Source: Escherichia phage vB_EcoS_HdK1. Taken from it: 64,000 nucleotides of DNA. Numbering within the stretch: position 1 is the stretch's first letter; the number at the start of each line of letters is the position of its first letter. The position numbers were made by a program, and so were the translations under genes. The stretch lies in sequence record MK373794.1; one strand, given 5' to 3'. The notes under the pieces were generated by a model. It did not search any database. It was not told the origin of the DNA and saw only the letters and a list, made by a program, of their open reading frames with translations. This document shows, piece by piece, positions 1 to 64,000 of the stretch.

Positions 1-339
1 ATAAAGGGGTCTCGTGGGGTCGTCAGTAGACAACTCAAAAATAAAAAATCTTTATAAAATTTATATAAATACACACATATACACATTTTTACCTTATTTT
101 TCATGCACTTACCTCCTTTCATTTCGTATATTAAGCGACAATATACGAGCAATATAAGAAATATTTGTTGCGCAACAACGAGGCGCTCACAAGCTCGCGC
201 ACGCGCATAATGCGGGCACGCGGTCTAACACAAAAGAAAATTGAATTGCAAGCGATTTTTGCTGAGGTAACTCTCGAAGCGAAAGCGATTTGCGAGTTTG
301 AAATTTTGTAGCCCGAAAACGATTCTATTTTATGGTATA

Positions 340-660
340 AATGTCGGATTTTTCGGTGAAAGGTGGCTTTTCGGTGAGGTTGGGTGGCTGGGATCGGTGT
401 AACTGGTAGCCCATAAAGCGAAAATAGCCGCGAAAACGGGGCACGCAGCGCGATTAAATGGTTGGATCAGTGTAAGGGTGGCGGTGAGGGGGCGAAAATG
501 CCGCAAAATCGCTTACAGGGATGCAGGGAGTGGGCCGCTGTAAGGGCGTATAAGGCGATTAAATTGGAGTCTATGGTAATGTATGGAAGATGGATTTAGG
601 CTCTTAGAGCGCGAATGGTGGAGCTATGGGTGAGGAATATGTGGTCAGCAGGGTAGCGCG
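340..660. repeat. Non-coding G-rich region with reiterated CGGTGAGG / TGTAAGGG-like short motifs
   Basis: No ORF of 60 aa or more; repeated motifs such as cggtgaaagg, cggtgagg, cagtgtaaggg, ggcggtgaggggg, gctgtaaggg, gggtgagg read directly in the sequence. Confidence 0.5.
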
Positions 661-675
661 GGAGGTTATGCAGGT

Positions 676-714
676 ACAAAAACGAAAGCGCCCCGTTGGA
701 CTTCAACAGGGCGC
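676..714 (-). terminator. Rho-independent terminator candidate downstream of the leftward small-gene operon
   Basis: GC stem gcgccc / gggcgc (688..693 and 709..714) with 15-nt loop; on the minus strand it is followed by a T-rich tract (revcomp of 676..687). Lies just past the stop of CDS 738..986. Confidence 0.4.
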
Positions 715-737
715 GGATTGTATAATGCTTTTAGAAG

Positions 738-986
738 TTATTTACTAGTTAATAATACCGCCCAGGTATTATCTGGAAGCGTACCAACTCCGAGTATCTT
801 AAACTGAAGCGACTTGTTCTGCATGTTGTAGTTGTCGAGTAACTCCTGGGCAGCCGCAGCAGCGTTCGCTTCACCGTTCAGGTTGTAGTCGTTTGCAGTT
901 ATTGCACACATACCGAGACCGACCGCTTTGAAGCGCATACCTTTGGATTGAGTCGGTGCAAGTGCTTTAACATGGATAGCGTTCAT
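738..986 (-). CDS. hypothetical protein (82 aa)
   Basis: ORF with GGAGA Shine-Dalgarno-like sequence upstream of the ATG; balanced composition. Confidence 0.6.
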   Translation of the reverse strand: MNAIHVKALAPTQSKGMRFKAVGLGMCAITANDYNLNGEANAAAAAQELLDNYNMQNKSLQFKILGVGTLPDNTWAVLLTSK

Positions 987-1015
987 ATTATTTATCTCCG
1001 TTACAATTTGAAAGG

Positions 1016-1279
1016 TTAGCAGTTTTTTAACAGGTTGATGAAGCCCACCAGCGTGGACGCTGTTGCAACCAGGCGGCCCATAGTATGCAGTTCCGCGTAA
1101 ACTTTACCGTCGTCAAACACAGTTAAATAAACGTTAAGACCATTGCAACGGACGCGATATTTGCGCGAGTTATTACCAAAAGTTTCCAGCTCTGCGGTGA
1201 TAGTCGCAAGATTAGCTATACGTTTGCCGATAATGCGGCGAGTGATAGTGGACTGGTTTAATACTGTAGACATAATCAT
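1016..1279 (-). CDS. hypothetical small protein (87 aa); paralog of 2588..2893
   Basis: ORF with AGAGGAA RBS; N-terminal motif QSTITRRIIGKR shared with the protein at 2588..2893 (QSQITKRIIGKR). Confidence 0.6.
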   Translation of the reverse strand: MIMSTVLNQSTITRRIIGKRIANLATITAELETFGNNSRKYRVRCNGLNVYLTVFDDGKVYAELHTMGRLVATASTLVGFINLLKNC

Positions 1280-1341
1280 TTCCTCTGTTAACTATGCGAA
1301 GTGCATATTATTGCCCACTGTTACTATGGGCAATGTATATG

Positions 1342-1506
1342 TCACTCAGCGGACACATATTCTAACGCTTCTGATAGTGTAGCGAAGTAACCATCGCTCA
1401 CCAGATTAATAGCGTACTCAAGTTGATCGCGGGTCAGGTTGCGAAACTTGTTACGGATGTGATAGCAACGACCGCGATAAATAACCTGGAAATAGTTGCG
1501 TTCCAT
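1342..1506 (-). CDS. hypothetical small protein (54 aa; ORF-track version 1342..1662 is probably over-extended)
   Basis: Internal ATG at 1506 is preceded by AAGGGGA RBS; the longer ORF overlaps the well-formed gene 1517..1762 in another frame. Confidence 0.4.
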   Translation of the reverse strand: MERNYFQVIYRGRCYHIRNKFRNLTRDQLEYAINLVSDGYFATLSEALEYVSAE

Positions 1507-1516
1507 AATTATCCCC

Positions 1517-1762
1517 TTATGCAACGATGAACGCGTAACCGCTTTGATCCGGGAGTTCACCACCGGAAAGAATTTCAAACTCAACGCCCGCTTTATCGCT
1601 GAACTTTTTGATAAGCTCTTCCGCTGCGGCGCGGTGGTTGCCGTAAACACCAAGATCGTCACGCCACGTGATAGTCAAGGAGCCGTTCCAACCTGTTGCT
1701 TTTACGCGCGGGTTACGGGTGGCAGTCGGGTTCATGAATTTTGTGATGATAGCTTGAGCCAT
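1517..1762 (-). CDS. hypothetical protein (81 aa)
   Basis: ORF with GGAG RBS upstream; protein-like composition. Confidence 0.55.
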   Translation of the reverse strand: MAQAIITKFMNPTATRNPRVKATGWNGSLTITWRDDLGVYGNHRAAAEELIKKFSDKAGVEFEILSGGELPDQSGYAFIVA

Positions 1763-1767
1763 GATAA

Positions 1768-1953
1768 TTACTCCGGTAAAATTACAGTGACGTTAATATT
1801 TGCAAGGCGAGCGCACTCGCGGAAACCTTTTACATAAGCATCCATTTCGTCATAGGATGCGAAAGTTGCGTCCGGGACTGGTCCGTTGTTAATATTCACG
1901 CAATATTCGTGTTCGTCCAGGTCAACCCAACAAGTCAGAACGATAGTTTCCAT
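1768..1953 (-). CDS. hypothetical small protein (61 aa; start at internal ATG)
   Basis: ATG at 1953 preceded by GGAGGG RBS; ORF-track version extends to 1986. Confidence 0.45.
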   Translation of the reverse strand: METIVLTCWVDLDEHEYCVNINNGPVPDATFASYDEMDAYVKGFRECARLANINVTVILPE

Positions 1954-2031
1954 ATTATTTGCCCTCCGTATAATACAGACCCGCAACTATTGGAGCTCCG
2001 AAAACTAAGAAAGCTAATAAATAGAACATAA

Positions 2032-2511
2032 TTAGTTACCCCCTTTATTGTTGAGCCCGTTGAATTTACGCCATGCGTAGAATTCAATCGTTGCATTATT
2101 AATATTCCAACCATTAGCTTTCGCAAGGTCACGGACGTTACCAATAGTTGGCACACCATCAGGCAACATATTATCCAGGGCATTCCAAACGTCTGCGCAT
2201 TTACCTTTAATCGGGCGACGAACCCCGTTGCGCGTTTCGCTGCGCGTTTTGCTCTTGGCTGGAGCGACCGGAGCTTGTTGTGTGGTCACTTCCACGACAG
2301 TCGCTTTATCAGCTTCCACCAGATCGCTAGCTGCCTTATTAACCGCGCTTTCGCTGTACCAGTAGCGACCACCGTCTTCGTGCGGTTCCTGGTGAATAAA
2401 GCTATTTGCTGTCGCAGTGTCCACATCCAGAACCTTTTTTAAGGCACGGCGAGCGTTAGACATAGTGGCGAAGAAGCGAGCGTCTTTTGCTACGCGAGTG
2501 ATAGTAACCAT
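2032..2511 (-). CDS. hypothetical protein (159 aa)
   Basis: ATG at 2511 with GGAGA RBS; ORF-track version 2032..2526. Confidence 0.55.
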   Translation of the reverse strand: MVTITRVAKDARFFATMSNARRALKKVLDVDTATANSFIHQEPHEDGGRYWYSESAVNKAASDLVEADKATVVEVTTQQAPVAPAKSKTRSETRNGVRRPIKGKCADVWNALDNMLPDGVPTIGNVRDLAKANGWNINNATIEFYAWRKFNGLNNKGGN

Positions 2512-2587
2512 TGTGAATATCTCCATGTTGTTCTAGCGGATTGCTAGTGGGAGCCCACTGTTACAATGGGCAACCATTAGCACGCTA

Positions 2588-2893
2588 TTATTGTTGAATA
2601 GCTTTATCTATCATTGCGATGAAGCAGAACACAGACCAAAGGCTATTCGCTTGGCATACTGCGCGACCATACATTACGCTATAAGAGCTGACAGTACCGT
2701 CCTCGTTAATGCGAATATATAACGCGGTGCTGGAATACTTTTCGTTGCCCGGGAGCATTACTAAATACTCGTCGAAACCCCAATCCCCGTCGACTTTTTC
2801 CGCAGTAAGGCCCAGTTGGTGCAGTCGCTTGCCAATAATGCGCTTAGTAATCTGAGATTGGGACATGGAACGCGGTAAGTAGATAATGGACAT
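2588..2893 (-). CDS. hypothetical small protein (101 aa); paralog of 1016..1279
   Basis: ATG at 2893 with AGGGAGA RBS; shares the ITKRIIGKR N-terminal motif with 1016..1279; ORF-track version extends to 3010. Confidence 0.55.
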   Translation of the reverse strand: MSIIYLPRSMSQSQITKRIIGKRLHQLGLTAEKVDGDWGFDEYLVMLPGNEKYSSTALYIRINEDGTVSSYSVMYGRAVCQANSLWSVFCFIAMIDKAIQQ

Positions 2894-2968
2894 AATGCAA
2901 TCTCCCTTCGGGTGAGGCGGGCGCGGAACCCGTGTCCCGCTTAACAACCCCCTTAACCCTACACAGTT

Positions 2969-2997
2969 ATAGTATGACAACGGGGTATCAGATGCAA
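2969..2997 (-). promoter_or_regulatory. sigma70-like promoter candidate driving leftward transcription of 2893..738
   Basis: Minus strand reads TTGCAT-N17-TACTAT (revcomp of 2992..2997 and 2969..2974). Confidence 0.25.
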
Positions 2998-3073
2998 CTA
3001 TTATCTGCAATATTTTAGAACTTTTTTAGTTGTGTTTCATAATAATAACATCCGGGACTATGCGGTAGATGGT

Positions 3074-3147
3074 GTGCCGGAAATACCAGGTAGCGCGAGC
3101 GTGCCGAAAATACCAGGTAACAGCACGCGCCGAACATACCAGGTAGC
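3074..3147. repeat. Three 21-bp direct repeats (iteron-like), consensus GyGCCGrAmATACCAGGTArC
   Basis: gtgccggaaataccaggtagc (3074..3094), gtgccgaaaataccaggtaac (3101..3121), gcgccgaacataccaggtagc (3127..3147); spacing 27 and 26 bp; non-coding region. Confidence 0.6.
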
Positions 3148-3535
3148 ACATACATAGACAGCACATAGTGGGCAGGTGGATAGTAACAGATGCAATTATA
3201 CTGGACGGTACAGTATAGTCATGTAATAGATAGCATACTAATTAAATAAAAAATAATAACGCGTGTAACAATAAACAACGTTACAGTAGAGCGCGCAACA
3301 GTCACATGACGTAACAATCACCTCACTGACGATCACGGGACGTTATAGTAACGCCGCGGGGCGGCTCTTAGATCTCTGCCAAGGATTCTAGACGTAAACA
3401 TTGAATCGCCACTAGACTATTTACATCACAACCTCACTCCTCACACAATAATACATAGAATTTAAATCCGTATATAAATACTCGAGATAGTATCTACATA
3501 TTCGAGGATGAGTGCTCAATCATTGTAGGTTATAA

Positions 3536-4015
3536 ATGCGTATCAATTGGTGTGATTATTTCTCTTACGAAGATGGTAGACTTTACTGGAAGGCCAGTAG
3601 AGGAAGAATACGAGTAGGTTCAGAAGCCGGAAGCGAGGACCAACAAGGTTACATTGTGGTCAGGTTAAACGGGAAAGATTATAAAGCCCACCGCATCATT
3701 TGGGAAATGCACTATGGGCCGATACCAGAAGGAATGGAAGTTGACCACATTTGGCATAACCGAAAAGATAACCGGATTGAGAATCTGCGGTTAGTGACGC
3801 GTACAGGTAATGGGCGTAATCAGTCTAAATTTGCGACAAATACATCAGGTGTAACTGGTGTGAATTGGAATAGCCGGGCTGGTAAATGGAGAGCGGAAAT
3901 TTATGTTGATGGAAAGCATATATCTCTTGGTTTATTCACAATCTTTAATGATGCTGTCTTAGCGCGTAAATCGGCCGAGGCTAAGTATGGTTTCCATAAA
4001 AATCATGGCGAGTGA
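3536..4015 (+). CDS. HNH homing endonuclease with AP2 DNA-binding domain
   Basis: HNH motif EVDHIWHNRKDNRIENL; AP2-like segment GVTGVNWNSRAGKWRAEIYVDGKHISLGLF. Confidence 0.8.
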   Translation: MRINWCDYFSYEDGRLYWKASRGRIRVGSEAGSEDQQGYIVVRLNGKDYKAHRIIWEMHYGPIPEGMEVDHIWHNRKDNRIENLRLVTRTGNGRNQSKFATNTSGVTGVNWNSRAGKWRAEIYVDGKHISLGLFTIFNDAVLARKSAEAKYGFHKNHGE

Positions 4016-4075
4016 GCATGTTAATCAACTTGCGTATCCTGTTATAGTTATTCCGTTAACGTTAAAGGGGTTTAT

Positions 4076-4441
4076 ATGAACGAGAATATAGTTAAAGCCT
4101 GGTCTATCTTACGACCACAGCTGAAAGACGATCATGTCGCTTTTGTTTTATGTCCTGCTAACGAATATCGCCGGAAGCTCGAAGAAGTGTTGCGCGAAGA
4201 TCCTGAGTTCGTTCGCTGTGTGCAACTGTCGCGCGAGTCATCTGTGGTACAGTTTGATCGTTTCCATCTTCGTTTGGTTTCTCATCACAGAGCATCGTAT
4301 GAAGACACTGTTATTCGTACGAGTGGCTTTCATTGCGATATTGCAATTCTTGACTGCAAACTGGACATTGGGCAGAAACAGGATTTATATAATCTCGCTC
4401 GTGAACGTCATGGTGAATTGTTAATTGTGGAAGTGCAATAA
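4076..4441 (+). CDS. hypothetical protein (121 aa)
   Basis: ORF in a compact same-strand gene array; no recognised motif. Confidence 0.5.
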   Translation: MNENIVKAWSILRPQLKDDHVAFVLCPANEYRRKLEEVLREDPEFVRCVQLSRESSVVQFDRFHLRLVSHHRASYEDTVIRTSGFHCDIAILDCKLDIGQKQDLYNLARERHGELLIVEVQ

Positions 4442-4779
4442 TGGCCAAAGATATCGTTATTCCGAAAATGTATTGTCAGCTCCGTGATACTTTATTACAG
4501 AGCGGCTGGATTATTAGTCACAGCGATGTAAATGACACTTATATCGTTCTTATACCACCTGAAGGAACGATATCTTGCATTTTGCACTATATGCCCGAAG
4601 CAAAGACGGTTTATCCGAACGGGTCGTTCTTGCTTCGTCTGCGCTCCGACACATGGAAGATCCAGACTGATACCTGTGCAATTGACGAGAATACCAGTAA
4701 AGAGTTTATTCGCAAGCTAACTCAGCTGAATAAAATCTACGAGCATGTTAAATTTGATTTGTTTAAGGAAGTGTTCTAA
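4441..4779 (+). CDS. hypothetical protein (112 aa)
   Basis: ORF start overlaps the previous stop (ATGG/TAATGG style coupling). Confidence 0.5.
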   Translation: MAKDIVIPKMYCQLRDTLLQSGWIISHSDVNDTYIVLIPPEGTISCILHYMPEAKTVYPNGSFLLRLRSDTWKIQTDTCAIDENTSKEFIRKLTQLNKIYEHVKFDLFKEVF

Positions 4780-5219
4780 TGGTTACTATTAACGATCGCA
4801 TCACACATAAAACTCAGCCGACAATGATGTCTTGCATGGCAGCCTGTTTGGCTATGCTTCTTGACAGGGATGTTGAAGAGGTTGACAACGAATTCAGCCT
4901 AGACTACGTTCGTGGGTATATTGATGTTGCTACTTATCTATATCGACAAGGTATCTTTGCACAGCCACATATCACTGCCGGTATGCACCAAATATATCCA
5001 GGGCGCTTGTATCTTGCGACTGTACCTTCTTTGCAGTTACCTGGGCTTTTCCATCAGATCATTATTGACGCTCGTTTTGACGGTGTAACCGTATACGATC
5101 CAGCTAAAGGTCTGGAAGGGAAACAATATTATTCCTATGACCACATTGCAGAAGAAAACGAGCTGGCGTATCCTTTGCGGTCTTTCTTGATTGATTACGA
5201 AATTATATTACCGGAGTGA
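4779..5219 (+). CDS. papain-like cysteine peptidase, C39-like domain (putative)
   Basis: Q-x5-C signature QPTMMSCMAACLAMLL and a His block HQIIIDARFDGVTVYDPAKG resembling the C39 peptidase Gln/Cys/His arrangement. Confidence 0.45.
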   Translation: MVTINDRITHKTQPTMMSCMAACLAMLLDRDVEEVDNEFSLDYVRGYIDVATYLYRQGIFAQPHITAGMHQIYPGRLYLATVPSLQLPGLFHQIIIDARFDGVTVYDPAKGLEGKQYYSYDHIAEENELAYPLRSFLIDYEIILPE

Positions 5220-5222
5220 TTC

Positions 5223-5576
5223 ATGAGCTTGCAACGTTTTGACAATGCAGAACTCGCGTGTGAATTTGCAAAGCGCAAGTTCGCTAAAACAGGTACGCCG
5301 CGATGCGTGCACGCGGCTATTGGGCAAAATGGGGCAAAGTATTGGTACGTTGGTACAGTAGCTCAGATCAAGCGAAGATTCGCGACTACGCTCGAAATGC
5401 GCCGGCTTGGGTCCCCTACACTTGTACGAAACAGGCACTTGGATAAAGAGGAAATTTATCAATTTCTCAGAAATTACACTGGTAAAGAGAATAGATTTCA
5501 GGTTGCAGCGAAAGAGTTTAATATTGGTCTTTCCACTGCTTATAAAATTTATCACATATATGGGCGTTTAATATGA
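5223..5576 (+). CDS. hypothetical protein with C-terminal helix-turn-helix-like segment
   Basis: C-terminal KEFNIGLSTAYKIYHIY resembles an HTH; otherwise unassigned. Confidence 0.45.
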   Translation: MSLQRFDNAELACEFAKRKFAKTGTPRCVHAAIGQNGAKYWYVGTVAQIKRRFATTLEMRRLGSPTLVRNRHLDKEEIYQFLRNYTGKENRFQVAAKEFNIGLSTAYKIYHIYGRLI

Positions 5577-6076
5577 CCGCAATTGCTTATCGTAATGGGA
5601 TATTAGCTGTAGATCGACAGGTTACATGGGGTAATATTGCAACGACTACGAATAAAGTTCATACTATCAGTATTCCAGGGATTGGTCTGTGTCTTGTTGC
5701 CATGTCTGGTAAACTACGTGCTGTAGATGACATTGTAGAACATTTACAAACTACGTCACGTGGACGCAAAGAACCTTTCTCAGATTTAAACCCAGATTCG
5801 CGTTATGGTATTGCTGTGACGCAGGAACTTGTCGTATATCCTATCTACGGGGATGGTAAATTAGGTCTACCGGACACTAACGAATTTATTGCGGAAGGTA
5901 GTGCGTTTGAGTTCTTGATGGGTGCAATGGCGGGAGGTTGCACCGCCGAAGAGGCTGTACGACTGGCGTGCGTATACTGCGACAGTTGTGGTCAAGGGGT
6001 TAAGTTCTATGACGTAGCTTATACTCTAAAGTGGCGCAGTGTAAAATCGAGGAGAAACCATTTTGAAGAAGCCTAA
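5573..6076 (+). CDS. HslV / proteasome beta-subunit-like Ntn hydrolase (putative)
   Basis: N-terminus MTAIAYRNGILAVDRQVTWGN parallels HslV [25 protein letters not shown] (Thr nucleophile directly after Met); later IAEGSA resembles HslV IAIGSGG. Confidence 0.5.
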   Translation: MTAIAYRNGILAVDRQVTWGNIATTTNKVHTISIPGIGLCLVAMSGKLRAVDDIVEHLQTTSRGRKEPFSDLNPDSRYGIAVTQELVVYPIYGDGKLGLPDTNEFIAEGSAFEFLMGAMAGGCTAEEAVRLACVYCDSCGQGVKFYDVAYTLKWRSVKSRRNHFEEA

Positions 6077-6254
6077 GACTGGTCTGTTCCTTTGTGTTGG
6101 TGGACCTTTTGACGGTAAGCGTATACGCTTAACAACATCAGATTTGTATCCAAGTTCTTCCGTTTTCTCTGTTCCATCCTATAAAAACGGTGAGAAGGGG
6201 AAATACGTCTGGAATGATGAAATTCGAAACAGTGTAATCTGGAGAACATCGTGA
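6063..6254 (+). CDS. hypothetical small protein (63 aa, TTG start)
   Basis: GGAGAA RBS 8 nt upstream of TTG. Confidence 0.4.
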   Translation: MKKPKTGLFLCVGGPFDGKRIRLTTSDLYPSSSVFSVPSYKNGEKGKYVWNDEIRNSVIWRTS

Positions 6255-6478
6255 GTGATTCTACAAATGCGCAATTAGCCGCTGCAAGAGTGTATATGCG
6301 CGGAGCTGCCGCTGAGATTGATGCTTTGCCACAATTTGAAAAGCATGTACAGCAACTCGAAGATAAATTTAAGACTCTTAAAGATCTAGGGGATACGAAA
6401 GATGCTATAGCCTTTCTTCTTGCTATCCAATACTTGTCTATGGGGGTTGGTGACAAAGTATGTTCCTTAGAAGAATAA
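6251..6478 (+). CDS. hypothetical small protein (75 aa, GTG start)
   Basis: GGAGAA RBS upstream of GTG; coiled-coil-like composition. Confidence 0.4.
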   Translation: MSDSTNAQLAAARVYMRGAAAEIDALPQFEKHVQQLEDKFKTLKDLGDTKDAIAFLLAIQYLSMGVGDKVCSLEE

Positions 6479-6990
6479 TTGGTATTGTTGCACCTTGGAT
6501 ACCACTTGTCATAATTGTTATTCTAGCCAACTGGGCTTATGACAATGCCATAGAATCAGCTAGAAAGGAGGGTTTCGATGCCGGTGTGTCGTACCAAAAA
6601 GAAACTCAGAAAGCGGTTGATTTCGAGGAGGAGAAACGAAGAGCGTATGAGAAAGACACTATCGAACGTCAGTACAGATCTCGTATTGAATCTTTGGTTG
6701 CGATCTTAATAATTATCGCGCTACTAATGACAGGTTGCACAACGAAATCGCAACCGTCCGTAAGTACCTCGGTGACGCTACCGGCCCTCAGCCCGACAGC
6801 AAGACAACCGCCCAGATCGCCCGTGTGCTCACCGAGCTGTATTCAGAAAGCGTCACAGAATACAGACAAGTGGCAGAAGAGGCTGAAAAGTATCGTATTG
6901 CCGGCGAGCAGTGCGAACTACAGTATGATGCAATGCGAAATCCGCGTAAAGAAAAGTGATAAACTGCAAAGTCCTTGCCGGGTTGCGTAA
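6460..6990 (+). CDS. spanin-like locus (N-terminal TM domain; lipoprotein-box segment; coiled-coil C-terminus in another frame)
   Basis: N-terminal TM helix IIGIVAPWIPLVIIVILANWAY; signal-plus-lipobox LVAILIIIALLMTGC followed by Pro-rich tail; an overlapping frame (6690..6959) encodes a charged coiled-coil segment. Confidence 0.4.
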   Translation: MFLRRIIGIVAPWIPLVIIVILANWAYDNAIESARKEGFDAGVSYQKETQKAVDFEEEKRRAYEKDTIERQYRSRIESLVAILIIIALLMTGCTTKSQPSVSTSVTLPALSPTARQPPRSPVCSPSCIQKASQNTDKWQKRLKSIVLPASSANYSMMQCEIRVKKSDKLQSPCRVA

Positions 6991-7081
6991 CTAAACGTTC
7001 AATCTTAATTGCACATAATTGATTGTGTACATGTGATAATTCAACTATGCTCTATTCGGTTTAACTGAATGGAGCTTTTTT

Positions 7082-7516
7082 ATGACTGTGCAACCACGAG
7101 GTATCCGGAATAACAATCCGGGAAATATTCGTTGGGGTGATAATTGGAAAGGTCTTGTTCCTGAAAACAAACGGACTGACCGTTCCTTCTGTCAATTTAT
7201 CGATGTAAAATACGGTATTCGCGCCATTGCGCGTATTCTACTAAACTACCGCAACCGCGAAGGAATGAAACGTGTCGGAAACAAAGGGATTGACACTGTA
7301 CGGGAGATTATTTCGCGCTGGGCTCCGCCGAATGAAAATAACACTGAAGCCTATATTCAATCTGTGGCTAAGGCTTGTGGTGTTGGTGCAGAACAGCCGA
7401 TTTCAGTGACCGATGATAAAATCATGCTTGCAATCGTGAAAGCGATTATCAAACATGAGAACGGTGTGCAACCTTATTCTGATGAAGTTTTGCTCGCGGG
7501 TATTCACATGGCATAG
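7082..7516 (+). CDS. hypothetical protein; candidate endolysin by position only
   Basis: 144-aa soluble protein between the spanin-like and holin-like genes; conserved-looking motif RNNNPGNIR; no catalytic family confidently recognised. Confidence 0.3.
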   Translation: MTVQPRGIRNNNPGNIRWGDNWKGLVPENKRTDRSFCQFIDVKYGIRAIARILLNYRNREGMKRVGNKGIDTVREIISRWAPPNENNTEAYIQSVAKACGVGAEQPISVTDDKIMLAIVKAIIKHENGVQPYSDEVLLAGIHMA

Positions 7517-7529
7517 TAAGAGGTTATAA

Positions 7530-7838
7530 GTGTCGCCGAACTGGGATTGGAATATAGTTTTTATTCTCACTGCCATTGCGATGGTAGGGGGTTCCCTTGG
7601 CTACGCTGCAAGAACCCATGATGCTAAAGAAAGGTTCAGACTTAGTGTCTTCATTCAAGAGGGTGCTTTTTCTGCATTCTTTGGTTTCTTGATAGGTGTA
7701 ATTAACGTGGAACATGGTGTCTCACTGGGGCTCAGTGGGGCGTTCATAGGCGTGTTATCTTGGTCCGGTTCAAGAACCATGCTAAAGTTTCTACGGAGAA
7801 AGACAGAAGCATGTGACCGAGAAAAGGAAAGAGGTTGA
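7530..7838 (+). CDS. holin-like membrane protein (putative)
   Basis: Three predicted hydrophobic helices and a charged C-terminus (RRKTEACDREKERG); AGAGG RBS before GTG start. Confidence 0.45.
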   Translation: MSPNWDWNIVFILTAIAMVGGSLGYAARTHDAKERFRLSVFIQEGAFSAFFGFLIGVINVEHGVSLGLSGAFIGVLSWSGSRTMLKFLRRKTEACDREKERG

Positions 7839-8077
7839 TTATGCGTCACTTCATCAATGATCTTCTTATATTGTGTAAGAAACCGCGATTGCTTTTCATC
7901 TATATGATGATTGGACTTGCACAAATTGGAGTCAGTGCTATCGCCATTGATCAGATGCACAAGAAACACAGGGCAAACCTGCAACCTTCAACACCACCTG
8001 TTTATGTGGTCAATAAGGTTGAACAAATCAAACAAGACATCCGGGAGATAACGTACATTCCTAAAGTTGAAATGTAG
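7835..8077 (+). CDS. small membrane protein (single TM; possible antiholin or spanin component)
   Basis: 80 aa with central hydrophobic helix LLFIYMMIGLAQIGVSAIAI. Confidence 0.4.
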   Translation: MIMRHFINDLLILCKKPRLLFIYMMIGLAQIGVSAIAIDQMHKKHRANLQPSTPPVYVVNKVEQIKQDIREITYIPKVEM

Positions 8078-8092
8078 ATTGGTTTATAAGTA

Positions 8093-8130
8093 AAGCCCGC
8101 TCCTTGAATTTATATCGAGCGGGCTTTTTA
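8093..8130 (+). terminator. Rho-independent terminator
   Basis: Perfect 10-bp inverted repeat aagcccgctc / gagcgggctt (8093..8102 and 8118..8127) followed by TTTTT. Confidence 0.6.
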
Positions 8131-8160
8131 TTGACATTTGCTATAACCCTTGCAATTAAT
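8131..8160 (+). promoter_or_regulatory. sigma70-like promoter candidate for the terminase/morphogenesis operon
   Basis: TTGACA (8131..8136), then 18 nt, then ATTAAT; lies immediately after the terminator and about 50 nt before the terS RBS. Confidence 0.3.
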
Positions 8161-8206
8161 TAATCCACCGCTTATATTCGTGTCAAGAATCGACAGGAGT
8201 AACGTT

Positions 8207-8758
8207 ATGGTAAAGCCTATTCTACCTTGGACACGTAGCATTGAATACGAAGCCGATCTCACTAAAGAAGAGATGGCTATACGTGACTCTGTCGTTGAAG
8301 AATATCTGTTCGATTATGATTGGGTTAATGCGTGTAAACGTGTAGGCATGAGCTCCGCAATGGCGTTTGATTATGCTAAACGTTTTCAGGATGATAGCTA
8401 TTGCCAAAGACGAATTAAAGAACTTCAACAGCAGAAAGCAAGAAGTGCTCAACGTGACAGCAAATATGAAATAGAACAAGAGCGCCAGCGCATCATTGAA
8501 GGTCTTAGATTTGAATCCACTTATCGTGGTCCTGGATCTTCTCAAGCTGCTCGTGTTGCTGCATATAAACAATTATGTAGCATCTTTGGATTTGAAGCTC
8601 CTAAGCAACAGAAGATGGATGTTGGTGTATCTACTGGTGTTATGCTGGTTCCTATGGTTGGTTCTATGGATGATTGGGAAAGAGTTGCTGGGGAGTCTCA
8701 GACTAAGCTGCAAGAGGATACTTTAAATGGACTCAATGATTCAGACACCGTCCACTAA
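8207..8758 (+). CDS. terminase small subunit (putative)
   Basis: Position immediately upstream of and overlapping terL; AGGAG RBS 7 nt before ATG at 8207 (ORF-track version begins at 8150). Confidence 0.5.
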   Translation: MVKPILPWTRSIEYEADLTKEEMAIRDSVVEEYLFDYDWVNACKRVGMSSAMAFDYAKRFQDDSYCQRRIKELQQQKARSAQRDSKYEIEQERQRIIEGLRFESTYRGPGSSQAARVAAYKQLCSIFGFEAPKQQKMDVGVSTGVMLVPMVGSMDDWERVAGESQTKLQEDTLNGLNDSDTVH

Positions 8759-10325
8759 GGTAGTATGGAAACCACATCCAGGATCTCAGGTACTGGCACT
8801 GAGTTGTCCAGCGGATGAGATTTTATATCATGGTACTCGTGGCCCTGGAAAGACCGATGCCCAGTTGATGCGTTTTCGTCGTTATGTTGGCATGGGGTAT
8901 GGTAAACACTGGCGCGGTATCATTTTTGACCGAGAATACAAAAACTTAGATGACTTAGTTGCAAAGTCACAGCGTTGGTTTCCTGAATTTAATGATGGTT
9001 GTAAATTCTTATCTTCCAAGTCAGATTATAAATGGGTATGGCCTAGCGGCGAAGAACTAATGTTCCGTGTTGCTAAAAAGCCTAAGGATTACTGGCTGTA
9101 CCACGGTCAGGAATTTCCATTTATTGGATGGAACGAATTAACTAAATATCCCGATAGTGGGCTTTATGAAGCAATGAAGTCTTGTAACCGTACATCCTTT
9201 GTTGCAGAAGAAAACCCGATAATTATTGACGGTGACGTGTATCAGAGAACTGGGCGTCTTGTGCTTGTTCAACCGGACCATGAATACGCAATGCAGTTCA
9301 TACTACCACCTTTGCCGTTGCAGATCTTTTCTACGACTAACCCATTTGGGGTTGGACATAACTGGGTCAAGAAATATTTTATTAACTCCTGTCCTCTTGG
9401 GTCCATGAAGAAGGAAGTAACAAACGTCTTCAACCCGCGTACACAGAAACGGGAAGACGTAGTTCGAACTCGCTGCCATATATTTGGTTCGTATCGAGAG
9501 AACCGCAACTTGACACCCGAGTATGTTGCGCAGCTTGTAAACATTGACGATCCTAACCTCCGTATGGCATGGCTCGGTGGTAGCTGGGATATTACGTCAG
9601 GTGGAATGTTCGACGACCTGTGGCGCCAGAATATACATGTGGTCAAACCATTTCCAATACCTCACTCCTGGAGAATTGATAGATCATTTGACTGGGGCTC
9701 AAGTAAACCGTTTTCTGTCGGTTGGTGGGCAAGAAGTGATGGTAGCGATATCGTGTATCCAAATGGGCGTCGTGTACGAACAGTACGAGGTGACTTATTT
9801 AGGATCATGGAGTGGTATGGTACTAACGGGAAACCGAACGAAGGTTTAAGATTATTGGATTCTGAAATTGCTCGTGGTATCATCGTCAGGGAAATTGAAG
9901 CTGGTTTATACGGTCGCGTAGTTCCAGGCCCTGCTGATAACAGCATTTGGGACGTTAAGGATGGTAACAGTACCGCAGCAACAATGTCTAAACCAATAAC
10001 CATCAATGGTCGGTCTTATCCAGGTGTACAGTGGATTCGAAGTGATAAATCTCCTGGATCTCGTAAAGCAGGTTGGAAACGAATGCGGGAATATTTAGCT
10101 GCTTCAATTCCGGATCCTAAGGTTGCCGCTTTACGTGAAAGACCTTCTATGTTTATTTTTGACAACTGTCATCACTTTATAGATCTTGTTCCAACTCTTG
10201 CCAGAGACGAAGATGATCTTGATGATGTCGATACTGATTCTGAAGACCACATTGCTGACGAAGCTCGTTATCGCGTAGCCAACGAAGCACGTGGCGGTAG
10301 TATCGGTAAGACTGTGGGGACATAA
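8727..10325 (+). CDS. terL: terminase large subunit
   Basis: 532 aa; Walker A-like GTRGPGKTD near the N-terminus; size and position typical of TerL ATPase/nuclease. Confidence 0.85.
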   Translation: MDSMIQTPSTKVVWKPHPGSQVLALSCPADEILYHGTRGPGKTDAQLMRFRRYVGMGYGKHWRGIIFDREYKNLDDLVAKSQRWFPEFNDGCKFLSSKSDYKWVWPSGEELMFRVAKKPKDYWLYHGQEFPFIGWNELTKYPDSGLYEAMKSCNRTSFVAEENPIIIDGDVYQRTGRLVLVQPDHEYAMQFILPPLPLQIFSTTNPFGVGHNWVKKYFINSCPLGSMKKEVTNVFNPRTQKREDVVRTRCHIFGSYRENRNLTPEYVAQLVNIDDPNLRMAWLGGSWDITSGGMFDDLWRQNIHVVKPFPIPHSWRIDRSFDWGSSKPFSVGWWARSDGSDIVYPNGRRVRTVRGDLFRIMEWYGTNGKPNEGLRLLDSEIARGIIVREIEAGLYGRVVPGPADNSIWDVKDGNSTAATMSKPITINGRSYPGVQWIRSDKSPGSRKAGWKRMREYLAASIPDPKVAALRERPSMFIFDNCHHFIDLVPTLARDEDDLDDVDTDSEDHIADEARYRVANEARGGSIGKTVGT

Positions 10326-10337
10326 GGAGTTCAACAG

Positions 10338-11864
10338 ATGGCCATTTCTTCGGTTCATCCTAAATATTTACAGTTTAGTGCATTATGGTTGAAGATGCGG
10401 GACTGTTTCCTTGGAGCTGACCACGTTAAGGCTCAAGGTACTTTGTATCTTCCACCGACACCTGCTATGCGTTATGACGGTATGAAACCAGGCGAAGATG
10501 GCTATATCCGTTACAACGATTATAAAGACCGTGCAGTGTTCCCGGAGTATGTCGCTGATGCAGTAGTTAATCACAGTGGTATGCTTCATAGTAAGTCAGC
10601 TATTATTCAGTTGCCTGCTGCAATGGAACCCCTTCGTCAATCTGCTACCAGCAAGCGCGAAGGTTTAGATCAGCTATTACGCCGCATAAACGAGCTACAG
10701 CTACGCGATGGTCGTCTTGGCCTTCTGTTGGAGCTGCCAGCGGGAAGTACCCGTGACACGCTCCCGTACATTGCGGTATACGAGGCGTTAAGTATACGAA
10801 ACTGGGACGACGGTGAGGATGATCTTGGTTCACTTAACCTTAACCTAGTTGTTCTGGATGAGTCCAAAGAAGTAATGGACAAGACTTCATTTGATTGGAC
10901 TTATAAAGTTCAATACCGAGTTCTTGTTCTTGGAAGCGCCAATGTAGATGAACCATCAGATAGCGGTTACGTGTATGGGCAGTACATGACAGAACTGCTT
11001 CCTGGTGAAGATGACGAACCAGAAGAGGTGAGCTCTGACGTTGTAGTTCCTCAATATAAAGGTACTCCGCTTGAGCAGATACCTTTCGTATTTTGTAACG
11101 CTATGGACTTAGTCCCAGAACCAGATAAACCACCGCTACTCGCATTAGCAAACAGATGTATTTCCATTTATCAGGGTGAAGCTGATTATCGACAGGCTTT
11201 GTTTATGCAGAGCCAGGATACGCTGGTTGTTCGTGGTGGTATTACGAACAGTGACGCAGTTGATGATAAAGCTCCTGTTCGTGTCGGTGCTGGTGCTCGT
11301 ATTGATGTATCTCCGGACGGTGATGCCAAATACATTGGTACTAACTCGCAAGGTCTACCGGAGCAACGTAAAGCACTTGAAGCTGACCATAAAGACGCTC
11401 AGACCCGTTCCGGGCATTTAACCAGTGCAGAAAGTGCTTCTCAAGAGTCCGGCGACGCACTGGAAACACGTCTTATCACTAAGACTGCTTCATTAGTTGG
11501 TATTGCTAAGACTGGTGCTGCTGCGTTAGAAAAAATCCTTCGTATTTGCGCTATATGGATGGGATTAAATCCAGACGAAGTTAAAGTTACACCTAACCTT
11601 GACTTCAGCAAAGCTAATATTGAAGGCCAGGAATTGGTGCAGGTGCAGACTGCCAAGAATCTTGGTGCTCCGTTATGTGCTGAGTCTATGCACAACTGGT
11701 TGCAGGATAAGGGGATGACCTCTTTGACGTTTGAAGAGGAGATGAAACGGCTTGAGGAAGAGCGCAAAGAATACCCGTTCCTTTTACCTCAAGTTAAAAA
11801 CGATCAGAACCAGATCCAGCAAACAACTGGAGAACAGACGGGGAATGAAAACGCCGCTAAGTAA
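10338..11864 (+). CDS. portal protein
   Basis: 508 aa immediately after terL with AAGGAG RBS; acidic C-terminal region; position and size typical. Confidence 0.75.
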   Translation: MAISSVHPKYLQFSALWLKMRDCFLGADHVKAQGTLYLPPTPAMRYDGMKPGEDGYIRYNDYKDRAVFPEYVADAVVNHSGMLHSKSAIIQLPAAMEPLRQSATSKREGLDQLLRRINELQLRDGRLGLLLELPAGSTRDTLPYIAVYEALSIRNWDDGEDDLGSLNLNLVVLDESKEVMDKTSFDWTYKVQYRVLVLGSANVDEPSDSGYVYGQYMTELLPGEDDEPEEVSSDVVVPQYKGTPLEQIPFVFCNAMDLVPEPDKPPLLALANRCISIYQGEADYRQALFMQSQDTLVVRGGITNSDAVDDKAPVRVGAGARIDVSPDGDAKYIGTNSQGLPEQRKALEADHKDAQTRSGHLTSAESASQESGDALETRLITKTASLVGIAKTGAAALEKILRICAIWMGLNPDEVKVTPNLDFSKANIEGQELVQVQTAKNLGAPLCAESMHNWLQDKGMTSLTFEEEMKRLEEERKEYPFLLPQVKNDQNQIQQTTGEQTGNENAAK

Positions 11865-11968
11865 AGGCGTGCAACGTAAAGCAAAAGCCAAGAGTAAAAA
11901 ATAGTTGCTTCATTCTTAATGATGTATTAGTCTTTATAGCGCGGTAGAACGGTCTATCGCGCTTTTTA

Positions 11969-12874
11969 GTGGAACGGTCCACAATGGAGAATTTTATGAA
12001 CAAATATCACATTCATCTAGCGGTAGCTTATTCCGCTGGCTTCTTCCAGTCCATGCCTCGTTTTGGTGCATTGGAACTTGAATATACTTCTGAGGATGAA
12101 ATCCCGGAAAACGCTCGTGAGTATTATTCCCAAGAAGGTGATAAGTGGATCCTCACTGGTGTAAAGGGTGGCGGCAAACAGAATATTGACAGGTTGCAAT
12201 CCGCACTTGAAAAAGAACGCAACGATCATAAAGCGGTTAAGAGTAAGCTAAGTAAGCTGAACGGACGTGATATTGACGAACTCTTGCAGCGCGACGCTGA
12301 ATATGAAGAGCTTAAACTGCGTGCGGATAAAGTTGATGATGAAAAGTTGGAGCAGATCATTAACGTGCGAATCCGTAACAAGTTGACTCCGCTTGAGCGT
12401 GAACGTGACGAGCTGAAAAACAAACTTTCCACCTATGAGAAGCAAGTGGAAGAGCTGACCACAAAAGAGAAGAACCGCATCGTTAAGACCGCTCTGAGCA
12501 AGGCTGCAATGTCTGCTAAAGTGATCACGGAAGCTATCGACGATGTGGAACTGATTGGTTCTCGTTTGTTTGAGCTCACCGAAGACGGTCAGGTTGTAAC
12601 ACGCGACGGTGTGGGTGTAACTCCGGGCATCACTCCAGAAATGTGGTTACAGGACATTCAGGATAAGAAACCTCACTGGTTCCCTGGAAACGTTGGCGGT
12701 GGTGCTGGTGGCTCCCGTACTCCTGGCGCGGCTGGTAAGAACCCGTGGAGTGCTGACGGTTGGAACCTTACTGAACAGGGTAAAATTCTTCGTGAAAATC
12801 CTGAAAAAGCAGGCCGTCTGGCAGCCATGGTTGGCGTGGACTTGAAGCGTCCAGTACGTCCAGTTAAAAAATAA
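11969..12874 (+). CDS. scaffolding protein (putative)
   Basis: Charged, coiled-coil-rich protein between portal and major capsid; likely true start is ATG at 11996 (GGAGA RBS). Confidence 0.5.
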   Translation: MERSTMENFMNKYHIHLAVAYSAGFFQSMPRFGALELEYTSEDEIPENAREYYSQEGDKWILTGVKGGGKQNIDRLQSALEKERNDHKAVKSKLSKLNGRDIDELLQRDAEYEELKLRADKVDDEKLEQIINVRIRNKLTPLERERDELKNKLSTYEKQVEELTTKEKNRIVKTALSKAAMSAKVITEAIDDVELIGSRLFELTEDGQVVTRDGVGVTPGITPEMWLQDIQDKKPHWFPGNVGGGAGGSRTPGAAGKNPWSADGWNLTEQGKILRENPEKAGRLAAMVGVDLKRPVRPVKK

Positions 12875-12883
12875 TAAAATTTG

Positions 12884-12912
12884 TTGACACTCCCTCCGGT
12901 TGGTGCTAGTTT
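12884..12912 (+). promoter_or_regulatory. promoter-like element and structured 5' leader before the major capsid gene
   Basis: TTGACA at 12884..12889; weak -10 (TAGTTT); 9-bp inverted repeat ctccggttg / caaccggag in the leader. Confidence 0.25.
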
Positions 12913-13012
12913 TACATCAACCGGAGCACGGGCTCCGATCAATCAAGGATTATTGGAGCCTCCCACGGCGGTAGAGTTCCAAAGTAAATCGATTAACTTT
13001 GCGGAGACTACC

Positions 13013-13573
13013 ATGTCTAAAATTCTGTCAGCTCCGATGCTTAATTTGCGAGCTACCAATTCAATTCTTCTGTCTGCTGTTCGTCGTGGTGCAATCACTG
13101 AACTTGCAGATGTTATCGTTCCAGAGATCTTCGTACCGTATGTGCAGAACCGCACAACTGAAAAGTCCCGACTGATCCAGTCTGGTGCTATTGAGATTTC
13201 TGAGCGTCTTAACGCTGCATTGATGGGTGAAGGTACTACCTTTAACCAGCGTTTCTTCAAAGATCTGGATCGTGACGAAGAAAACGTTTCAAGCGCAAGC
13301 GATTCAACCGATTCTACTCCTGGTGGTATCAAATCTGGGCGTGAAATTCAGATCCGTCTGTCCCGTAACCATTCCTGGGGTTCTGCGGACCTGCTGGACA
13401 GCCTGATCTCCCCGGACCCGCTGGATGCTATCATTAACTTAGTGGCAAGCTACCGTCAGAGCCGTCTGCAACGTGCATTCGTTGCAACTGTCAGTGGTGT
13501 GTTTGCTATGAACGCCGCTGCTCTCCGGTTGGTTCCGGTGATAAGAAGTCTACCCATGTTCAGAACGATATGA
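13013..13573 (+). CDS. major capsid protein, N-terminal fragment (gene interrupted by frameshift)
   Basis: ATG at 13013 with GGAG RBS; ORF terminates at 13573 while the capsid-like sequence continues in the -1 frame. Confidence 0.7.
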   Translation: MSKILSAPMLNLRATNSILLSAVRRGAITELADVIVPEIFVPYVQNRTTEKSRLIQSGAIEISERLNAALMGEGTTFNQRFFKDLDRDEENVSSASDSTDSTPGGIKSGREIQIRLSRNHSWGSADLLDSLISPDPLDAIINLVASYRQSRLQRAFVATVSGVFAMNAAALRLVPVIRSLPMFRTI

Positions 13574-14130
13574 CCCATGATATCTCTGGTTCATCCTTCA
13601 CTGATGGTGTGACTAACTTCAACCCGGCCGGTGTTATCCTGGCGGCTGGTACTATGGGTGACTCCCTGAACGACCTGTCCATGATGATGGTTCACAGTGT
13701 GGTTTACCAGCGTATGCAGCTGATGAACCTGATCGACTTCATCCCGGATGCCCGTGCTGAAGTAATGATCCCAACTTACATGGGCCGTGAAGTTATCGTT
13801 GATGATATGATGCCTCACGATAGCGGTAAGTACGAAACCTGGCTGGTCGGTCGTCGTGGTGCATTCCAGTTAGGTGTTGGTTCACCGAAAGTTCCTGTTG
13901 AAACTGAACGTAAACCTGCGTCCTACAAAGGTGGCGGTTCTGAAATCCTGTTCCACCGCTGGGAAAACATCATTCACCCTGTCGGTCACGCATGGGTTGG
14001 TACTGCTGCTGAAGGTGGCCCGGATAACGCCGCTCTGAAGACTGCTGCCAACTGGGCTCGTGTATTCCCTGAGCGTAAACAGATTAAGATTGCTCGCCCT
14101 GATCACTCGCGAACACGCTTAATGCTTTAG
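13570..14130 (+). CDS. major capsid protein, C-terminal fragment
   Basis: Open frame continues upstream of 13570 into the previous ORF (GSGDKKSTHVQND...); combined length about 370 aa fits an HK97-fold capsid protein. Confidence 0.7.
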   Translation: MTHDISGSSFTDGVTNFNPAGVILAAGTMGDSLNDLSMMMVHSVVYQRMQLMNLIDFIPDARAEVMIPTYMGREVIVDDMMPHDSGKYETWLVGRRGAFQLGVGSPKVPVETERKPASYKGGGSEILFHRWENIIHPVGHAWVGTAAEGGPDNAALKTAANWARVFPERKQIKIARPDHSRTRLML

Positions 14131-14140
14131 CCATGTAATT

Positions 14141-14166
14141 AAAGGGGCCTATATGGTCCCTTTTTT
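14141..14166 (+). terminator. terminator-like hairpin after the capsid gene
   Basis: aagggGcc tatat ggtCcctt stem (one mismatch) followed by TTTTTT. Confidence 0.45.
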
Positions 14167-14179
14167 GTTAGGAGGAAAC

Positions 14180-14614
14180 ATGCGTTATCAACGTCATTCA
14201 AGACATCGTCGTTATGTACGTCATGAACGTCACGGTTCAGATGCAACACCTAAAGCGAAGATTAAGACTGTAGGTAAAGTTCAGTATTCAGCTGATGGTG
14301 AAAGTGGTTGGCAAGATACAATCCCTGAAGGTCTTATGAAAGTAAGTACACCACTGACTTTCTACATTCGTGCTAAAGAAGTAGATCCAGAGGATGATGG
14401 TTCTTATATCTACAAGTTTGAAATTGCTGCTGGAACTGGTGATGCGTTGTCCCTTCAAAATACGGACGTCAACAAAGCAAAAATCTCTGGTACGGCTCCA
14501 GAAGGTATGCTGAGTAAAACGTTCAGTGTGAACTGTACTGTTGAAGACAGTTATGGGACAGAAGTTACGGGAACTGCATTAACGCAAGCCTGGTCTGCAG
14601 CTTCCGAAGTATAA
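14180..14614 (+). CDS. hypothetical structural protein (Arg/His-rich N-terminus)
   Basis: GGAGGA RBS before ATG at 14180; N-terminus RYQRHSRHRRYVRHERH; located in the head module. Confidence 0.5.
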   Translation: MRYQRHSRHRRYVRHERHGSDATPKAKIKTVGKVQYSADGESGWQDTIPEGLMKVSTPLTFYIRAKEVDPEDDGSYIYKFEIAAGTGDALSLQNTDVNKAKISGTAPEGMLSKTFSVNCTVEDSYGTEVTGTALTQAWSAASEV

Positions 14615-14683
14615 ACGTTAAATTGCTAGATGTTTTAAAGGGTGTTACACTTCGCTTGTAACACCTTTTATTTTGAGGAATGA

Positions 14684-14863
14684 ATGATGAAAGACAAGAT
14701 CATTGAAGGGCTTCGTAAACTCAACGTTGAGAATGACAATCATTGGACTGCCGATGGCCTGCCTAAAATTGAAGCATTGAAGTTTACAGTTGGCCCGTCC
14801 GTCACGCGAGAAGATGTCAATTCTGTTGCGCCTGGGTTCACTCGTTTCAAATCCTGTAATTGA
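14684..14863 (+). CDS. hypothetical structural protein, fragment 1 of 3 (frameshifted gene 14684..15357)
   Basis: ATG at 14684; reading continues in the +1 frame after a stop at 14861..14863. Confidence 0.45.
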   Translation: MMKDKIIEGLRKLNVENDNHWTADGLPKIEALKFTVGPSVTREDVNSVAPGFTRFKSCN

Positions 14864-15191
14864 GGACGTCGAACATGAAGAAAAGCATGACACTTCCTCA
14901 TTGCAGGAAACCGAACAGACGGAAGTTGTTGCAGATACCGACAATGCACAATATGAGTCCTTATCTAAGGCTGAAGCAGATAAGGAAACTGTTAACGGTA
15001 AATCGATTGTCACTACGCGAGTAGCTTTAGAAGTCAACGTGAGCGATGCAGTTAAAGCAATGCTCAAAGATATTCCAGATATTGACTTTGACACTGTTTC
15101 TGTGGAAGAGCTTAAAGAATATGAAAAAGTTCTTTTCGGAACAAGTCAACGCAGACAACCAGATGTTATCTGCAATGCACGAACTTGTTGA
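14790..15191 (+). CDS. hypothetical structural protein, fragment 2 of 3
   Basis: Acidic protein-like segment; frame breaks near 15120..15140 in an A/T homopolymer region (aaaaagttcttttc). Confidence 0.45.
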   Translation: MARPSREKMSILLRLGSLVSNPVIEDVEHEEKHDTSSLQETEQTEVVADTDNAQYESLSKAEADKETVNGKSIVTTRVALEVNVSDAVKAMLKDIPDIDFDTVSVEELKEYEKVLFGTSQRRQPDVICNARTC

Positions 15192-15357
15192 ATCTCGTGC
15201 TAAACTGTACGCAAAAGTCAACACTGAAATTGAACGTCGTAAGCCTAAGACCGAGCTGGCTCACACGTTAGCATCTTTCCGCGATCAGATGGCACAAATC
15301 CCACATGTAGTCAATCAGCCTCGTATGGTTGTTCGTAACGGTATTCGCACTCGTTAA
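15046..15357 (+). CDS. hypothetical structural protein, fragment 3 of 3
   Basis: Continues the protein-like sequence of fragment 2 in the +1 frame. Confidence 0.45.
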   Translation: MQLKQCSKIFQILTLTLFLWKSLKNMKKFFSEQVNADNQMLSAMHELVESRAKLYAKVNTEIERRKPKTELAHTLASFRDQMAQIPHVVNQPRMVVRNGIRTR

Positions 15358-15365
15358 GGTGACAT

Positions 15366-15695
15366 ATGGCATTTCGAACAGACAAAAAGTTCTTGTTTCA
15401 TATGATGCAACGTAACAGACGTCGTCGAGATGCCACGTTGAACCCTGTAAGCGGTGTCCTGGGGTGGGTAACGCCGCCCCCGTCGACAGGTGTGGTAGAT
15501 ACCGATTACGTTACAACGTGGCAGAATGGACAAACACCTTACGTTGTACAGGTCTTTAAAGATAAAGAATTGGTCTCACAGAATCAGTCTGATCTGCAGA
15601 CCTTCACAATTAACGAATCGTCTGCTGCAAGGTATGACATTAAAATTATAAGTGCAGACGGTCAGATTCTTAATGGTACAATAGATATTGCCTGA
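15366..15695 (+). CDS. hypothetical protein (109 aa)
   Basis: AAGGTGA RBS before ATG. Confidence 0.5.
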   Translation: MAFRTDKKFLFHMMQRNRRRRDATLNPVSGVLGWVTPPPSTGVVDTDYVTTWQNGQTPYVVQVFKDKELVSQNQSDLQTFTINESSAARYDIKIISADGQILNGTIDIA

Positions 15696-15702
15696 GGTGC
15701 AT

Positions 15703-15828
15703 ATGACTGTAACTATCATTGTTGAAGATGGGTCTTGTGTACCTAACGCAAATAGCTATATTGATGTCGAATATGCTACGCAATATTTAGAAGACCGTGG
15801 ATTTACTGTTCCGGGCGGAAGATAAGTT
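15703..15828 (+). CDS. head-tail adaptor-like protein, N-terminal fragment (frameshifted)
   Basis: GAGGTG RBS before ATG at 15703; 41 codons then stop, with continuation in the next frame. Confidence 0.4.
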
Positions 15829-16207
15829 GAAACCTATGCTTATCAACGCAATGGATTTTATGGAAAGTCTTAATCGCTATAAGGGTAAGCGCACCAACCA
15901 GGATCAGGAACTACAGTTCCCGCGCAGCGGCTTATACAGCGACGGTGTAGAGATTCCAGGTAATACCATACCCGTAGCAATTAAGCGAGCACAGGCCCAA
16001 CTGGTCGCGGATACGGTGCAGAGCGGTAAGCCATTATTAAGTAACAGTACCAATTATGCACTGAAAAAACGTATTCTTGGACCGCTGACGCTTGAATATG
16101 CAGTTGGTCAGAGTGCTGTATTAGAAAGTGCGACACCACACCCGCGTTTCTGGGCTTTGATTAATGACTACCTGCGAAGCTCTAGCTCACAAGGAGTAAT
16201 GCGATGA
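15797..16207 (+). CDS. head-tail adaptor-like protein, C-terminal fragment
   Basis: Continuation of 15703..15828 in the +1 frame; position between head and tail genes. Confidence 0.45.
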   Translation: MDLLFRAEDKLKPMLINAMDFMESLNRYKGKRTNQDQELQFPRSGLYSDGVEIPGNTIPVAIKRAQAQLVADTVQSGKPLLSNSTNYALKKRILGPLTLEYAVGQSAVLESATPHPRFWALINDYLRSSSSQGVMR

Positions 16208-16578
16208 CAATTGCTTCAGAATTTATTGCAATGGCACATGAGATGTTGAACGACCAAGAAATTGGTTTTGATGGAACACTCATTGTTAAAGTAAAAGAAG
16301 ATGGAAGTGAATCAAAGCCTTGGGCTCCCACTTTTAAAGAACAAGAAATACCACTGCGTTTGTTCTATGACGAGCAGTCAAAGACTAGCGTAAACGGTAG
16401 TATAGTTCTTCAAGGTGAAAAGGTCTTTATCACTTACGAACCGGACGGTATTAGTCTGGAAGATTGCATTGGTTTTAAATTTATTGACCACAAAGGGCGC
16501 TCGTTCGTTGTTAATGCAGTTGAGCCTATCGGTGCGGGTGGAACTACAATCATTAGTTACGTTAAAGTTGGTTCCTAA
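16204..16578 (+). CDS. head-tail connector / head closure protein (putative)
   Basis: AGGAG RBS; start overlaps previous stop; position in the neck module. Confidence 0.45.
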   Translation: MTIASEFIAMAHEMLNDQEIGFDGTLIVKVKEDGSESKPWAPTFKEQEIPLRLFYDEQSKTSVNGSIVLQGEKVFITYEPDGISLEDCIGFKFIDHKGRSFVVNAVEPIGAGGTTIISYVKVGS

Positions 16579-16997
16579 TGGCTAAGAAGAGCTTCCGTGA
16601 TCAGTTTACCAGTGCTCGATTAAGAGCTATGCAAAAAGCCGCAGGTGAGGTAAAACAAAGACTTTATGGCTTCGTTAGTGCTGTTGTTGATGACACTCCT
16701 GTTAAGGACGGTGAATTACGCGGAAGTTGGCAGATACAGAAATCACCCGACCTTATTGAGGACAATCTGCCGGAAGACCCGTCCGGAGCTGCTACGAAAC
16801 AAAGATTGTTTACTATAATAAGATATCTCCCAATCCATCAAGATTGGGATATTTATTTTGGTAACGGTAAGCCTTATGCTCAGAAGATCGAATATGAAGG
16901 TTACAGTAAGCAGGCGCCTAACGGGATGTTGCGTAAGAACATCGCAAGAGGTGGACAAGCATTCAGTGGATTTAAACTTGGGAGCTTTGATAAATGA
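16578..16997 (+). CDS. neck / tail completion protein (putative)
   Basis: Translationally coupled to flanking genes; position only. Confidence 0.45.
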   Translation: MAKKSFRDQFTSARLRAMQKAAGEVKQRLYGFVSAVVDDTPVKDGELRGSWQIQKSPDLIEDNLPEDPSGAATKQRLFTIIRYLPIHQDWDIYFGNGKPYAQKIEYEGYSKQAPNGMLRKNIARGGQAFSGFKLGSFDK

Positions 16998-17461
16998 TCC
17001 CGTATCCGTTTCATTGGGTAGAAGATACCCTGAAATCACACTTAGTGAATAACTATGCTGAAATGTCACACGCTATGGCGTGGAAGAACTTGACATTTGA
17101 TGCCAGCGGCTTTAAAGTGTGGTTAAAGATTATCAATACCCCATCCAGTGAAGATCCTGTAACGTTAGGCCCTTATGGCGATAATGAAATGCGTGGGTTT
17201 TTACAGATTGGTATATATTCACAGTTGAATATCGGTATTGAAGAATCTAACGCTGTTCTTGGGCATGTGAGTAAAATCTTTAGTGTGCCAAGACAGCTCC
17301 AGGCACCGGACGGCTGCATGTTAAGACTGACAAGAAAGACGTTTTCCCAGGGCGGGCAGACGTCAATTGCAGACTTCACTCGCGGTGGTGTTGAAGGTGT
17401 TTGGGATGCTCAATATGTAACAATCTACTGGCTCGCACGTGAGCCTAAACAGAGGATATAA
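16994..17461 (+). CDS. tail terminator-like protein (putative)
   Basis: Immediately upstream of the major tail gene; ATGA overlap with previous gene. Confidence 0.4.
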   Translation: MIPYPFHWVEDTLKSHLVNNYAEMSHAMAWKNLTFDASGFKVWLKIINTPSSEDPVTLGPYGDNEMRGFLQIGIYSQLNIGIEESNAVLGHVSKIFSVPRQLQAPDGCMLRLTRKTFSQGGQTSIADFTRGGVEGVWDAQYVTIYWLAREPKQRI

Positions 17462-17463
17462 CG

Positions 17464-18645
17464 ATGGCTGAAGGTTCACGTTATAGTAGCTATTACATCA
17501 AAGAACAGACCTCCGGTGTCACTCCGTCTAGCGGAACTCTGAAGGTCTTTCGTGCTACTAAATCGGGTCTTGATATTAAAGTCGCTACTCTGCAATCTGA
17601 AGAAATTCGAGATGACGCGGAAGTGGCGGATTTCCGTCTTGGTGCTCGTCACGTAGAAGGTACAGCAACGGGTGAATTGTCTTATGAGACATTTGACGAC
17701 CTGTTGGGTGGTGCATTACGTGGTACGTTTGCGGGAGAAGCGTTGACCGCAAGTATCGAGCGCCAATCTTTTACCTTTATTGACTATAACGCAGATATTC
17801 CGGATTTCCCGTATACCATCTATCGTGGTTGTGAAGTTAACAGTCTTGCAATTACTGTAAGTGCTGAAGCTATCACCAGCGTGGAATTCGGTATCGTTGG
17901 TCGTACAATGGAACAGGCTGCTACCCTGCCGTCTGGTCTAAGTAAAGGTACTCGTACGACTACGTCACCTATGGATGGCTTCTCTGGTAAGCTAACTATG
18001 GGCGATGTGTCTGTTGATGTTATCACTGAGATGGCTATTAACATTGAGAACGGCATCGAGCCTCGTTTCGTTGTTGGTTCCAAGTTCTCTATCAAGCCAA
18101 GCTCTAAACGTCGTCAGATCAGTGGTACACTGACCGCCTACTACGAAGATAACAAACTGCGTAGTAAATTCCTGAACGAACAGGAAAGCGACCTAACTAT
18201 CGACATCCTGGACGGAACTACTGGTGCTGGTTATCGTTTCAGTATGCCTCGTATCAAGATTACGGAAGCTCCGCGTCCGATCGATGGTGAAGGCGATATC
18301 ATGCTGAACATGAGTTATACTGGTCTGTTGGACCAAGACGAAGGTTACAGCATTCGTATTACTAAACTTCCTCCGATGTCTTTCACGACCGATCTTACAG
18401 GAAACAAGACTATCACTAAAGGACAAACACTAACCCTTTCAGTTGTGGTCAAAGGTGGCGAAGAACCTTATACCTATGTATGGAAGAAAGGTGGTGTTGT
18501 TATTCCGGAAGCTAAACAAGCGACATACACTAAATCTAACGCACAAGAGGTGGATGCCGGTCAGTATGTATGTGAAGTAACAGATTCACATGGTCGTACT
18601 ATACCGAGCACACCTTGCCTTGTTGCTGTTAATCCTGGTGAGTGA
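17464..18645 (+). CDS. major tail protein with C-terminal Ig-like domain
   Basis: 393 aa; C-terminal segment TLTLSVVVKGGEEPYTYVWKKGGVVIPEAKQATYTKSNAQEVDAGQYVCEVTD resembles an Ig-like (Big_2-type) domain as in lambda gpV. Confidence 0.7.
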   Translation: MAEGSRYSSYYIKEQTSGVTPSSGTLKVFRATKSGLDIKVATLQSEEIRDDAEVADFRLGARHVEGTATGELSYETFDDLLGGALRGTFAGEALTASIERQSFTFIDYNADIPDFPYTIYRGCEVNSLAITVSAEAITSVEFGIVGRTMEQAATLPSGLSKGTRTTTSPMDGFSGKLTMGDVSVDVITEMAINIENGIEPRFVVGSKFSIKPSSKRRQISGTLTAYYEDNKLRSKFLNEQESDLTIDILDGTTGAGYRFSMPRIKITEAPRPIDGEGDIMLNMSYTGLLDQDEGYSIRITKLPPMSFTTDLTGNKTITKGQTLTLSVVVKGGEEPYTYVWKKGGVVIPEAKQATYTKSNAQEVDAGQYVCEVTDSHGRTIPSTPCLVAVNPGE

Positions 18646-18651
18646 TTGGAA

Positions 18652-18677
18652 CGGGGTGCAAACCCCGTTTTATTAAG
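18652..18677 (+). terminator. terminator-like hairpin after the major tail gene
   Basis: acgggg tgcaaa ccccgt stem-loop followed by TTTTATT. Confidence 0.4.
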
Positions 18678-18685
18678 GAACGATT

Positions 18686-19114
18686 ATGTCTTCAGAAAAC
18701 AAACAAGTATCCACTGAAGTTGCAAAGAAAGCTGTTGGTACATCTTTCCGTGACTTTAACTTGAAAAAGAAATTAGAGAACGCTCCGCTGCTGCATTACC
18801 CGCTTGTTTTTCCAGGACAGGGCGATACAGGTCACTGGTTGAAAATTCGCAACCGCCACAGCGAAGAATTTCGTCAAGCAGATTTAAAAGCACAACGTCA
18901 GATCAGTGCGCTTGTCGTTGCCAACGGATCTTTTGAAAAGATTGATAAGGACATGCTCGACGATATCAATATGCGAGCGTTCTGTAAGTTGGTTGCTTCG
19001 TGGAGCTTCGAAGAAGAATGCAACGAAGACAATCTTCTTGAATTCTTTGATAATAACCCGTTTGCGTATGACGACATCAACCGTCTGGCAGCGCAAGATT
19101 CCCTTTTTTTCTAA
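18686..19114 (+). CDS. tail assembly chaperone (G-like)
   Basis: 142 aa directly upstream of the tape measure gene, ending in a T-run slippery site. Confidence 0.65.
   Translation: MSSENKQVSTEVAKKAVGTSFRDFNLKKKLENAPLLHYPLVFPGQGDTGHWLKIRNRHSEEFRQADLKAQRQISALVVANGSFEKIDKDMLDDINMRAFCKLVASWSFEEECNEDNLLEFFDNNPFAYDDINRLAAQDSLFF
19104..19110 (+). promoter_or_regulatory. slippery heptamer T_TTT_TTC for programmed -1 ribosomal frameshift
   Basis: Run of seven T then C at 19104..19111, 1 codon before the chaperone stop; the -1 frame is open from 19072 to 19506. Confidence 0.5.
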
Positions 19115-19506
19115 GATCCCGCGAAAAGCTAATTGATCACTTACTGCTCGAATGGCAATTGCACAGTTGCCCGCCGGGCAGTAAGACTCCAACAATTAAA
19201 CATCTCCAGCACGTTAAAAAAGTCACTGGTAAGACTCCCTCCTTACTAGCAAAGTACGAATCCAGCTCCGTACCACACGAACTCAGATACATTTACAAGT
19301 TATTTCTTGACTTTTATAATGGTGATAAATTCAGTTACAGCGAATTTAACGCCTGGCAAGATTATATAGGTGTAGAACTTGATTTCAGAGAGCGTGAACT
19401 AATTCGGGCCAGATTTGTCTTGAACGGCAAGCATTTGATATTAGGCGTCAACAAGAACTTATGCAACACGCTCAGACCAATAATAAAGGAGGTAAATAAT
19501 GGCTGA
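19108..19506 (+). CDS. tail assembly chaperone frameshift extension (G-T-like product)
   Basis: -1 frame relative to 18686..19114, open across the slippery site to 19506; ORF-track portion 19159..19506. Confidence 0.6.
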   Translation, partial: FLRSREKLIDHLLLEWQLHSCPPGSKTPTIKHLQHVKKVTGKTPSLLAKYESSSVPHELRYIYKLFLDFYNGDKFSYSEFNAWQDYIGVELDFRERELIRARFVLNGKHLILGVNKNLCNTLRPIIKEVNNG

Positions 19507-20335
19507 TGCAGCTGACATCGTCATTAGAGTCCGTGCTGAAGGTATTCAGAATGCTGAAACAGCACTGCGACGCTTGCAAGCGGCAGGTGTAAGAGTTGAG
19601 ACTGTCAGCTCGCGTATGGAGAATGGTTTTCACCGTGCGGCTACAAGTGCTGACGCGTTCCATCATGCCATTAGTGCAATCTATACGGTAATGACTGTAA
19701 CCACACTGACATCCTACGTCGGTGGGCTTGCTAAGTTATCGGATGCGTGGCTGGACGTTACTAACAAACTGGCTAACGCCAACTCTGCAAACGAGCAGAT
19801 GGTTGATATTCAAGAGCGAGTATTTGGTATCGCTCAAAGAACTCGTACGAGCCTGGAAGCTACGTCAACTCTTTATGCTCGTATGGAACGTTCACTGAAC
19901 CAGTACGGTGTGACTGGTAAACAGGTCGCTCAGATCACTGAAACAATTAACAAGGCAATGATTGTTTCTGGTGCAACCACTGCGGAATCCACTGCTGCTA
20001 TTATCCAGTTCTCACAGGGTCTGCAATCTGGTGTGTTACGTGGGGACGAATTCCGTTCTGTAATGGAACAAGCTCCTCGTCTTGGTAAGATGATTGCAGA
20101 TGGTCTTGGTGTTGGTACTGCTGGTCTACGCCAGATGGCTAACACTGGACAATTAACCGCTGATGTTGTTATTAACTCCATCTCTAAAGCTGCATCAACT
20201 ATTGACGATGAGTTTAATCGTACAATACCAACGTTCTCTCAGCGAATGGAGATTGCGAATAACAACTTAATTAAATTCGCGGGGAACGTCAACCTCGGTA
20301 CAAACTGTGGTCAATTCAATGGGTGCTGTCATTGA
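19499..20335 (+). CDS. tape measure protein, fragment 1 of 3
   Basis: TMP-like N-terminus; ORF ends at 20335 but protein-like sequence continues in the +1 frame from about 20271. Confidence 0.8.
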   Translation: MADAADIVIRVRAEGIQNAETALRRLQAAGVRVETVSSRMENGFHRAATSADAFHHAISAIYTVMTVTTLTSYVGGLAKLSDAWLDVTNKLANANSANEQMVDIQERVFGIAQRTRTSLEATSTLYARMERSLNQYGVTGKQVAQITETINKAMIVSGATTAESTAAIIQFSQGLQSGVLRGDEFRSVMEQAPRLGKMIADGLGVGTAGLRQMANTGQLTADVVINSISKAASTIDDEFNRTIPTFSQRMEIANNNLIKFAGNVNLGTNCGQFNGCCH

Positions 20336-21458
20336 AACTGCTACAGACCACCTCACCTTGCTGTCTAATGTCGCAATCGGTGTTGCTGCTATTGTTGGCG
20401 GTCGAATGATTACTGCACTGGCTGCACAGATTGCGGCATTCATAAAGCTCAACGCGATACAAGCAAGTAGCTCGGCCATAAACATTAAGACTATTGATGG
20501 TATCACAAGATCCGCAGTAGCTCGATATAATGAAGCACAAGCAACGTTAGCACAGGTTGCAGCCGAGCGCACCAAGATTCAGGCAGCATTGCAAGCCAAC
20601 CAAACGTATTATAAAGGTATAGCGACACTCAACGCATACATGCAGAATACGCGGCAGGTGCGCGAAGCTACGGAAGCGGTTGCTATTGCCCAGACTACCA
20701 TGCAGGCGCGTATGTCTGCCGCGACCGTAGCGTCCCGTGTGCTTACTGTCACCATGACAGGACTGCGGACGGTAATGGGCTTGATGGGTGGACCTGTAGG
20801 TGTGGTCACATTGGCTGCTGCCGCATGGTTCATGTGGAGTCAAAATAGCAAACAAGCTGTCCAGGATGCACAGAACCTTGCTTCCTCCCAAGAAGATTTA
20901 AAGAACAAGTTAAAAGAAACAACTCTTGAACAGCAACGAGCTCTTAGTGTTCAGTTGCAACGTGCCGCTATTACGTTGGACGAACAGATTGCCTCTGAAA
21001 ACAGGGAGTTGGCTGAATTAAAGAACCGTCTTAGCACAGTAACGCGCTATCAAGCTGAAGCAACTGAAGGAACAAGCGAGTATAACCGACTCACTAAAGA
21101 CCGTAAGGAATTAGAAGGTGATGTCGCTATTAAGATTGGTGAAATATCCACTCTTGAGCAAAAAGCACAACAGATTAAATCTAATTTAACGACTGTACTG
21201 AACAATTTAACTGCTGCTGTAATGGGTCACACCGATGCACTCAAAGCAGAAAACGAGCAGTTATCTATTAATATCAGTTCTGCTGCCGGTCGTTCGAAGG
21301 AGCTAGTTAGTGCAATCCAAGCTCAGAATAATGAGCTCGATGTTGCTCAATTGAAGATGTCTGGTCATGCACGACAAGCAAGCATCTTAAAAGATGCTCA
21401 GACAGCTCTTGGTAAGAAGTATAAAGAAAACGAATCGTTCATCCAAGAATTATATTAG
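20307..21458 (+). CDS. tape measure protein, fragment 2 of 3
   Basis: Hydrophobic and coiled-coil segments typical of TMP; second frame break near 21400..21458. Confidence 0.8.
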   Translation: MVNSMGAVIETATDHLTLLSNVAIGVAAIVGGRMITALAAQIAAFIKLNAIQASSSAINIKTIDGITRSAVARYNEAQATLAQVAAERTKIQAALQANQTYYKGIATLNAYMQNTRQVREATEAVAIAQTTMQARMSAATVASRVLTVTMTGLRTVMGLMGGPVGVVTLAAAAWFMWSQNSKQAVQDAQNLASSQEDLKNKLKETTLEQQRALSVQLQRAAITLDEQIASENRELAELKNRLSTVTRYQAEATEGTSEYNRLTKDRKELEGDVAIKIGEISTLEQKAQQIKSNLTTVLNNLTAAVMGHTDALKAENEQLSINISSAAGRSKELVSAIQAQNNELDVAQLKMSGHARQASILKDAQTALGKKYKENESFIQELY

Positions 21459-22761
21459 CGGTCACGCTGACGCAACTGCTGTATTAACGGATGAGCAACG
21501 AGGACTGGTTGAATTTATCAACTTGTCTGGAAAGAACTATGACGCTCAGAAGAAGATCCATGAACAGCAAGAAAAAGAACGTCAGAGTAAGAAAGACAAT
21601 AAAGCTGCCATACGCTATGCTGAACAATGGGATAAAGCATATGAACGCGTAGAAGCGCGTGGTGCTACTGGTTTACAGCGTCTTAACTTACAGCAAGAAG
21701 CTGAAGTTCGTGCTATTCGTGATAAAGCTGAACGAGCTAAAGCATCTGAAGAAGAATTACAGAATGCCTTACTGGCTATTCAACGTAAGTACGATCTGAA
21801 ACGTGCAGAACTGGCAGAGCAGTACAAGCCAGGCGTTGCAATGGTGCGTGCGTACAAAGAAGCCCAGCAAGAAATAAATCAGTTGCTTGAAGCTGGTTTA
21901 TTGACAGAGCAACAGGCATATACGGCTAGATTGAATTTGCAGGCGGATTATTATACAAAACGTGCGCAAATGCAATCTGAATTGAACCCCGCTGGACAAG
22001 CTGCTGATCAAGAAGCTGCTGAACTTGCAACACTTAAATCCCAGTATGAAACAGCGATTGAATTAGCTACTGGTAAGGAAGAGCAACTAACCGCTATCAA
22101 AGAGAACTATGAGCGCATACGACACGACATTCAGTTGAAGTACGCTCAGAAGCAGATGCTCGCACAGAACCAGACGGCAATGGCTTACATTGAAAGTCTG
22201 AGCTCTATGGCTGGATCAATGACCACAATTATGGCGGCTGCTGGCGATGATGCTAGTGGTGCTTACAGGGTTATGTTCGCACTGTCTAAATCGTTCAGTA
22301 TTGCTCAGTCGATGTTAAGTATTACTACCGCACTGTCGCAGGTGTTAGCAGATCCGACAGCATTGACACCGATGCAAAAGATGGCCAACTACGCGACTAT
22401 TGCAGCCGCTGGTGCTAACATTATTTCGACATTATCCAGTGTCGCCCTTACTGGTATGGCTCACGATGGTATAGCCAACGTTCCAGAAGAGGGTACGTGG
22501 CTTCTGAATAAAGGTGAACGAGTTCTTAGTCCCCAACAGAACGCGGACTTTACTAACTTTATGAAGGGTCAATCAAATACTGGCAATAATTCGGGTGGGG
22601 GTGTTATCATTAACCAGAACTTTAACATCCAGGGTAATGGTGATGCAGCTTTGAAAAGCGCAGTTCAACAAGCTGCGAGAGATGGCGCCCAGCAAGGTTA
22701 TAACATGGTACTCCAAGACTTTGCTAACCGTGGATCAATTAGAAAATTAGCGTTGGGGTAA
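21394..22761 (+). CDS. tape measure protein, fragment 3 of 3
   Basis: Coiled-coil rich; the three fragments total about 1,090 aa. Confidence 0.8.
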   Translation: MLRQLLVRSIKKTNRSSKNYISGHADATAVLTDEQRGLVEFINLSGKNYDAQKKIHEQQEKERQSKKDNKAAIRYAEQWDKAYERVEARGATGLQRLNLQQEAEVRAIRDKAERAKASEEELQNALLAIQRKYDLKRAELAEQYKPGVAMVRAYKEAQQEINQLLEAGLLTEQQAYTARLNLQADYYTKRAQMQSELNPAGQAADQEAAELATLKSQYETAIELATGKEEQLTAIKENYERIRHDIQLKYAQKQMLAQNQTAMAYIESLSSMAGSMTTIMAAAGDDASGAYRVMFALSKSFSIAQSMLSITTALSQVLADPTALTPMQKMANYATIAAAGANIISTLSSVALTGMAHDGIANVPEEGTWLLNKGERVLSPQQNADFTNFMKGQSNTGNNSGGGVIINQNFNIQGNGDAALKSAVQQAARDGAQQGYNMVLQDFANRGSIRKLALG

Positions 22762-22763
22762 AG

Positions 22764-23354
22764 ATGGCGATATTAACCTGGCCTGAAGCCTTAAGACCTT
22801 CTACGATGGACTGGGATCTCGTATCTAACTCTGTAAAATTTACAAGCCCCTTCAACGGGGCTTCACAGGTTGTAGGATATCCAGGATCACGTTGGAAGGC
22901 GAGTCTTAAATTTAATAACTTGGACGATTGGGAATCCAGAAAGCTGGAAGTCCTTATCGCTAAGTTGGACGGCATGGTTGGCATGATAAAGTTACACGAC
23001 TTCGGTAGATGGGGACGTCCACCAGTTGGGACACCTGTGGTCAAAGGAGCAAATAATACCGGGACACAGATACAGTCAAGAGGTTGGCTCGCTAAACGCC
23101 TTGTTCTACAAGAAGGTGATTACATTACTGTCAACAACGAACTCAAACTTGTTACGGAAGATGTATGGAGCGACGCGAGTGGCCTTGCTACGGTGTACTT
23201 TGCACCTATGTTAAGAAATGTCCCACCTGACGGAGCTAAGATAGAGACTGAAAACCCATTTGGATTGTTTCGTTTATCCGATAACACAAATGGCGTGTCC
23301 CGTCAACCTGCATTCAATAACTCGTTCACGTTAGAGTTTGAGGAGACTTTTTAA
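22764..23354 (+). CDS. minor tail protein (putative)
   Basis: First gene after the tape measure gene; position only. Confidence 0.5.
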   Translation: MAILTWPEALRPSTMDWDLVSNSVKFTSPFNGASQVVGYPGSRWKASLKFNNLDDWESRKLEVLIAKLDGMVGMIKLHDFGRWGRPPVGTPVVKGANNTGTQIQSRGWLAKRLVLQEGDYITVNNELKLVTEDVWSDASGLATVYFAPMLRNVPPDGAKIETENPFGLFRLSDNTNGVSRQPAFNNSFTLEFEETF

Positions 23355-23939
23355 ATGATATTTAGTCCGTTCAGTGACTCTTTATTGGACTCTATGGAAC
23401 AACCTAGCGTCACGATGATAATTGCAGTTGCAATTTATTTTGATTCAGGAACAACGAGAGTCCATTCTGGTACTGGAGTATTATCCATTGATGGCCAGAC
23501 ATTCGTTGGTGTCGGTAATCTTGGTGATGTAGGTGGTGTCACGGAAGAGAATACTACCAGTGCAAGTACGATGTCTCTTACATTAAGTGGACTTGATATG
23601 ACACTTGTTGGGCAGACACTCAATGAAAACTGCGTAGGACGCGATGTGAAATGTTATATCGCTACTATGGATGAAAGAGGGCAAGTGACTAACGCTAACG
23701 TCCTTTTTGAAGGTTTTATTAGTGATACTGCAATGCAAGCTGGCACAACAAACGCTATCACATATACGGTGTCAAATATATTTGAAAAGTGGTCTTCCGG
23801 TATACCGGATCGTTATACGGATGAAAGCCAACAGCGATTACATCCAGGAGACCGCTTCTTTAGATATGTTGCACAGATGGCGGAGCGTTCAATTTATTGG
23901 GGAAGTAAAAAAGATGCACCAGGATTCAACTACAATTAA
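23355..23939 (+). CDS. minor tail protein (putative)
   Basis: Second gene after the tape measure gene; position only. Confidence 0.5.
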   Translation: MIFSPFSDSLLDSMEQPSVTMIIAVAIYFDSGTTRVHSGTGVLSIDGQTFVGVGNLGDVGGVTEENTTSASTMSLTLSGLDMTLVGQTLNENCVGRDVKCYIATMDERGQVTNANVLFEGFISDTAMQAGTTNAITYTVSNIFEKWSSGIPDRYTDESQQRLHPGDRFFRYVAQMAERSIYWGSKKDAPGFNYN

Positions 23940-24348
23940 GATTCCAGGTTGGCAGACACGCTTGCTAACCACAGTTAACTCCCTCAAAGAAGTTCCTTTC
24001 CAATGGGGTCAAAATGATTGCTGCATCTTTGCTGCTAAGTGTATTGATGCTCAATATGGTACAAAGATTGCGGATGAAGTTATCGGTCAATATGACTCCG
24101 AGATTAGCTGTAAACGCTTTATGCTAAAACGAGTCAAAGACACATCCTTAGCAATGGTTCTGGACTCATTCTTACCAGTTCGTGTAGACAGAAAGTTTGC
24201 TCAACGCGGTGACGTAGTGACATTTAACGGGGATCTTGGCTTAACTGCTGGGGTACTGTGGACAGGTTGCATCTGGGCGATGGGCCCGAATGGTGTTGTT
24301 ACCTTTAAACTGGCGGACGTCGAAATCACAGACGCGTGGAGGGTGTAA
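23914..24348 (+). CDS. tail assembly protein (putative, Cys-containing)
   Basis: ATG at 23914; motif GQNDCCIF; position before the J-like gene (ORF-track version 23707..24348). Confidence 0.4.
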   Translation: MHQDSTTIKIPGWQTRLLTTVNSLKEVPFQWGQNDCCIFAAKCIDAQYGTKIADEVIGQYDSEISCKRFMLKRVKDTSLAMVLDSFLPVRVDRKFAQRGDVVTFNGDLGLTAGVLWTGCIWAMGPNGVVTFKLADVEITDAWRV

Positions 24349-27300
24349 ATGCCACCAGCAATAATTGGAGCTGTAGTTGCTATCGGGGCAGCGGCTGGCG
24401 CAGCGGCAGGTATTATCACAGCCACTACCGCGCTTGTGATTGGTATTGCTGCCAGTGCTGCTGGAGCTCTACTTACAAAAACTCAGAGCTATAACTTTGA
24501 CTCCTATACACCTCAGAGCGAGCGTAAACAGGTTATTCGTGCCGCCGCTGCATCTAGAACTGTGATTTATGGGACAACTGTGTCTAGTGGTGTTCTTGTA
24601 TTTGCAGAAGAAGAACCAGGAGTACAAGATCCAGATAAACACGGTGAGAACTACGAGAAGTTGACTCTTGTATTGGCGTTAGCCGGACACGAACTGACAG
24701 AAGTAGGACAAGTGTGGTTAGGGGACGATCCAATAGGTACTTATGCTGGAAACGCATCCTATAAGGTATACAACAACCCTACTACGGTCAGTCAAGACAT
24801 GTTAAATCGTTGCCCATCATGGAAAAGGGACATGATTGGTAAAGGTATCTGCTGGATGCAATTGAATCTAGTATATGATTCACAGAAGTTTCCAGCTGGG
24901 CTTCCTAATGTCAAATGTGTTAAGAAGGGGAGAAAAGTTCTAGACCCTAGAACTGGTCAGATGGTGTTTAGCAATAATGCCGCCCTTGTGATTTTGGACT
25001 ATCTTCGAGTGTATCTTAAACGCGGAGACGATTCAATTCTTTGGGACCAGTTCAAAGAGGCCGCTAACATATGTGATGAAAGAGTTAAGAACGCGGATGA
25101 CACGTTTGAATCCCGGTATACTATCAACGGGGAATTTGACATGGATGAAGCACCTTCCAAGATCCTGGAAGACATGCTTGACGCTTGCGGTGGGGAGTTG
25201 ACTTATATCGGCGGTAAGCATGGTATCCTAGTAGGTGCATATTACGGGCCTCCTGAATTAACTCTGGATACGAGTTGCATTGCTGGTGACATTAAAATCA
25301 CACCAGAGACAGCTTTTAAAGATCGAACTAATACAATCACAGGTACTTACATCGATCCTCTGCAAAACTATCAAGAAGCAGACTTCCCGTCTGTAAGTGT
25401 TTCTGAATGGGTACAACAAGACGGTCAAGAGATTACACAAGACGTCGATTATCGTTTTGTCACAAGCCCATATCAGGCTCAACGTCTAGCTAACTTGACG
25501 TTGAAACGCAAACGTATTGGTCGTTCCATCGAGATACCATGTAACATGCGTGGGTATCGTTTCCGTCCAGGTATGTATGTCTACGTTGACATTCCTAATA
25601 TTGGAATGAACAAAGTAGAGATGCGTGTTATTAAGTGGCAGTTTGATCCGAAAGGTGGTGTCACTGTAACTGTACGTCAAGACTTCCCGGACTTATGGGA
25701 CGATGCAATTGGCAAACCTGTAGAGCGACCAGATCTAGTGGATTTGCCTACTGGTGGCGCTATGCAACCTCAGAACCTACAATATGAAGTCTTACAAATT
25801 AGCGACGTTGTACAGGGTGTTCTGTCGTGGCAAAATATAATGGCTGTAGCCTACAACAACGTAGTAATTAAGAAAGATGGTACTACCGTATTGACGGTGC
25901 AAGTACCGGGCCAGAGCACGCGGATTACGGGGCTTATTCGCGGCGCTTATACAGCACATGTGAAAGCTGTGGCGTATACCGGCGCAACAAGTCCAGAAGC
26001 GTATCTTGAATTCAATATTCAAGCACCTTCCGCTCCTACGTCTGTTGAAGTGACGCAAGGCTACTTCGCAGTAACATTGAAACCAAAATCTGCAGATCTA
26101 GCTAACGTTAGTACACAATATGATTTCTGGACGTCCGGTGAAACAAGATTACCATCCGCCGCTGTAGACGTTGTAGAACGACAGGCCACCCGTGCTGGTA
26201 TGGGCACAACGTGGACTTCAGAGGGGTTGCTTAATGACCACACTTATTACTGGTACGTGCGGGCAATTAATGCTTTTGGTTCTTCTTCATTTGTAGAGGT
26301 GGCTGCAAGATGCTTCACAGATGCTGCTGGCCTTATTCCGCAAATTGACACAGAGTTCAAAGGTACTAACACCTATAAAGAACTTATGGCTGAGATTGGA
26401 AGCGTCAGCGATGGTGTCAAGAGTTATGTGGACGACCAAATTGAAACCTCTGAAGGGCGCTTAACTCAAACAATAGATACAGTGCAACAATCTGTAGTTC
26501 TTGTTGACGGTAAAGTGCAGCAACAAGGCGTCACAATCAATGAACAGGGGCAGTTAATAGATGCTCAAGGTAAGTTAATTGAGACAAACGGCCAACAGAT
26601 TAATGTGGTCAAAGCTACCGTACAGGAAGTCAGTAAGTCCGTTGTGGATCTTGAAGGTAACGTCAACGCTCAGTGGGGTGCCAAGATCCAGGTGGATAGT
26701 AAAGGTCAAAAATACGTTGCCGGTATTCAGTTAGGTATGGAAGGTTCCGGTGGAGCTATCCAATCTTACTTTATGGTCAACGCCAACAACTTTGCTATCT
26801 ATAACCCAACTAACAGCACAGCGGATTTAGCATTTGCAGTTAAAAACGGTCAAGTGTTCATGAAGGCAGCGTTCATTGAGAACGGTTCTATTGATAATGC
26901 TAAGATCGGTAACTATATTCAATCTAACAACTATGTAGCTGGTTCTGCAGGCTGGAAGTTGAATAAAGCTGGGGATGCTGAACTGAATAATGTTGTCGTG
27001 AGGGGTACGGTATATGCCACAAACGGTAGATTCACAGGCGAGATACAAGCAACTAGTGGGACATTTAAAGGTACAGTTGAAGCAAGTAGATTTATCGGGG
27101 ATGTAGTCGCAATCTATACTTTCCCAGATATATTAAGTATAGGTACGGATATTTCCGGTGAGCAATATAAAGTATACACTTATAATGACTCGTCATCCTC
27201 CCCACAAGCAAGATCTGTTGTATTTGATTGTATAGTGAGAACTACAAATACTACAAATGGATATAAATTAAAACTAACATTAGCAGGTCAATATAGGGAA

Positions 27301-27477
27301 TATGTATTCTATCAAACTAATACTATGATTCCTATAAAATTCGGAGTAAGTGGAGTTACAACACGTAGTATACAACTGATTCTGGATACAGATAGGGGTA
27401 GTGGTACACATATAGATATAATAGCACCGACATTAACAATAGGGAGAGCTAGTGGTACTTTCACTGTAAGTGGATAA
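24349..27477 (+). CDS. tail tip / host-specificity protein (J-like) with glycine-zipper N-terminus
   Basis: 1,042 aa; N-terminal hydrophobic Gly/Ala-rich segment; large size and position after the minor tail genes. Confidence 0.65.
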   Translation: MPPAIIGAVVAIGAAAGAAAGIITATTALVIGIAASAAGALLTKTQSYNFDSYTPQSERKQVIRAAAASRTVIYGTTVSSGVLVFAEEEPGVQDPDKHGENYEKLTLVLALAGHELTEVGQVWLGDDPIGTYAGNASYKVYNNPTTVSQDMLNRCPSWKRDMIGKGICWMQLNLVYDSQKFPAGLPNVKCVKKGRKVLDPRTGQMVFSNNAALVILDYLRVYLKRGDDSILWDQFKEAANICDERVKNADDTFESRYTINGEFDMDEAPSKILEDMLDACGGELTYIGGKHGILVGAYYGPPELTLDTSCIAGDIKITPETAFKDRTNTITGTYIDPLQNYQEADFPSVSVSEWVQQDGQEITQDVDYRFVTSPYQAQRLANLTLKRKRIGRSIEIPCNMRGYRFRPGMYVYVDIPNIGMNKVEMRVIKWQFDPKGGVTVTVRQDFPDLWDDAIGKPVERPDLVDLPTGGAMQPQNLQYEVLQISDVVQGVLSWQNIMAVAYNNVVIKKDGTTVLTVQVPGQSTRITGLIRGAYTAHVKAVAYTGATSPEAYLEFNIQAPSAPTSVEVTQGYFAVTLKPKSADLANVSTQYDFWTSGETRLPSAAVDVVERQATRAGMGTTWTSEGLLNDHTYYWYVRAINAFGSSSFVEVAARCFTDAAGLIPQIDTEFKGTNTYKELMAEIGSVSDGVKSYVDDQIETSEGRLTQTIDTVQQSVVLVDGKVQQQGVTINEQGQLIDAQGKLIETNGQQINVVKATVQEVSKSVVDLEGNVNAQWGAKIQVDSKGQKYVAGIQLGMEGSGGAIQSYFMVNANNFAIYNPTNSTADLAFAVKNGQVFMKAAFIENGSIDNAKIGNYIQSNNYVAGSAGWKLNKAGDAELNNVVVRGTVYATNGRFTGEIQATSGTFKGTVEASRFIGDVVAIYTFPDILSIGTDISGEQYKVYTYNDSSSSPQARSVVFDCIVRTTNTTNGYKLKLTLAGQYREYVFYQTNTMIPIKFGVSGVTTRSIQLILDTDRGSGTHIDIIAPTLTIGRASGTFTVSG

Positions 27478-27481
27478 AAAA

Positions 27482-27507
27482 TAGGCGCTCTATCGAGCGC
27501 CTATAAT
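27482..27507. terminator. bidirectional terminator hairpin between convergent genes
   Basis: taggcgctc tat gagcgccta perfect stem; T-rich tracts on both strands (strong T-run on the minus strand). Confidence 0.55.
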
Positions 27508-27798
27508 TTATTTACAACCTTCAGACCAACCAATACGGTTCATAGCCGGTGAGCAATCAGGTTTGACTTTTTTACCTTTCATCCACTCAGCTTTAGCTTT
27601 ACCAGCGGTAGTACCTTCGTAGATGGAAGTCTGGTGCTCAATGTTACTTACTCCACCAGTATGCCCGCCTAATGATGAACCACTACCAGGACCACCAGCT
27701 CCACCATTACCTGGACCACCAGTACCACCGGAAGGACCAGTCGCGTAAGCAAAAGTAGCAGTCATAGAAAGGATAATGGCGCAGATTAAAGTCTTCAT
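27508..27798 (-). CDS. small secreted glycine-rich protein encoded antisense between tail tip and tail fibre genes
   Basis: ATG at 27798 with AAGGAG RBS; signal peptide MKTLICAIILSMTATFAYA; mature part Gly-rich with two C-terminal Cys. Confidence 0.55.
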   Translation of the reverse strand: MKTLICAIILSMTATFAYATGPSGGTGGPGNGGAGGPGSGSSLGGHTGGVSNIEHQTSIYEGTTAGKAKAEWMKGKKVKPDCSPAMNRIGWSEGCK

Positions 27799-27829
27799 TT
27801 CGAACTCCTTTATGTTTGTGTGTAACAAC

Positions 27830-27857
27830 TATATAGGGATATAATTTAAGATGTAAA
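27830..27857 (-). promoter_or_regulatory. sigma70-like promoter candidate for the antisense secreted-protein gene
   Basis: Minus strand reads TTTACA-N16-TATATA about 30 nt upstream of the RBS. Confidence 0.3.
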
Positions 27858-38362: not shown

Positions 38363-38977
38363 TTACTTTTTACACGCTTCAAGAAATTCCCGACGCCATG
38401 TGTCACCAGTTACGTCCGGTAATACACCATCACCCAATGCAGTACGTCCGCGGAATGCTTTAGTGATGGTTGAGCTTCCGCATACCTGTTTAATACCGCG
38501 CGACTCCATGCACATATGTTTTGCATCGATGTAGACACACACAGCTTTCGGCTCTAAATGGTCACGGATAGCGTCCGCAATTTGATTAGTCAGACGTTCT
38601 TGGACTTGCAAACGTCGAGCAAAAGCATCAACCACACGAGATAACTTACTAAGGCCAACAATTTTTCCATTCGGGACATACCCGACCACCGCATGACCAA
38701 TAATAGGAGCCATATGATGCTCACAATGACTGTAGACAGGGATATCACGGACGATGACCATTTCATCACAGTTTTCCCCACCATCCTCAAACGTTTTGAA
38801 CAGGGATGCAATATCGACAGAATAACCCCCGAACCACGTTTCAAATGCTTTAGCGACGCGCAATGGAGTTTCAACTAGACCTTCACGCAAGTCATCGCCA
38901 CCTTCAATCAACTTTAAAATCTTTTCGATACTGTGCGAAATTTCTGCTCGGTTTGTCATCTTTGTAAATTCATTCAT
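38363..38977 (-). CDS. folE: GTP cyclohydrolase I
   Basis: Motif HCEHHMAPIIGHAVVGYVPNGKIVGLSKLSRVVDAFARRLQVQERLT; ATG at 38977 with AAGGAAA RBS (ORF-track TTG start at 39013). Confidence 0.85.
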   Translation of the reverse strand: MNEFTKMTNRAEISHSIEKILKLIEGGDDLREGLVETPLRVAKAFETWFGGYSVDIASLFKTFEDGGENCDEMVIVRDIPVYSHCEHHMAPIIGHAVVGYVPNGKIVGLSKLSRVVDAFARRLQVQERLTNQIADAIRDHLEPKAVCVYIDAKHMCMESRGIKQVCGSSTITKAFRGRTALGDGVLPDVTGDTWRREFLEACKK

Positions 38978-39003
38978 GGTTTGCAGTTTCCTTGTGTGGT
39001 CAA

Positions 39004-39540
39004 TTATTTGCAATAGTTAACATGGCATTTAGATGTTTCTTCAATGGTACATTCTACCAGTTCAACACCATATTGGTCAAGCAGTTGAGGACCAATTACG
39101 TCAACCATATATGCAGCTAAGTTTTCCGCAGTTGGGTTGAATGGTAAAGCTACCAAAGAATTAAAGAAAGGATCATAATCTTCATCCGTCACTAAATTGT
39201 TCTCGCGCGCAAACTTAGTCGATGCAACAACAATGAGCGAATTAATCAGGCTGTCTTGTTCCCAATGCAGGAACTTATGATCCCAATTATCTTCCAGCCA
39301 CTGGCAGAGCGTAGTTTTAACCACACTAAAGTCGATAACGCGGCCTACATCGTCCAGGGATCCTTCTAAAGCAAATCCACTTACAGACTTAACGTAACCT
39401 TCCGACAATGTTTTCTTTGGTGCGACTTTAAAATGGAACTTATAGTTGTGACCATGAAGATGGCGACATTTGCTTTCGTGACCTACAACACGATGACCAG
39501 CGCAAATCTCGTGTGTGAAACGAATAACAGTGTAACCCAT
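39004..39540 (-). CDS. queD: 6-carboxy-5,6,7,8-tetrahydropterin synthase (QueD-like), with C-terminal extension
   Basis: Zn-binding motif CAGHRVVGHESKCRHLHGHNY; GAGGAA RBS. Confidence 0.8.
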   Translation of the reverse strand: MGYTVIRFTHEICAGHRVVGHESKCRHLHGHNYKFHFKVAPKKTLSEGYVKSVSGFALEGSLDDVGRVIDFSVVKTTLCQWLEDNWDHKFLHWEQDSLINSLIVVASTKFARENNLVTDEDYDPFFNSLVALPFNPTAENLAAYMVDVIGPQLLDQYGVELVECTIEETSKCHVNYCK

Positions 39541-39542
39541 TT

Positions 39543-40958
39543 TTATTCCTCGTTTTCGTATTTAATAACTTCTTGTGCGTTATTAATATTAAACGCAGTC
39601 CGGCGCATCATGCAAGGGCCACAAGTACCGCAATGCAAATCCCCGTTACGGTAACAGCTCCAGGTGTGCTCCAACGGGGCCCCTAAACGCAGACCTGTAG
39701 CGACAATCTCGTGCTTCATTAAGTTACCTACAGGCATGAGCACTTCAACGCGCTTACCGTCCCCTACAGCGAACGGTAACACCTGATTAAAGCGATTAAT
39801 AAACTCAGGTTCGTTGTCCGGATAGGCTCCAGCTTCTTCTAGGTTGTTACCAAGAACAATATAGTCGAAACCGTTAGCTTCTGCGTATGCAGTAGCAACA
39901 GAAAGCATCACAAGGTTACGAGCTGGAACCCATTCATGCGCGAACTCAGCGCCTTCTTCACCGCCCGCAATTGCAGCATCTTGGTCAAATAACGGGCTAT
40001 CTTTTTTATCGTAAATTGGGATTGGGAATTCAACTAATGGAACTTCCATCACTTCCGCAATTTTACGAATAGCCTTCAACTCGTTAGTTTCTGCACGACA
40101 ACCATACTGGAAGTTAATTAGAGTGACATCTAAACCATTGGACTTACACATTTGAGCTGCTACTGTGCTGTCCATACCACCACTGGCGACAACTAACGCA
40201 CGTTGAGTTTGCTTATTTGGAATAAGATCAACTTCATTACATACATCAGTGGATGTGACCACATTACATGAATAAGGCTTCAGCATTTGCTTAATAGCGC
40301 GTGTTGGTAGCATGTCTTCCTGGCTGGCGAAATACATACCAGTATCAGTCTTACCAATCCAGATTGGACGATAATTACATGCTGTAAACACACATCCCGG
40401 AAAGGAATCATGTGTCGCAAGGATTGCGAAGCTACCTTTTAATTTGCGAACAACTTCATGAAACACACTGTACAGGTAATTAAAGTCAGACAAACACATT
40501 TCATCTGCTGAAAGTGTACATTCCGCTAACTGTTCAACAATCGCAGCACTATCAATCTTAGTCTGTAGGGCATAGGTACGAAGGTCTTTATCGTTCGCAA
40601 TAGTACCGTTATGAACAATAGTCCAACCATCCATATGATACGGTTGCTGGTCCCACTCATTCTTGTCAACGACCCACTCTGTAGTCGGTTCAGCGCGAGC
40701 GTTACCAATCATTGTGAAGCTACCAATAGCTCCAGCATGAGATACAATGCGCCCAACTTTAACAAGACGTTCCAGCGATGTTTTCTTACCGACACTAACA
40801 ATACGTTGCGGGTGCATACTGTGGTCACCATGCGTAAAGCGTACACCAAGACCATCACGACCACGGTTGATACTAGCTTTAATAAGATCCTCAATGTCGT
40901 TACGGATAATAAGACTTTCAGGTTGACCGTTAGTAATAACACCAAAGATAGAGCACAT
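39543..40958 (-). CDS. queC: glutamine amidotransferase (class II) - QueC fusion, 7-cyano-7-deazaguanine synthase-like
   Basis: Starts Met-Cys (MCSIFGV, Ntn amidotransferase); PP-loop VVASGGMDSTVAAQMC; C-terminal Zn motif CGTCGPC; AAGGAAGG RBS. Confidence 0.8.
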   Translation of the reverse strand: MCSIFGVITNGQPESLIIRNDIEDLIKASINRGRDGLGVRFTHGDHSMHPQRIVSVGKKTSLERLVKVGRIVSHAGAIGSFTMIGNARAEPTTEWVVDKNEWDQQPYHMDGWTIVHNGTIANDKDLRTYALQTKIDSAAIVEQLAECTLSADEMCLSDFNYLYSVFHEVVRKLKGSFAILATHDSFPGCVFTACNYRPIWIGKTDTGMYFASQEDMLPTRAIKQMLKPYSCNVVTSTDVCNEVDLIPNKQTQRALVVASGGMDSTVAAQMCKSNGLDVTLINFQYGCRAETNELKAIRKIAEVMEVPLVEFPIPIYDKKDSPLFDQDAAIAGGEEGAEFAHEWVPARNLVMLSVATAYAEANGFDYIVLGNNLEEAGAYPDNEPEFINRFNQVLPFAVGDGKRVEVLMPVGNLMKHEIVATGLRLGAPLEHTWSCYRNGDLHCGTCGPCMMRRTAFNINNAQEVIKYENEE

Positions 40959-40959
40959 A

Positions 40960-41706
40960 TTATTTACCTTCCTTAACCATTTCAATTTCACGCTCAACGG
41001 ATGCAATAATATCGTTGAGGTCTTCCAGTAAGTCTTTATGACCGCGCTCACCCGCACACAGCACTTTCTTCAGTGCATGTTGCATGGGCCCACTGGTTAC
41101 ATTGAATGCTTTAATTACGTCGTACACGTCAACCCATACATCAATTTCAATTGGGCTACCATTAATGTCATGGGATTCAAAAGTTTTAATTTTGCGCATA
41201 TATTTATTCGGACGTGGAGCTTTAATCTCCTGGATACAACCCTTGTCGATAAACGTTTCTTTAATAAATACTTCAGGATTACCTTCTTTGTCACGATCAA
41301 CGTTAAAGACATTCGTAAGTAGATCGTCCATGATACTGGTTAATTTCTGAGTAGACGTCGTATGCTTCACGGTATTCACTTCCTCTTCTGCTTTCTGACT
41401 TCTTCTGGCAGAAGTATTGATACGCCATTTGTAAAGTGCATTACGTGGAGGCGTTACATGCGTGTTGTAGACCGTCTTTAAGTTCATAAGATCGTGTCCA
41501 TCCATACCTTCAACAAAGACAGTGAGTGCAGGGCAACTATCGTTCAGAACATCCACCATATACCCTTCTCGAATCACAGATGCAAGAGCTGCATGGGACG
41601 CAGCCTGAGAAACTGTGGTTACATAATGTTTTACAAATCCGTCTTCATCAAACAGACACTGGTTCAACACATTTTCTGGAACGATTTCACCGAGTAAACT
41701 GAACAT
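40960..41706 (-). CDS. hypothetical protein embedded in the deazaguanine cluster (248 aa)
   Basis: ORF between queE and gat-queC on the same strand, 1-nt spacing to the gat-queC start; no motif recognised. Confidence 0.5.
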   Translation of the reverse strand: MFSLLGEIVPENVLNQCLFDEDGFVKHYVTTVSQAASHAALASVIREGYMVDVLNDSCPALTVFVEGMDGHDLMNLKTVYNTHVTPPRNALYKWRINTSARRSQKAEEEVNTVKHTTSTQKLTSIMDDLLTNVFNVDRDKEGNPEVFIKETFIDKGCIQEIKAPRPNKYMRKIKTFESHDINGSPIEIDVWVDVYDVIKAFNVTSGPMQHALKKVLCAGERGHKDLLEDLNDIIASVEREIEMVKEGK

Positions 41707-41779
41707 ACTTATTCATAATAACCTACCTTATTAGTTGAACATACCATGTCTTCTAGCGTGTGCGTGAGTATGTATAGCT

Positions 41780-42544
41780 TCACTCTACACCTAAATATTT
41801 GTGGATCTGCAATTGCACGATGTAATTGTGCTTCATTGCATATTTAACGACAGCTTGAGCGTTTGCTTTATTAGCATCGTCGTCCTGTTCATCCATAGGT
41901 TGAAGATAAATCTTACCTTTAAAGTGTACAGGCGGACGTGCGATAAATGGTGTCGCACGGTGATCCAGTGCCTGCAACGGTAAACCATCTTCCTCGTTGA
42001 CGTTTCCGCTTTTCATTACATATTTGAAAGCATCCGCTCGAGCGGAAACGCTAGGGTGAACCTTTGCTGCCTTAGGACTACATACTACCACACAGTTATA
42101 GTTGAGTTCACGCGGGATAGGCATAGTTCCGTTAGTTTCAACCTGTACGCGATAACCTTTCATATCAATAAGGTAATTGATAAAATTAGCAACTTCAGGT
42201 TGACGGAAAGGTTCTCCGCCAGTAATGACAACTAAGTTAGTCTTGGCTTCACCAGTAACACGGACAATCTCTTGCCAGATGTCACCGTGATTCATCTTCT
42301 TACGATTGGACGTGTAGTTTGTATCACATCCTGGGCATTGCAAATTACAACCAGCTAATCGAACAAACACGGCAGGTTGACCACAAAACGGGCCTTCGCC
42401 TTGAATGGTATGAAAAATGGAATGCACGTCAAGAATACCACGTTCACGAACTAACTTCTCAGGTTCCTGAGTATTAATAATTTTCATATGATTTCCAAAT
42501 TTGGCTTGAGCCCAGTGGTGGGCGATAATGGCTTGTGCAAACAT
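41780..42544 (-). CDS. queE: 7-carboxy-7-deazaguanine synthase (radical SAM QueE)
   Basis: Motifs IQGEGPFCGQPAVFVRLAGCNLQCPGCDT and VITGGEP; start uncertain (ATG at 42544 or 42487; ORF-track TTG at 42568). Confidence 0.8.
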   Translation of the reverse strand: MFAQAIIAHHWAQAKFGNHMKIINTQEPEKLVRERGILDVHSIFHTIQGEGPFCGQPAVFVRLAGCNLQCPGCDTNYTSNRKKMNHGDIWQEIVRVTGEAKTNLVVITGGEPFRQPEVANFINYLIDMKGYRVQVETNGTMPIPRELNYNCVVVCSPKAAKVHPSVSARADAFKYVMKSGNVNEEDGLPLQALDHRATPFIARPPVHFKGKIYLQPMDEQDDDANKANAQAVVKYAMKHNYIVQLQIHKYLGVE

Positions 42545-42612
42545 TTGAACCTCGGGGTAAGATAACAAAGGGGCAGTAAATGCCCCTTCTGAGTTTCCGA
42601 AGTATCTACAGA

Positions 42613-43438
42613 TTACTCTGCAGTTTTCTGAGACGGAATTTCTACGTTAGCGGCCGCTTGTGCAATATTAGCAGGTACTGGAACGGATACGCGACCAGTA
42701 ATGCCCATGTATTTCTTCCAGCGAGCGTATTCCGCTTTAACGTTGGCTTCGTTCAGGCCTTTGTCCAGTGCAACAGGCCAGAACGTAGCTGATCGGTGCA
42801 GTCTGCCCCAGCTCCAGGGTCACAGCGTCAAAGATATCCCATGCAGCACGGCACAGAGTACCAACACCAGGCTTGCGAATACCGTTCTGTTCAGGCTCTT
42901 TCTTAGCTTCGCGTTCTGCTGCTTTACGAGCACGCTCTTCGTCCTGCAGACGTTTCTTCTCAGCGCGTTGTGCGTCACGTTTCGCTTTTTCAGCGGCCTT
43001 AGTGGCTTCGCGGGCAGCGGATACACGACCTTTAACATCTTTCAGAGTGGATTCAATGGAGGAAACCAGATCTTCAGATGCTGCAACGGCAGTTTTCAGC
43101 TGATCGTTGTCTTTAACTTTACGTGCTGCCGCTTTAACAGCTTTCAGACCTTCTTTAGCGGTCTTCAGCTGAGCGGTAACTACGCCTTCAACTGCTTTAA
43201 CTTCGTCCAGCAATGAACCTTCGTTCAGGGTCGCGAACTGTTCTTTAACAGCGGACGTAGCACCTTCGATCACATTGTAACCGGCAGTGGCTTCGTTCAT
43301 TGCGGCGTCAACTTTAGCCTGCAATTCACGTGCTGCTTTTTCTTCAGCTTCACGTTTTTTCTTTGCTTCAGCTTCTTTTGCTGCTTTCTTTGCTGCTTCT
43401 TCTGCTTCCAGTTGTTCTGGAGTTTTCTCTTTAGCCAT
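42613..43438 (-). CDS. Lys/Ala/Glu-rich helical protein (frameshifted near 42790)
   Basis: N-terminal AEEAAKKAAKEAEAKKKREAEEKAAREL-type low complexity; C-terminal segment ending ...VEIPSQKTAE lies in another frame, ending at 42613 (ORF-track 42737..43438). Confidence 0.45.
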
Positions 43439-43534
43439 GATTTAAATCCTCACAGTGTGGTTATTGGTTGTGAACTACGTTCTAAGTGGTTGCACTATAA
43501 CCCCTCTAAAAGAACTATGCAATATTTTAGTTAA

Positions 43535-44107
43535 TTAATTTAAGCCACGTTCTTTTACCCAGACCCCTAATGTATTACTTGATGTATTACGCTTCACACC
43601 TTGTGCCTCTAAACGATCCATCATTTGTTTTCTAAGCTGAAGGATTTCCTTCTTGTCACGAGGTTCACCAGCTTCTTTCCACATTTCGTCAGCAACAGCG
43701 AAAATAATATCGCGAGTGCCGGCTGTACGCGACGTTGCGGCACGTTTTTCGTTTGCCGGTGTGCTAGTACCTTGCCGCTCTCTTGTCGGTGTCCATGCCC
43801 CTTGTATGCCCATATTTGTTTGTACGGTTGGGCCGTCAATGATGGCGGATTCCAATGAACTATCATTCCGTACTTGAATATTAGGCTCCTCCCCCAAATC
43901 TGGAACAGAGCTGCCTTCGCGGTACATGCACTCACCCTCTTTATTACTAGCAATTGCCCAGTCCGCTTGTTCAGCCACATCCGCATCTATTACTGTCTCC
44001 GGTATTTCATTTAAAAAGTAATGGATGATCTTACTGATCATTTTCTTTGGATATAAAGCACCTTGCTTATTACCCGTTAAGTTGATGTACAAAAGCTGCA
44101 TTTGCAC
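43535..44107 (-). CDS. hypothetical protein, C-terminal fragment of frameshifted gene 43535..44337
   Basis: Upstream same-frame continuation (SSFPLEVEELYKEFDDVQ...) joins the 44140..44337 ORF after a frame change. Confidence 0.45.
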   Translation of the reverse strand: MQMQLLYINLTGNKQGALYPKKMISKIIHYFLNEIPETVIDADVAEQADWAIASNKEGECMYREGSSVPDLGEEPNIQVRNDSSLESAIIDGPTVQTNMGIQGAWTPTRERQGTSTPANEKRAATSRTAGTRDIIFAVADEMWKEAGEPRDKKEILQLRKQMMDRLEAQGVKRNTSSNTLGVWVKERGLN

Positions 44108-44139
44108 ATCATCAAACTCTTTATACAGTTCTTCAACTT

Positions 44140-44337
44140 CTAACGGGAAAGAACTACAGAACTTTCGCTACAGCATAGAATTCCATACTCATGAAGACGT
44201 TGAAAGTTTGGATGTTTGGCTAATACCTGCATCCGATCGTAATCAATTAAGACGTACATATTAATCCTTCCACCATTCGGGCCCACAATACATTCCACGT
44301 AGTTCTTCACGCATGTAATTTTCAAACTCGTCTTCAA
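44140..44337 (-). CDS. hypothetical protein, N-terminal fragment of frameshifted gene 43535..44337
   Basis: MYVLIDYDRMQVLAKHPNFQRLHEYGILCCSE then stop; continuation in another frame. Confidence 0.4.
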   Translation of the reverse strand: MKTSLKITCVKNYVECIVGPNGGRINMYVLIDYDRMQVLAKHPNFQRLHEYGILCCSESSVVLSR

Positions 44338-44500
44338 TATTGATTACTTGACTTTCGTGAAAAACTGCTACACCATGAATAAATCGTTTAGCTCTTTCTC
44401 CTTTAATTACACCGTAACCTAACGCCTCCCACTCTTTAAAAGTCTTCCATTCACCATCTTCCGGTGAATAGTCGTCACTTCTAAACGTCATCTTTGCCAT
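44261..44500 (-). CDS. hypothetical small protein (79 aa)
   Basis: ATG at 44500 with GAGG RBS, just downstream of the helicase stop (ORF-track version extends to 44668). Confidence 0.45.
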   Translation of the reverse strand: MAKMTFRSDDYSPEDGEWKTFKEWEALGYGVIKGERAKRFIHGVAVFHESQVINIEDEFENYMREELRGMYCGPEWWKD

Positions 44501-44507
44501 ATAAGCC

Positions 44508-46511
44508 TCAAAACGGAATGTCGTCATCAAAGTCTGGTGGTAGTTCTTTACCGTTACCAGTAAGAATAGGTTGATTAGACGTAGAATGCAATACTGTCGT
44601 ACGGGAATCAGTCTGCTCATCTTCATCAAACTTATTCGTATAACTTCCACCAAACTGGGACAGACCATTCATTGCTGCAATTTGTACAACCGGACGTTCG
44701 TTTGTTGCTTCTTTCTTACCGAATTCACTACCATCATAGCAACTATTCAACACTTCGGGGAACTTACCCTTCAAGTTGACATATATGTGCGTCGGTACAC
44801 GAAGCTGGCTGACCACATTGAGTGCTTCGTCAATGTTAGCTGGGATTGCCAAGCTGCAATGCTCGCGCCACCAGTTACGCGCTTTCTTACCTGCAAAGCC
44901 GGTATGGAACAGGCAAATATATTGTTGAATAGTTTGTGAGCCACAAAGATAGTCCACGCGAAGTGTCGGTGGCTTAGAACGGTCACCCCTGTTCTCGTGG
45001 CGGTAGTAACTCACCATATCAACTTTCAATACCTCAGTGACTGGTAAATCATTCTTGATAATAGCTTTCGTACTAGCACTCGCCATTAGTTTCTTCTCAA
45101 AAGTAAACTCATGACCGCAATAACCAGCACGGCACGCTTTATTATTCGTAATGGTATAACCTAATCCTTGCAGATAGAGTATTTCTTCATGTGACATGCT
45201 ACTTGTGTCGAATGGTTTTAACCCACCACAGAAGCGAACTGACGCATGGTTCCATGTTTTACATATTGGGCATTCCTTAACAGGTGCAGCGGATTTTCCT
45301 TTCTGCCCTGGACGCTTAGGAATAACAGGGTCATTAATAGGCCCAAGGCGCCTTGTGTTACCTGCATAATCCAATACAAGACAGTTCTGTTTATGCGAAG
45401 CGGAGATAGCTTGCAAACGACCCTCTGTTGTGGTCAAATCAAAACCATCTGCATAATCAGGTCGTGTACCACGTCCAAGCATCTGAACCCACAAACGGGA
45501 AGATTGAGATGGTCGCATACCAATTATCAAGTCAAGTCCTGGATGGTCAAAGCCTGTCGTTAATACGTTGTTGTTTGCTATTGCCTGTAAACGACCAGCT
45601 TTAAAATCAATAAGATACTGGTCACGCAAGGCTTTCGGTGTATCACCAGTTACAACTTCACAACTAATACCGCGCTCGTTGAGGTAGTCCTTGACATCTT
45701 TTGCATGGTCTACACCAGCACAAAAGACAAGCCAACTCATTCTATTCTCTTCTTCCGCAATACTAATCGCATCATCTAATAAATGGCGAGTTACATCAGG
45801 ATCGTTTACAACCTTTTGAAGCTCACTTTCAATGAACTCACCGCCTCGAGTATGAACACCACTTACATCATACTCTTTCTTTGTTTTACGTGGTACTAAC
45901 GGAACAAGATAACCCTCATCAATGAACCAGTTGAAGCACTCTACGGTACATGCGTTAAATACGATTTCATCAAATAAAGCATTAGGCGCATAATCATCTT
46001 TGATAATAGAACCAAAACCAAGACGCCAACTCGTAGCAGTAAGACCGATAATCTTTAGATATGGATTCTTTTCACGAATGTGCGCAAAGAACTTCTGGTA
46101 ACTTGTTTGTTGATTTGGGCTAATAAGGTCACATTCGTCAACTATAATAATATCAACGTCCTCAAAGTATTTAGCTTGTTTTGCAACAGACTGAATACCC
46201 GCGAACGTTATCATTGCGTTCTTATCTTTGCGGCCCATACCAGCACTATAAATACCAGTCGGTGCTTCAGGCCACAACTTCTTAAATTTATCGTGGTTCT
46301 GGTCTATCAATTCTTTTACGTGAGTAATTACCATCATGCGGGTACTACCCCAATTATCGTGAATTGTCTTTAATAGACCAGCAATTACAAGGGACTTACC
46401 AGTCCCTGTAGGCAACAAGATAACAGGATTTCCTGACTTTTCACCATGCTTGATGAAATAGCGCAATGTACTGTTTACAGCTTCTTGCTGATAATCACGT
46501 AGTTTGAACAT
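44508..46511 (-). CDS. superfamily 2 DNA helicase (DExD-box) with zinc-finger and SSB-like acidic C-terminal tip
   Basis: Motif I LLPTGTGKS; motif II IIVDECD; motif VI QMLGRGTR; CPICKTW...FCGG zinc finger; C-terminus ...PPDFDDDIPF. Confidence 0.8.
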   Translation of the reverse strand: MFKLRDYQQEAVNSTLRYFIKHGEKSGNPVILLPTGTGKSLVIAGLLKTIHDNWGSTRMMVITHVKELIDQNHDKFKKLWPEAPTGIYSAGMGRKDKNAMITFAGIQSVAKQAKYFEDVDIIIVDECDLISPNQQTSYQKFFAHIREKNPYLKIIGLTATSWRLGFGSIIKDDYAPNALFDEIVFNACTVECFNWFIDEGYLVPLVPRKTKKEYDVSGVHTRGGEFIESELQKVVNDPDVTRHLLDDAISIAEEENRMSWLVFCAGVDHAKDVKDYLNERGISCEVVTGDTPKALRDQYLIDFKAGRLQAIANNNVLTTGFDHPGLDLIIGMRPSQSSRLWVQMLGRGTRPDYADGFDLTTTEGRLQAISASHKQNCLVLDYAGNTRRLGPINDPVIPKRPGQKGKSAAPVKECPICKTWNHASVRFCGGLKPFDTSSMSHEEILYLQGLGYTITNNKACRAGYCGHEFTFEKKLMASASTKAIIKNDLPVTEVLKVDMVSYYRHENRGDRSKPPTLRVDYLCGSQTIQQYICLFHTGFAGKKARNWWREHCSLAIPANIDEALNVVSQLRVPTHIYVNLKGKFPEVLNSCYDGSEFGKKEATNERPVVQIAAMNGLSQFGGSYTNKFDEDEQTDSRTTVLHSTSNQPILTGNGKELPPDFDDDIPF

Positions 46512-47462
46512 TTACTCACCGTAATAATCTGCTGCTTCGTATTGACCACATGCTGCCATTTGATCTTCCTTCGTTAACACACCTTCGGTTCCATCGGTGA
46601 TGTATGCAGTAGCAGAAGCTACTTTGATTGCGCATCTCCAGGTTCCATCTTCAAGCGGATAAGAGTGCTTACAGGTGCGGCAGTTAACTTCAGGCATTTT
46701 GTTGTTATGGCACACCGCTTTGTGGTCACACCATTTGCATTTATAGTAAGATTTACTTTCATTGATCTTAGGTGGTGGGCATTCCGCCAGTGCAATTACA
46801 AATCCACGGTCTTTGTAGCGTTCTGCTGTTTCTTTATCAAACGGTACAAGCTCTGCCCAAATCTCGTCCGTGTTCTTATTAACTGCAATATAAAGAGCGG
46901 CTGGGAGTCCATAATACAACATGTATTCCTGCATCTGAACATAGTGCTCCCATTTGGATTCCATCACACCATTAACGACAAGTTTCTTGAACGAATCGTT
47001 ATTGTGCGTTTTCATCTCCGTTAAGATTGGTGTAGAAGGTTGTGGCATGTCAGGACAACCAATGACAATACCATCTATCGCGGAACCAAAGTGCCCGTTG
47101 AGATAGCTGACTCTATACTGGCTGCCATTTTCGTCTTGTTGGATGACTTGCATACCGGCGGTAAGTAATAAGGCCACGAAGCGACCTTCTTCAAGATGCC
47201 CGCGATTGAATAGACGTAAGGTCTTACCGTTAAAGTGTGGTTTTGTTGCCCATCGCCATCCGTAGAAGATTGCTCTGCTACACTCCTGCCCGATAAGACT
47301 AATCCCAAGATGCGAACGGAATCCGCCATCCCCCTCTCGATATGCGTCTTCAATATGCGGTAATACTTTTCCGAGCCATACTCTGTAAGCGGATCCTTGA
47401 TCTCGTTCAATACAGTCATTGAATAACTCCATTGTCTTAGTAGCAGGATAAAAATGTGGCAT
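46512..47462 (-). CDS. RecB/Cas4-like PD-(D/E)xK exonuclease with C-terminal Cys cluster (putative)
   Basis: D...EMK nuclease-like motif (AIDGIV...ILTEMKTH); four-Cys cluster CKWCDHKAVCHNNKMPEVNCRTC. Confidence 0.45.
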   Translation of the reverse strand: MPHFYPATKTMELFNDCIERDQGSAYRVWLGKVLPHIEDAYREGDGGFRSHLGISLIGQECSRAIFYGWRWATKPHFNGKTLRLFNRGHLEEGRFVALLLTAGMQVIQQDENGSQYRVSYLNGHFGSAIDGIVIGCPDMPQPSTPILTEMKTHNNDSFKKLVVNGVMESKWEHYVQMQEYMLYYGLPAALYIAVNKNTDEIWAELVPFDKETAERYKDRGFVIALAECPPPKINESKSYYKCKWCDHKAVCHNNKMPEVNCRTCKHSYPLEDGTWRCAIKVASATAYITDGTEGVLTKEDQMAACGQYEAADYYGE

Positions 47463-47524
47463 ATCATAATCCTATATAGAAAAATAAAGCTCCCGGAGGA
47501 GCTTTATTATAACATGATTTTTAA

Positions 47525-48445
47525 TTACTGTGCAGCGTCATCGCCTTCGGTGGAACGTTTCCACGGTGGAGTCTTGGTCTGAGCTGCTTTAGCGATATCG
47601 TCCTGGACTTCAGGTTCTGCATGGTTAGCAGTACCAGTGTTCTGAGCTTGAGTTTGCGGTTGCTCCGCTCCAGGCTGTACCTGCTGAGTTGCCCAGTTAG
47701 GCTGCTGTGTGGCTTGTTGCTGCGGCTGCTGCGCACCAGTAGCCCACGGTTGAGATTGTGCCGCGCTGTTAAAATCAACTGTTCCAGACTGCTGCTGTTG
47801 CTGTACCGGCTGCTGCGGCTGTTGTTGCTGCTGCGGCTGCTGGAACCCCTGAGTCTGAGGTTGTTGCTGCTGTTGCTGCGGCTGCTGCCCAAATGCGCCC
47901 GGGAAACCCTGCTGCGGTTGCTGCTGTTGTTGCTGAGCACCACCGAACGCACCGCCACCAAATGCTGGGGATTGTGCTGCCGCTGCCGGAGTTGATTTAG
48001 GCAGGTTAGCCATATCCGCCTTAGTTGCGTATACAACACCTTCCATATTATCAATTGCTTGATAAATCTGAGGTTCGTTGTTTGGCTCATAGCCGGGTTG
48101 CTGACGAACTTTCACTTTCAGGTTAAACGGGATACCGTGCAGTTGTTCAGTATCGTTCCAGACTGGAACTTTAACAGCACGAGACAGCTCTGCCAGTTCT
48201 TCCATTGCAATCTGTACAGCGACAGGGTTCGCGTTCTTGACGTTGTAACCGCCAAACATTACACGACCAGCAAAATCACCCTGCATAATCTTAAACTGAA
48301 GATTCAGACGCGCACCGCCTGGAGTTTTAGTCGGTTTGATTTCAGAGTTTACAATCTGAACAACATACCAACCAGCGGGCATCAAGCTGTTGTGTTGACG
48401 CTCTGCGTGTTGTCCAGCGTTAAATTGCATTCCTAAACCGGCCAT
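47525..48445 (-). CDS. single-stranded DNA-binding protein-like, with Gln/Pro-rich low-complexity tail (putative)
   Basis: About 130-aa N-terminal domain followed by a Q/G/P-rich linker; next to the Sak4-like ATPase gene; lacks the canonical acidic tip. Confidence 0.35.
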   Translation of the reverse strand: MAGLGMQFNAGQHAERQHNSLMPAGWYVVQIVNSEIKPTKTPGGARLNLQFKIMQGDFAGRVMFGGYNVKNANPVAVQIAMEELAELSRAVKVPVWNDTEQLHGIPFNLKVKVRQQPGYEPNNEPQIYQAIDNMEGVVYATKADMANLPKSTPAAAAQSPAFGGGAFGGAQQQQQQPQQGFPGAFGQQPQQQQQQPQTQGFQQPQQQQQPQQPVQQQQQSGTVDFNSAAQSQPWATGAQQPQQQATQQPNWATQQVQPGAEQPQTQAQNTGTANHAEPEVQDDIAKAAQTKTPPWKRSTEGDDAAQ

Positions 48446-48466
48446 TATTGTACCCCTTTGATTTTG

Positions 48467-49195
48467 TTAATGATTGCACCGAGATGTGGATATTCCATCT
48501 GTTCTAACGAACGAACCAGAACGATCTTTACATACATTTGACAGATCTGGTCTTGTCAGCAGATAACGAAAATCTGCTTGAGTATTTTGGTCTTTACCAA
48601 CACTAATCTTGAACACTTCGTCAAAAAAGTATGGTAATTCTGGACCTAATTTTGCACCAGGCATAGAAGGACCATAAGACGTAATACCTGTTAACTCGTC
48701 CTTATTACGGGACATTTTAGCTGCCATGTATACGTTAAGTCCAGGGATATCTCGAAAAGCACGAACCAACGTTTGCATCTTCTCAATGAGATCCCCATAA
48801 GCCTGACGCGGATCCTTTACAGTACGCTTCGCATTGTTAAGGCACTTTTCAGCAATCTCAGTAAGTGAATCCAGCGCAAGAGATTGAAAGCGCGGTAAAC
48901 CATCTTCACCTACAGGATTGTTTGCAGGATTAGTTGCCCAAACATAAGCCTGCTCCACATCCTGGATATTTTCAACCGTGATGGTTGGAATATCGTAACA
49001 GATATCTGGTCTGTTTTCACCAAACACACGAGCAATGTTATTCGGTGTTAAAGACAGAAGCCCAGACTCTGCAGAAATCAGCAACGGTCTTGGAAGAGTT
49101 GCTGTAAGCATGGTCTTACCCATACCGGATTCACCATACACAAGCATCTTGACACCAGTGTCCAAAACTGCCTGCGCGGTAGTTGTAAATTGCAT
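48467..49195 (-). CDS. Sak4-like RecA-family ATPase (recombination)
   Basis: Walker A VYGESGMGKT near the N-terminus; size about 240 aa; adjacent to the SSB-like gene. Confidence 0.6.
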   Translation of the reverse strand: MQFTTTAQAVLDTGVKMLVYGESGMGKTMLTATLPRPLLISAESGLLSLTPNNIARVFGENRPDICYDIPTITVENIQDVEQAYVWATNPANNPVGEDGLPRFQSLALDSLTEIAEKCLNNAKRTVKDPRQAYGDLIEKMQTLVRAFRDIPGLNVYMAAKMSRNKDELTGITSYGPSMPGAKLGPELPYFFDEVFKISVGKDQNTQADFRYLLTRPDLSNVCKDRSGSFVRTDGISTSRCNH

Positions 49196-49259
49196 AAGTT
49201 GTTCCTTGTGTGGTTACGGTTGCAATACTAGGACCTAATTAACCTGAATGCAAACGTGA

Positions 49260-50204
49260 TTATTCACTAATATCTGTTGGATCACGGAAACTTTGATGCG
49301 TAGGAATACGCAATTTGTCTTTCATACCGTGAGCAAAGAATTTCCATTTAGAAATCTTCCCAATGAATTCATCAGGATGCTCAAAATAATATTTACGTTC
49401 TTCGTGCGTAAGACGACCAGCACCTACACGCATCTCTTGCCCGACTTCAATAAGATCTTCAAGGCCTTCTGGTACTGTAAGCACACGTACATCAAATGAG
49501 CCGACCATACCATTTGGAACCATATTAGCTTGATGGCTTGAACGATAAGTCTGCCCTAACTCATTAATCTGGGCTTCATTCCCATTGGTGCAACCTTCGA
49601 TAATACGAATGATCTCACCTTCACCATCAGTGAAACGCTTAATGCGGAGATAACCGCCTTCACGCTGCGTACTACGACCCCATTTATATTTCGCTTCAAG
49701 GTCACGAATAATAACACCTTCGTATCCCATATCGAGCCAAATATTTTCCCACTCCAAGAGTTCTTGTTCGTTGTTGACCACATACAGTGGCACAAGTTTC
49801 ACGTCCATTAACTCACCGTTAGCGTGGCATTCGTCCACGTACTTCTTGAGCATGTCATAACGCTCTTTGTACGGTAGATGTGCAACATTCGGTTCGCATA
49901 AATCGAACACATGCCACGTCCAAACGTATTCAGCTTCGATTTTAGATGTTGCACTACTTGTCTTGCGACATAAATCAAAGTCTGTTTCGTCCCCAACGGC
50001 AAGCTCACCGTCCATACCATCATAGATGGGAGATCCAAATACCTTTGCGACCTGCTTATTTGCAAAAGATTTAAGACTTCGTCCAACAAGCTCCCCAAAC
50101 GGTTTCATCCCACGAACGCCGTCAATTTTAGGCATGATACCTACAGGGTATTTCTGTTTAGCTGAATCCCAATCTGTTGCTAGATAAGGTTTAAATCGAG
50201 CCAT
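49260..50204 (-). CDS. ATP-dependent DNA ligase
   Basis: Adenylation motif MPKIDGVRG (KxDGxR); size 314 aa. Confidence 0.75.
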   Translation of the reverse strand: MARFKPYLATDWDSAKQKYPVGIMPKIDGVRGMKPFGELVGRSLKSFANKQVAKVFGSPIYDGMDGELAVGDETDFDLCRKTSSATSKIEAEYVWTWHVFDLCEPNVAHLPYKERYDMLKKYVDECHANGELMDVKLVPLYVVNNEQELLEWENIWLDMGYEGVIIRDLEAKYKWGRSTQREGGYLRIKRFTDGEGEIIRIIEGCTNGNEAQINELGQTYRSSHQANMVPNGMVGSFDVRVLTVPEGLEDLIEVGQEMRVGAGRLTHEERKYYFEHPDEFIGKISKWKFFAHGMKDKLRIPTHQSFRDPTDISE

Positions 50205-50781
50205 TGAAATTTACCTTTGTGTGTTCCCGAACAAGAAGTTTTAACTTCCTAACCCAAGATTGCTGTTTCTCAATGTTAACTTTCTTCGGTTTAGGAATAA
50301 CGGATTTTGCTGTATCTACTTTTAATTTATCGTAGTCCATGCGTCGTCTACCTGTTCGCATGTGCATACCCGCAATTTCATCGCACTTGTCTTGTGCAAG
50401 ACTACGGGGATCCATCCTACCCGAATGACCTTTAACATGACGGAATTGGAAACTAAGCCTATTCTCGACAATAGTATCCATGAACCATTTATATACTTGC
50501 TGTTCTTCTCCTCTCGGTGGACGTTTACCTTCGAACATATGGATTGCTGCTTTGCAATCCGTCTGGAATAATATAACGTCGTTTGTGTAGATAAGTCCAG
50601 CTTCTATGCCGTGATATAAACCGTTAGCTACTGCAATACATTCAACTACGGTATTATCTGTGTGACCATGTGCAGGGCCACCAAAAGCCTTCTTACCCCG
50701 TTTGGAGGCTACCCAAATCCCATAGCCTCCACATTTAGTACGGTGACAAAACGACGCATCCGATATTATCGTGATGAGCAT
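50191..50781 (-). CDS. ribonuclease H
   Basis: RNase H-like catalytic pattern: SDASF, VVECIA, FQTDCK, HVKGHSG, DKCDE. Confidence 0.7.
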   Translation of the reverse strand: MLITIISDASFCHRTKCGGYGIWVASKRGKKAFGGPAHGHTDNTVVECIAVANGLYHGIEAGLIYTNDVILFQTDCKAAIHMFEGKRPPRGEEQQVYKWFMDTIVENRLSFQFRHVKGHSGRMDPRSLAQDKCDEIAGMHMRTGRRRMDYDKLKVDTAKSVIPKPKKVNIEKQQSWVRKLKLLVREHTKVNFNGSI

Positions 50782-51207
50782 TTAACCCTTCTTAACAGCG
50801 ATCTTAACCTGTGGAGAACCTGGAGTTGTGGTCACACATTCATCAAAGATTGCCAACTGTTCCGGTGTTAACTGACGGTATTTAGCAACTCGAAGTTCTA
50901 CTTTAGTTTCAGTAACTTCGTTGACGTCAACTCCAGCTTTTACAAGATCTGGAAGGATTTGACTAAAGATAGCCTTATCAACTTTACGAGTATAAGGTTG
51001 AGTAACAACAAGATCGTCACCTGTATCAAGTTTGATCTTGTTAGTATTTTCATTGAGACCATCTGGAAAGAAGACGCTAACCACACTCTGGCGCAGTGCG
51101 CGTTCTTGCGCTTGCACTTTGGTTAATTCTTCTTTCTTAGAATACCAGTTGTAAAGGAGTTCGTACTTCTGCTCTTCAGTTAAGTTCATTTCTGGTAACT
51201 GGACCAT
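50782..51207 (-). CDS. hypothetical protein (141 aa)
   Basis: ORF in the replication block; no motif recognised. Confidence 0.45.
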   Translation of the reverse strand: MVQLPEMNLTEEQKYELLYNWYSKKEELTKVQAQERALRQSVVSVFFPDGLNENTNKIKLDTGDDLVVTQPYTRKVDKAIFSQILPDLVKAGVDVNEVTETKVELRVAKYRQLTPEQLAIFDECVTTTPGSPQVKIAVKKG

Positions 51208-51282
51208 GTTATTGCCCTCGTTGTTTGCTAATAGGGGTATAATACTTAGAATTAAATTCCTTGTAAATACCCCTAAATATGA

Positions 51283-51792
51283 TTACAACTTACCAGTAGA
51301 ACCAAAACCCCCGCGGCCTGTTTCTTCTACAATACCAGAAACAATGCGCGTACGAACCAACTCCACAAGACGTGCCTGTGCAATACGTTCGCCAACCTGG
51401 ACTGTGTAAGGTTCACAAGAGTCGTTATGTAGACGTATTTTCAACTCATCACGGTAATCATGATCGATGATACCAGTACAGTTACCTAAACGAATCCCGT
51501 GTTTAAACCCGTGACCGCTACGTGAATAAACTTCCAGGCCATAACCATGAGGGATCTGTAGCTTAATACCCGTGCTGAACGTATACGCACGACCTGCATA
51601 GATAGTTACGGGCTCTGGTTCATCCGCATAGATATCAAAGCACATAGAACCTGGAGTGGCAAATCGTGGCATTTGAGCAGTGTCCGTAAGGAGCTCCACG
51701 ATTAGCTGTTGCACAGCGCCATCTTGAACCGCAATAGTACCTTTGACAGTTACATCTTTGATAATATTAGACATATCGCCTTTGTTAGTCAT
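51283..51792 (-). CDS. dut: dUTP diphosphatase
   Basis: Motifs RSGHGFKHGIRLGNCTGIIDHDYRDE and C-terminal GRGGFGSTG. Confidence 0.8.
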   Translation of the reverse strand: MTNKGDMSNIIKDVTVKGTIAVQDGAVQQLIVELLTDTAQMPRFATPGSMCFDIYADEPEPVTIYAGRAYTFSTGIKLQIPHGYGLEVYSRSGHGFKHGIRLGNCTGIIDHDYRDELKIRLHNDSCEPYTVQVGERIAQARLVELVRTRIVSGIVEETGRGGFGSTGKL

Positions 51793-51928
51793 GTTTTTCA
51801 CTCTCTTTATCGGACAGACGTTGTTCCCACTGTTGCTTTAACTGATAATAACGATAAGCGTCCTCACCAGTTTCAGCTTCCCGTTGCATACGTTCACACC
51901 ATTGAACGGGACTTTCCTCACTACTCAC
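51788..51928 (-). CDS. hypothetical small protein (46 aa, GTG start)
   Basis: AGGAGG RBS 8 nt before GTG; stop overlaps the dut start; below the ORF-track size cut-off. Confidence 0.3.
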
Positions 51929-51940
51929 TTCTTACACCTC

Positions 51941-52402
51941 CTAAGCGTGGCCGTTTCTCTTAATGTATTCGTAAGCATGTGATTTAAAGATCATTCGAAA
52001 ATCTTCCAGGGATATTTCACATCTTGGGGGATCTTCTTTGTGATGTTTCGCTTCATCAGCGAAAAGCATGATAGGGTTCATATACAGGACTACGCGCCAG
52101 GACTTTTTATTTTGACGGTACATAAGAACTGGAAACTTGTCTGCTTCCAATGCACTCTTAACACACTGCGCCCACCATGTGTTAATTGATAGCTGCTCCT
52201 GTCGTTTAACTTCTACCGCATAGAAACAGGTATTTGTGATATCACAACCACCTACAGCACTCTGATTCTGGTTACGTTGTGCTATGGGCTTTTCTGGATA
52301 AGTCATTCCAAGAGCGGCGTAAACTTCTTCGTAGATATCATTAAAGAATTTACAAATTTCACGCTCACCTGTTTGACCTTTAGTACGAGGATTAGCTCCC
52401 AT
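51941..52402 (-). CDS. PD-(D/E)xK-type nuclease, Holliday-junction-resolvase-like (putative)
   Basis: GQTGERE...GGCDIT...AVEVKRQ pattern resembling the D/E-x-K catalytic core; GGAGA RBS before ATG at 52402. Confidence 0.35.
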   Translation of the reverse strand: MGANPRTKGQTGEREICKFFNDIYEEVYAALGMTYPEKPIAQRNQNQSAVGGCDITNTCFYAVEVKRQEQLSINTWWAQCVKSALEADKFPVLMYRQNKKSWRVVLYMNPIMLFADEAKHHKEDPPRCEISLEDFRMIFKSHAYEYIKRNGHA

Positions 52403-52419
52403 GTTATAAATCTCCATCC

Positions 52420-52445
52420 AAAAAATAGGGGTACACAAGTACCCC
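52420..52445 (-). terminator. Rho-independent terminator (minus strand)
   Basis: Perfect stem ggggtac / gtacccc with 4-nt loop; T-tract follows on the minus strand. Confidence 0.5.
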
Positions 52446-52587
52446 CGAAAGCGAAGCATATAATAGATAATAACATGTCAGCGAGAGGCAGCCTTCGAAA
52501 AGGGGTAATCTACCAACCACTCTCGCAAATAATGTTAACCTGTTTACGTGTTTGATTACAATACACGAATTCGTCAGAATTCACAGG

Positions 52588-52863
52588 TCATACCGTACAT
52601 TTTTGCCAATGGCCCATAGAAAATGACAGCGAAGTGCAGACAACTTCCAACCCGTCATCATCACGTACCACGGGCAAAGCTAGGCCGCTGCGGGCGTTAT
52701 GTACAGTGCGGTGTACTCTATACACAGAGTTATGCGTAAAGCGCCGCGTGTTCGCGTTTGTGCAGCGTAATAACGATCCGATATGCACAAGTGGAGCAGG
52801 CATAGTAAAACCAATCATTAGATCCTTCTCTTTCTTATTAGGCTGGCGTACAGTTACATTCAT
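52588..52863 (-). CDS. hypothetical protein (91 aa)
   Basis: GAGGGGA RBS; ATGA overlap with the upstream HTH gene. Confidence 0.45.
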   Translation of the reverse strand: MNVTVRQPNKKEKDLMIGFTMPAPLVHIGSLLRCTNANTRRFTHNSVYRVHRTVHNARSGLALPVVRDDDGLEVVCTSLSFSMGHWQKCTV

Positions 52864-53039
52864 TGTGTCGTCCCCTCATTTAAAGATTCCAGGCGCCCAC
52901 CTAACAAAATGAGCGATTTAATTTGATGCGGTTTCTTACCAAGATGTTCAGCAATGTGGTTATAAGTAAAACCTTTCTCCCGCATACGATAAGCAGTAAT
53001 GGCGGCATTGCGATTGCGGATATCGGTTTTCTTACTCAT
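52860..53039 (-). CDS. small helix-turn-helix DNA-binding protein (59 aa)
   Basis: FTYNHIAEHLGKKPHQIKSLI HTH-like segment; ATGA overlaps on both sides; below the ORF-track size cut-off. Confidence 0.4.
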   Translation of the reverse strand: MSKKTDIRNRNAAITAYRMREKGFTYNHIAEHLGKKPHQIKSLILLGGRLESLNEGTTQ

Positions 53040-53344
53040 GGTAAACTAGCTCCCCTTAATTTAGCTTCAATACGATTAATTAGCATCGACATACTACGAT
53101 CTGCAACCATATGATGCGGTTCGTAGTAACCATATGCCCAATAGTTTACCTCTTGCCCACAATGATTACAATTAATCTTTGACTCGCATACAGGCGAATA
53201 GTAGCCATCCACTTGATCTACGACAATCTCTGTAAACTCAGTGTGACCACACTTTGGGCATCGTATGCACTTCATTTTCTTGTCGTAGTTTGAGCGAAAA
53301 GTATAAGGCTTCCACCCTAACACCTTGTATATTTTGCTAGGCAT
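53036..53344 (-). CDS. zinc-finger protein (CxxC x2)
   Basis: CIRCPKCGH ... CNHCGQ motifs. Confidence 0.5.
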   Translation of the reverse strand: MPSKIYKVLGWKPYTFRSNYDKKMKCIRCPKCGHTEFTEIVVDQVDGYYSPVCESKINCNHCGQEVNYWAYGYYEPHHMVADRSMSMLINRIEAKLRGASLP

Positions 53345-53568
53345 TAGTGTAGATTCTCTTTAGGTTGTTCTTCGCTCGTCATAAGGTGAGCTAATACGCT
53401 ACATGTGTTTGATTTCTGCCAGGCTTTCTCAATTTCATCTAGCGAGGATTCTGGTTTACATAAGCGATAGGCTTCCATGAAGGAATTCTGGGCTGCTTCA
53501 ATGATTGCCAAAGACACCAACACTCTTTCGTCTATCATTGTCATCATTTCTTCACATTTATCACACAT
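53344..53568 (-). CDS. hypothetical protein (74 aa)
   Basis: Coupled to the downstream gene (start/stop overlap). Confidence 0.45.
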   Translation of the reverse strand: MCDKCEEMMTMIDERVLVSLAIIEAAQNSFMEAYRLCKPESSLDEIEKAWQKSNTCSVLAHLMTSEEQPKENLH

Positions 53569-53585
53569 ATTATTTCTCCAGTGTC

Positions 53586-53807
53586 CTAATCATCAATTAA
53601 TGTGATATCATCCACAAAAAATAAGCTATCGTTCTGGATACATTTACGTCGATTGATAATATCGTCGACATTGTAGTCCATCAAGGAAGGGTACTCGACC
53701 TCATCCTTCATACAAGGCCCATACACACTCAGACCCAACTCAGCCAAATGTTGCATGAATCCTTCAAGAGATTTTTTAGTATAAATTGTCGTTTTTAATT
53801 TACCCAT
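53586..53807 (-). CDS. hypothetical protein (73 aa)
   Basis: ATG at 53807 with AAGGAG RBS (ORF-track version extends to 53909). Confidence 0.45.
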   Translation of the reverse strand: MGKLKTTIYTKKSLEGFMQHLAELGLSVYGPCMKDEVEYPSLMDYNVDDIINRRKCIQNDSLFFVDDITLIDD

Positions 53808-53842
53808 CGCCCACTCCTTAAATCTTAATGGTAAACTGGAAG

Positions 53843-54040
53843 TTAAAAGAACGTACCAGTTAACACATACAGCACAGCGTCGCGCAGTGTTGGTAACAAA
53901 GGTGAACAATTAGGAACGCTGTAGAATTTACGTGATCCCACTTTAACACTCACTATTGTAATAGAACGTTTATTGCGCTCTACTGCGTAGAGACCACCAC
54001 CGAGACGACGGACTTTATATAGAGGTTGATGCTTTTGCAT
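53843..54040 (-). CDS. hypothetical small basic protein (65 aa)
   Basis: AAAGGAG RBS before ATG at 54040. Confidence 0.45.
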   Translation of the reverse strand: MQKHQPLYKVRRLGGGLYAVERNKRSITIVSVKVGSRKFYSVPNCSPLLPTLRDAVLYVLTGTFF

Positions 54041-54057
54041 GTTTTAACTCCTTTCTT

Positions 54058-54336
54058 TTATTTGCTGACACGTATGGCTCTACCTGTTAAGAAGGTGTAT
54101 CCACAGTGCCGCATTAAGTCACGTTCTTCTATTACACTTCGTAACTGGCGTGACAGCGTTTCATAGTAAGGACGGACTTCGTTCTTACTTATAGCTAAAG
54201 CATAGGCGAACAGTTGTTCCGAGTCAATACGATTAGACTTGATTCTTTTGATCGCCTGCTCAATTCCTGGGAACTCCTCATCCTGGTATAGAGCACCGTA
54301 CACAATTTTAATAGCTGCTAGATTGTAACTGGACAT
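54058..54336 (-). CDS. hypothetical protein (92 aa)
   Basis: ORF in the compact minus-strand array. Confidence 0.45.
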   Translation of the reverse strand: MSSYNLAAIKIVYGALYQDEEFPGIEQAIKRIKSNRIDSEQLFAYALAISKNEVRPYYETLSRQLRSVIEERDLMRHCGYTFLTGRAIRVSK

Positions 54337-54434
54337 TTGACCCTCGGACGTAAAATAATTCTTGATACCTATTGCATTCCTAAGGAAATGCTCTATAGTA
54401 TGTATTATACAGTTTGTAAGCGGAGGAACACAAA

Positions 54435-54665
54435 ATGACTCACCAAGATCTTATAAAAAGAAACATCAGAACTGCAATGAACAAGTCAGAGGAATTCTCA
54501 CATAACTGTACTGATGGTACTCATAAAATTAGATACGAATATATGGGATCCTCAACTGTGGTTAAGTTTGAGAAAGATGAGTATCACGTTGGAGATTTTT
54601 CAACACCAGATTACGACGAGATGTTTGAATACGTTGTATGTGGGTTCTTAAAATTGCACGAATAA
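54435..54665 (+). CDS. hypothetical protein (76 aa), lone plus-strand gene inside the minus-strand block
   Basis: GGAGGAA RBS; followed immediately by a strong terminator. Confidence 0.5.
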   Translation: MTHQDLIKRNIRTAMNKSEEFSHNCTDGTHKIRYEYMGSSTVVKFEKDEYHVGDFSTPDYDEMFEYVVCGFLKLHE

Positions 54666-54669
54666 TATA

Positions 54670-54696
54670 ATGGGCGCATATAGCGCCCATTTTTTA
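54670..54696. terminator. bidirectional Rho-independent terminator
   Basis: Stem atgggcgc / gcgcccat (54670..54677 and 54683..54690) followed by TTTTTT on the plus strand and T-rich sequence on the minus strand. Confidence 0.55.
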
Positions 54697-55746
54697 TAAC
54701 TTAATAACTTCGTTCATTCTCTCAATATCTACCAAATAACACTTCATTCTCGGTGGTGTAAACTCTGCGCCGAAGAAATTTGAAAAGTCCATTGGCCTCA
54801 TCTCGGTAAGAACTTCCATAGACATCAAACCATAGATTGTATTGTCTATGACCTGTAGGATGTTGTCATTTCTTGTCTGTTTAAAAGCCTTGAACTGGCG
54901 ACATACTGTGCATAGATCACTCCTTGTGACAATAAATGCGTCCTTAAACATGGGAAACCGTTTATATACACCAGCTTTAACTTCACCATCCAAGAACTTC
55001 TTAATGGAGTTCAGCATTATCTTCTCACGACTTGTACTGTCCGTAGAACCAATCTGCCCACTGTTACGCTTCTCTAAGAAACGCTCGTTACCCTGATCGA
55101 TAAATGACTCAGCCCAACGATAATGTTCCATAGTGACAACAGGACGCTCACTGTTATCTGCAACAGCAAGAAGAGAAGCTATACGCAATACCTTCAACGC
55201 CTTCCTTGTGTACATCTGACGAATTACTTCGTCTTGCACCTGCTCACCATCATTGCCGCTGTTCAGGAACTTCGCAACAATATTATCAAGATTATCAAAC
55301 GCTTCGTGTACCTCTGCTTCCATTTCAACATAACACGGAGCAGTCCCTGACATAATACGCACAGCTTGTTTATAGATAGCTCCAATAGTGCGCAGTATTG
55401 CTTCTGGATATTCCAGGAGCATACTCTTATTCATCAATGGGCGGTTAGCTGTACATTCCCATGCGATAATACGGGACATGAAACCACTCGACATCATGCG
55501 GTCATCTACGTTCCCGTAAAATTCATCTGGTGTTGTTTCACCTGCAAAACTATACGCCTTAACCTTACCGCCAGCAGTCGTATTATCTTTACTAGAGTGC
55601 TTTGAACCACCAGAGAAAGCATAGAAATGCCCCTTGTCATAAAGGGAAAGCATTTCATCCATAATGTCTTTAGCTTTACCGACTTCCATCTTACCGTTAC
55701 GGAAAAAATGCACCGACTTCAGTCTTATAGTTAATGGATGAGCCAC
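54694..55746 (-). CDS. primase-polymerase / helicase-like replication protein, C-terminal fragment (multiply frameshifted gene spanning 54694..57260)
   Basis: 350-aa ORF continuous in sequence with upstream fragments; frame break next to an 8-A homopolymer at about 55881..55888. Confidence 0.45.
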   Translation of the reverse strand: MAHPLTIRLKSVHFFRNGKMEVGKAKDIMDEMLSLYDKGHFYAFSGGSKHSSKDNTTAGGKVKAYSFAGETTPDEFYGNVDDRMMSSGFMSRIIAWECTANRPLMNKSMLLEYPEAILRTIGAIYKQAVRIMSGTAPCYVEMEAEVHEAFDNLDNIVAKFLNSGNDGEQVQDEVIRQMYTRKALKVLRIASLLAVADNSERPVVTMEHYRWAESFIDQGNERFLEKRNSGQIGSTDSTSREKIMLNSIKKFLDGEVKAGVYKRFPMFKDAFIVTRSDLCTVCRQFKAFKQTRNDNILQVIDNTIYGLMSMEVLTEMRPMDFSNFFGAEFTPPRMKCYLVDIERMNEVIKL

Positions 55747-55767
55747 AAGACATAACGGACGTATCCA

Positions 55768-56352
55768 TTATGACATCCTTGCGCAATGCAGCATCAGACG
55801 CATAGGTACTTGTATCCAAGACACGTTCGATACCAAATATCTGCTGACCGTCTTGACCGCCATAATTGGATACTTGAGAAAAAAAAGAATAGTTTCAATG
55901 TTGGAGCGAAACGCTTCTTTACCAATACCAGAACGTGCAATTAGTACAAAGTAGTTATTCAAACCACTTCGTGTGACTGTGTTCCACGCCTTACCGCACA
56001 TACCACTAAATAAAGCAAGCGCAGACAGAATACTAATGTCTTTAATAGGCAACAAGCTCGCTTTATACATATTACGCGCAACCTCGCCCATAAAGCCCGG
56101 AGGCCAAGCCAAACCGTCTGCCTGCTCTTCAGTGTAATTACCATCTGTAGTCAACACTTCTTCAGGTGGGCGTTCTGGTGTAGTTGCTTGACGTAGTTTT
56201 TCCGTGCGCTCTATAGCTGCATTAACGTTATTCTGAACTATCTGCATAAGTCCCATAGATTTAACATGGGCATCGTAGCGATAGTTGCGAATCATTCTAT
56301 CCAGGTGGTACGGACGTTTAATTTTTTCACCAGGCATACGACGGGGAATCAT
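55768..56352 (-). CDS. primase-polymerase / helicase-like protein, central fragment
   Basis: Segment ...NYFVLIARSGIGKEAF then out-of-frame tail; overlaps the upstream fragment in another frame. Confidence 0.4.
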   Translation of the reverse strand: MIPRRMPGEKIKRPYHLDRMIRNYRYDAHVKSMGLMQIVQNNVNAAIERTEKLRQATTPERPPEEVLTTDGNYTEEQADGLAWPPGFMGEVARNMYKASLLPIKDISILSALALFSGMCGKAWNTVTRSGLNNYFVLIARSGIGKEAFRSNIETILFFLKYPIMAVKTVSRYLVSNVSWIQVPMRLMLHCARMS

Positions 56353-56474
56353 CGTAACGGCTACTCATTGGTGAATACATGAATAGACGTCTTACCTGGA
56401 AATTGTACTTACTCTTAAAGCAAAGAAAGTCAATTAATGCAAATTCTGCTTCAGACTGAGAAGGGAAACAACGT

Positions 56475-56855
56475 TCACCGATTAGAAGTATCAACTTCTT
56501 CAGCTCTCCAACGACCCTCCCATAGCTGCTTAAACAATGTTCCGTTTTCTTGTTCGCACAACTGAATATAGACATCCTGGTCTTCCATTGCATATGGGTC
56601 GTTACTAAAATCTTCTTCAGTAAGTTCCAGCATTTGGAAGCCATCAGACTCATTAATCTCACTCATCTCAGACATAAGTTGGATGAATGAGATTAGCGAT
56701 ATACCCTTCGCTTTCACTGCCTGGAGCACCAGACACAGTGCGCGGGAGTAAAGTAACATCCCAGTGATCCCCTGTACAGATAATAAAACGATACTGGGAA
56801 TACACTTCCACACCGTCACGGCGCTTACCAGCCTGAGGGGATGGAATAAATCCAT
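56475..56855 (-). CDS. primase-polymerase-like protein, internal fragments (at least 3 frames used between 56327 and 56871)
   Basis: Protein-like segments alternate between frames, e.g. TEISRSGDGLHTWIYSIPSGW then AGKRRDGVEVYSQYRFII then SEMSEINESDGFQMLELTEEDF. Confidence 0.35.
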   Translation of the reverse strand: MDLFHPLRLVSAVTVWKCIPSIVLLSVQGITGMLLYSRALCLVLQAVKAKGISLISFIQLMSEMSEINESDGFQMLELTEEDFSNDPYAMEDQDVYIQLCEQENGTLFKQLWEGRWRAEEVDTSNR

Positions 56856-56894
56856 GTGTGCAACCCATCACCGCTTCTGGAAATTTCCGTATAG

Positions 56895-57260
56895 CTATGG
56901 AAACGATTCAACAATCTTCTTATATCGCTCACCAGCAACTTTCTTTTCCATTTCAGACATGGTATCTTTAATGTCCATGTCGATACAACAGAACGGGTCA
57001 CTTGGAAGTAGATAGAAACCTAAACGCAAGTTATGACCAATCTCGTTATAATAACGAACGCAGCGTTCAGCATCTTCAAAAGACATAAGTAAATGCAGGT
57101 TAGACGGTTTCTTATCATTACCGTCTTTACGAAGTGGGACCATATCCCCTAAATCATCGTCCCATACATAAGGTTGTTTTTCTGATGATGTACCCGGATG
57201 GAAACCGCAGACAGCCCACTGTTCGTATTGTTTAATTTCTTGAGGAAAAAGTTCCAGCAT
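56895..57260 (-). CDS. primase-polymerase (AEP superfamily) N-terminal fragment
   Basis: Prim-pol-like pattern EQWAVCGF...KKP...LMSFEDAER...GHNLRLGFYLLPSDPFCCIDMDIKD (DxD motif); downstream SGDGLHTW motif in a shifted frame. Confidence 0.5.
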   Translation of the reverse strand: MLELFPQEIKQYEQWAVCGFHPGTSSEKQPYVWDDDLGDMVPLRKDGNDKKPSNLHLLMSFEDAERCVRYYNEIGHNLRLGFYLLPSDPFCCIDMDIKDTMSEMEKKVAGERYKKIVESFP

Positions 57261-57269
57261 GTTATTACC

Positions 57270-57506
57270 TTAAAACGTAGCGGGATTAATTTCAAATAAC
57301 GAACGTGATGGTACAACATCAAAGTTGACATCTACCAGCTTAAAAGAATTCGTGTAAACACACCATGTACCGACTTTTTCATTAAAGACGGGCTTGTCAT
57401 TATTAAATGCGTACACGCAACCATCAGAATCTGTTGCAATATATCTTGTGTCTTTTGGTACTTCTACATCTGAACCATAATAGTGAACGATAATTAAATC
57501 TGACAT
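57270..57506 (-). CDS. hypothetical protein (78 aa)
   Basis: AGGAGA RBS before ATG at 57506. Confidence 0.5.
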   Translation of the reverse strand: MSDLIIVHYYGSDVEVPKDTRYIATDSDGCVYAFNNDKPVFNEKVGTWCVYTNSFKLVDVNFDVVPSRSLFEINPATF

Positions 57507-57556
57507 GTTATTCTCCTACGATCCATTAGGACACACATAGTATATACTGATGGATC

Positions 57557-57576
57557 GCAGGGGGCTAACCCCCTGC
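57557..57576. other. perfect GC-rich hairpin (8-bp stem gcaggggg / ccccctgc, loop ctaa) in an intergenic gap
   Basis: Read directly; no adjacent U-tract on either strand, so it may be an RNA processing or regulatory structure rather than a terminator. Confidence 0.4.
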
Positions 57577-57579
57577 AAA

Positions 57580-57978
57580 TTATGGTACTAAGACCCAACG
57601 ACAGGTGATAGGTTTACACGTTACTTGTTCTTTAGAGATAGTAATTCTGTCCCTGAACATTATTCTCGGATAAAAGTATTGCATGTAATTATCCGAATCC
57701 GTTTTACATTGTGCATTCAATATGCGGGAGCTAACAATAAACTTTAAATCCGCCCAATCCTCCATAGAATCAGAAAAAGATAGGATACGCCCATTTCCAC
57801 GAACTTTAGCCGTTGACTCAGCTGGTAGTCTGTGGTTAATATCACACGGTAAATCTAAAGCAGGTAGCTTCCCTTTGATTAATTTATCGGTATTAAAAGA
57901 GCCAATTTCTAAAGTATGAATATTCTGACCTTTAATTGGTTCTTCAAACTTAACATCAACAACAAGTTTGACTAGCAT
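57580..57978 (-). CDS. hypothetical protein (132 aa)
   Basis: ORF in the early-gene array. Confidence 0.45.
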   Translation of the reverse strand: MLVKLVVDVKFEEPIKGQNIHTLEIGSFNTDKLIKGKLPALDLPCDINHRLPAESTAKVRGNGRILSFSDSMEDWADLKFIVSSRILNAQCKTDSDNYMQYFYPRIMFRDRITISKEQVTCKPITCRWVLVP

Positions 57979-57992
57979 AGCTTACCCTATAA

Positions 57993-58262
57993 TCACCATA
58001 AAATTTCTACACTTTCAGTATCCAGCTGACTTAATGGTTGCTTATATGAGATTGTATATCCAAATGATACCAGTTGTTCAGTTACCTTTCTCATTACAGG
58101 ACGTGCATTAGGACTACCGATTTCACTATATGGCTTTTTAAATAATTTAATATGATCCCTGCCATCTAGAGATGCTTTAGTAATCCATTTATCCAAATCA
58201 TCAAGATATGCACTGGTATCCAGACTTTCACTATTTGTACGGGCTTCTTGTGCTGTAATCAC
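57993..58262 (-). CDS. hypothetical protein (89 aa)
   Basis: ORF in the early-gene array. Confidence 0.45.
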   Translation of the reverse strand: MITAQEARTNSESLDTSAYLDDLDKWITKASLDGRDHIKLFKKPYSEIGSPNARPVMRKVTEQLVSFGYTISYKQPLSQLDTESVEILW

Positions 58263-58264
58263 GA

Positions 58265-58573
58265 TTATTGCTCCATAGCTTGTTTCATCAATGCGTCATA
58301 GATACGTTTCGTGCTAGACGCGTTCCACAGTTGTTCGTCTGTCTGAACTTCCTGGTTCCATTGCTTGTCCAATAAACCTTCTTCATACGCATCTTTAATA
58401 CGCTTGCACAAAGTAAGGATGTCTGTTTGAAGAATATCAATTTCTTCTTGAGTTAACGGAGCATTCTTAAATGGCTCTTTAACTACTGCAATAATTGCTT
58501 CATAAATGCTGTATGCAATGCCGCCGCAACAATGTGCCTCCCGCGCAATAGCTTCACCAATGTCGTCTGTCAT
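58265..58573 (-). CDS. hypothetical protein (102 aa)
   Basis: ORF in the early-gene array; tightly packed with neighbours. Confidence 0.45.
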   Translation of the reverse strand: MTDDIGEAIAREAHCCGGIAYSIYEAIIAVVKEPFKNAPLTQEEIDILQTDILTLCKRIKDAYEEGLLDKQWNQEVQTDEQLWNASSTKRIYDALMKQAMEQ

Positions 58574-58605
58574 TTCACGCGGGATAATAACAGGATCTGC
58601 AAGGA

Positions 58606-58815
58606 TTAGATAGAGCGAAGAGCCTGCAACTCTTTCTCCAATTGGTCGATTCGCATATCACGATGTCCCAACTCCGCAGCAATAGCACTTTTACTATGCA
58701 GTTGTTCGGACGTCATTGCCATAACGTGACGAGAATAAAAACCACCAGCTTTATCTAATTCAAAAGCGTCACGCTCTTGATATAAACGCACACATTCTTT
58801 ACTCATCTTTGCCAC
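58606..58815 (-). CDS. hypothetical protein (69 aa)
   Basis: ORF in the early-gene array. Confidence 0.4.
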   Translation of the reverse strand: MAKMSKECVRLYQERDAFELDKAGGFYSRHVMAMTSEQLHSKSAIAAELGHRDMRIDQLEKELQALRSI

Positions 58816-59158
58816 CTTCTTTATTCAGTTGACTACATGCTGGAGTCCATTGTCCGTTCAATGTCCGCTTAAGATCATCTTTGCGCATACGTTCGAACCA
58901 TTCAGTGTGGTCATGAGGATTGTCGCTTACTTTATAGTCAATATTAACACACGTTTCTTTGAAATCCATACCTTCCAGGTCCACGTTATAACAGATATCT
59001 ATTTCAATACCTGGCTCAGTTAATACCCAAAAACCATCGCCATCGATACATTCGCACCACTGAGGCTCATTCTCGAACGCAGTTAAAGTACCGTCCTCGT
59101 CGACCGCAAGGTATTTCGCCCACACTGGAACAAACAACACTTCACCGAAGTATCGCAC
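58799..59158 (-). CDS. hypothetical protein (119 aa)
   Basis: ORF in the early-gene array. Confidence 0.45.
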   Translation of the reverse strand: MRYFGEVLFVPVWAKYLAVDEDGTLTAFENEPQWCECIDGDGFWVLTEPGIEIDICYNVDLEGMDFKETCVNIDYKVSDNPHDHTEWFERMRKDDLKRTLNGQWTPACSQLNKEGGKDE

Positions 59159-59175
59159 AGCCTTCTGGAGTAAGA

Positions 59176-59505
59176 TTAATTTGCATGTTCACCTCGAAGC
59201 AGACGCTCGAGCTTCGATTTATTTTTGATAAGCTGATATTGCCGATCCACCACAAGCGCCTTCTGACGGTTACGCATAAGGTATTCGAACGCACTTTGAA
59301 AATCTTCGACTTTACCTTCATAACCTAAAGCCTTGGCGACGTGCGACACGCGATGGAACAGAAAGTCCGCAAAGTCCATAATTTCCATCGCATTGACAAT
59401 AGCGTCAAGTAAATCAGGATTTATATTCGGGTCCACCTTTTTAGCTTGTTCAAGAAGTCGCACCTTTGCTTTATATAAAGGTGAATTGCTTACTGTTTGC
59501 ATCAC
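59176..59505 (-). CDS. hypothetical protein (109 aa)
   Basis: ORF in the early-gene array. Confidence 0.45.
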   Translation of the reverse strand: MMQTVSNSPLYKAKVRLLEQAKKVDPNINPDLLDAIVNAMEIMDFADFLFHRVSHVAKALGYEGKVEDFQSAFEYLMRNRQKALVVDRQYQLIKNKSKLERLLRGEHAN

Positions 59506-59771
59506 TTCCTCCAGATATCACGCGATTCTTTAATACGGATGTTATACCGTATAAGTTGCTGCATAACTTTATGCAGGTCATCGAGATGCTTCCTTAAACG
59601 AAGACGTTTCTTGATAGCCCACAAGTTCTTCATATCCGTTCGTTGGAGATCCTCCCTTAAATACAATGAAAAGTCAGTCTGGTGATCTAAGATAAATTGG
59701 ATACGCATCAAAGTATCCGACTTACGATAATCAGGATACCACTTAGGAAGCACATCTTGTTCGCCAATCAT
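59502..59771 (-). CDS. hypothetical protein (90 aa)
   Basis: ATG at 59771 with GGAG RBS; corresponds to the C-terminal third of ORF-track 59502..60278, which appears chimeric. Confidence 0.45.
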   Translation of the reverse strand: MIGEQDVLPKWYPDYRKSDTLMRIQFILDHQTDFSLYLREDLQRTDMKNLWAIKKRLRLRKHLDDLHKVMQQLIRYNIRIKESRDIWRK

Positions 59772-59772
59772 C

Positions 59773-60393
59773 TTACGCTCCAAACTGATCAATGTATTCA
59801 ATGAGCTCTTGCAATTCTTGCTGTAACTGCACATTACCACTATTATTCGTCTGAAGTCTAACGAGGCGTTCCTTGATATGTGCAATGTGGTTAGTGCCCA
59901 TCCGACGCTTCTGTACATCACACCAGCGAACAACACCATCTTCAATATATGCACGACGGGCTTTACCACGCGGGTATCGCAGCGGCGCCGAATTTCACAC
60001 TTATCGCCCACCCACTTAAAGCCCAGGATCATAACAGCGTTACCTTCCGTATCAGGACACACGTCAAAACAACTGTTGAACCCTTTACTGCGCATATACT
60101 CGTCGAGCGGAATCACCTTATCAGGCGACAACCATTGATACCCGAAGTAAATATCGACAGTGAACACCGTACCCAACATCGGAGCCGACCAGCACATATA
60201 CATCCGCCCGTCATCCAACTTCTTGACCGCATTCGGCCCGCAACACGAGGCCAGCCGCCTTCCACGCTTTGACCACATTAATCGTGTTGTCCTGCTCCTG
60301 AAAGATTGCGTCTGCCTGCATATATGTAGGCGCGTCCCAGCCCGAACATTTCCTTTACATGAGCATTAGTGATTTTAACCTTTTGATTGCGCA
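59773..60393 (-). CDS. hypothetical early protein, frameshifted (at least 2 frame changes)
   Basis: ATG at 60393 (MRNQKVKITNAHVKEMFGLGRAYIYAGR...) stops after 38 codons; protein-like sequence continues in two other frames down to a stop at 59773. Confidence 0.4.
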
Positions 60394-60446
60394 TAACCTC
60401 ACCTTTGATGATAATAAATCGATTAATTTTGAAATTCAGTTGCCGG

Positions 60447-60474
60447 TTTTATGTTTATTTTACGCAATGTGTTT
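60447..60474 (-). promoter_or_regulatory. sigma70-like promoter candidate for the leftward early operon
   Basis: Minus strand reads TTGTAT-N16-TAAAAT (revcomp of 60469..60474 and 60447..60452), about 50 nt upstream of the ATG at 60393. Confidence 0.35.
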
Positions 60475-60600
60475 TGCAATACAATATTGATATATTTTGT
60501 TTTTGCATTGCAATGTTTTTGTATTGCAAAAATTACAACAGTCTGAAGGTGAGAAATTGCAAATTTATAAAGATTGGTGAAAAAATGCACAATTTATAAA
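60455..60600. repeat. Cluster of TTGCAA / TTGCAAT palindromic half-sites and duplicated AATTTATAAAGATT element
   Basis: ttttgcaatacaat, tttgcattgcaatg, tgtattgcaaaaa, aaattgcaaattt; aatttataaagatt occurs twice (about 60562 and 60590). Confidence 0.5.
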
Positions 60601-60692
60601 GATTCAGCAATATACGAAACGGCGAAGCGAAGTGTATGAAAAATAAGGGAAAATTTCGAGAGTTGGGAGGTTTGTAGTGATTTATATTATTT

Positions 60693-63600
60693 ATAAAGGG
60701 GTCTCGTGGGGTCGTCAGTAGACAACTCAAAAATAAAAAATCTTTATAAAATTTATATAAATACACACATATACACATTTTTACCTTATTTTTCATGCAC
60801 TTACCTCCTTTCATTTCGTATATTAAGCGACAATATACGAGCAATATAAGAAATATTTGTTGCGCAACAACGAGGCGCTCACAAGCTCGCGCACGCGCAT
60901 AATGCGGGCACGCGGTCTAACACAAAAGAAAATTGAATTGCAAGCGATTTTTGCTGAGGTAACTCTCGAAGCGAAAGCGATTTGCGAGTTTGAAATTTTG
61001 TAGCCCGAAAACGATTCTATTTTATGGTATAAATGTCGGATTTTTCGGTGAAAGGTGGCTTTTCGGTGAGGTTGGGTGGCTGGGATCGGTGTAACTGGTA
61101 GCCCATAAAGCGAAAATAGCCGCGAAAACGGGGCACGCAGCGCGATTAAATGGTTGGATCAGTGTAAGGGTGGCGGTGAGGGGGCGAAAATGCCGCAAAA
61201 TCGCTTACAGGGATGCAGGGAGTGGGCCGCTGTAAGGGCGTATAAGGCGATTAAATTGGAGTCTATGGTAATGTATGGAAGATGGATTTAGGCTCTTAGA
61301 GCGCGAATGGTGGAGCTATGGGTGAGGAATATGTGGTCAGCAGGGTAGCGCGGGAGGTTATGCAGGTACAAAAACGAAAGCGCCCCGTTGGACTTCAACA
61401 GGGCGCGGATTGTATAATGCTTTTAGAAGTTATTTACTAGTTAATAATACCGCCCAGGTATTATCTGGAAGCGTACCAACTCCGAGTATCTTAAACTGAA
61501 GCGACTTGTTCTGCATGTTGTAGTTGTCGAGTAACTCCTGGGCAGCCGCAGCAGCGTTCGCTTCACCGTTCAGGTTGTAGTCGTTTGCAGTTATTGCACA
61601 CATACCGAGACCGACCGCTTTGAAGCGCATACCTTTGGATTGAGTCGGTGCAAGTGCTTTAACATGGATAGCGTTCATATTATTTATCTCCGTTACAATT
61701 TGAAAGGTTAGCAGTTTTTTAACAGGTTGATGAAGCCCACCAGCGTGGACGCTGTTGCAACCAGGCGGCCCATAGTATGCAGTTCCGCGTAAACTTTACC
61801 GTCGTCAAACACAGTTAAATAAACGTTAAGACCATTGCAACGGACGCGATATTTGCGCGAGTTATTACCAAAAGTTTCCAGCTCTGCGGTGATAGTCGCA
61901 AGATTAGCTATACGTTTGCCGATAATGCGGCGAGTGATAGTGGACTGGTTTAATACTGTAGACATAATCATTTCCTCTGTTAACTATGCGAAGTGCATAT
62001 TATTGCCCACTGTTACTATGGGCAATGTATATGTCACTCAGCGGACACATATTCTAACGCTTCTGATAGTGTAGCGAAGTAACCATCGCTCACCAGATTA
62101 ATAGCGTACTCAAGTTGATCGCGGGTCAGGTTGCGAAACTTGTTACGGATGTGATAGCAACGACCGCGATAAATAACCTGGAAATAGTTGCGTTCCATAA
62201 TTATCCCCTTATGCAACGATGAACGCGTAACCGCTTTGATCCGGGAGTTCACCACCGGAAAGAATTTCAAACTCAACGCCCGCTTTATCGCTGAACTTTT
62301 TGATAAGCTCTTCCGCTGCGGCGCGGTGGTTGCCGTAAACACCAAGATCGTCACGCCACGTGATAGTCAAGGAGCCGTTCCAACCTGTTGCTTTTACGCG
62401 CGGGTTACGGGTGGCAGTCGGGTTCATGAATTTTGTGATGATAGCTTGAGCCATGATAATTACTCCGGTAAAATTACAGTGACGTTAATATTTGCAAGGC
62501 GAGCGCACTCGCGGAAACCTTTTACATAAGCATCCATTTCGTCATAGGATGCGAAAGTTGCGTCCGGGACTGGTCCGTTGTTAATATTCACGCAATATTC
62601 GTGTTCGTCCAGGTCAACCCAACAAGTCAGAACGATAGTTTCCATATTATTTGCCCTCCGTATAATACAGACCCGCAACTATTGGAGCTCCGAAAACTAA
62701 GAAAGCTAATAAATAGAACATAATTAGTTACCCCCTTTATTGTTGAGCCCGTTGAATTTACGCCATGCGTAGAATTCAATCGTTGCATTATTAATATTCC
62801 AACCATTAGCTTTCGCAAGGTCACGGACGTTACCAATAGTTGGCACACCATCAGGCAACATATTATCCAGGGCATTCCAAACGTCTGCGCATTTACCTTT
62901 AATCGGGCGACGAACCCCGTTGCGCGTTTCGCTGCGCGTTTTGCTCTTGGCTGGAGCGACCGGAGCTTGTTGTGTGGTCACTTCCACGACAGTCGCTTTA
63001 TCAGCTTCCACCAGATCGCTAGCTGCCTTATTAACCGCGCTTTCGCTGTACCAGTAGCGACCACCGTCTTCGTGCGGTTCCTGGTGAATAAAGCTATTTG
63101 CTGTCGCAGTGTCCACATCCAGAACCTTTTTTAAGGCACGGCGAGCGTTAGACATAGTGGCGAAGAAGCGAGCGTCTTTTGCTACGCGAGTGATAGTAAC
63201 CATTGTGAATATCTCCATGTTGTTCTAGCGGATTGCTAGTGGGAGCCCACTGTTACAATGGGCAACCATTAGCACGCTATTATTGTTGAATAGCTTTATC
63301 TATCATTGCGATGAAGCAGAACACAGACCAAAGGCTATTCGCTTGGCATACTGCGCGACCATACATTACGCTATAAGAGCTGACAGTACCGTCCTCGTTA
63401 ATGCGAATATATAACGCGGTGCTGGAATACTTTTCGTTGCCCGGGAGCATTACTAAATACTCGTCGAAACCCCAATCCCCGTCGACTTTTTCCGCAGTAA
63501 GGCCCAGTTGGTGCAGTCGCTTGCCAATAATGCGCTTAGTAATCTGAGATTGGGACATGGAACGCGGTAAGTAGATAATGGACATAATGCAATCTCCCTT

Positions 63601-64000
63601 CGGGTGAGGCGGGCGCGGAACCCGTGTCCCGCTTAACAACCCCCTTAACCCTACACAGTTATAGTATGACAACGGGGTATCAGATGCAACTATTATCTGC
63701 AATATTTTAGAACTTTTTTAGTTGTGTTTCATAATAATAACATCCGGGACTATGCGGTAGATGGTGTGCCGGAAATACCAGGTAGCGCGAGCGTGCCGAA
63801 AATACCAGGTAACAGCACGCGCCGAACATACCAGGTAGCACATACATAGACAGCACATAGTGGGCAGGTGGATAGTAACAGATGCAATTATACTGGACGG
63901 TACAGTATAGTCATGTAATAGATAGCATACTAATTAAATAAAAAATAATAACGCGTGTAACAATAAACAACGTTACAGTAGAGCGCGCAACAGTCACATG
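60693..64000. repeat. Window-end exact duplication, copy 2 (identical to 1..3308); contains duplicate copies of the small minus-strand early genes
   Basis: Same as copy 1; all ORFs at 61430..63702 duplicate those at 738..3010. Not re-listed individually. Confidence 0.9.

Follow-up and report, generated by a model that had tools for sequence, protein, structure and literature searches.

Small siphoviruses of Escherichia coli change their receptor by swapping cassettes at the gpJ end. Maffei et al. linked alleles of this region to the receptors FhuA, BtuB, LptD, YncD, LamB, TolC and FepA (PMC8594841). In the class of J tips to which those of HK97, KurtStettler and 9g belong, the end of J is itself the receptor-binding domain, and the BASEL papers also place superinfection-exclusion factors at this type of locus (PMC8594841). 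In 2021 the allele of the phages JenK1, HdK1 and HdSG1 was found to be distinct and to match no known receptor (PMC8594841), and a 2026 receptor screen, which tied distal domains of GpJ to LamB, TolC or NupG, covered phages other than the JenK1 type.

The characterised exclusion factors of gpJ-end cassettes (Cor, Llp and Rtp45) are all lipoproteins, kept in place at the outer membrane. Llp of T5 is a periplasmic lipoprotein of about 61 residues with one disulfide, which binds the FhuA plug from the periplasmic face and causes extracellular loops to close over the pb5 site (PMC9586334). Rtp45 is a lipoprotein of about 6 kDa and likewise has one disulfide; it attaches to LptDE on the periplasmic side, its hairpin enters the LptD lumen, and loops EL4 and EL5 are displaced (PMC12685063). 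Cor of T1, also present in phi80 and N15, is a FhuA-directed lipoprotein (PMC13164509), and PDB entries 8A60 and 9RPS are named in PMC13164509 and PMC12685063.

A constrained antisense gene between gpJ and stf

The window, that is, the whole stretch of 64,000 nucleotides analysed here, is a Nonagvirus (Queuovirinae) genome of the JenK1/HdK1 type. Its region 27300-28300 is 98.4% identical to JenK1 and 96.7% identical to HdSG1, and the small protein considered below is 100% identical to a protein of vB_EcoS_HdK1. A first-pass annotation had pointed to an antisense 96-aa open reading frame between tail tip and tail fibre genes, equipped with a promoter-like element and a strong terminator of its own, and this arrangement was borne out by the following features:

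24349..27477, plus strand: gene for the gpJ-like central tail fibre or tail tip protein, 1042 aa
27481..27504, no strand assigned: hairpin terminator with a 10-bp stem (6 GC pairs), between the convergent stops of gpJ and the small gene
27508..27798, minus strand: small-protein gene of family X (PHROG 2243), 96 aa, stop codon included, MKTLICAI...SEGCK
27805..27810, minus strand: Shine-Dalgarno sequence AAGGAG
27828..27857, minus strand: sigma-70-like promoter, TTTACA-18 nt-TATAGT, matching at 10 of 12 positions
27885..31551, plus strand: side (lateral) tail fibre gene (stf), whose 5' end is the right-hand conserved flank of the cassette

In the window stf is split by one additional G at about 28196-28198. 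The small gene, labelled 'hypothetical protein' in the records of relatives, has its AAGGAG ending 6 nt 5' of the ATG; the GAG is invariant in alignment A3, and the AAG is kept in at least 90% of the sequences. A longer version of the frame, starting from a TTG at 27828, was rejected because all homologues begin at MK. Also rejected was a plus-strand frame at 27623..27748 (Pro-rich, 41 aa), which is a mirror of Gly codons and no gene.

The promoter element is weak if taken alone, because the number of promoter-like sites around the small gene (three) is not above the 3.4 expected by shuffling. The seven Nonagvirus and prophage sequences of alignment A3 all have TTTACA-18-TATAGT unchanged, its -10 hexamer is kept in more distant, unrelated phage backgrounds, and in locus L022 the promoter is a perfect TTGACA-17-TATGGT despite divergent flanks. 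As to the terminator, the hairpin fills the gap of 30 nt between the stop codons of gpJ and of the small gene, folds with its flanks at about -21.8 kcal/mol, and carries T6 on the minus strand, the T-tract being efficient in that direction and weaker on the plus strand. Four terminator-like sites were observed in the scan against 1.0 expected, and a strong hairpin occupies the junction between gpJ and the slot that follows it in 11 of the 11 loci folded, including those of 9g and KurtStettler, with stems that differ in sequence.

The small protein matches the PHROG 2243 profile at E = 5.5e-30 (residues 1-96 against profile positions 3-86 of 87), a family annotated as of unknown function. Searches of 5.8 billion protein sequences recovered 57 relatives when the single sequence was the query and 84 when a profile was used, all of them on phage-sized contigs or in enterobacterial assemblies. 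Family X comprises 84 clusters at 90% identity and only 15 at 50% identity (exhaustive HMM search of 1.84 billion representatives). In its conserved domain dN/dS lies between 0.02 and 0.16, with synonymous sites near saturation; the window and L022, for instance, differ there by 20 synonymous and 4 non-synonymous changes. Family X is thus narrow and under strong purifying selection.

A short frame lying antisense between two large genes, in a region where promoter-like sites are no more frequent than after shuffling, might be open by chance with no gene behind it. This is extremely improbable here, given the purifying selection, the PHROG match at 5.5e-30 and the conservation of start codon, ribosome binding site, signal peptide and cysteines across divergent phages, a pattern by which the chance reading is already refuted. 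The frame is a real, constrained gene with its own promoter and terminator.

Outside PHROG 2243, neither Pfam nor PADLOC gave a match for the small protein, and NCBIfam gave sub-threshold ones: TafF at E 0.22 and ExtJ at 22 bits against a cutoff of 52.5, the latter in an alignment that spans the N-terminal 57 residues, signal peptide included. A profile search against all PDB chains (copy dated 2026) returned nothing relevant, its only hit being phosphoglycerate kinase at E = 2, and our literature search found no paper characterising family X.

Anatomy of a protein predicted to be exported

The protein can be divided into three parts:

27742..27798, minus strand: signal peptide, residues 1-19, MKTLICAIILSMTATFAYA, predicted to be cut by SPase I after AYA
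27655..27741, minus strand: Gly-rich disordered linker, residues 20-48, pLDDT < 50
27511..27654, minus strand: conserved mature domain, residues 49-96, GVSNIEHQTSIYEGTTAGKAKAEWMKGKKVKPDCSPAMNRIGWSEGCK, with Cys82 and Cys95, made of invariant or near-invariant columns

The signal peptide of the window has a lysine at position 2, a 10-residue hydrophobic core of mean KD 2.58 and an AYA/TG junction at residues 19/20. A Sec/SPase-I layout was recognised by rule in 72 of 72 full-length members of family X, with a basic n-region and an AxA-type cleavage site at residues 19-22, in agreement with the cleavage after AYA proposed at first pass. That annotation had also stated that a lipobox is lacking, and the same rule-based scan extends this to the family, since the canonical motif [LVI][ASTVI][GAS]C occurs in none of the 72 full-length members; reading family X as lipoproteins was accordingly discarded. 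One cysteine, Cys6, precedes the h-region and is replaced by Tyr in some relatives.

The Gly-rich mature region, which had been taken as a hallmark of the protein, is present at residues 20-48 and is not the feature that the family conserves. It coincides with an imperfect 24-nt tandem repeat of 2.1 copies (27679-27729, TRF), its length differs by 0-24 aa among close relatives in alignment A1 and by 29 in HdSG1, and in most relatives it is missing or replaced by other low-complexity sequence, distant members of family X having Ser/Asn/Gly-rich sequence in its place. Synthetic Gly/Ser linkers were the only matches when the mature protein was searched against the PDB. Because the Gly tract is absent or variable in relatives, it is a variable, slippage-prone and dispensable linker, and the functional core of family X is the C-terminal stretch of about 47 residues with its two Cys.

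Of the roughly 77 residues of the mature protein, about 47 are conserved. They carry the core motif GVSNIExQTxI[YF]ExT..GK..AEW.KG, predicted to form a helical hairpin, followed by the two C-terminal cysteines already remarked at first pass, of which C95 is invariant in alignment A1 and C82 is kept in at least 90% of sequences. The loop that they bound differs by subfamily (PAMNR[VI]GWSEG versus WNxNLMRGGxxDP). AlphaFold2 modelled the full-length protein at pLDDT 51, and the mature domain, from 33 sequences, as a helical hairpin plus a Cys-bounded loop at pLDDT 66 and pTM 0.31; this model of moderate confidence gave no hits with Foldseek against the PDB. C82 and C95 are probably joined by a disulfide.

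Colicin V combines a high Gly content with a C-terminal disulfide, and the size, Gly-rich composition and two C-terminal Cys of the small protein would likewise suit a secreted antibacterial peptide of the class IIa microcin type. We consider this highly improbable, as the Gly tract is absent from most members of family X, the leader is a Sec signal peptide and not a double-glycine leader, the Sec route leads no further than the periplasm, the gene is flanked by gpJ and stf and has neither an exporter nor an immunity gene close to it, and no bacteriocin family of Pfam or NCBIfam is matched. The GWSEG of the Cys loop is loosely reminiscent of the TolB-box region of E-type colicins, as is the Gly-rich tail of colicin translocation domains; no weight is placed on either, and GWSEG is missing from the second subfamily, which has NLMRGG instead.

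Exchange of the gene with the gpJ tip

Conservation near receptor-binding genes in relatives, proposed at first pass as a check, was found throughout: in 19 of the 19 loci examined the family X gene is convergent with gpJ and follows its stop codon directly, with a hairpin between. These loci comprise Nonagvirus-type and other Queuovirinae-like phages (among them L008-L011, L020-L022, PD328, JenK1 and HdSG1), T1-like contigs (L012, L013 and L023) and lambdoid prophages on E. coli chromosomes (L004-L007), which lie beside ompW-yciCBA-tonB-yciI or acs. Outside this set, Klebsiella phage HSE3 is an exception, in that two other genes separate J from the family X gene. Most carriers are strictly lytic phages (Nonagvirus, Drexlerviridae), and among 5,426 complete E. 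coli genomes the complete module turned up in only 2.

The variable part of gpJ is confined to its last 115-124 residues or so, which in the window correspond to the following feature:

27106..27477, plus strand: variable C-terminal tip of gpJ, allele A (JenK1/HdSG1/HdK1), last 124 codons, the presumed receptor-binding domain

Window J is more than 90% identical to the J of 9g and L008 (PD328-type) over most of the first 900 residues or so and 12-31% identical thereafter, and at the DNA level the breakpoint lies at 27106, the start of the allele A tip. Several pairwise comparisons show what is exchanged. For the lytic Nonagvirus L008 and the prophages L004-L006, with J bodies of only about 18% identity, the one stretch in common is a 1.1-kb block at 89% identity. 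It takes in the last 207 or so codons of J, the terminator, the whole small gene and the 173 nt in front of that gene, which hold the promoter and the 5' end of stf. The T1-like contig L023, which carries family X, and the Tlsvirus GS166, which carries an unrelated 89-aa secreted ORF, are 84-86% identical on both sides of the locus; homology breaks off some 150 codons before the end of J, stays lost across the terminator and the codons for the mature small protein, and returns within the signal-peptide codons. A junction within the signal-peptide codons was likewise seen for N5822/BHUENT2 and AS5/BHUENT2. Between the window and PD328, finally, the swap involves the tip only, with homology lost from 27106 to 27507 and regained exactly at the stop codon of the small gene. 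The end of gpJ is therefore a hypervariable segment with horizontal exchange of units, as in a gpJ-tip/exported-protein cassette of small siphoviruses, the 'bona fide RBP locus' of Maffei et al., and the small gene is tied to the J tip both in position and in evolution.

This coupling bears on whether the gene might simply be a moron. Lambda carries the moron lom downstream of J, and Bor and Lom are examples of host-directed morons, so the 3' side of J could be a permissive insertion site for a gene acting in envelope stress, serum resistance or colonisation, and the independent promoter and terminator as well as the presence in E. coli prophages would suit such a gene. Swapping of the mature domain together with the J tip speaks against it, as do the rarity of the complete module in complete E. 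coli genomes and the mostly strictly lytic carriers, in which lysogenic conversion has no role, and we regard a host-directed moron as very unlikely.

Five tip alleles were distinguished among the carriers:

tip A: window, JenK1, HdSG1 and ESCO3
tip B: PD328, L004-L011 and L020
tip C: L012
tip D: L022
tip E: L023

Pairwise identity is 18-45% among tips A-E and 18-34% among A-D, and the mature domain of family X is 78-98% identical across the phages with tips A-D; tip E is paired with a subfamily that is 44-50% identical. No quantitative co-variation of the small protein with the J tip was detected (Spearman 0.12), and a strict one-to-one pairing of cognate tip and factor was for this reason rejected. 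Occupants of the same slot in other phages behave similarly: 9g and AS5 have tips 29% identical and slot lipoproteins 64% identical, and GS166 and BHUENT2 have tips 35% and slot secreted proteins 45% identical. A factor that is more conserved than the tip fits two situations equally well, one in which tips race variable surface loops and the factor acts on a conserved periplasmic face of the receptor, and one in which the target is independent of the tip. Regarding the receptor itself, tips A and B are 30-36% identical to the J tips of HK97, KurtStettler (LamB) and 9g, and tip E is 35% identical to that of Gifsy-2; no close relative of tips A, B, D or E was found in any characterised phage beyond matches of 30-36%.

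P1 Sim, T4 Imm and Sp, and HK97 gp15 are models for a block after adsorption, and a target independent of the tip would be expected if the small protein were a periplasmic blocker of a post-adsorption step, leaving the outer-membrane receptor alone and acting on passage of the tail tube or the DNA across the periplasm or inner membrane, by binding an entry factor shared there or the ejected tail proteins. The lack of a lipid anchor on a soluble protein would agree with this, and so would one conserved family serving five unrelated J tips and surviving tip-only swaps; the 2026 receptor screen, moreover, reports that DcrB, SdaC and MetQ, proteins of the periplasm or inner membrane, are required in a taxon-specific way by siphovirus subgroups. 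Nevertheless, in T1-like phages the mature domain swaps with the J tip while backbone, J body and presumably the machinery for entry stay homologous, and the module crosses between Nonagvirus phages and lambdoid prophages that have unrelated tail and tape-measure proteins. Exchange across unrelated tail machinery is hard to reconcile with a backbone-specific target, and we consider a post-adsorption block, although it is the leading alternative, rather unlikely.

A candidate exclusion factor without a lipid anchor

Other phages fill the same slot with other exported proteins. In KurtStettler/Bas22, 9g and Enterobacter phage AS5, the gene found in the same position and orientation encodes a lipoprotein of PHROG 12984, and KurtStettler/Bas22 is LamB-dependent by experiment (PMC8594841). 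PHROG 12984 resembles family X in position, orientation, hairpin terminator, similar size and possession of two Cys, and in being more conserved than the J tips of one fold family that it partners; it differs in its lipobox (LTAC/LSAC/VGCG), its unrelated mature sequence and the LamB-binding tips beside it. GS166 and BHUENT2 carry in the slot a second family of secreted non-lipoproteins, here called family Y, whose ORF is unannotated in GS166. Family Y was noticed in TolC-type relatives. The slot families of T1-like phages have homologous 5' signal-peptide codons, as seen directly for AS5 (lipoprotein) versus BHUENT2 (family Y). HK97 has a 9g-like LamB tip and a gap between J and stf without any gene; a tip can therefore be assembled and can function in the absence of the slot gene, which is an accessory.

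The first-pass annotation had compared the gene, on account of its position and orientation, with Cor and Llp. Part of this comparison held, in that the gene does travel with the J tip, and part did not, since homology and lipidation are lacking and five tips share one family. Llp and the small protein are both small and exported, with one Cys pair and a gene adjoining that of a receptor-binding protein, and for both the AlphaFold models of the free protein are unreliable (PMC9586334). Llp, however, is a lipoprotein anchored in the outer membrane and partners a separate receptor-binding protein, pb5, together with FhuA, whereas family X lacks a lipobox and matched Llp in neither sequence nor fold searches, and the partner of the small protein would be the gpJ tip. 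Rtp45 sits at the same type of locus in related small siphoviruses (bioRxiv 10.64898/2026.04.02.716166), but it is a lipoprotein with a separate receptor-binding protein, Rtp44, whereas the small protein is non-lipidated and its gene directly follows gpJ; no similarity to Rtp45 appeared in the PDB sequence search (copy dated 2026). Cor shares with family X a small size, export, a link to host recognition and occurrence in T1-like and lambdoid, lytic and temperate carriers, and differs in being a lipoprotein encoded in a cassette with two upstream membrane-protein genes (PMC13164509). Homology to Cor was not detected, PHROG placing the small protein in 2243 and not with Cor.

Taken against what defines the Llp/Cor/Rtp45 class, the locus thus offers a small protein with export signals and a conserved Cys pair, probably a disulfide, beside a receptor-binding determinant, and offers neither a lipobox nor sequence or fold homology. 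The small protein is Llp/Cor/Rtp45-like in genomic logic, size, export and Cys pair, and, because of the missing lipobox and homology, it is not a member of these families. A precedent for exclusion without a lipid anchor is Sim of P1, a Sec-processed soluble periplasmic protein of about 21 kDa in its mature form, which blocks a post-adsorption step. Like the small protein, Sim is processed from a signal peptide and would share with it a soluble periplasmic state, and its exclusion needs no lipid anchor; it is much larger, however, and is not known to be linked to a tail-tip gene.

From the comparative genomics and by analogy with these systems, we propose with moderate confidence that the small protein is a non-lipidated periplasmic factor for superinfection exclusion or receptor inactivation. 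Expression, driven by the gene's own promoter of host type, would not depend on the late tail operon and would be constitutive in lysogens. Export by Sec and cleavage after AYA would release a soluble periplasmic protein made of a flexible Gly-rich tail and a domain of about 47 residues, probably stapled by the C82-C95 disulfide. This mature protein may then bind, from the periplasmic side, the outer-membrane receptor recognised by the neighbouring J tip and leave it unusable for adsorption; with no anchor to hold this soluble protein in place, binding would have to be tight for it to remain on its target. An infected cell or a prophage lysogen would in this way shut out superinfecting phages that enter by that route, and cell debris would not trap the progeny, a loss of progeny titre in lysates being reported for llp mutants of T5.

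A bolder form of the proposal, which we judge distinctly unlikely, is that family X represents a new, anchor-less class of exclusion proteins, whose Cys-stapled domain of about 47 residues would read a conserved periplasmic feature of a receptor or entry factor so far absent from the E. coli list and would cross-protect against at least five unrelated gpJ tips. In this form the disordered Gly/Ser/Asn tail might even thread into the receptor barrel from below, in analogy to the hairpin of Rtp45 in LptD.

Exclusion logic at this locus is what specialists would expect; what stands out is the lack of a lipid anchor and the service of many tips by one factor. It is reasonable to suppose, on the analogy with the lipoproteins of other cassettes, that family X is the non-lipidated secreted occupant of the exclusion slot in the gpJ-tip cassette. 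If this is true, soluble periplasmic proteins do in families X and Y the exclusion job of the lipoproteins, and annotators would have a wider search image for genes beside those of receptor-binding proteins. For JenK1, HdK1 and HdSG1, which represent the one Nonagvirus allele left without a receptor match by Maffei et al. (PMC8594841), a conserved periplasmic binder would, if the proposal is correct, provide an affinity handle toward the JenK1-type receptor. Furthermore, because many tips correspond to one factor, also in the LamB class, the sequence comparisons suggest that the exported slot family may be a better guide from sequence to receptor identity than the fast-evolving tip is, which, if true, would bear on receptor prediction and phage engineering.

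Surroundings of the small gene and the split in stf

The gene for the 96-aa secreted protein of the window faces a reading frame on the other strand, and the neighbouring side tail fibre gene (stf) is split:

27623..27748 (+), Pro-rich ORF, 41 aa, opposite the small gene's Gly codons
27885..28220 and 28117..31551 (+), the two ORFs of the split stf, interrupted at 28196-28198

The Pro-rich ORF was rejected as a separate gene: it mirrors the small gene's Gly codons. Between the stop codons of gpJ and the small gene lies a hairpin (27478-27507) that has a good T-tract on the minus strand only, and therefore late transcription of gpJ may pass into stf, running antisense over the small gene. On this speculative view, such read-through from gpJ could shut off the small gene late in infection.

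The interruption of stf is due to one surplus G at 28196-28198, CAGGAAAT in the close relatives JenK1 and HdSG1 and in 9g being CAGGGAAAT in the window, which cuts the first ORF to 111 aa; in JenK1 stf is a single CDS of 3663 nt. Two readings of the surplus G are possible: the sequencing went wrong in a run of G, or stf has a real frameshift, in which case the stf frameshift of laboratory lambda would be a parallel.

Other occupants of the antisense slot after gpJ

Two further protein families were found in the slot, in five phages:

L019 2978..3247 (-), second-family small gene, Salmonella Tlsvirus GS166
L024 1667..1927 (-), second-family small gene, Enterobacter phage BHUENT2
L003 5686..5919 (-), PHROG 12984 lipoprotein gene, 9g
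L017 3414..3647 (-), PHROG 12984 lipoprotein gene, KurtStettler/Bas22, a LamB-dependent phage
L018 2954..3190 (-), PHROG 12984 lipoprotein gene, Enterobacter phage AS5

The proteins of GS166, whose record lacks an annotation of this ORF, and BHUENT2 form a second family of small, Sec-secreted non-lipoproteins with the pattern ...ATAQxRxIDxC...VKPC...PEQKFxxPFR. Their signal peptides are almost identical to those of P0066, P0071 and P0074, members of family X (PHROG 2243, the family of the window protein), and the mature parts are unrelated. The slots of 9g, KurtStettler/Bas22 and AS5 share a single lipoprotein family, which the annotations describe no more precisely than 'lipoprotein' or 'hypothetical protein' and which is a candidate exclusion lipoprotein directed at LamB.

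The J tip of HK97 closely resembles the 9g tip, but the J-stf gap of HK97 (L025 1885-2091, 207 bp) lacks any ORF of 20 aa or more that encodes a signal peptide; thus, tips of this class do not require the slot gene. In Klebsiella phage HSE3 (L014 7488..8583), gpJ terminates exactly where the tip domain starts in the E. coli phages and is followed by a separate 112-aa ORF (gp052), which may be a tip domain that has become detached or may result from a frameshift. Between gp052 and the family X gene there is a fibre gene whose product carries a peptidase S74 chaperone domain.

Recombination junction of the gpJ-tip cassette

Pairwise locus comparison placed the right-hand junction of the cassette within the signal-peptide codons of the small gene in three pairs:

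L023 (T1-like, family X) 6001-6059 versus L019 (GS166) 3189-3247
L015 5902-5927 versus L024 (BHUENT2)
L018 (AS5) 3159-3190 versus L024 (BHUENT2)

The mature domain of the small gene is swapped along with the gpJ tip, while the promoter, ribosome binding site and signal peptide are reused.

Follow-up and report, generated by a model that had tools for sequence, protein, structure and literature searches.

Frame breaks in the replication block of Escherichia phage vB_EcoS_HdK1 are almost certainly consensus insertion errors, probably caused by DNA modification

The frame breaks in the replication-block range (42613–60393) of Escherichia phage vB_EcoS_HdK1 are almost certainly insertion errors in the consensus sequence and not split genes or pseudogenes. 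The insertions are private, essential genes are affected, removal of the extra bases restores the ORFs, and a GAA context is found in one orientation only, which together points to an assembly artefact. DNA modification is probably its cause: we put the probability that these errors result from reading native DNA modified with deoxyarchaeosine (dG+) at about 65%.

All positions refer to the window, i.e. the whole stretch of 64,000 nucleotides that was analysed, which consists of one 60,692-bp Nonagvirus genome and a 3.3-kb terminal repeat. Its nucleotide identity to HdSG1, JenK1 and 9g is 94–97% (over 94–98% of 19 kb), with concordant gene-by-gene tblastn results. Based on this similarity, the phage is a 9g-like coliphage of the genus Nonagvirus within the subfamily Queuovirinae. 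The best relative is 96–97% identical and no near-identical truth set exists among the relatives compared. For this reason, three relatives, locally as many as nineteen, serve as the reference for calling an indel 'private', the basic requirement being absence from JenK1, HdSG1 and 9g.

The window contains 30 private insertions versus 5 private deletions. The same test yields 34 private small indels for the window, 1 for JenK1, 11 for 9g and 19 for HdSG1. Single-base insertions lengthen an existing base in 19 of 21 cases, and insertions of several bases take the form of stutters or duplications; homopolymer tracts at the insertion sites are mostly 2–4 nt long. At least 17 genes are broken, including those for the major capsid, tape measure and tail fibre proteins, the primase and DpdA. 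On the plus strand, the major head protein gene (13013..14119) carries a +2 (13521–13525), a +1 (14097–14099) and an in-frame +3 (13850–13857). It is followed by gp07 and the head-tail adaptor gp09 (14687..16207; gp07 +1 at 14845–14847 and +1 at 15133–15136, gp09 +1 at 15813–15815), by gp15 and the tape measure (19159..22761; gp15 +2 at 19408, tape measure +1 at 20281–20284 and +1 at 21443–21444) and by the tail fibre gp22 and gp23 (27885..31840; gp22 +1 at 28196–28198, gp23 +1 at 31613–31616). When the private indels are deleted, every gene returns to a single full-length ORF, nearly all of them 92–100% identical to JenK1 (99.4% for the tape measure).

Such lesions might be real mutations in a defective or decaying phage with pseudogenes, as the extra bases are present in the sequence as given and a metagenomic or prophage-remnant origin is conceivable. 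We consider this very improbable. The hits fall in at least 17 genes, and a virion could not be viable if its capsid, tape measure, tail fibre and primase genes were broken; the terminal-repeat layout of the window, on the other hand, is that of packaged virion DNA. Private substitutions, mostly transitions, are not in excess over JenK1 (518 vs 497), so they were uninformative about substitution-type errors. Nonsense mutations are absent and identity after repair is mostly 98–100%. Moreover, the changes are nearly exclusively insertions in one context, unlike mutational decay.

Within the replication-block range, the preliminary description had named four frame-broken loci, and all of them are indeed broken compared to the intact orthologues of JenK1, HdSG1 and 9g. 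It placed the breaks at ORF boundaries; the breaks are real, but the true lesions are insertions slightly offset from those boundaries. The broken genes described below for this range lie on the minus strand. The Lys/Glu/Ala-rich gp37 homologue (42613..43438) measures 826 nt versus 825 nt in the relatives, with ATG and TAA present where expected. It is found in two frames by tblastn and becomes a single ORF with 98.9% identity to JenK1 gp37 after repair. Its lesion is a +1 C (C to CC) at 42778..42779, CAACAGG[C]CAGAAC, private versus JenK1, HdSG1 and 9g, with GAAC 2 nt downstream and GGC at the insertion site. The gp38 homologue has a +2 'GA' at 44147..44148, CTAACGG[GA]AAGAAC (GGAAG to GGGAAAG), making it 725 nt instead of 723 nt (99.6% identity after repair). 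This gene had been given as 43535..44337, but actually spans 43535..44259: 44140..44337 is an out-of-frame ORF that arises mechanically, and a small gene of its own, also found in HdSG1 and SE1, occupies 44261..44500.

The early gene previously taken to end at 60393 is the gp66 homologue, 59773..60394. A five-way alignment identifies it as the HdSG1_00087 allele (618 nt) with 4 extra bases, giving 622 nt. These bases are a +2 'GC' at 59985..59988 (GCG[GC]GCCGAAT), a +1 C at 60237..60239 (TTCGG[C]CCGCAAC) and a +1 G at 60340..60340 (CCCA[G]CCCGAAC). The repaired product is 82.5% identical to JenK1, the N-terminal allele being different. Alleles alternate between JenK1-like and HdSG1-like along the window, with gp66 as an example, and Nonagviruses are mosaic. 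This raises the idea of a chimera of two co-assembled close phages, with indels at the switch points. However, the extra bases occur in no relative, so neither parent could have supplied them, the sequence is continuous on both flanks of each insertion, and a GAA-specific context is not expected of template switching. A chimeric origin is therefore hardly credible.

Two further breaks, absent from the preliminary description, are located in the same range. A Sak4-like (AAA_24) gene (48445..49195, 751 nt vs 747 nt) contains a +4 'AACG' tandem duplication in AACGAACGAAC at 48506..48516, private versus the relatives, which throws about 45 C-terminal residues out of frame; identity is 100% after repair. 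In the gp63 homologue (58799..59186), a +1 G at 59167..59168, CTTCT[G]GAGTAAG, leaves the initial ~6 codons out of frame.

The most heavily affected gene is that of the primase/helicase (54694..57260, minus strand), called primase-polymerase in the preliminary description, with a putative AEP-like domain at the N-terminus and a putative D5/DUF3987-type helicase domain at the C-terminus. The intact JenK1 orthologue gives 29.7 bits for DUF3987 (cut-off 27) and 24.1 bits for AEP-TOTE, below its cut-off of 27. The gene is 2567 nt long, compared with 2550 nt in relatives; the 17 extra nt come from eight insertions located from 55703 to 56903, which split it into 9 true-coding segments. From low to high coordinates, the insertions are a +1 A (A5 to A6) at 55703..55708, CGG[A]AAAAAT; a +5 A (A3 to A8) at 55879..55886, GAG[AAAAA]AAAGAAT; a +1 G (G3 to G4) at 56343..56346, GAC[G]GGGAATC; a +1 T at 56482..56483, CCGA[T]TAGAAG; a +1 G at 56681..56682, GTT[G]GATGAAT; a +6 'GAGTAA' stutter at 56746..56751, CGG[GAGTAA]AGTAAC; a +1 G at 56837..56840, TGA[G]GGGATGGAAT; and a +1 A at 56901..56903, TGG[A]AACGATTC. 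The breaks reported earlier for 55746–56900 are thus present, but the 8-A run beside one of them is itself the error. Scanning IMG/VR for the exact pattern of the 8-A region gave no match, nor did look-ups of the exact products of two proteins specific to the window. After repair, the protein has 849 aa and is 99.8% identical to JenK1 gp58.

As suspected beforehand, the breaks are not uniformly distributed: with eight insertions in 1.2 kb, the primase gene reaches P≤2e-4 also after weighting for the supply of motifs. Motif density was rejected as the source of this hot spot, since GA and GAAY are evenly represented from one 2-kb stretch to the next. The DNA polymerase, helicase, large terminase and portal genes, said to be intact, are so by tblastn against the relatives.

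Genuinely split genes whose fragments are expressed separately, or programmed frameshifting with recoding, would find some support in Salmonella phage SE1 (RefSeq NC_042025). In this phage, the primase is annotated as three 'DNA primase' CDSs, with junctions matching two of the window breaks. Related genomes sharing the same split had been named as the observation that would speak against an error. This is not what is seen: the primase is one uninterrupted ORF in nineteen other relatives (11 GenBank genomes and 8 IMG/VR loci), and SE1, the only relative with a split primase gene, shares 2 of the 8 sites. In the window, coding segments between the breaks measure 63–459 nt, some being as short as 63–85 nt (21–28 codons), which means that they cannot be separately expressed genes. 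No requirement for start codons or ribosome-binding sites, and no conservation of them, was found. In programmed frameshifting, such as the −1 event of the tail assembly chaperone, one protein is likewise made from neighbouring ORFs that differ in frame; real cases, however, possess a slippery site and recur in related phages. The window breaks show neither feature and are insertions versus every relative. As eight breaks lie within 1.2 kb and SE1 has other essential genes broken, real splitting is barely conceivable.

SE1 is more informative as an independent Nonagvirus assembly with similar defects. Exactly two of the eight primase sites (55703..55708 and 56746..56751) also carry a +1 in SE1; other insertions in its sequence lie in TTC/GAA contexts, and its tape measure and tail genes are split. 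SE1 differs from the window in having two primase breaks instead of eight and in its relatively commoner deletions. A literature search by the SE1 accession number did not reveal how it was sequenced.

The preliminary description had proposed systematic error and a comparison of indel positions with homopolymers and G-containing motifs. This comparison is positive: with GAA scored within 8 nt 3' of the insertion on either strand, 22 of 30 insertions have the motif on their 3' side after strand symmetrisation (expected 6.1, P=6e-10). These 22 insertions lie 0–5 nt 5' of the motif, which is mostly part of GAAC or GAAT; these two are also the top 4-mers, significant with Bonferroni correction. 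Near the 30 insertions, neither the mirror controls TTC and GCC nor the unrelated GTT and CAA are enriched, and enrichment of GGC is weak (P about 0.05). Errors occur at only about 1–3% of the GAA/GAAY sites, so their positions are not set by the motif alone.

Errors could also stem from a general tendency of platform or polisher to fail in certain contexts or homopolymers, independent of 7-deazaguanine. The lengthening of an existing run in 19 of the 21 single-base insertions is in line with such a bias, as are the small share of GA/GAA sites affected and the regional clustering, which fit uneven depth or polishing. Nevertheless, it seems the less likely explanation. The errors do not fall mainly in long homopolymers, as most tracts measure 2–4 nt, and the 30:5 insertion excess with 5–6-nt stutters is unusual for plain homopolymer error. 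The GAA association exists in one orientation only, with flat mirror controls, and GAA includes GA, the sequence modified in related phages (PMC7544227, PMC10484667). In addition, SE1 errs independently at the same two primase sites. It should be noted that a GAA-specific basecaller bias without modification would look identical. Flow-based (454 or Ion Torrent) homopolymer error was considered and is unlikely, since the tracts are short and the changes include an A3 to A8 expansion and duplications of 6 nt and 4 nt.

Reading errors on modified DNA agree with the gene content. The phage encodes what is, by orthology, a complete dG+ pathway: DpdA, FolE, QueD, QueE and Gat-QueC all have orthologues at 97–100%. 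The DpdA (DNA guanine transglycosylase) gene (37339..38293, minus strand) has a +1 at 37500–37501 and is 99.7% identical after repair; carrying this insertion, it gives no Pfam match. FolE, QueD, Gat-QueC, gp35 and QueE follow at 38366..42544 (minus strand), with an in-frame +3 in QueD at 39516 and a +1 in gp35 at 41696. According to tblastn, these proteins are 98–100% identical to JenK1, except gp35 with 93%, and Pfam detects GATase_7 and QueC fused in one 504-aa protein. DNA of phage 9g contains 25–27% dG+, and the DpdA motif is GA and GGC in CAjan and GA in iggy (PMC7544227, PMC10484667). G in GA makes up 26.5% of all G in the present genome. Given this coincidence with 25–27% and the GA motifs of CAjan and iggy, dG+ may be placed at GA in this phage.

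The following mechanism is proposed. A bulky 7-deazaguanine replaces about a quarter of genomic G in this phage group. If native, unamplified DNA was read on a single-molecule platform, the signal would be abnormal at the modified G and 1–3 bases 5' of it. Nanopore is the likeliest platform judging from the stutters (A3 to A8, a 6-nt duplication and paired G/A over-calls). Basecaller and polisher would then over-call length, leaving 1–6 extra bases just 5' of GA(A) or GGC, and any such insertion in a coding region would appear as a frameshift. Both the platform and the causal role of the modification are probable readings of the error pattern.

For CAjan and iggy, a disturbed nanopore signal is described that covers the modified G and the two bases upstream of it (PMC7544227, PMC10484667). 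These phages are, like the present one, Queuovirinae with DpdA-based chemistry (PMC7544227, PMC10484667). Their modified G in GA perturbs the signal at the G itself and ~2 bases 5' of it, and the window insertions lie 0–5 nt 5' of GA(A). In those studies, the perturbation was used deliberately against an Illumina reference, and consensus frameshifts were not reported (PMC7544227, PMC10484667). The modified base in those studies is preQ0, whereas dG+ is presumed here, with an apparently narrower preferred context (GAAY). Nanopore assemblies also show systematic consensus errors linked to modification and homopolymers, which Homopolish addresses (PMC8011154) and which are mentioned for native phage DNA (PMC13473507). 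Like these, the window indels occur in a single assembly, withstand polishing, break ORFs and can be corrected with homologues. Classic nanopore cases, in contrast, concern Dam/Dcm motifs and long homopolymers and are usually deletion-biased, compared to insertions at short runs beside GAA in the window.

As biology, the frame breaks have no significance; none of these genes is split. The record needs correction before 'primase fragments' are annotated or pseudogenes inferred. Native long-read assemblies of 7-deazaguanine-modified phages can contain insertions tied to a motif, which may leave a quarter of the larger genes broken, and in at least one RefSeq Nonagvirus record, SE1, this signature recurs at identical sites. 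The Nonagvirus dG+ motif was described as unknown in 2023 (PMC10484667), and error positions may hint indirectly at the modification motif of the genus. More tentatively, the 30 insertion sites might be a dG+ footprint, with DpdA targeting GA, preferentially GAAY and perhaps GGC, and with the primase hot spot reflecting a local property of the DNA. If so, this would be the first sequence-level hint that the Nonagvirus DpdA targets GA, and the hot spot, part of which recurs in the independent SE1 record, would mark unusually dense or complete modification, or another local DNA property, and not an accident of coverage.

All 86 JenK1 proteins were compared with the window by tblastn, and the homologues of the primase (gp58), gp37, gp38 and gp66 are each spread across two to four frames. 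Both in JenK1 and in HdSG1, these are intact single genes of 2550, 825, 723 and 621 or 618 nt, respectively. Nucleotide alignments place a +1 lesion at 42778 in the gp37 homologue, the Lys/Glu-rich protein already described as broken, and a +2 lesion at 44147 in the gp38 homologue. Eight insertions between 55703 and 56903 account for the several breaks reported in the primase (+1 at 55703, +5 at 55879, +1 at 56343, +1 at 56482, +1 at 56681, +6 at 56746, +1 at 56837 and +1 at 56901), and the gp66 homologue carries three (+2 at 59985, +1 at 60237 and +1 at 60340). Two breaks had been overlooked in the preliminary description, i.e. a +4 AACG duplication at 48506 in Sak4 and a +1 at 59168 in gp63. 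ATG and TAA codons are found at the exact positions predicted by the relatives' gene length plus the inserted bases. The gene given as 43535..44337 is indeed broken, but its true extent is 43535..44259; likewise, the early gene given as 59773..60393 truly ends at 60394. The 8-A homopolymer in the primase was correctly located, but the run is itself the error, being AAA in the relatives. The DNA polymerase, helicase, large terminase and portal, described as intact, are so in the tblastn comparison.

These frame breaks are not a biological feature, and the probability that they are an artefact overall is put at about 0.93. Insertions of this kind also disrupt the genes for the major capsid protein, tape measure, tail fibre, head-tail adaptor and DpdA, the DNA guanine transglycosylase. 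No phage with such damage could be viable. Removing the private indels (those absent from JenK1, HdSG1 and 9g) yields one full-length ORF for every broken gene. Nearly all repaired genes are 92-100% identical to JenK1, with 99.8% for the primase, 100% for Sak4 and 99.4% for the tape measure, while gp66 reaches 82.5% and differs in its N-terminal allele. In the DpdA gene (37339..38293), an insertion at 37500-37501 apparently shifts the last ~55 codons out of frame; after repair, this enzyme, the one that would introduce the DNA modification, shows 99.7% identity to JenK1 gp31. The true-coding primase stretches between breaks measure 63, 85, 64, 198, 138, 459 and 175 nt, so short that separately expressed fragments are ruled out. 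The primase is whole in 11 distinct GenBank relatives, in which a 1701-nt query covers 1683-1684 nt (SE1, with 1686 nt, being the sole GenBank exception), and an uninterrupted 849-aa primase occurs in eight IMG/VR loci, several of them metagenomic. That the breaks reflect real mutations, programmed frameshifting or a chimeric assembly is in each case very improbable, given their private occurrence, the lack of decay, the damage to essential genes and the context specificity.

Window positions 1..3308 are identical to 60693..64000, and the content is one 60,692-bp genome plus this repeat. HdSG1 position 4 aligns with window position 1, and the last base of the 3,363-bp direct terminal repeat in the HdSG1 record aligns with window 3367. 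From these comparisons, the underlying genome is probably linear, ~64.06 kb long with a direct terminal repeat, its ending truncated at position 64,000. In the replication block, the window shares 94-97% identity with Nonagvirus phages (HdSG1, JenK1, JenP1/2, 9g, SE1 and others), and the deoxyarchaeosine (dG+) pathway is encoded in full (DpdA, FolE, QueD, QueE and a GATase-QueC fusion). Mosaic differences from JenK1, ordinary in kind, lie at ~50187, ~51219, 44261..44500, 58461..58800 and 3536..4015. The window lacks two JenK1 genes, the HNH endonuclease gp44 (530 bp) and gp47, it shares an extra 228-bp gene with HdSG1 and SE1, and near 58.5 kb it is longer by 243 and 83 bases. Region 3536..4015 is a 159-aa ORF, 39% identical to the JenK1 HNH, in the place expected for gp75.

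Against all three references, 34 small indels are private to the window. Five of them are deletions and 29 are insertions, the latter becoming 30 once the AACG duplication at 48506, whose alignment varied among relatives, is included. The same test gives 1 for JenK1, 11 for 9g and 19 for HdSG1, the last mostly compensating pairs inside divergent patches. Private substitutions (518, versus 497 in JenK1) are transition-dominated and unremarkable, and the anomaly is confined to surplus insertions. The five private 1-nt deletions (20, 191, 3458, 6027 and 6701) all lie within the first 7 kb, those at 20 and 191 inside the terminal repeat, and that at 6701 disrupts the Rz-like spanin gene (gp83 homologue). 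Since private-substitution density peaks in this same region, some may be genuine intergenic differences.

The insertions were mapped against sequence context, as had been proposed for detecting systematic error. Nearly all single-base insertions (19/21) extend a base already there, and larger ones are stutters (CTC to CTCTC, GGAAG to GGGAAAG, A3 to A8, and duplications of GAGTAA and AACG). With flanks read strand-symmetrically (plus strand rightward of the insertion, reverse complement leftward), GAA lies at most 8 nt away in 22 of the 30 events versus 6.1 expected (P=6e-10), ranking first among 64 trinucleotides (Bonferroni 1e-6); GAAT and GAAC lead the tetranucleotides. GGC enrichment is weak, and the same flank test gives no enrichment for the mirror motifs TTC and GCC or the unrelated GTT and CAA. 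Therefore, insertions fall 0-5 nt to the 5' side of GAA(Y), read along the strand that bears the motif. The motif faces the site from both strands in seven events (0.7 expected).

In Queuovirinae, DpdA replaces G by a 7-deazaguanine, the target motifs being GA and GGC in CAjan and GA in iggy (PMC7544227, PMC10484667), and in nanopore data a modified G perturbs two upstream bases too (PMC7544227). For 9g, dG+ makes up 25-27% of G, and its motif has been called unknown (PMC10484667). Over both strands of 1..60692, G followed by A represents 26.5% of all G, matching this published content, and GGC 3.9%. Modifications reportedly impair the length and accuracy of native-DNA nanopore phage assemblies (PMC13473507), and systematic errors tied to modification have been recognised before (PMC8011154). 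The insertions, by where they lie, how they are oriented and their stutter-like form, fit a presumed nanopore reading disturbed by modification, from which we infer a link between the two. DNA modification is thus the favoured, fairly probable driver of the artefact; a generic sequence-context bias, as another source of motif-associated errors, seems rather unlikely.

The breaks are non-uniformly distributed, as first noticed. Eight insertions fall inside 1.2 kb of the primase, a cluster reached in none of 5000 simulations under uniform placement and in 0.02% of 5000 with sites drawn from GAAY (GAAC/GAAT) positions; in 2-kb bins, the variance/mean is 1.77 (P=0.007). Motif density was rejected as the cause, GA and GAAY densities being flat along the genome. 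Three independent Nonagvirus records (the window, SE1 and 9g) have an indel hot spot in the primase, with 9g having its own 1-nt deletion at codon 40 and, at the 3' end, a paired insertion and deletion.

The Salmonella phage SE1 record (NC_042025) annotates three primase CDSs in the locus 13520..16071. Its +1 insertions coincide with two of the eight window primase sites, the A-run at 55703 and the junction of CGG and AGTAAC at 56746; others lie in TTC/GAA contexts and split the tape measure and major tail genes. Independent assemblies being wrong at identical positions, a systematic cause is favoured over a conserved gene structure. The SE1 tape measure is in two parts (1404 + 1809 nt), as is the major tail protein (270 + 945 nt), and the distal tail protein and central fibre are shortened. 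These genes look like uncorrected sequencing errors carried into the RefSeq annotation.

The remaining interest is technical, namely a motif-linked insertion signature in the assembly of a dG+ phage. At least one RefSeq record of the genus, SE1, bears the same kind of error, and the insertion sites may hint indirectly at the motif of the Nonagvirus DpdA.

Follow-up and report, generated by a model that had tools for sequence, protein, structure and literature searches.

The 64,000-nucleotide stretch analysed here (the window) comes from a 9g/JenP1-like Nonagvirus, and all features described below lie on its complementary strand. At 44508..46511, stop codon included, it carries a gene for a 667-residue protein whose ATG lies directly 3' of the stop codon of the upstream gene. 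An earlier note on this DNA had called the product an SF2 helicase of a phage, and database comparisons confirmed the assignment. Pfam profiles ResIII (1.7e-21), DEAD (2.3e-13), and Helicase_C (1.5e-12) matched the protein, its PHROG match was the DNA helicase family phrog_16 (3.3e-99), and a phmmer search of the PDB returned Escherichia coli RadD (YejH) as the top match at 9.5e-65, followed by a second match at 1.6e-14. BLASTP gave 37% identity to E. coli RadD over the motor domains (E=6e-74). Using Foldseek, the helicase model was aligned to the RadD structures 8H5Y, 6JDE, and 7R7J over ~640 columns (E=1e-35), with TM-scores of merely 0.45–0.53, for which differing domain orientations are the probable cause.

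The identity to E. coli RadD places the RecA-like motor domains RD1 and RD2 at residues 1–392 (45336..46511). A zinc-ribbon region and C-terminal domain follow at residues 393–614 (44670..45335), as judged from the structural match to RadD, a confident AlphaFold2 model, and four invariant cysteines (C414, C417, C428, and C465 in the columns of homologue alignment A1). The pLDDT exceeds 90 for most of residues 1–614. An SF2 motor closest to RadD, the zinc ribbon, and a RadD-type C-terminal domain identify the protein as a member of the RadD family; its SF2/RadD fold is not that of a hexameric SF4 (DnaB-like) helicase-primase, and JenP1 has another gene for its replicative primase-helicase. RadD itself ends in ...AHELRG, without tail or tip. 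Alignments and model together indicate that the phage helicase is a full-length RadD homologue to which a disordered tail of ~53 residues with a terminal tip has been added.

The helicase terminates in ...NGKELPPDFDDDIPF, that is, in PPDFDDDIPF followed by TGA at 44510..44508, and the SSB of E. coli K-12 terminates in ...SNEPPMDFDDDIPF. The last eight residues of the two proteins are identical, and 10 of the final 12 match. Direct sequence comparison thus upheld a further claim of the earlier note, that the helicase ends in the E. coli SSB tip, DFDDDIPF and then a stop codon; the span given there, 44508-44560, comprises the stop codon and the final 17 codons. The tip proper (residues 660–667; 44511..44534) is encoded by the eight codons 44534..44511. 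It has the makeup of an SSB-Ct motif, in which an acidic run leads into [ILV]-P-F and the chain then ends with its carboxylate free, and in a six-frame scan of the window the helicase was the only ORF with an acidic-[IVL]PF terminus. In four close relatives (P0002, P0003, P0005, and P0006), the helicase ends in PMDFDDDIPF, identical to E. coli SSB at 10 of 10 positions. The carrier is an SF2 helicase rather than an oligomeric OB-fold protein, and is thus a bearer of the SSB tip and not an SSB. In bacteria, the C-terminal tip of SSB is a central address label of genome maintenance, with at least 17 readers in E. coli, and an antibacterial target.

The tip is predicted to be tethered by an intrinsically disordered linker (residues 615–659; 44535..44669). 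AlphaFold2, run with an 84-sequence alignment, returned a pLDDT of ~30 for residues 615–667, and the linker is hypervariable among homologues, ranging from 7 to 104 residues with a median of 40. Low pLDDT combined with variable sequence and length is the behaviour of the disordered linker that carries an SSB-Ct motif. The termini of 120 homologues (44–99% identity) showed the opposite trend to their linkers: PF was present in 116, IPF in 95, DDDIPF in 49, and the entire DFDDDIPF in 13. Positional entropy was 0.1–0.9 bits at positions -1, -2, -3, and -5 and 1.4 bits at -4, compared with ~3.8 bits in the preceding linker. Six homologues contain a second copy of the motif, which in five of them reads D[DN]IPF. 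The family-wide logo, D-[FLM]-D-D-D-[IV]-P-F, equals the SSB-Ct logo of proteobacteria and is kept on three or four distinct carriers (see below) and across helicases of 38–50% identity; tip-bearing helicases down to this level of identity were found in phages of Pseudomonas, Sphingomonas, and Acinetobacter as well as in metagenomes. Strong purifying selection on the tail is confined to the tip. Because it is conserved family-wide on a disordered, hypervariable tether, the tip, judged by its conservation, is clearly functional.

We also asked whether tips follow the SSB of the host. The homologue scan of GTDB genomes used the full alignment A1, and most of its matches were phage contigs binned into MAGs; their host labels are unreliable and were excluded from this comparison. 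Acinetobacter phage HD01, the single Acinetobacter phage of the clade, ends in ...GEDDLPF, and its nearest metagenomic relative (L094, GC 40%) ends in ...DDDDLPF, whereas its nearest cultured relatives, on Pseudomonas, end in ...DLDDDIPF. The chromosomal SSB of A. baumannii ends in ...DLDDDLPF. An E. coli SSB query among plasmids gave enterobacterial matches only, with no Acinetobacter SSB, and the A. baumannii sequence came from chromosomes filed as plasmids. The I-to-L change at position -3 of HD01, which reproduces the host SSB, appears to be an instance of host tracking; among the other tips, ~3%, from phages of unassigned host, likewise have L at -3, and host tracking is represented by this single lineage. 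The CAjan-like E. coli phages of the sister genus Seuratvirus behave differently. Three homologues (P0013-P0015; 658 residues) are 56% identical to the window helicase, and P0015, which is 98.8% identical to the helicase of the Seuratvirus CAjan, ends in ...DDPDYVPF, unlike the SSB of the host. Since these E. coli phages have tips that differ from the host's, strict host mimicry is not required.

The helicase lies within a conserved replication/recombination module with the order Sak4, SSB, Cas4, helicase, an optional small protein, clamp, and polymerase, and all carriers of the tip belong to this module. In the window, a Sak4-like RecA-core ATPase (AAA_24 by Pfam, and by the JenP1 annotation) is encoded at 48467..49195, and the phage's own SSB at 47525..48445 (Pfam DUF669; phrog_6015 SSB, 3.5e-98). 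A Cas4-domain exonuclease (46512..47462; phrog_1990, 7.9e-115) is immediately upstream of the helicase, and a 79-residue ORF (44261..44500) directly downstream belongs to phrog_24889. The beta-clamp-like polymerase processivity factor (36338..37330, named from the JenP1 annotation) ends in ...GVIVGFRL, and the annotated DNA polymerase (34368..36341), a candidate phage-internal receptor, ends in ...LEKLAYAA; both are without the tip. The encoding of the helicase beside RecA-like and nuclease functions is a further likeness to RadD, which in E. coli cooperates with RecA and accelerates RecA-dependent strand exchange (PMC8887467).

The DUF669 SSB has a Q/P-rich linker and ends in ...TPPWKRSTEGDDAAQ, and is thus also without the host-type tip (terminus ...PPWKRSTEGDDAAQ). 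A PPW/PW motif is common to the C-termini of DUF669 proteins of related phages. Because the DUF669 SSB has this separate, conserved motif, DDDIPF is not simply the phage's own SSB code. In this phage the PPW is not at the extreme C-terminus, so that, of the two proteins, only the helicase offers a free xPF-COOH end. As a side observation, the PPW motif is related to the NDYPPF tail of the HK620 DUF669 SSB, which engages Sak4 (PMC5928155).

More distant homologues of the helicase are without the tip, and a neighbouring protein bears one instead. The alternative carriers are a mini-protein with four cysteines (phrog_23504), another small protein, and, in RcSpartan-like phages, the beta-clamp-like processivity factor; the phrog_23504 protein adjoins the helicase on its downstream side in phages with a tip-less helicase. 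A tip ORF other than the helicase was found at none of 17 loci with a tip-bearing helicase and at 38 of 73 loci with a tip-less one (Fisher p=4.7e-5), where ~6.5 tip ORFs among 6716 ORFs are expected by chance. At ~30 of the 73 tip-less loci, no neighbour within the 4–8 kb searched carried a tip. The carriers are thus mutually exclusive, and because relatives with a tip-less helicase place the tip on a small protein or the clamp, it looks like a portable device present once per module.

Monophyly of the tip-bearing helicases was rejected: in a rough neighbour-joining tree of 129 representatives, 28 of them with a tip, the character had to change state at least 16 times (25.6 when shuffled), the pattern of a trait that is clustered yet repeatedly gained or lost, as far as so crude a tree can tell. 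We also rejected the idea that the helicase tail arose when the helicase fused to the downstream phrog_23504 gene. An HMM of 29 mini-proteins recognised the Cys4 domain in none of the helicase tails, its best score (E=0.086) coming from the tip alone, and the CxxC..C..C pattern was absent from 270 tails. With the phrog_23504 HMM, no homologue was found in the window or in JenP1 (best E=0.38), and a homologue search with the 76-residue mini-protein of AH03 gave three matches, a number limited by the word index.

With a little less than even confidence, we propose that the tip is a portable mimic of the SSB tip, through which SSB-interacting proteins of the host are docked onto the phage replication/recombination machinery. 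The helicase tail would act like an SSB tail, its free ...D-D-D-I-P-F end entering hydrophobic, basic-rimmed pockets, and the helicase would be a hub that recruits partners to the forks, gaps, and D-loops of the phage, working beside the Sak4-like ATPase, the DUF669 SSB, and the Cas4-like nuclease. The likeliest receptors would be host proteins: the chi subunit of the clamp loader, ExoI, RecQ, PriA, RecJ/RecO, Topo III, and RNase HI. Solved SSB-binding sites have been cited for ExoI, RecO, RecQ, chi, PriA, PriC, and RNase HI, and the phage tip forms the last eight residues of WMDFDDDIPF, the peptide of published binding assays (PMC10238739). The phage's own SSB could not recruit host SSB readers because its tip differs. 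A logo held at the bacterial SSB consensus across several carriers is what would be expected if the receptor were a slowly evolving host pocket. A consideration against host docking is that a polymerase, a clamp, a primase, a ligase, and nucleases are all encoded by the phage itself, and it is not obvious why it would need host factors. The ~30 tip-less loci at which no neighbour bore a tip, and the single acidic residue of many phrog_23504 tips, also weigh against it. We infer from sequence comparison that the tip binds, which partners it meets, and that it recruits rather than inhibits.

One of the closest parallels is the bacterial SSB-Ct itself (MDFDDDIPF in E. coli), which likewise closes the protein with these eight residues behind a linker that is disordered and hypervariable; the logo is the same, and the L-for-I variant occurs where the host SSB has L, in Acinetobacter. 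The differences lie in the carrier, which here is an SF2 helicase (relatives use a homologue of the beta clamp or a small protein with four cysteines) instead of an ssDNA-binding OB-fold tetramer. The helicase presents one tip per chain, and its linker is not rich in G, Q, or P.

A possible but somewhat less probable explanation is that the receptor is encoded by the phage. The tail would then tether the helicase (elsewhere the clamp or the small zinc protein) to the phage polymerase, the Sak4-like ATPase, or the DUF669 SSB, and its likeness to host SSB would reflect convergence on an acidic run with PF-COOH. There are precedents for this arrangement. T7 gp4 is likewise a phage helicase with a flexible, acidic, aromatic-ended, SSB-like tail (similar to that of the T7 SSB gp2.5) that tethers proteins at the fork; this tail binds the polymerase gp5, and its removal lowers processivity (PMC12593628). 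The helicase described here shares the acidic, flexible, aromatic-ended C-terminus, but gp4 is a hexameric SF4 protein whose tail mimics that of the T7 SSB and binds the T7 polymerase, whereas the tail here mimics host SSB and the phage SSB uses another motif. The NDYPPF tail of the HK620 DUF669 SSB is required for stimulation of the Sak4 annealase (Hutinet et al. 2018; PMC5928155), Sak4 needing these last six residues of its cognate SSB. HK620 has the same Sak4-like/DUF669 module and an xPF-type docking tail; there, however, it is the SSB that carries the motif, which differs from the host sequence, whereas here a host-type tip is on the helicase.

Several of our observations speak for such an internal receptor. 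Every carrier sits in one conserved replication/recombination module, the helicase alone offers a free xPF-COOH while the PPW of the DUF669 SSB is not terminal, and Seuratvirus tips are unlike the host's. In addition, E. coli RadD cooperates with RecA (PMC8887467), and Sak4 is a RecA-core protein. However, an internal pair would be free to drift from the bacterial consensus, as the PPW of DUF669 did, and yet the D-D-D-I-P-F logo stays. The I-to-L switch of the Acinetobacter phage matches host SSB, and the identity of close relatives to E. coli SSB over 10 residues likewise speaks for a host receptor. A point against a host receptor is that the helicase, the clamp, and the small protein between them could all plausibly touch the phage polymerase, as T7 gp4 does with its acidic tail.

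We consider it improbable that the tip is a decoy or inhibitor that fills the SSB-Ct pockets of host ExoI, RecQ, RecJ, PriA, and chi in competition with host SSB. Its identity to SSB-Ct would suit this role, as would two phage proteins that provoke host defences. Bas52_0087, an OB-fold SSB-like protein rather than a helicase, carries the host-type tip FDDDIPF and triggers DRT10; it has been proposed to interface with host SSB partners and to interfere with one of them, ExoI/SbcB (bioRxiv 10.64898/2026.04.29.721553). Heli22, a 658-residue SF2 helicase of the BASEL Seuratvirus Bas22 and a member of the same helicase family as the window protein, is a trigger of Retron-Eco11 (NAR 2025, PMC12746101). 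In its accessible text, that report describes the 658-residue helicase in both Nonagvirus and Seuratvirus and treats Heli22 as a UvsW/D10-like trigger, with no mention there of the C-terminal tip, which in Seuratvirus reads ...DDPD[FY]VPF (PMC12746101). Against a decoy, the helicase shows one tip per chain compared with four per SSB tetramer. SSB is abundant, far more so than a helicase is likely to be, and the reported affinities of SSB-Ct peptides are micromolar; both properties disfavour competition. Furthermore, an inhibitor needs neither a helicase, clamp, or zinc-protein carrier in the replication module nor exactly one copy per module. The earlier note had offered docking onto SSB partners or competition with SSB as alternatives, and we regard the second as less plausible than the first.

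Quite improbable, in our estimation, is action in cis or between subunits, in which the tail folds onto the DNA-binding surface of the helicase or a RadD-type pocket and auto-inhibits or self-activates the ATPase. E. coli RadD does bind SSB-Ct in an RD1 pocket, with ~3-fold stimulation of its ATPase and a KD of ~5 uM for the peptide WMDFDDDIPF, and a single charge reversal at any one of R21, R49, and R145 abolishes binding (PMC10238739). The phage equivalents of the pocket residues T16, L17, F20, L44, L113, and L147 are mostly hydrophobic, and the R145 equivalent, phage position 153, is K or R in 84 of 84 sequences. In contrast, the R21 equivalent at phage position 20 is E, A, D, Q, R, or I, and the R49 equivalent, which an uncertain local alignment with a 5-residue insertion places at position 56, is N, G, S, or T. 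The family has thus kept one of the three arginines of the RadD-type pocket, and the other two are missing from tip-bearing and tip-less phage homologues alike; RadD reads the SSB tip, whereas the phage protein displays it and retains the R145 equivalent alone. The idea of a reader pocket supplied with its own ligand is weakened because two of the three arginines are lost. Nor does AlphaFold2 support cis-docking, since the 84-sequence alignment left residues 615–667 undocked at a pLDDT of ~30, and self-docking would not account for phages in which the tip is borne by the clamp or by a small protein apart from the helicase.

The weakest explanation, a chance match or a recent, functionless capture of the 3' end of host ssb, is vanishingly improbable and for practical purposes refuted by family-wide conservation: the tip-coding DNA agrees with E. 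coli ssb at 22 of 24 nucleotides, but both differences are synonymous, the DNA upstream of the tip has no similarity to E. coli ssb, the tip is evidently ancient in the family, being kept in helicases down to 38–50% identity from many hosts and environments, and we estimate from typical residue frequencies that a random protein would end in this octapeptide with a chance of ~3e-11.

Returning to the docking of host SSB-interacting proteins, a narrower version can be framed, although we think it unlikely. DDDIPF would be a host-SSB tip cassette placed on exactly one replisome protein (helicase, clamp, or four-cysteine adaptor) in a large group of siphoviruses with a Sak4/DUF669/Cas4/RadD-like helicase/beta-clamp/Pol A module, and it would capture the host clamp loader through chi or another SSB-Ct reader. 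If so, a phage that has a clamp and is without an annotated clamp loader could have that clamp placed on its own primer termini, and the reader role of cellular RadD would have been inverted into that of a displayer.

Our literature search returned no report of a phage helicase, clamp, or mini-protein that ends in an SSB tip. The presence of the tip on proteins other than SSB suggests that phages can plug machines into the host SSB interactome while bypassing SSB, and it provides a testable entry to the question of how this module is coupled to the host in 9g/CAjan/NP1-like phages (Queuovirinae and relatives). It may also be relevant to the triggering of retron and DRT defences by such helicases and by phage SSB-like proteins with the tip. 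For phrog_23504, an uncharacterised phage family, the tip offers a first functional clue; many of the tips in this family have a single acidic residue, as in LGEIPF and QMEIPF.

The earlier note had proposed that a phage SF2 helicase carries a host-SSB-type tip, and the sequence bears this out. The helicase ORF (44508..46511, minus strand; 667 aa; Pfam domains ResIII, DEAD and Helicase_C) ends in ...NGKELPPDFDDDIPF, and E. coli K-12 SSB ends in ...SNEPPMDFDDDIPF; the last 8 residues are identical, with 10/12 matches over the last 12. Across all frames of the window, this is the only ORF that terminates in an acidic SSB-like tip. The window comes from an E. coli siphovirus of the genus Nonagvirus, similar to 9g and JenP1, and its helicase region shares 97% nucleotide identity with phages HdSG1 and JenP1. 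At the DNA level, 22 of the 24 tip nucleotides equal those of E. coli ssb, both differences being synonymous, and no similarity to ssb was found upstream of them. Because the likeness stops at these 24 nucleotides and the upstream sequence is unrelated, recent capture from host ssb is ruled out.

The ending is widely shared among the 120 best homologues of the helicase (44-99% identity): 116 end in PF, 95 in IPF, 20 in VPF, 49 in DDDIPF and 13 in DFDDDIPF. Measured by position, entropy is 0.14-0.9 bits at -1, -2, -3 and -5, 1.4 at -4 and 2.2 at -6, compared with ~3.8 bits over the 20 residues before the tip. The preceding linker measures 7-104 residues (median 40); in six homologues the motif occurs a second time, internally, and five of these internal copies read D[DN]IPF. 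The closest relatives (P0002, P0003, P0005 and P0006) end in PMDFDDDIPF, a 10/10 identity with E. coli SSB; cultured examples are the helicases of Pseudomonas phage NP1 (...YADLDDDIPF) and Sphingomonas phage MMDA13 (...DDLDDDIPF). Judged from this alignment, the tip is under selection and not accidental.

The otherwise variable linker has a second conserved patch in the enterobacterial-phage subclade, which may be a second short linear motif. It is SYTNKFDEDE in the window's helicase (aa 623-632; 44616-44645, minus strand); relatives show Y[TV]N[KQ][YF]DEDD, and another group, P0017-P0043 (46-51% identity), has N[IV]YD[DR][DE][ND]HE. The helicase of Pseudomonas phage Iggy (L173 2507-4255) has the linker and ends in ...PADTEGYF, an acidic and aromatic terminus nearer to T7 tails than to the SSB tip. 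Many homologues (P0032, P0127, P0130, P0141, P0168, P0176 and others) are far longer, at 800-1583 aa; in P0032 (995 aa), Hint and LAGLIDADG domains (PF14528, PF05203, PF05204) mark inteins within the motor domains.

Among solved structures, the helicase matches E. coli RadD (6JDE/7R7J) best, at 37% identity; the sequence match has E=9.5e-65 across residues 2-388, against 1.6e-14 for the runner-up. An AlphaFold2 model built from an alignment of 84 homologues has a mean pLDDT of 86.8, exceeding 90 across most of residues 1-614 and falling below 50 in an internal loop (473-487). Foldseek matched this model to RadD structures with E=1e-35 over ~640 columns, taking in the zinc-ribbon region (invariant C414, C417, C428 and C465) and the C-terminal domain. 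Residues 615-667 have a pLDDT of ~30 and are not docked on the body; as modeled, they are a disordered tether with the tip at its end. E. coli RadD ends in ...AHELRG and has no tail. It reads the SSB tip: a pocket bordered by R21, R49 and R145 binds WMDFDDDIPF (KD ~5 uM), and a single charge reversal at any of these arginines abolishes both binding and SSB-stimulated ATPase activity (PMC10238739). Members of the phage family have E/A/D/Q in place of R21 and N/G/S in place of R49, where a 5-residue insertion makes the alignment uncertain; only the R145 position is conserved (K/R in 84/84 sequences). Subject to the alignment at R49, the phage helicase looks like a RadD that lost the canonical reader pocket and gained the ligand.

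Of 150 cluster representatives sampled without bias (38-52% identity), 29 helicases (19%) carry an [IVLM]P[FYW] tip. Distant phage homologues stop right after the C-terminal domain (...YPEIM...), with neither linker nor tip; tip-less helicases occur in Vibrio 033B, RcSpartan, Synechococcus Yong-L2-223, Erwinia AH03, a Rosemountvirus and many metagenomic contigs. These phages bear an SSB-like tip on a neighboring protein instead. The first such carrier is phrog_23504, a 4-Cys mini-protein of 60-125 aa and uncharacterised function encoded directly downstream of the helicase (L004 7742-7957; L006 7637-7867; L003 7721-7966; L002 7646-7873; also L014-L016, L022-L024, L098-L111 and others). It follows the pattern CxNC...C...PP...C...[DE][IV]PF-COOH, with [DE][IV]PF ending every member, as in AH03 (...NNDDIPF), Yong-L2-223 (...EDNEDIPF) and 033B (...QIDIPF). 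Cas4-like exonuclease C-termini have a similar Cys pattern; the phrog_23504 HMM matched a Cas4 ORF in L097 (E=1.5e-4), and one mini-protein matched phrog_1990. The second carrier is a distinct ~74-aa protein of high-GC contigs ending in ...EVPF or ...GMPF, to which a 76-aa ORF ending in ...DDPPF is related. The third is a beta-clamp-like DNA polymerase processivity factor (phrog_947) whose C-terminal extension holds DDEIPF, DDDIPF or DDIPF (RcSpartan, L005 7665-8894, ...DPDDEIPF; L145 5649-6830 and L136 6630-7736, both ...DMDDDIPF; L123 3180-4247; L114 6945-8012); the helicases of these phages lack the tip.

Across 91 loci, with tip-bearing helicases counted only where downstream sequence sufficed, a second tip ORF was found at 0/17 tip-bearing loci and a tip ORF on a neighbor at 38/73 tip-less loci (Fisher p=4.7e-5). 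The carrier is phrog_23504 at 26 of these 38 loci, the second small protein at 8 and a clamp at 4. Chance would give ~6.5 such endings per 6716 ORFs scanned, and about as many obviously spurious ones were seen; ~30 tip-less loci had no tip on any neighbor within the flanks available. The window and JenP1 lack a phrog_23504 homologue, and neither the window's clamp (36338..37330) nor its polymerase (34368..36341) has a tip. The trait clusters on a crude NJ tree, yet many gains or losses are needed. No trace of a fusion with the mini-protein was found in the origin of the helicase tail. In the host clamp loader, the chi subunit is the part that reads the SSB tip. Given this, the tips on clamps, and the annotation in the 42 kb of JenP1 examined of a clamp and no clamp loader, it is possible, if unproven, that clamp-borne tips capture the host clamp loader via chi.

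The phage's own SSB, a DUF669 protein (47525..48445, minus strand), ends in ...TKTPPWKRSTEGDDAAQ; it has an SSB-like, Q/P/G-rich linker of ~150 residues, and 14 residues before its end lies a conserved PPW motif. PPW or PW lies near the C-terminus of every DUF669 protein checked in related phages, and DDDIPF was found in none of those from RcSpartan, AH03, 033B, Yong-L2-223, HD01 and Rosemountvirus. In HK620, the NDYPPF tail of the DUF669 SSB is required for binding and stimulation of the RecA-core ATPase Sak4 (PMC5928155), and PPW/PW is probably its counterpart. Two distinct tail codes thus seem to operate in the module, with PP[WF] carried by the phage SSB and the bacterial SSB code by the helicase, clamp or mini-protein.

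We are confident that the tip is a functional protein-docking motif. The tail would serve as a flexible, SSB-Ct-type docking handle; at phage forks, gaps and D-loops, it would make the RadD-like helicase a hub for partners that have SSB-Ct pockets. We tentatively favor recruitment of a host SSB-interacting protein, because the tip equals the last 8 residues of the binding-assay peptide (PMC10238739), because the logo keeps to the bacterial consensus even where the phages are very divergent and the carriers differ, and because of one host-tracking case. The helicase of HD01, the clade's only Acinetobacter phage, ends in ...GEDDLPF and that of its nearest metagenomic relative (L094, GC 40%) in ...DDDDLPF; ...DDDIPF is the ending in the cultured relatives closest to HD01, which are phages of Pseudomonas (58% identity). 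The chromosomal SSB of A. baumannii ends in ...ADLDDDLPF, and L at -3 is rare elsewhere (1/120 homologues, 3/29 tip-bearing representatives). As a single lineage, this change from I to L is suggestive of host tracking and not conclusive. The A. baumannii ssb was read from PLSDB records that are chromosomes filed as plasmids; several complete ones are so filed (L171, NZ_CP064203.1, and other records, 3.6-4.1 Mb).

A phage-encoded receptor is rather unlikely, given the retained bacterial consensus and the LPF end that HD01 shares with A. baumannii SSB. It would nonetheless fit the ...DDPDYVPF end of E. coli Seuratvirus helicases (over residues 1-640, P0015 and the CAjan helicase share 98.8% identity), the single acidic residue in many mini-protein tips, the phage's own polymerase, clamp, primase, ligase and nucleases, and the T7 precedent, in which an SSB-like helicase tail binds the phage polymerase (PMC12593628). 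That the tip is a decoy competing for SSB partners is improbable, and regulation in cis is more doubtful still.

It is well known that the SSBs of hosts, plasmids and phages bear SSB tips, and the helicase tail has a known analogue in that of T7 gp4. A phage SSB-like trigger of DRT10 carries FDDDIPF (bioRxiv 10.64898/2026.04.29.721553). The helicase family itself has been used experimentally, Heli22 of Seuratvirus Bas22 being a Retron-Eco11 trigger; the passages retrieved on Heli22 make no mention of its tail (PMC12746101). In the searchable literature, no phage helicase, clamp or mini-protein was found described as bearing a host-type SSB tip, and no account of the mutually exclusive placement was found.

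Directly after the helicase, at the position of the tip-bearing mini-protein in other phages, lies a 79-aa ORF (phrog_24889; 44261-44500, minus strand) with a weak match, below gathering score, to the ArdC N-terminal ssDNA-binding domain (PF08401, E=3.7e-4). The counterpart of JenP1's single 850-aa DNA primase gene (54694-57260, minus strand) is split into several ORFs (56895-57260, 56475-56855, 55768-56352 and 54694-55746), which suggests either an unusual gene structure or frameshifts, whether from sequencing errors or because the gene is a pseudogene. A 7-deazaguanine (queuosine/archaeosine-type) DNA-modification cluster (37430-42568, minus strand) separates the helicase from the clamp and polymerase genes, an arrangement typical of Queuovirinae. 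It encodes a Gat-QueC fusion (39543-41057, minus strand), a QueE-like radical SAM enzyme (41780-42568, minus strand) and, further on, QueD, FolE and a tRNA-guanine-transglycosylase-like DpdA.

Follow-up and report, generated by a model that had tools for sequence, protein, structure and literature searches.

[quoted passage not shown] The absence of that acidic tip is no defect. The gene is intact and ordinary for its family, and it is not a sequencing artefact. What appears to be new is the PPW tip as a variant within DUF669, an SSB family that was already known and annotated. The protein consists of an OB domain, a linker, and the PPW tip, and the tip probably recruits the enzymes encoded in the same gene cassette, a Sak4-like ATPase foremost. 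The window, which is the whole stretch of DNA analysed here, is 64,000 nucleotides long (record MK373794.1).

Identity and architecture of the protein

The source genome is a Nonagvirus (phage 9g-like), and the region is 95-97% identical to other Nonagvirus sequence. The gene starts with ATG and encodes 306 amino acids. An initial annotation, made from the sequence alone, had proposed an SSB-type protein, and profile searches and structure prediction agree. Residues 14-116 match Pfam DUF669 (PF05037) at 35.2 bits, above the gathering cutoff of 21 (E 1.5e-8), and the ORF matches PHROG 6015 'SSB' with E 3.5e-98. DUF669 is the only Pfam family reported at E <= 0.01, and the model for canonical bacterial SSBs (PF00436) gives no match. 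A search of PDB sequences with the protein returns nothing even at E 10, and the family profile likewise returns nothing useful.

The protein is the orthologue of phage 9g gp13, which carries the homology-based annotation 'single strand DNA binding protein, DUF669 family member'. Phage 9g gp13 and the other Nonagvirus orthologues are the same gene in the same cassette position with the same C-terminus (93-99.6% amino-acid identity by tblastn), and they differ from the window protein only in linker length and a few substitutions. No second SSB is listed in the RefSeq 9g annotation of the homologous 9.3-kb region. The 79-aa ORF at 44261..44500 has only a weak ArdC-N-like match. [quoted passage not shown]

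DUF669 has been proposed as the SSB of phages without known SSBs (PMC4889955). Kazlauskas et al. 2016 proposed an OB-fold DNA-binding domain for the family and called an acidic C-terminal tail typical of it (PMC4889955). The acidic tail is a descriptive trait that lies outside the Pfam definition. The window gene can be assigned to the DUF669-type phage SSBs, and its product would be expected to bind single-stranded DNA (ssDNA).

The N-terminal domain is confidently predicted to adopt an OB fold, and the structures that it matches best belong to OB proteins that bind ssDNA. The closest of these is PrgE of plasmid pCF10 (PDB 8s4s), a protein of 144 amino acids that shares 11% identity with the window SSB, has no relationship to it at the sequence level, and lacks both the long linker and the PPW tip. 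The N-terminal tail of PrgE touches the neighbouring subunit on ssDNA (PMC11137577). The N-terminal arm of the phage protein (pLDDT 77-81), in which M1 and F8 are at least 90% conserved in the family alignment, may by analogy with PrgE play a part in cooperative binding.

The tail has the Q/G/P-rich character first ascribed to it, with alanine in addition: residues 151-270 hold 49 Q, 16 A, 14 P, and 12 G per 120. Its DNA consists of imperfect CTG/CAG-type arrays with tandem periods of 3, 9, 12, and 18. In the full-length model, pLDDT is 45-58 in the linker and 45-61 over the whole tail, which is unstructured and undocked on the OB domain. The features of the gene and its surroundings are collected in Table 1.

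Table 1. Features of the SSB gene and its cassette, in window coordinates.
Feature	Position	Strand	Basis or remark
DUF669-family SSB, whole CDS	47525..48445	-	ORF list, Pfam, PHROG; stop codon 47525-47527
N-terminal arm, aa 1-22	48380..48445	-	alignment; consensus MAxLNFDAxxVxP
OB-fold core, aa 23-131	48053..48379	-	b1 25-38, b2 45-53, b3 62-70, helix 74-90, b4 107-114, b5 122-129
Post-OB segment with short helix, aa 132-150	47996..48052	-	helix 142-147, pLDDT 84-89
Disordered Gln/Ala/Pro/Gly-rich linker, aa 151-269	47639..47995	-	composition, pLDDT, tandem arrays
Internal tryptophan motif QPWAT, aa 232-236	47738..47752	-	sequence; mostly retained across 8 Nonagvirus genomes
Internal tryptophan motif PNWAT, aa 249-253	47687..47701	-	sequence, Nonagvirus comparison
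Conserved C-terminal segment TGTANHAEPEVQDDIAKAAQTKTPPWKRSTEGDDAAQ, aa 270-306	47528..47638	-	near-identical across Nonagvirus alleles
PPW tip motif, aa 293-295	47561..47569	-	family-wide C-terminal motif
Lineage-specific 11-residue extension KRSTEGDDAAQ after PPW	47528..47560	-	weakly acidic; comparison with relatives
Terminator-like hairpin and T-run	47483..47508	-	directly past the SSB stop codon; consensus scan
Sak4-like AAA_24 ATPase	48467..49195	-	Pfam AAA_24 E 6e-23; PHROG 124 'Sak4-like'
Cas4-domain (PD-(D/E)XK) exonuclease	46512..47462	-	PHROG 1990 E 8e-115
RadD-like SF2 helicase	44508..46511	-	PDB RadD 6jde E 9.5e-65, aa 2-388
Helicase tip DFDDDIPF	44511..44534	-	exact match to the final 8 residues of E. 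coli SSB

HdSG1 and SP8 have an annotated terminator where the window has this hairpin. A promoter-like site found by consensus scan (47534..47506) overlaps the hairpin.

E. coli SSB and the window SSB are built alike, each with an OB domain, a disordered Gly/Gln/Pro-rich linker, and a short C-terminal Pro-aromatic motif. They belong to different OB families: E. coli SSB falls in PF00436, which the window protein does not match. The linker is dominated by Gly in E. coli and by Gln and Ala in the phage. The E. coli tip is DDDIPF, whose Phe bears the free carboxylate; in the phage protein, 11 residues follow PPW.

The C-terminus of the window SSB reads ...TKTPPWKRSTEGDDAAQ; its final 9 residues carry a net charge of -3 and its final 14 one of -1. 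The ending STEGDDAAQ given in the initial annotation is thus correct; the final GDDAAQ includes no terminal aromatic residue. That annotation also raised the possibility that a frame error had removed an acidic tip. Such an artefact, in which the true protein would end canonically, might be suggested by a frameshift in the adjoining Sak4-like gene of the window, where a DNA alignment reveals a 4-nt tandem duplication within 48497-48506 that shifts the last 20 codons (the unshifted C-terminus is ...LEQMEYPHLGAIINKIKGVQ). However, a DDDIPF-like ending is absent from all three frames of the minus strand at the 3' end of the SSB gene, and 14 distinct Nonagvirus alleles have the same C-terminus, except for three substitutions that fall among its final five residues. 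Because they are common to 14 distinct alleles, the features of this C-terminus are not due to chance. The linker varies from 312 to 381 nt among these alleles, always by multiples of 3. Within the last 39 codons, stop included, nine variable codons differ only synonymously, and the three that change an amino acid all lie in the last five residues, a pattern of substitution which indicates that the C-terminus is under purifying selection in the 14 alleles. The chance that the ending is an artefact is negligible: the allele comparison and the inspection of all three frames rule out a frame error or truncation.

The PPW tip in relatives

An exhaustive HMMER search places 5,437 representative clusters in the family at E <= 1e-3; an earlier word-index homology search had found only 7 matches. 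The following counts cover the best 150 of the 5,437, which are the nearest representatives at 50% identity. A P(x)W motif lies within the last 15 residues of 137 of these 150, and 94 have exactly PPW. Only five end in an acidic stretch with Phe. The published rule of an acidic tail for DUF669 therefore fails for the window SSB and its nearest relatives. The profile of the tip has T or V at -3, P (0.80), P (0.85), and W, then A or Q, then Q, R, or K. Across 15,107 tail residues, 284 of the 369 tryptophans are in a PW or PxW context. Tails commonly hold two to four such motifs, of which the copy near the C-terminus is always conserved best.

The distance from the last tryptophan to the end of the protein is 0-11 residues in the 137 relatives with P(x)W, and usually 2-6. 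A distance of 11 residues, as in the window SSB, occurs once among them, so the tip of the Nonagvirus proteins may behave differently. The closest relatives outside Nonagvirus end in PPWKMQAQE and PPWARQPQ. In this large subfamily, then, PPW would serve as the C-terminal interaction tip, mostly with 2-6 neutral or basic residues after it.

The motif is also found in Seurat, PSTCR4, Iggy, Mcat23, brorfarstad, Yazdi-M, and RHph_X3_2, and in IMG/VR loci with a complete SSB. It persists in phages of Escherichia, Providencia, Pseudomonas, Moraxella, Salmonella, and Rhizobium, and it is kept despite tails of widely different length and composition. The IMG/VR loci, 51 in number, were collected with a degenerate DNA pattern that demands WY, NP, and QLHGIP and thus samples the closer part of the DUF669 family. 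A literature search of incomplete coverage, weak as evidence of novelty, returned nothing relevant on a PPW motif in SSBs or on a phage helicase with a DDDIPF tip.

The gene cassette and the helicase tip

The cassette consists of the Sak4-like ATPase, the DUF669 SSB, a Cas4-like exonuclease, and a RadD-like helicase. A P-loop Sak4-like ATPase is encoded directly upstream of the SSB in all 53 loci that include upstream sequence, usually with a gap of 0-4 nt. In the window, the Sak4-like ORF ends 21 nt before the SSB start, and in other Nonagvirus genomes the two genes abut or overlap. In the 25 loci whose downstream sequence extends for 4.5 kb or more, the exonuclease follows the SSB in every case and the helicase in 24. 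Since the three enzymes are nearly always all present, co-occurrence singles out no partner of the tip.

The helicase gene lies two genes downstream of the SSB. Its product matches the NCBIfam RadD model with E 2.7e-87, below the equivalog cutoff, and has a low-complexity tail of about 70 amino acids with the C-terminus ...GKELPPDFDDDIPF (PPDFDDDIPF). The canonical DDDIPF tip is thus on the helicase, as the initial annotation had stated. The C-terminal peptide of E. coli SSB is MDFDDDIPF (PMC10238739).

Of 27 distinct lineages, about 11 have a cassette helicase that terminates in an acidic, SSB-like tip, in the forms DDDIPF, DDDVPF, DDEIPF, EDDIPF, DYVPF, EEYGF, DEAPW, and EGYF. Helicases with such a tip occur mostly in lineages whose locus also has a ligase gene. 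In about 16 of the 27, a PPW-type SSB stands beside a helicase without an acidic tip. The suggestion that the tip function had been transferred from the SSB to the helicase is therefore only partly upheld: the helicase does have the acidic tip, but the SSB has a tip of its own and is paired with helicases of both kinds. Because PPW-type SSBs adjoin both acid-tipped and tipless helicases, the acidic tip looks, on sequence comparison, like an addition to the helicase in some lineages and not like a swap.

E. coli RadD, a known client of the SSB tip, has motor domains homologous to those of the window helicase, and a pocket in its motor domain 1 binds that tip (PMC10238739). In 30 aligned cassette helicases the hydrophobic positions of this pocket stay hydrophobic, and the equivalent of RadD F20 is invariant. 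The arginines R21 and R49, which in RadD hold the terminal carboxylate, are not conserved. The window helicase differs from RadD in lacking two of three pocket arginines and in having an SSB-type tip of its own, as well as in scoring below the equivalog cutoff. When the pocket residues of acid-tipped and tipless helicases are compared, no clear pattern emerges, and the sole trend is that Glu-Glu at 21-22 is common in the tipless ones.

Candidate partners and significance of the tip

In the proposed mechanism, the OB domain would coat ssDNA, and PPW would be held out on the flexible linker, perhaps together with both internal PW-like motifs. The tip would bring the cassette enzymes of the phage onto SSB-covered ssDNA. 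The Sak4-like ATPase, encoded immediately upstream, is the leading candidate client, and the RadD-like helicase is the second. If PPW recruits phage enzymes, the phage SSB would not plug into the network of host SSB clients; a helicase ending in the host-type DFDDDIPF could make that connection separately.

An example of a tip that acts on Sak4 can be found in phage HK620, whose DUF669-linked SSB (HkaK) ends in NDYPPF. Its last six residues are needed for loading Sak4 on SSB-coated ssDNA and for stimulating annealing (PMC5928155). Like the window SSB, HkaK is encoded beside a Sak4-like ATPase, and the two share a Pro-Pro-aromatic core (NDYPPF and PPW). They differ in that the aromatic residue of HkaK is the very last one, its tail is acidic, and a long Gln-rich linker is missing. 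In contrast to the window cassette, the HK620 gene has neither an exonuclease nor a helicase annotated next to it. The two SSBs have no detectable homology (BLASTP E 18; hhalign probability 1.5%), and a direct comparison of HK620 Sak4 with its window counterpart gives no usable similarity. The SSBs of HK620 and of phage N4 do not match Pfam DUF669, and both are too distant to align with the window protein.

The main client of PPW might instead be the RadD-like helicase or the Cas4-like exonuclease, a somewhat unlikely alternative. Both enzymes are nearly always in the cassette, and RadD, the nearest homologue of the helicase with a solved structure, binds its SSB tip in a hydrophobic pocket. 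The hydrophobicity of that pocket is kept, and the loss of R21 and R49 would suit an internal aromatic residue such as that of PPW. Yet the sole direct experiment on a DUF669-linked tip, that on HK620, points to Sak4, which is paired with the SSB in HK620 as it is here. In addition, the ATPase gene adjoins the SSB gene and often overlaps or abuts its start codon. The same order is seen in N4, where a Sak4-like gene lies directly upstream of the SSB and the 14 kb inspected contain no annotated exonuclease or helicase. N4 itself offers another model. Its SSB (gp45) has been linked to DUF669 by profile comparison (PMC4889955). Like the window SSB, gp45 has a non-acidic C-terminus in which an aromatic residue precedes basic ones (SLFGKK), and this end serves transcription activation through the beta' subunit of RNA polymerase. 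That the window tail likewise contacts host RNA polymerase and activates late transcription is very unlikely, as no sequence relationship to gp45 was detected and many unrelated phage types, prophage-like Moraxella elements among them, have PPW.

A role within the SSB itself is easier to imagine than one in transcription, but it too is improbable. QPWAT, PNWAT, and PPW could make cooperative contacts, inhibit the OB domain, or form condensates of the Gln-rich linker, with no enzyme recruited. The repeated PW/PxW copies in the tails of relatives would fit such a role, as would the long, low-complexity linker and the polymerization of PrgE on ssDNA through a terminal arm. Against it, the monomer model leaves the tip undocked on the OB domain (pLDDT about 61 for residues 291-300), and conservation is always highest in the copy near the C-terminus, as expected of a tip that faces a partner. 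Finally, the function of the acidic tip may reside on the helicase, whose DFDDDIPF would mimic host SSB and either link to host SSB clients or compete for them, so that the phage SSB needs no acidic tip. This tentative proposal draws on the exact copy of the last eight E. coli SSB residues after the long low-complexity tail, and on the similar tips of other lineages. T7 provides a precedent, since its gp4 helicase and its gp2.5 SSB both have acidic tails ending in Phe. However, the SSB has kept a conserved tip of its own, so nothing needed to be transferred, and the majority of lineages, about 16 of 27, pair a PPW-type SSB with a helicase that has no acidic tip. A helicase-borne tip can be compatible with recruitment of the cassette enzymes by PPW, which is the preferred explanation.

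The C-terminal tips of SSBs organize the enzymes of replication, repair, and recombination on ssDNA, and an acidic tip with a terminal Phe is regarded as the norm in bacteria and many phages. The nearest relatives of the window SSB keep a non-acidic PPW tip inside a highly conserved cassette of four genes, and the canonical tip is often on the RadD-like helicase of that cassette instead. The generalization that DUF669 proteins have acidic tails needs correcting. A broader and more speculative possibility is that PPW replaced the near-universal acidic tip in a large clade of phage SSBs and so created a private network of Sak4-like, RadD-like, and Cas4-like clients, orthogonal to that of the host, with the host-type helicase tip tapping or blocking host SSB clients in a subset of lineages. 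If PPW is a motif for recruiting clients, it would be a second type of tip for recognition between SSBs and their clients, and it would offer a handle on the loading of Sak4-type annealases and RadD-type motors.

The SSB gene and its neighbourhood

The window comes from a Nonagvirus, a phage 9g-like member of the Queuovirinae. In the 6.4 kb surrounding the SSB gene it shares 94.5-97.6% identity with 17 phage records, among them HdSG1, BRET, 9g and JenK1. The gene lies within a block of co-oriented genes. A terminator-like hairpin directly follows its stop codon, and a promoter-like site (10/12 matches, TG before the -10 hexamer) overlaps this hairpin 5' of the exonuclease gene. Together they suggest that the SSB gene is the last of one transcription unit.

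Coordinates of features in and around the SSB gene block
Feature	Position	Strand	Remark
RNase H	50191..50781	-	co-oriented block
ATP-dependent ligase	49260..50204	-	co-oriented block
Sak4-like AAA_24 ATPase	48467..49195	-	co-oriented block
GTTC tandem duplication	48497-48506		in Sak4-like gene; unit read on coding strand
SSB ORF, 306 aa	47525..48445	-	co-oriented block
Promoter-like site	47534..47506	-	overlaps hairpin
Terminator-like hairpin	47508..47483	-	directly 3' of SSB stop codon
Cas4-domain exonuclease	46512..47462	-	co-oriented block
SF2 helicase	44508..46511	-	co-oriented block
DFDDDIPF tip of helicase	44511-44534	-	
79-aa ORF	44261-44500	-	just 3' of helicase

Translated stretches of positions 1-3308 are repeated in 60693-64000 (for example at 112/60804, 366/61058, 621/61313 and 2367/63059). 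Because the offset is 60,692 nt, the window seems either to wrap round a roughly 60.7-kb genome or to contain a long terminal repeat.

The SSB is a member of DUF669. Its score for this Pfam family is 35.2 bits, where the cutoff is 21, and it also matches PHROG 6015, 'single strand DNA binding protein', with an E-value of 3.5e-98. Its 9g orthologue, gp13, is annotated in the same way in RefSeq (single strand DNA binding protein, DUF669), and BFVD returns DUF669 models (E 1e-14). A sequence-level search for solved structures detected none matching the SSB. The N-terminal domain is confidently predicted to be an OB fold by an AlphaFold2 model built from 116 sequences (pLDDT 93, topology b1-b2-b3-helix-b4-b5). 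In the full-length model residues 151-306 are undocked, with pLDDT 45-61, and the tail is predicted to be disordered. DUF669 proteins have been proposed as the SSBs of phages without known SSBs, and have been linked to the N4 SSB (PMC4889955). The HK620 SSB, assigned to DUF669 by its authors, binds ssDNA and stimulates Sak4 (PMC5928155). The ORF probably encodes the phage's own SSB.

The initial annotation described an SSB with a Q/G/P-rich linker and no acidic tip, the canonical tip being found on the helicase. Every element of this description is borne out. Of the 120 residues at 151-270, 49 are Gln, 16 Ala, 14 Pro and 12 Gly. The protein ends in ...TKTPPWKRSTEGDDAAQ, no DDDIPF-like ending occurs at the 3' end in any frame checked, and the helicase ends in ...PPDFDDDIPF.

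A frame error at the SSB C-terminus, one of the two explanations offered there, is ruled out by in-frame linker indels and mostly synonymous tail changes among fourteen distinct alleles, IMG/VR contigs included, in which C-terminus and frame are kept. The linker varies from 312 to 381 nt, every time by a multiple of three; its DNA is made up of imperfect arrays of CTG/CAG type with periods of 3-18, which accounts for in-frame slippage. Of the final 39 codons, counting the stop, nine show synonymous variation alone, and amino-acid changes affect three, each of them among the last five residues. The C-terminus is identical in eight Nonagvirus genomes, save two residues in FritzHoffmann. The gene is intact, and selection thus acts on the reading frame through the tail. 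The protein is an ordinary representative of a phage SSB family that is already known and annotated by homology.

The PPW tip of the SSB and its relatives

At E <= 1e-3, an exhaustive HMMER search with SSB residues 1-150 returned 5,437 representative clusters. A survey of C-termini covered the best 150 representatives, which are 117-336 aa long, with an OB-domain identity of 35-47% save two that are closer. P(x)W occurs in the last 15 residues of 137, exact PPW in 94, and an acidic stretch with Phe forms the end of only 5. Among these best 150 of 5,437 clusters, the missing acidic tip is the norm.

The PPW tip, (T/V)-P-P-W, is conserved among relatives of the window SSB. Its position profile reads S/G, A, T/V, P (0.80), P (0.85), W (1.00), A/Q/M, Q/R/K, end. 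The last Trp usually stands 2-6 residues before the C-terminus, followed more often by basic (83) than by acidic (31) residues. Within 15,107 tail residues, 284 of 369 Trp are in a PW or PxW context, and several copies per tail are common. Annotated phages belonging to several genera have the same type of tip: Seurat (...AVPPWQQ), Iggy (...ATPPWHNPQ), PSTCR4 (...PAPWNQPAQQ), Mcat23 (...NKPWVRG), brorfarstad (...AAPWEE), Yazdi-M (...AAPWGAR) and RHph_X3_2 (...PPPWAQQ). All complete SSBs of the listed IMG/VR loci also end in it.

In the window SSB, PPW occupies residues 293-295 and is followed by KRSTEGDDAAQ. These eleven residues after the Trp are the maximum seen, equalled in 1 of the 150 relatives. 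Further Trp motifs lie in the linker (QPWAT 232-236, PNWAT 249-253).

These tips contradict the acidic C-terminal tails published for DUF669, at least in the part of the family inspected. A literature search of incomplete coverage turned up no earlier account of an SSB tip of PPW type, which appears to be undescribed.

A few relatives (L054:2696-3349 (-), P0128 and P0153) carry both types of tip in one tail: ...DDDTPFDNTQAPADEPPPWARQG, ...AAPWKGDAPVVADDESVPF, ...KPPWLKEENAVEPAPPFNDDDVPF. This suggests that the two are separate modules able to coexist.

A conserved cassette with a RadD-like helicase

Fifty-one IMG/VR loci, collected with a degenerate DNA pattern that favours closer relatives, were pooled with annotated phages. 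In all 53 loci having upstream sequence, the gene immediately upstream of DUF669 encodes a P-loop Sak4-like ATPase (48 identified by Walker-A scan, five by phmmer or inspection), usually with a gap of 0-4 nt. Of the 25 loci with 4.5 kb or more of downstream sequence, all contain the Cas4-like exonuclease there and 24 the helicase. The cassette is conserved; such near-invariant co-occurrence therefore supports a functional unit, and does not single out the member that reads the tip.

The 4-nt GTTC duplication in the window's Sak4-like gene is not present in HdSG1, BRET or SE1. It frameshifts the last 20 codons, so that the family-conserved ...LEQMEYPHLGAIINKIKGVQ becomes ...FVRTDGISTSRCNH. A few bases from this site, 1 nt is deleted in the 9g genome as deposited. 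Either a genuine mutation or an error in sequencing could account for the duplication.

The helicase is a RadD homologue (PDB 6jde, E 9.5e-65, aa 2-388; NCBIfam RadD, E 2.7e-87, under the equivalog cutoff). Its low-complexity tail of about 70 residues ends in the same eight residues, DFDDDIPF, as E. coli SSB, whose C-terminus is MDFDDDIPF (PMC10238739), and is the only part of the window that matches E. coli SSB, through the tail of the latter. In about 11 of 27 distinct lineages the cassette helicase has a comparable tip, acidic with an aromatic end (QDDDIPF, MDDDVPF, EDDDVPF, FEDDIPF, LDDEIPF, ADDDIPF, PDYVPF, EEEYGF, DEAPW, TEGYF). The remaining helicases end directly past a conserved ...YPEIMxYEY element. 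Most loci with a tip-bearing helicase also have a ligase gene.

The 79-aa ORF beyond the helicase weakly matches the ArdC N-terminal domain (E 3.7e-4, below the Pfam cutoff), an ssDNA-binding, anti-restriction domain; its SE1 orthologue is a 'ssDNA-binding domain-containing protein' in RefSeq.

Possible roles of the two tips

The other explanation in the initial annotation, that the tip had moved to the helicase, holds in part. The host-type tip is real and kept in several lineages, but it is no swap, because PPW-type SSBs accompany both kinds of helicase. It could link the helicase to clients of host SSB, act as a competitor of that SSB, or affect the very helicase that bears it. In E. coli RadD, the pocket for the SSB tip is formed by T16, L17, F20, L44, L113 and L147 with R21, R49 and R145 (PMC10238739). 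Cassette helicases keep hydrophobic residues at the hydrophobic positions, and F20 does not vary. Of the arginines, R21 and R49 are unconserved; at R145, every helicase except one has Lys or Arg. Comparison of these residues between tip-bearing and tip-less helicases revealed no clear difference.

For the PPW tip, the most economical reading is that it would serve as the SSB's client-recruitment motif, because of two precedents. In HK620, Sak4 loading onto SSB-coated ssDNA requires the six terminal residues of the SSB, NDYPPF (PMC5928155), which share a Pro-Pro-aromatic core with PPW. Among clients of the SSB tip is RadD, to which the cassette helicase is homologous (PMC10238739). Contact with RNA polymerase is less likely. 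It would follow N4, whose SSB activates late transcription through its C-terminus. That protein (gp45) has the non-acidic end SLFGKK and is preceded by a Sak4-like AAA_24 gene (gp44-gp45, L069:1521-3119), making it another Sak4-paired SSB with an aromatic-plus-basic C-terminus. Neither the N4 nor the HK620 SSB proved alignable with the window SSB. A role of the PPW motifs in SSB-SSB cooperativity or self-regulation is likewise less likely than client recruitment, for which the adjacent Sak4-like ATPase would be the first candidate and the helicase the second. The PPW tip, together with an SSB-type tip on a RadD-like helicase, offers a lead of moderate interest that can be tested directly.

Follow-up and report, generated by a model that had tools for sequence, protein, structure and literature searches.

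The deep-sea vent phage NrS-1 relies on gp28, a single chain of 718 amino acids, as its replicative polymerase. The chain begins with an archaeo-eukaryotic primase-polymerase (AEP) core that carries DxD and SGDGLH motifs, continues with a helix-bundle domain (HBD) and ends in a ring-forming helicase of the AAA+/SF3-like type, whose Walker A motif contains GK. Structures are available for the first 300 residues (N300; PDB 6a9w, 6k9a and 7rr3) and for the CTR (6k9e). Primase, polymerase, NTPase and unwinding activities and a hexameric ring have been demonstrated for NrS-1 only, whose Walker A motif reads GKQGTGKG (PMC7102993). The SaPI5 primase-helicase (PDB 7ola and 7om0, 'DNA primase', 797 amino acids) likewise places an AEP prim-pol domain ahead of a self-loading helicase, but it comes from a staphylococcal pathogenicity island and not from a virulent coliphage. 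Among the Nonagviruses, the group of phages related to phage 9g, the corresponding gene is annotated as 'DNA primase/helicase' in JenK1 (AKA61098.1) and as 'putative helicase-primase' in HdSG1 (QBQ81083.1), and it falls in PHROG 3022. We found no activity assay of any Nonagvirus protein of this kind in the literature.

We analysed a stretch of 64,000 nucleotides (the window) whose genome is that of a Nonagvirus closest to JenK1. GC content in the window is 44.06%, the terminal repeat spans at least 3308 nt, and the QueE gene differs from that of JenK1 by 16 synonymous and no non-synonymous changes. The probable source, the plaque-forming isolate vB_EcoS_HdK1 (MK373794), has published figures of 64,059 bp, 44.07% GC and about 3.4 kb for the terminal repeat, and its QueE is given as identical to the JenK1 protein. 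A preliminary description, made from the letters alone, had placed one heavily fragmented primase-polymerase gene at 54694-57260. These limits proved exact, and the gene could be assigned to the minus strand, where it runs from an ATG at 57260 to a TAA ending at 54694 as one co-linear prim-pol/helicase gene. It is the known NrS-1-type primase-polymerase/AAA+ helicase gene of a phage 9g-like E. coli phage, and it lies between the same neighbouring genes as in JenK1, with which it also shares its start codon, its stop codon and the terminator hairpin downstream. Its length is 2567 nt in the window against 2550 nt in relatives, and it is read in eight pieces owing to seven frameshifting insertions (six of +1 and one of +5), to which one in-frame +6 is added (Table 1). 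At least five frame switches had been counted before; alignment to ten relatives sets the number at seven.

Table 1. Positions in the window of the primase-helicase gene, its segments and the inserted bases
Feature	Position	Strand	Remarks
Whole primase-polymerase/helicase gene	54694..57260	-	JenK1 orthologue AKA61098.1 annotated 'DNA primase/helicase'; phrog_3022 'DNA primase', E = 1.9e-245
Segment 1, codons 1-119, frame 0	56904..57260	-	N-terminal part of AEP core; DxD metal-binding motif CIDMD at 56987-56973; aligns to NrS-1 N300
Insertion 1, +1 T	56903	-	Coding strand TT -> TTT; + strand GGAA -> GGAAA; JenK1 codon 120; private, absent from 10 relatives
Segment 2, frame +1	56841..56902	-	SGDGLHTW at 56875-56852
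Insertion 2, +1 C	56840	-	CCC -> CCCC
Segment 3, frame +2	56683..56839	-	End of AEP core; RRDGVEVYSQYRFIICTG at 56823-56770
In-frame +6	56746..56751	-	Adds Leu-Leu; placed by alignment
Insertion 3, +1 C	56682	-	C -> CC
Segment 4, frame 0 again	56484..56681	-	Start of putative helix-bundle region
Insertion 4, +1 A	56483	-	A -> AA
Segment 5, frame +1	56347..56482	-	Putative helix-bundle region; conserved FPSQSEAEFAL at 56467-56435
Insertion 5, +1 C	56346	-	CCC -> CCCC
Segment 6, frame +2	55887..56345	-	Linker helix leading into AAA+ helicase domain; ARSGIGKE (Walker A) at 55938-55915
Insertion 6, +5 T	55882..55886	-	T3 -> T8
Segment 7, frame +1	55709..55881	-	
Insertion 7, +1 T	55708	-	T5 -> T6; same run overcalled independently in the SE1 record
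Segment 8, frame +2	54694..55707	-	Remaining helicase domain (DUF3987 match) and C-terminal helical/winged-helix tail
GC-rich hairpin GGGCGC-tatat-GCGCCC	54672..54688		Between the primase-helicase gene and a convergent small gene, 54435-54665(+)

The N-terminal prim-pol signature that had been picked out, CIDMD followed by SGDGLHTW, is borne out by comparison with NrS-1. The two motifs stand in different frames in the window and align to the IDLD and SGDGLH catalytic motifs of the NrS-1 primase-polymerase. Across 32 homologues, residues D94, D96, G130, G132 and H134 do not vary, giving within one domain the DxD and SGxGxH motifs of the PrimPol clade of the AEP superfamily. Sequence searches of the PDB matched NrS-1 N300 (7rr3, 6a9w and 6k9a) at E about 4e-9, the N-terminal 300 residues being about 20% identical, and profile A1 found its best PDB match in the SaPI5 structure 7ola (E = 2.6e-33 over profile positions 8-273), an alignment confined to the N-terminal region. 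The NrS-1 HBD family PF22763 matches 26 of the 32 family members, with no match to the Nonagvirus orthologue at E <= 0.001. An AlphaFold2 model made of a 97%-identical orthologue (pLDDT 87.5) is helical over residues 180-300, and its Foldseek alignment to N300 (335 columns, 281 target residues) is long enough to take in the HBD.

Beyond the AEP core, a C-terminal helicase had been raised as a possibility. Sequence match and modelled fold mark the C-terminal half as a helicase-type domain with a predicted AAA+/MCM-like and NrS-1 CTR-like fold. It matches DUF3987 at E = 7.7e-7, above Pfam's cut-off, and carries a Walker A motif, ARSGIGKE, in which G443 and the lysine K444 are invariant, as in AAA+/SF3-like helicases. 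In addition to N300, Foldseek matched the model to MCM and ORC AAA+ domains and to the NrS-1 CTR (6k9e; E = 4e-4); the PDB sequence search did not reach this half, which was matched by fold only. NCBIfam has no family for the protein. The enzyme would consist of an AEP primase-polymerase core, a helix bundle and, at the C-terminal end, a hexameric helicase of the AAA+/SF3-like type, in the same domain order as in NrS-1 but in a chain of 849 rather than 718 amino acids. By analogy, it may unwind DNA and prime for the family-B polymerase of the phage. Whereas the NrS-1 enzyme is itself the replicative polymerase, Nonagviruses also encode a family-B DNA polymerase, which makes a primase-helicase role more likely here.

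Comparison with relatives separates the gene from its fragmentation. In 20 of the 22 related sequences this place is occupied by a single unbroken ORF of 2550 nt, not by several independent small genes. The exceptions are 9g (KJ419279) and Salmonella phage SE1 (NC_042025), in which the gene is annotated as 2 and 3 CDSs, respectively. Natural splitting of the gene, which these annotations might suggest, was rejected, as a private 1-nt indel in a short run accounts for each split; the two records have one or two such events each, against seven or eight in the window, and SE1 shares the T5 -> T6 overcall. Even homologues as distant as 29% identity consist of one chain, 740-863 amino acids long. 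As written, the gene in the window reaches its first in-frame stop at codon 122, and its longest ORF (350 amino acids, 55746..54694) ends as segment 8. Once the 17 private inserted bases are left out, it forms the single 2550-nt ORF of the Nonagvirus orthologous group, and we attribute the broken frame to the sequence record, not to the phage. The co-linearity that had been noted across switching frames holds up, far beyond chance, in the joined, repaired translation, which is identical to JenK1 AKA61098.1 at 847 of 849 residues; apart from the extra nucleotides, the two substitutions, I168V and L305M, are the only differences from the Nonagvirus protein. At the DNA level the gene is 97% identical to that of JenK1. 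After repair, the codon differences amount to 58 synonymous and 2 non-synonymous changes across all eight segments, indicating selection on the entire gene in a single frame.

Each insertion is private to the window when set against ten GenBank Nonagvirus genes, the T5 run in SE1 being the sole shared site, and none is shared by descent with any of the 22 related sequences. We considered that JenK1 might be the outlier at the indel sites and rejected this on nine further relatives for this gene and on HdSG1 for the first 32 kb. The locus is very probably a single, normally intact Nonagvirus replication gene, in which the frameshifts and the +6, judged from these alignments, represent insertion errors in the record rather than biology. 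The fragmentation thus almost certainly belongs to the record and not to the phage, in line with the re-sequencing that had been suggested. The annotation should accordingly be one primase-helicase of 849-851 amino acids, not up to eight fragments or a pseudogene, and the fragmentation itself holds no new biology.

The insertions extend well beyond this gene. Genome-wide we counted 28 small frameshifting insertions, 25 of which are simple tandem duplications. Each of those in the primase-helicase gene duplicates the adjacent base or bases, and similar insertions are found throughout the genome. Over the first 32 kb, neither JenK1 nor HdSG1 has any of the window's insertions, and in HdSG1, probably from the same study, this stretch is free of coding frameshifts. 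The same insertion type truncates the genes for the major capsid protein (at codon 187 of 368), the tape measure (279 of 1087), the tail fibre (112 of 1221) and others, in which synonymous differences far exceed non-synonymous ones; no phage could be made from the genome as it is written. About 15 other genes are affected likewise, and the main value of the analysis is in quality control. The preliminary description had called the prim-pol gene the most disrupted in the window, and the counts agree: it holds 7 of the 28 insertions, a density of 2.7 per kb against 0.36 per kb elsewhere (scan statistic for at least seven insertions in any 2567-nt span, P = 0.016). Its seven events fall within about 1.2 kb (55703-56901), more than a uniform error model predicts. 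A higher density of GA and GGC sites as the cause of this clustering was rejected, the gene having 136 such sites per kb against 133 per kb genome-wide.

The insertions could in principle be real mutations in a decaying, replication-defective phage genome, with the primase-helicase gene as a pseudogene. They are, after all, present in the sequence as given, their excess density in this gene would suit such decay, and replication slippage also yields tandem duplications. We nevertheless regard this reading as very unlikely. The substitution pattern and the near-identity of the repaired gene product to JenK1 allow for no period of relaxed selection, and neither relaxed selection nor disruptions shared by descent, the marks of a pseudogene, were found. 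With capsid, tape measure and tail fibre genes equally broken, no particle could form, and yet the probable source, HdK1, is a plaque-forming isolate. A prophage graveyard is also hard to invoke, as Nonagviruses are virulent and no match was found among 5,426 E. coli genomes. That the pieces are expressed as written, either as independent small genes or joined into a full-length protein by programmed frameshifting or transcriptional slippage, is less probable still, and we give it hardly any weight. A U8/A8 run can promote transcriptional slippage, and insertion 6 creates such a run; the multiple CDSs annotated in 9g and SE1 might also be read in this sense, but those splits are the private indels described above. 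At six of the seven sites the run, insertion included, measures only 2-6 nt, and all seven would need serial recoding. Break 1 would part the DxD from the SGDGLH of one catalytic domain, and the homologues are undivided even at the greatest distance compared. Programmed recoding should also leave its trace in relatives, which are read in one frame throughout and have shorter runs in all cases.

The HdK1 study used both PacBio RSII and Illumina platforms. We see an even chance that the artefact is generic and unrelated to DNA modification, arising from homopolymer overcalls (454, Ion Torrent or poorly polished long reads) in places of locally low quality. Nearly all events lengthen a run or duplicate adjacent bases, and they form regional clusters (13.5-15.8 kb and 55.7-56.9 kb) between clean stretches of 5-7 kb, as local dips in quality would give. 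Against this stands the coverage of 228x published for HdK1, at which random errors should have been polished out, which argues for a systematic cause without proving one. A candidate for that cause, to which we assign slightly less than even chances, is single-molecule sequencing of native DNA carrying 7-deazaguanine (dG+). In the related phage CAjan, GA and GGC are the motif for modification with 7-deazaguanine (PMC7544227). Of the 22 single-base insertions in the window, 17 lie at GA or GGC, where a null model that controls for base and run length predicts 9.8 (P about 0.001); the enrichment is modest, the motif was chosen before the test, and what counts as a hit is partly a matter of choice. 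Runs of at least two G have a chance of 0.56-0.69 of touching these motifs in any case, in keeping with the generic explanation. Less easily accommodated by it are the independent SE1 record, in which 5 of 6 private frameshifting insertions fall at GA, and the natural 1-nt indels between PD328 and JenK1, of which only 2 of 6 fall at the motif, about the null rate. Several sites (19408, 44147 and 56746) also show a stutter of G and its 3' neighbour. The literature consulted contained no reports of sequencing errors caused by 7-deazaguanine.

A more specific and more tentative proposal is that the insertions are dG+ footprints marking modified 5'-GA-3' and 5'-GGC-3' sites, and that they point to the target motif of the Nonagvirus DpdA. 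In phage 9g, 25-27% of G is reported as dG+, and its target motif was still called unknown in 2023 (PMC10484667); G in a GA context makes up 26.5% of the G in the genome analysed here. If dG+ is indeed the source, it would explain some frameshift-filled records of hypermodified phages and provide an inexpensive hint to the Nonagvirus dG+ motif. Such frameshift-riddled records could then be mined for modification motifs, and they would need PCR- or WGA-based polishing.

Two of the insertions are longer than a single base. The in-frame +6 is a 5-nt tandem duplication of TTACT with one extra C, at the same + strand GA site. Both this 5-nt duplication and the T3 -> T8 overcall of insertion 6 are atypical of classical homopolymer errors. 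The T8 form had no match in viral or genome contig collections or in metagenome contigs, whereas the T3 form of the site is present in three metagenome contigs. Downstream of the gene, the hairpin at its convergent border is likely to be a bidirectional terminator; the homologous site bears a terminator annotation in HdSG1 and SP8.

The interval 54694–57260 corresponds to exactly one minus-strand gene, which starts with an ATG at 57260 and stops with a TAA whose last base is 54694; in the ORF list it appears as a run of overlapping minus-strand frames of 121, 58, 67, 126, 111, 194 and 350 aa. The motifs CIDMD (56987–56973) and SGDGLHTW (56875–56852) sit in different frames. We aligned the gene with its orthologues from JenK1 (the closest relative and our main reference), 9g, SE1, HdSG1, ESCO3, SP8, JenP1, FritzHoffmann, BRET and PD328. 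Eight insertions emerged, all of them found in the window only, save the T5-to-T6 change at 55708, seen independently in SE1; the T8 form of another tract was absent from every public collection scanned. The insertions cause seven frame switches and split the gene into eight segments. These results confirm the fragmented primase-polymerase gene that a preliminary description had recognized here; its estimate of at least five frame switches was too low.

A single 2550-nt CDS is annotated at this locus in eight GenBank relatives, and an uninterrupted 2550-nt ORF is present in every IMG/VR contig that does not copy SE1, as well as in three metagenome contigs. Homologues as distant as 29% identity are single chains of 740–863 aa. 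Split annotations occur in the records of phage 9g (L002, two CDSs) and Salmonella phage SE1 (L003 and L021, three CDSs) because of private single-base indels, which are probably errors in those records too. Given the intact ORFs of the relatives and the single-chain homologues, the several small genes that had been named beforehand as contradicting one long gene were therefore not observed. In the SE1 record, the tape measure and tail genes are split as well.

The gene product matches PHROG 3022 ('DNA primase', E = 1.9e-245) and, at residues 564–713, Pfam DUF3987 (E = 7.7e-7), together with a weak archaeo-eukaryotic primase (AEP) match. Members of the wider family carry PF22763 (NrS-1 polymerase HBD) and PF13148, and UniRef names one of them 'phage NrS-1 polymerase family'. 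A PDB sequence search matched the N300 fragment of the NrS-1 primase-polymerase (7rr3, 6a9w and 6k9a), pairing both the DxD and the SGDGLH motif and bearing out the N-terminal signature described earlier, and a profile of 32 homologues matched the SaPI5 primase-helicase 7ola (E = 2.6e-33). In Foldseek searches with a 97%-identical orthologue modelled by AlphaFold2 (pLDDT 87.5), the N-terminal part resembled NrS-1 N300 (E = 6e-10) and the C-terminal part resembled the AAA+ domains of MCM and ORC and the NrS-1 C-terminal region 6k9e. The Walker A motif ARSGIGKE (55938–55915), whose G and K are invariant across the family, has the NrS-1 counterpart GKQGTGKG (PMC7102993); with DUF3987 and the AAA+ fold match of the model, it upholds the suggestion of a C-terminal helicase. 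The sequence, profile and fold matches therefore indicate an NrS-1-type primase-polymerase followed by a probable helix bundle and an AAA+/SF3-like helicase. Because the genome also codes for a family-B DNA polymerase, a ligase and RNase H, this Nonagvirus protein is predicted to act as a primase-helicase rather than as the main replicase.

Once the 17 inserted bases are deleted, the translated protein agrees with that of JenK1 at 847 of 849 residues, and the repaired gene differs from that of JenK1 by 58 synonymous and 2 non-synonymous codons, with similar ratios against other relatives. Purifying selection has therefore maintained one reading frame over the full length of the gene until now. 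Genome-wide there are 28 small frameshifting insertions, spread over about 15 genes and nearly all tandem duplications of the adjoining base or bases. Those outside the primase-helicase gene are all tandem duplications and absent from JenK1; over the first 32 kb, compared with HdSG1 as a second full-length reference, the insertions were again confined to the window, and this part of HdSG1 contained no coding frameshift. The reading frame is cut at codon 187 (of 368) in the major capsid gene, codon 279 (of 1087) in the tape measure and codon 112 (of 1221) in the tail fibre; further genes cut in this way include tail fibre assembly and several genes of replication or of the modification cluster. 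The control genes for terminase, portal and DNA polymerase are intact. Synonymous differences still far exceed non-synonymous ones in the broken genes.

A genome damaged in this way could make no virions. If the source is the plaque-forming isolate HdK1, as is probable, truncation of the capsid and tail genes cannot be real. The fragmentation is very probably a property of the sequence record. Real pseudogenization of the primase-helicase gene is highly improbable in view of the selection signature, the intact relatives and the parallel damage to essential genes. The same three observations make recoding, or a set of genuinely split genes, even less likely. The primase-helicase gene itself is genuine and was known before, and the preliminary description read its structure correctly.

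Insertions, affected genes and gene-content differences (window coordinates unless a record is named)
Feature	Position	Strand	Remark
+1 insertions, primase-helicase gene	56903, 56840, 56682, 56483, 56346, 55708	−	alignment to 10 orthologues
+5 insertion (T3 to T8)	55886–55882	−	alignment to 10 orthologues
+6 insertion	56751–56746	−	duplication of TTACT (5 nt) with one additional C
Frameshifting insertions outside the gene (about 21), examples	13524, 14099, 14847, 15136, 15815, 19408, 20284, 21444, 28196, 31613, 31829, 37500, 42778, 44147, 48506, 59168
Genes cut by outside insertions	major capsid 13013–14122; tape measure 19499–22761; tail fibre 27885–31551
SE1 insertions at GA	L025 (SE1 record): 6425, 9347, 23221, 30843, 31874
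HNH and small-gene differences	~50187–50191 and 51212–51262		JenK1 41718–42248 and 43261–43578

Of the 28 frameshifting insertions, 7 fall in the primase-helicase gene, within a span of 1.2 kb. The density in the gene is 2.7 per kb, versus 0.36 per kb in the rest of the genome, and a scan statistic gave P = 0.016 for at least 7 events in any gene-sized span. The seven, with the +6 event, lie within 55703–56901, and the last 1 kb of the gene has none. A second, weaker cluster occupies 13.5–15.8 kb. The density of GA/GGC sites was considered as a reason for the 1.2-kb cluster and ruled out by density comparison.

In the related phage CAjan (Queuovirinae), DpdA places preQ0 at GA and GGC (PMC7544227). 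In phage 9g, 25–27% of G is the 7-deazaguanine modification dG+, at a motif called unknown in 2023 (PMC10484667); 26.5% of G precedes A in the window genome. Counting as hits, on either strand, G-runs with an A after them, A-runs with a G before them, and GGC, we found 17 of 22 single-base insertions at the motif against 9.8 expected with base and run length matched (P ~0.001), a modest statistic for a motif known before testing and a hit definition that involves choices. Most multi-base events also fall at GA or GGC, several doubling the G together with the base 3′ of it. In the independent SE1 record, five of six private frameshifting insertions are at GA; when PD328 is compared with JenK1, two of six natural 1-nt indels are at the motif, approximately the null rate. 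That native modified DNA provokes systematic extra calls in single-molecule sequencing is a reasonable but unproven explanation, and this possible tie between insertion errors and the dG+ motif is the sole lead worth following.

The 17 phage records that Megablast matched to the region all belong to Nonagvirus (9g-like, Queuovirinae); identity is 92–97.5% over the full query, with JenK1 closest, and the whole JenK1 genome is co-linear with the window. HdSG1 and HdK1 were described as two Nonagvirus isolates from chicken faeces, sequenced on PacBio RSII (HGAP3) and Illumina platforms whose assignment to individual phages is unspecified (Korf et al. 2019, PMC6563267). That study lists HdK1 (MK373794) at 64,059 bp, GC 44.07%, 100 CDSs and 228.7x coverage (Table S4), with a terminal repeat of ~3.4 kb in both sister isolates and a QueE the same as that of JenK1. 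The window agrees with HdK1 in several respects: its GC is 44.06%; its ends, 1–3308 and 60693–64000, are 100% identical over 3308 nt, giving a unique unit of 60,692 bp and, in addition, a terminal repeat of 3308 nt or more; and its QueE protein is identical to that of JenK1, with 16 synonymous and 0 non-synonymous differences. It is linearized at the same point as HdSG1.

The HNH homing endonuclease gene that lies between the ligase and RNase H genes of JenK1 is without counterpart in the window, and one small hypothetical gene is also absent or replaced; both are the usual kind of presence/absence difference seen with mobile elements. At 41740–41768, in the spacer adjoining the QueE gene, the window has 29 nt more than JenK1; this insertion and a 24-nt deletion at ~59196 look like natural indels of an ordinary kind and differ from the 1–5 nt duplications. 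The small gene at 4779–5219 (+) stands out from its neighbours: its identity to the JenK1 orthologue is only 83%, its codon differences number 31 non-synonymous against 24 synonymous, and it is either fast-evolving or exchanged. Convergent with the primase-helicase gene is a 76-aa gene at 54435–54665 (+), 100% identical to JenK1 in DNA; between the two genes lies a GC-rich hairpin, GGGCGC-tatat-GCGCCC (54672–54688), which is an annotated terminator in HdSG1 and SP8.
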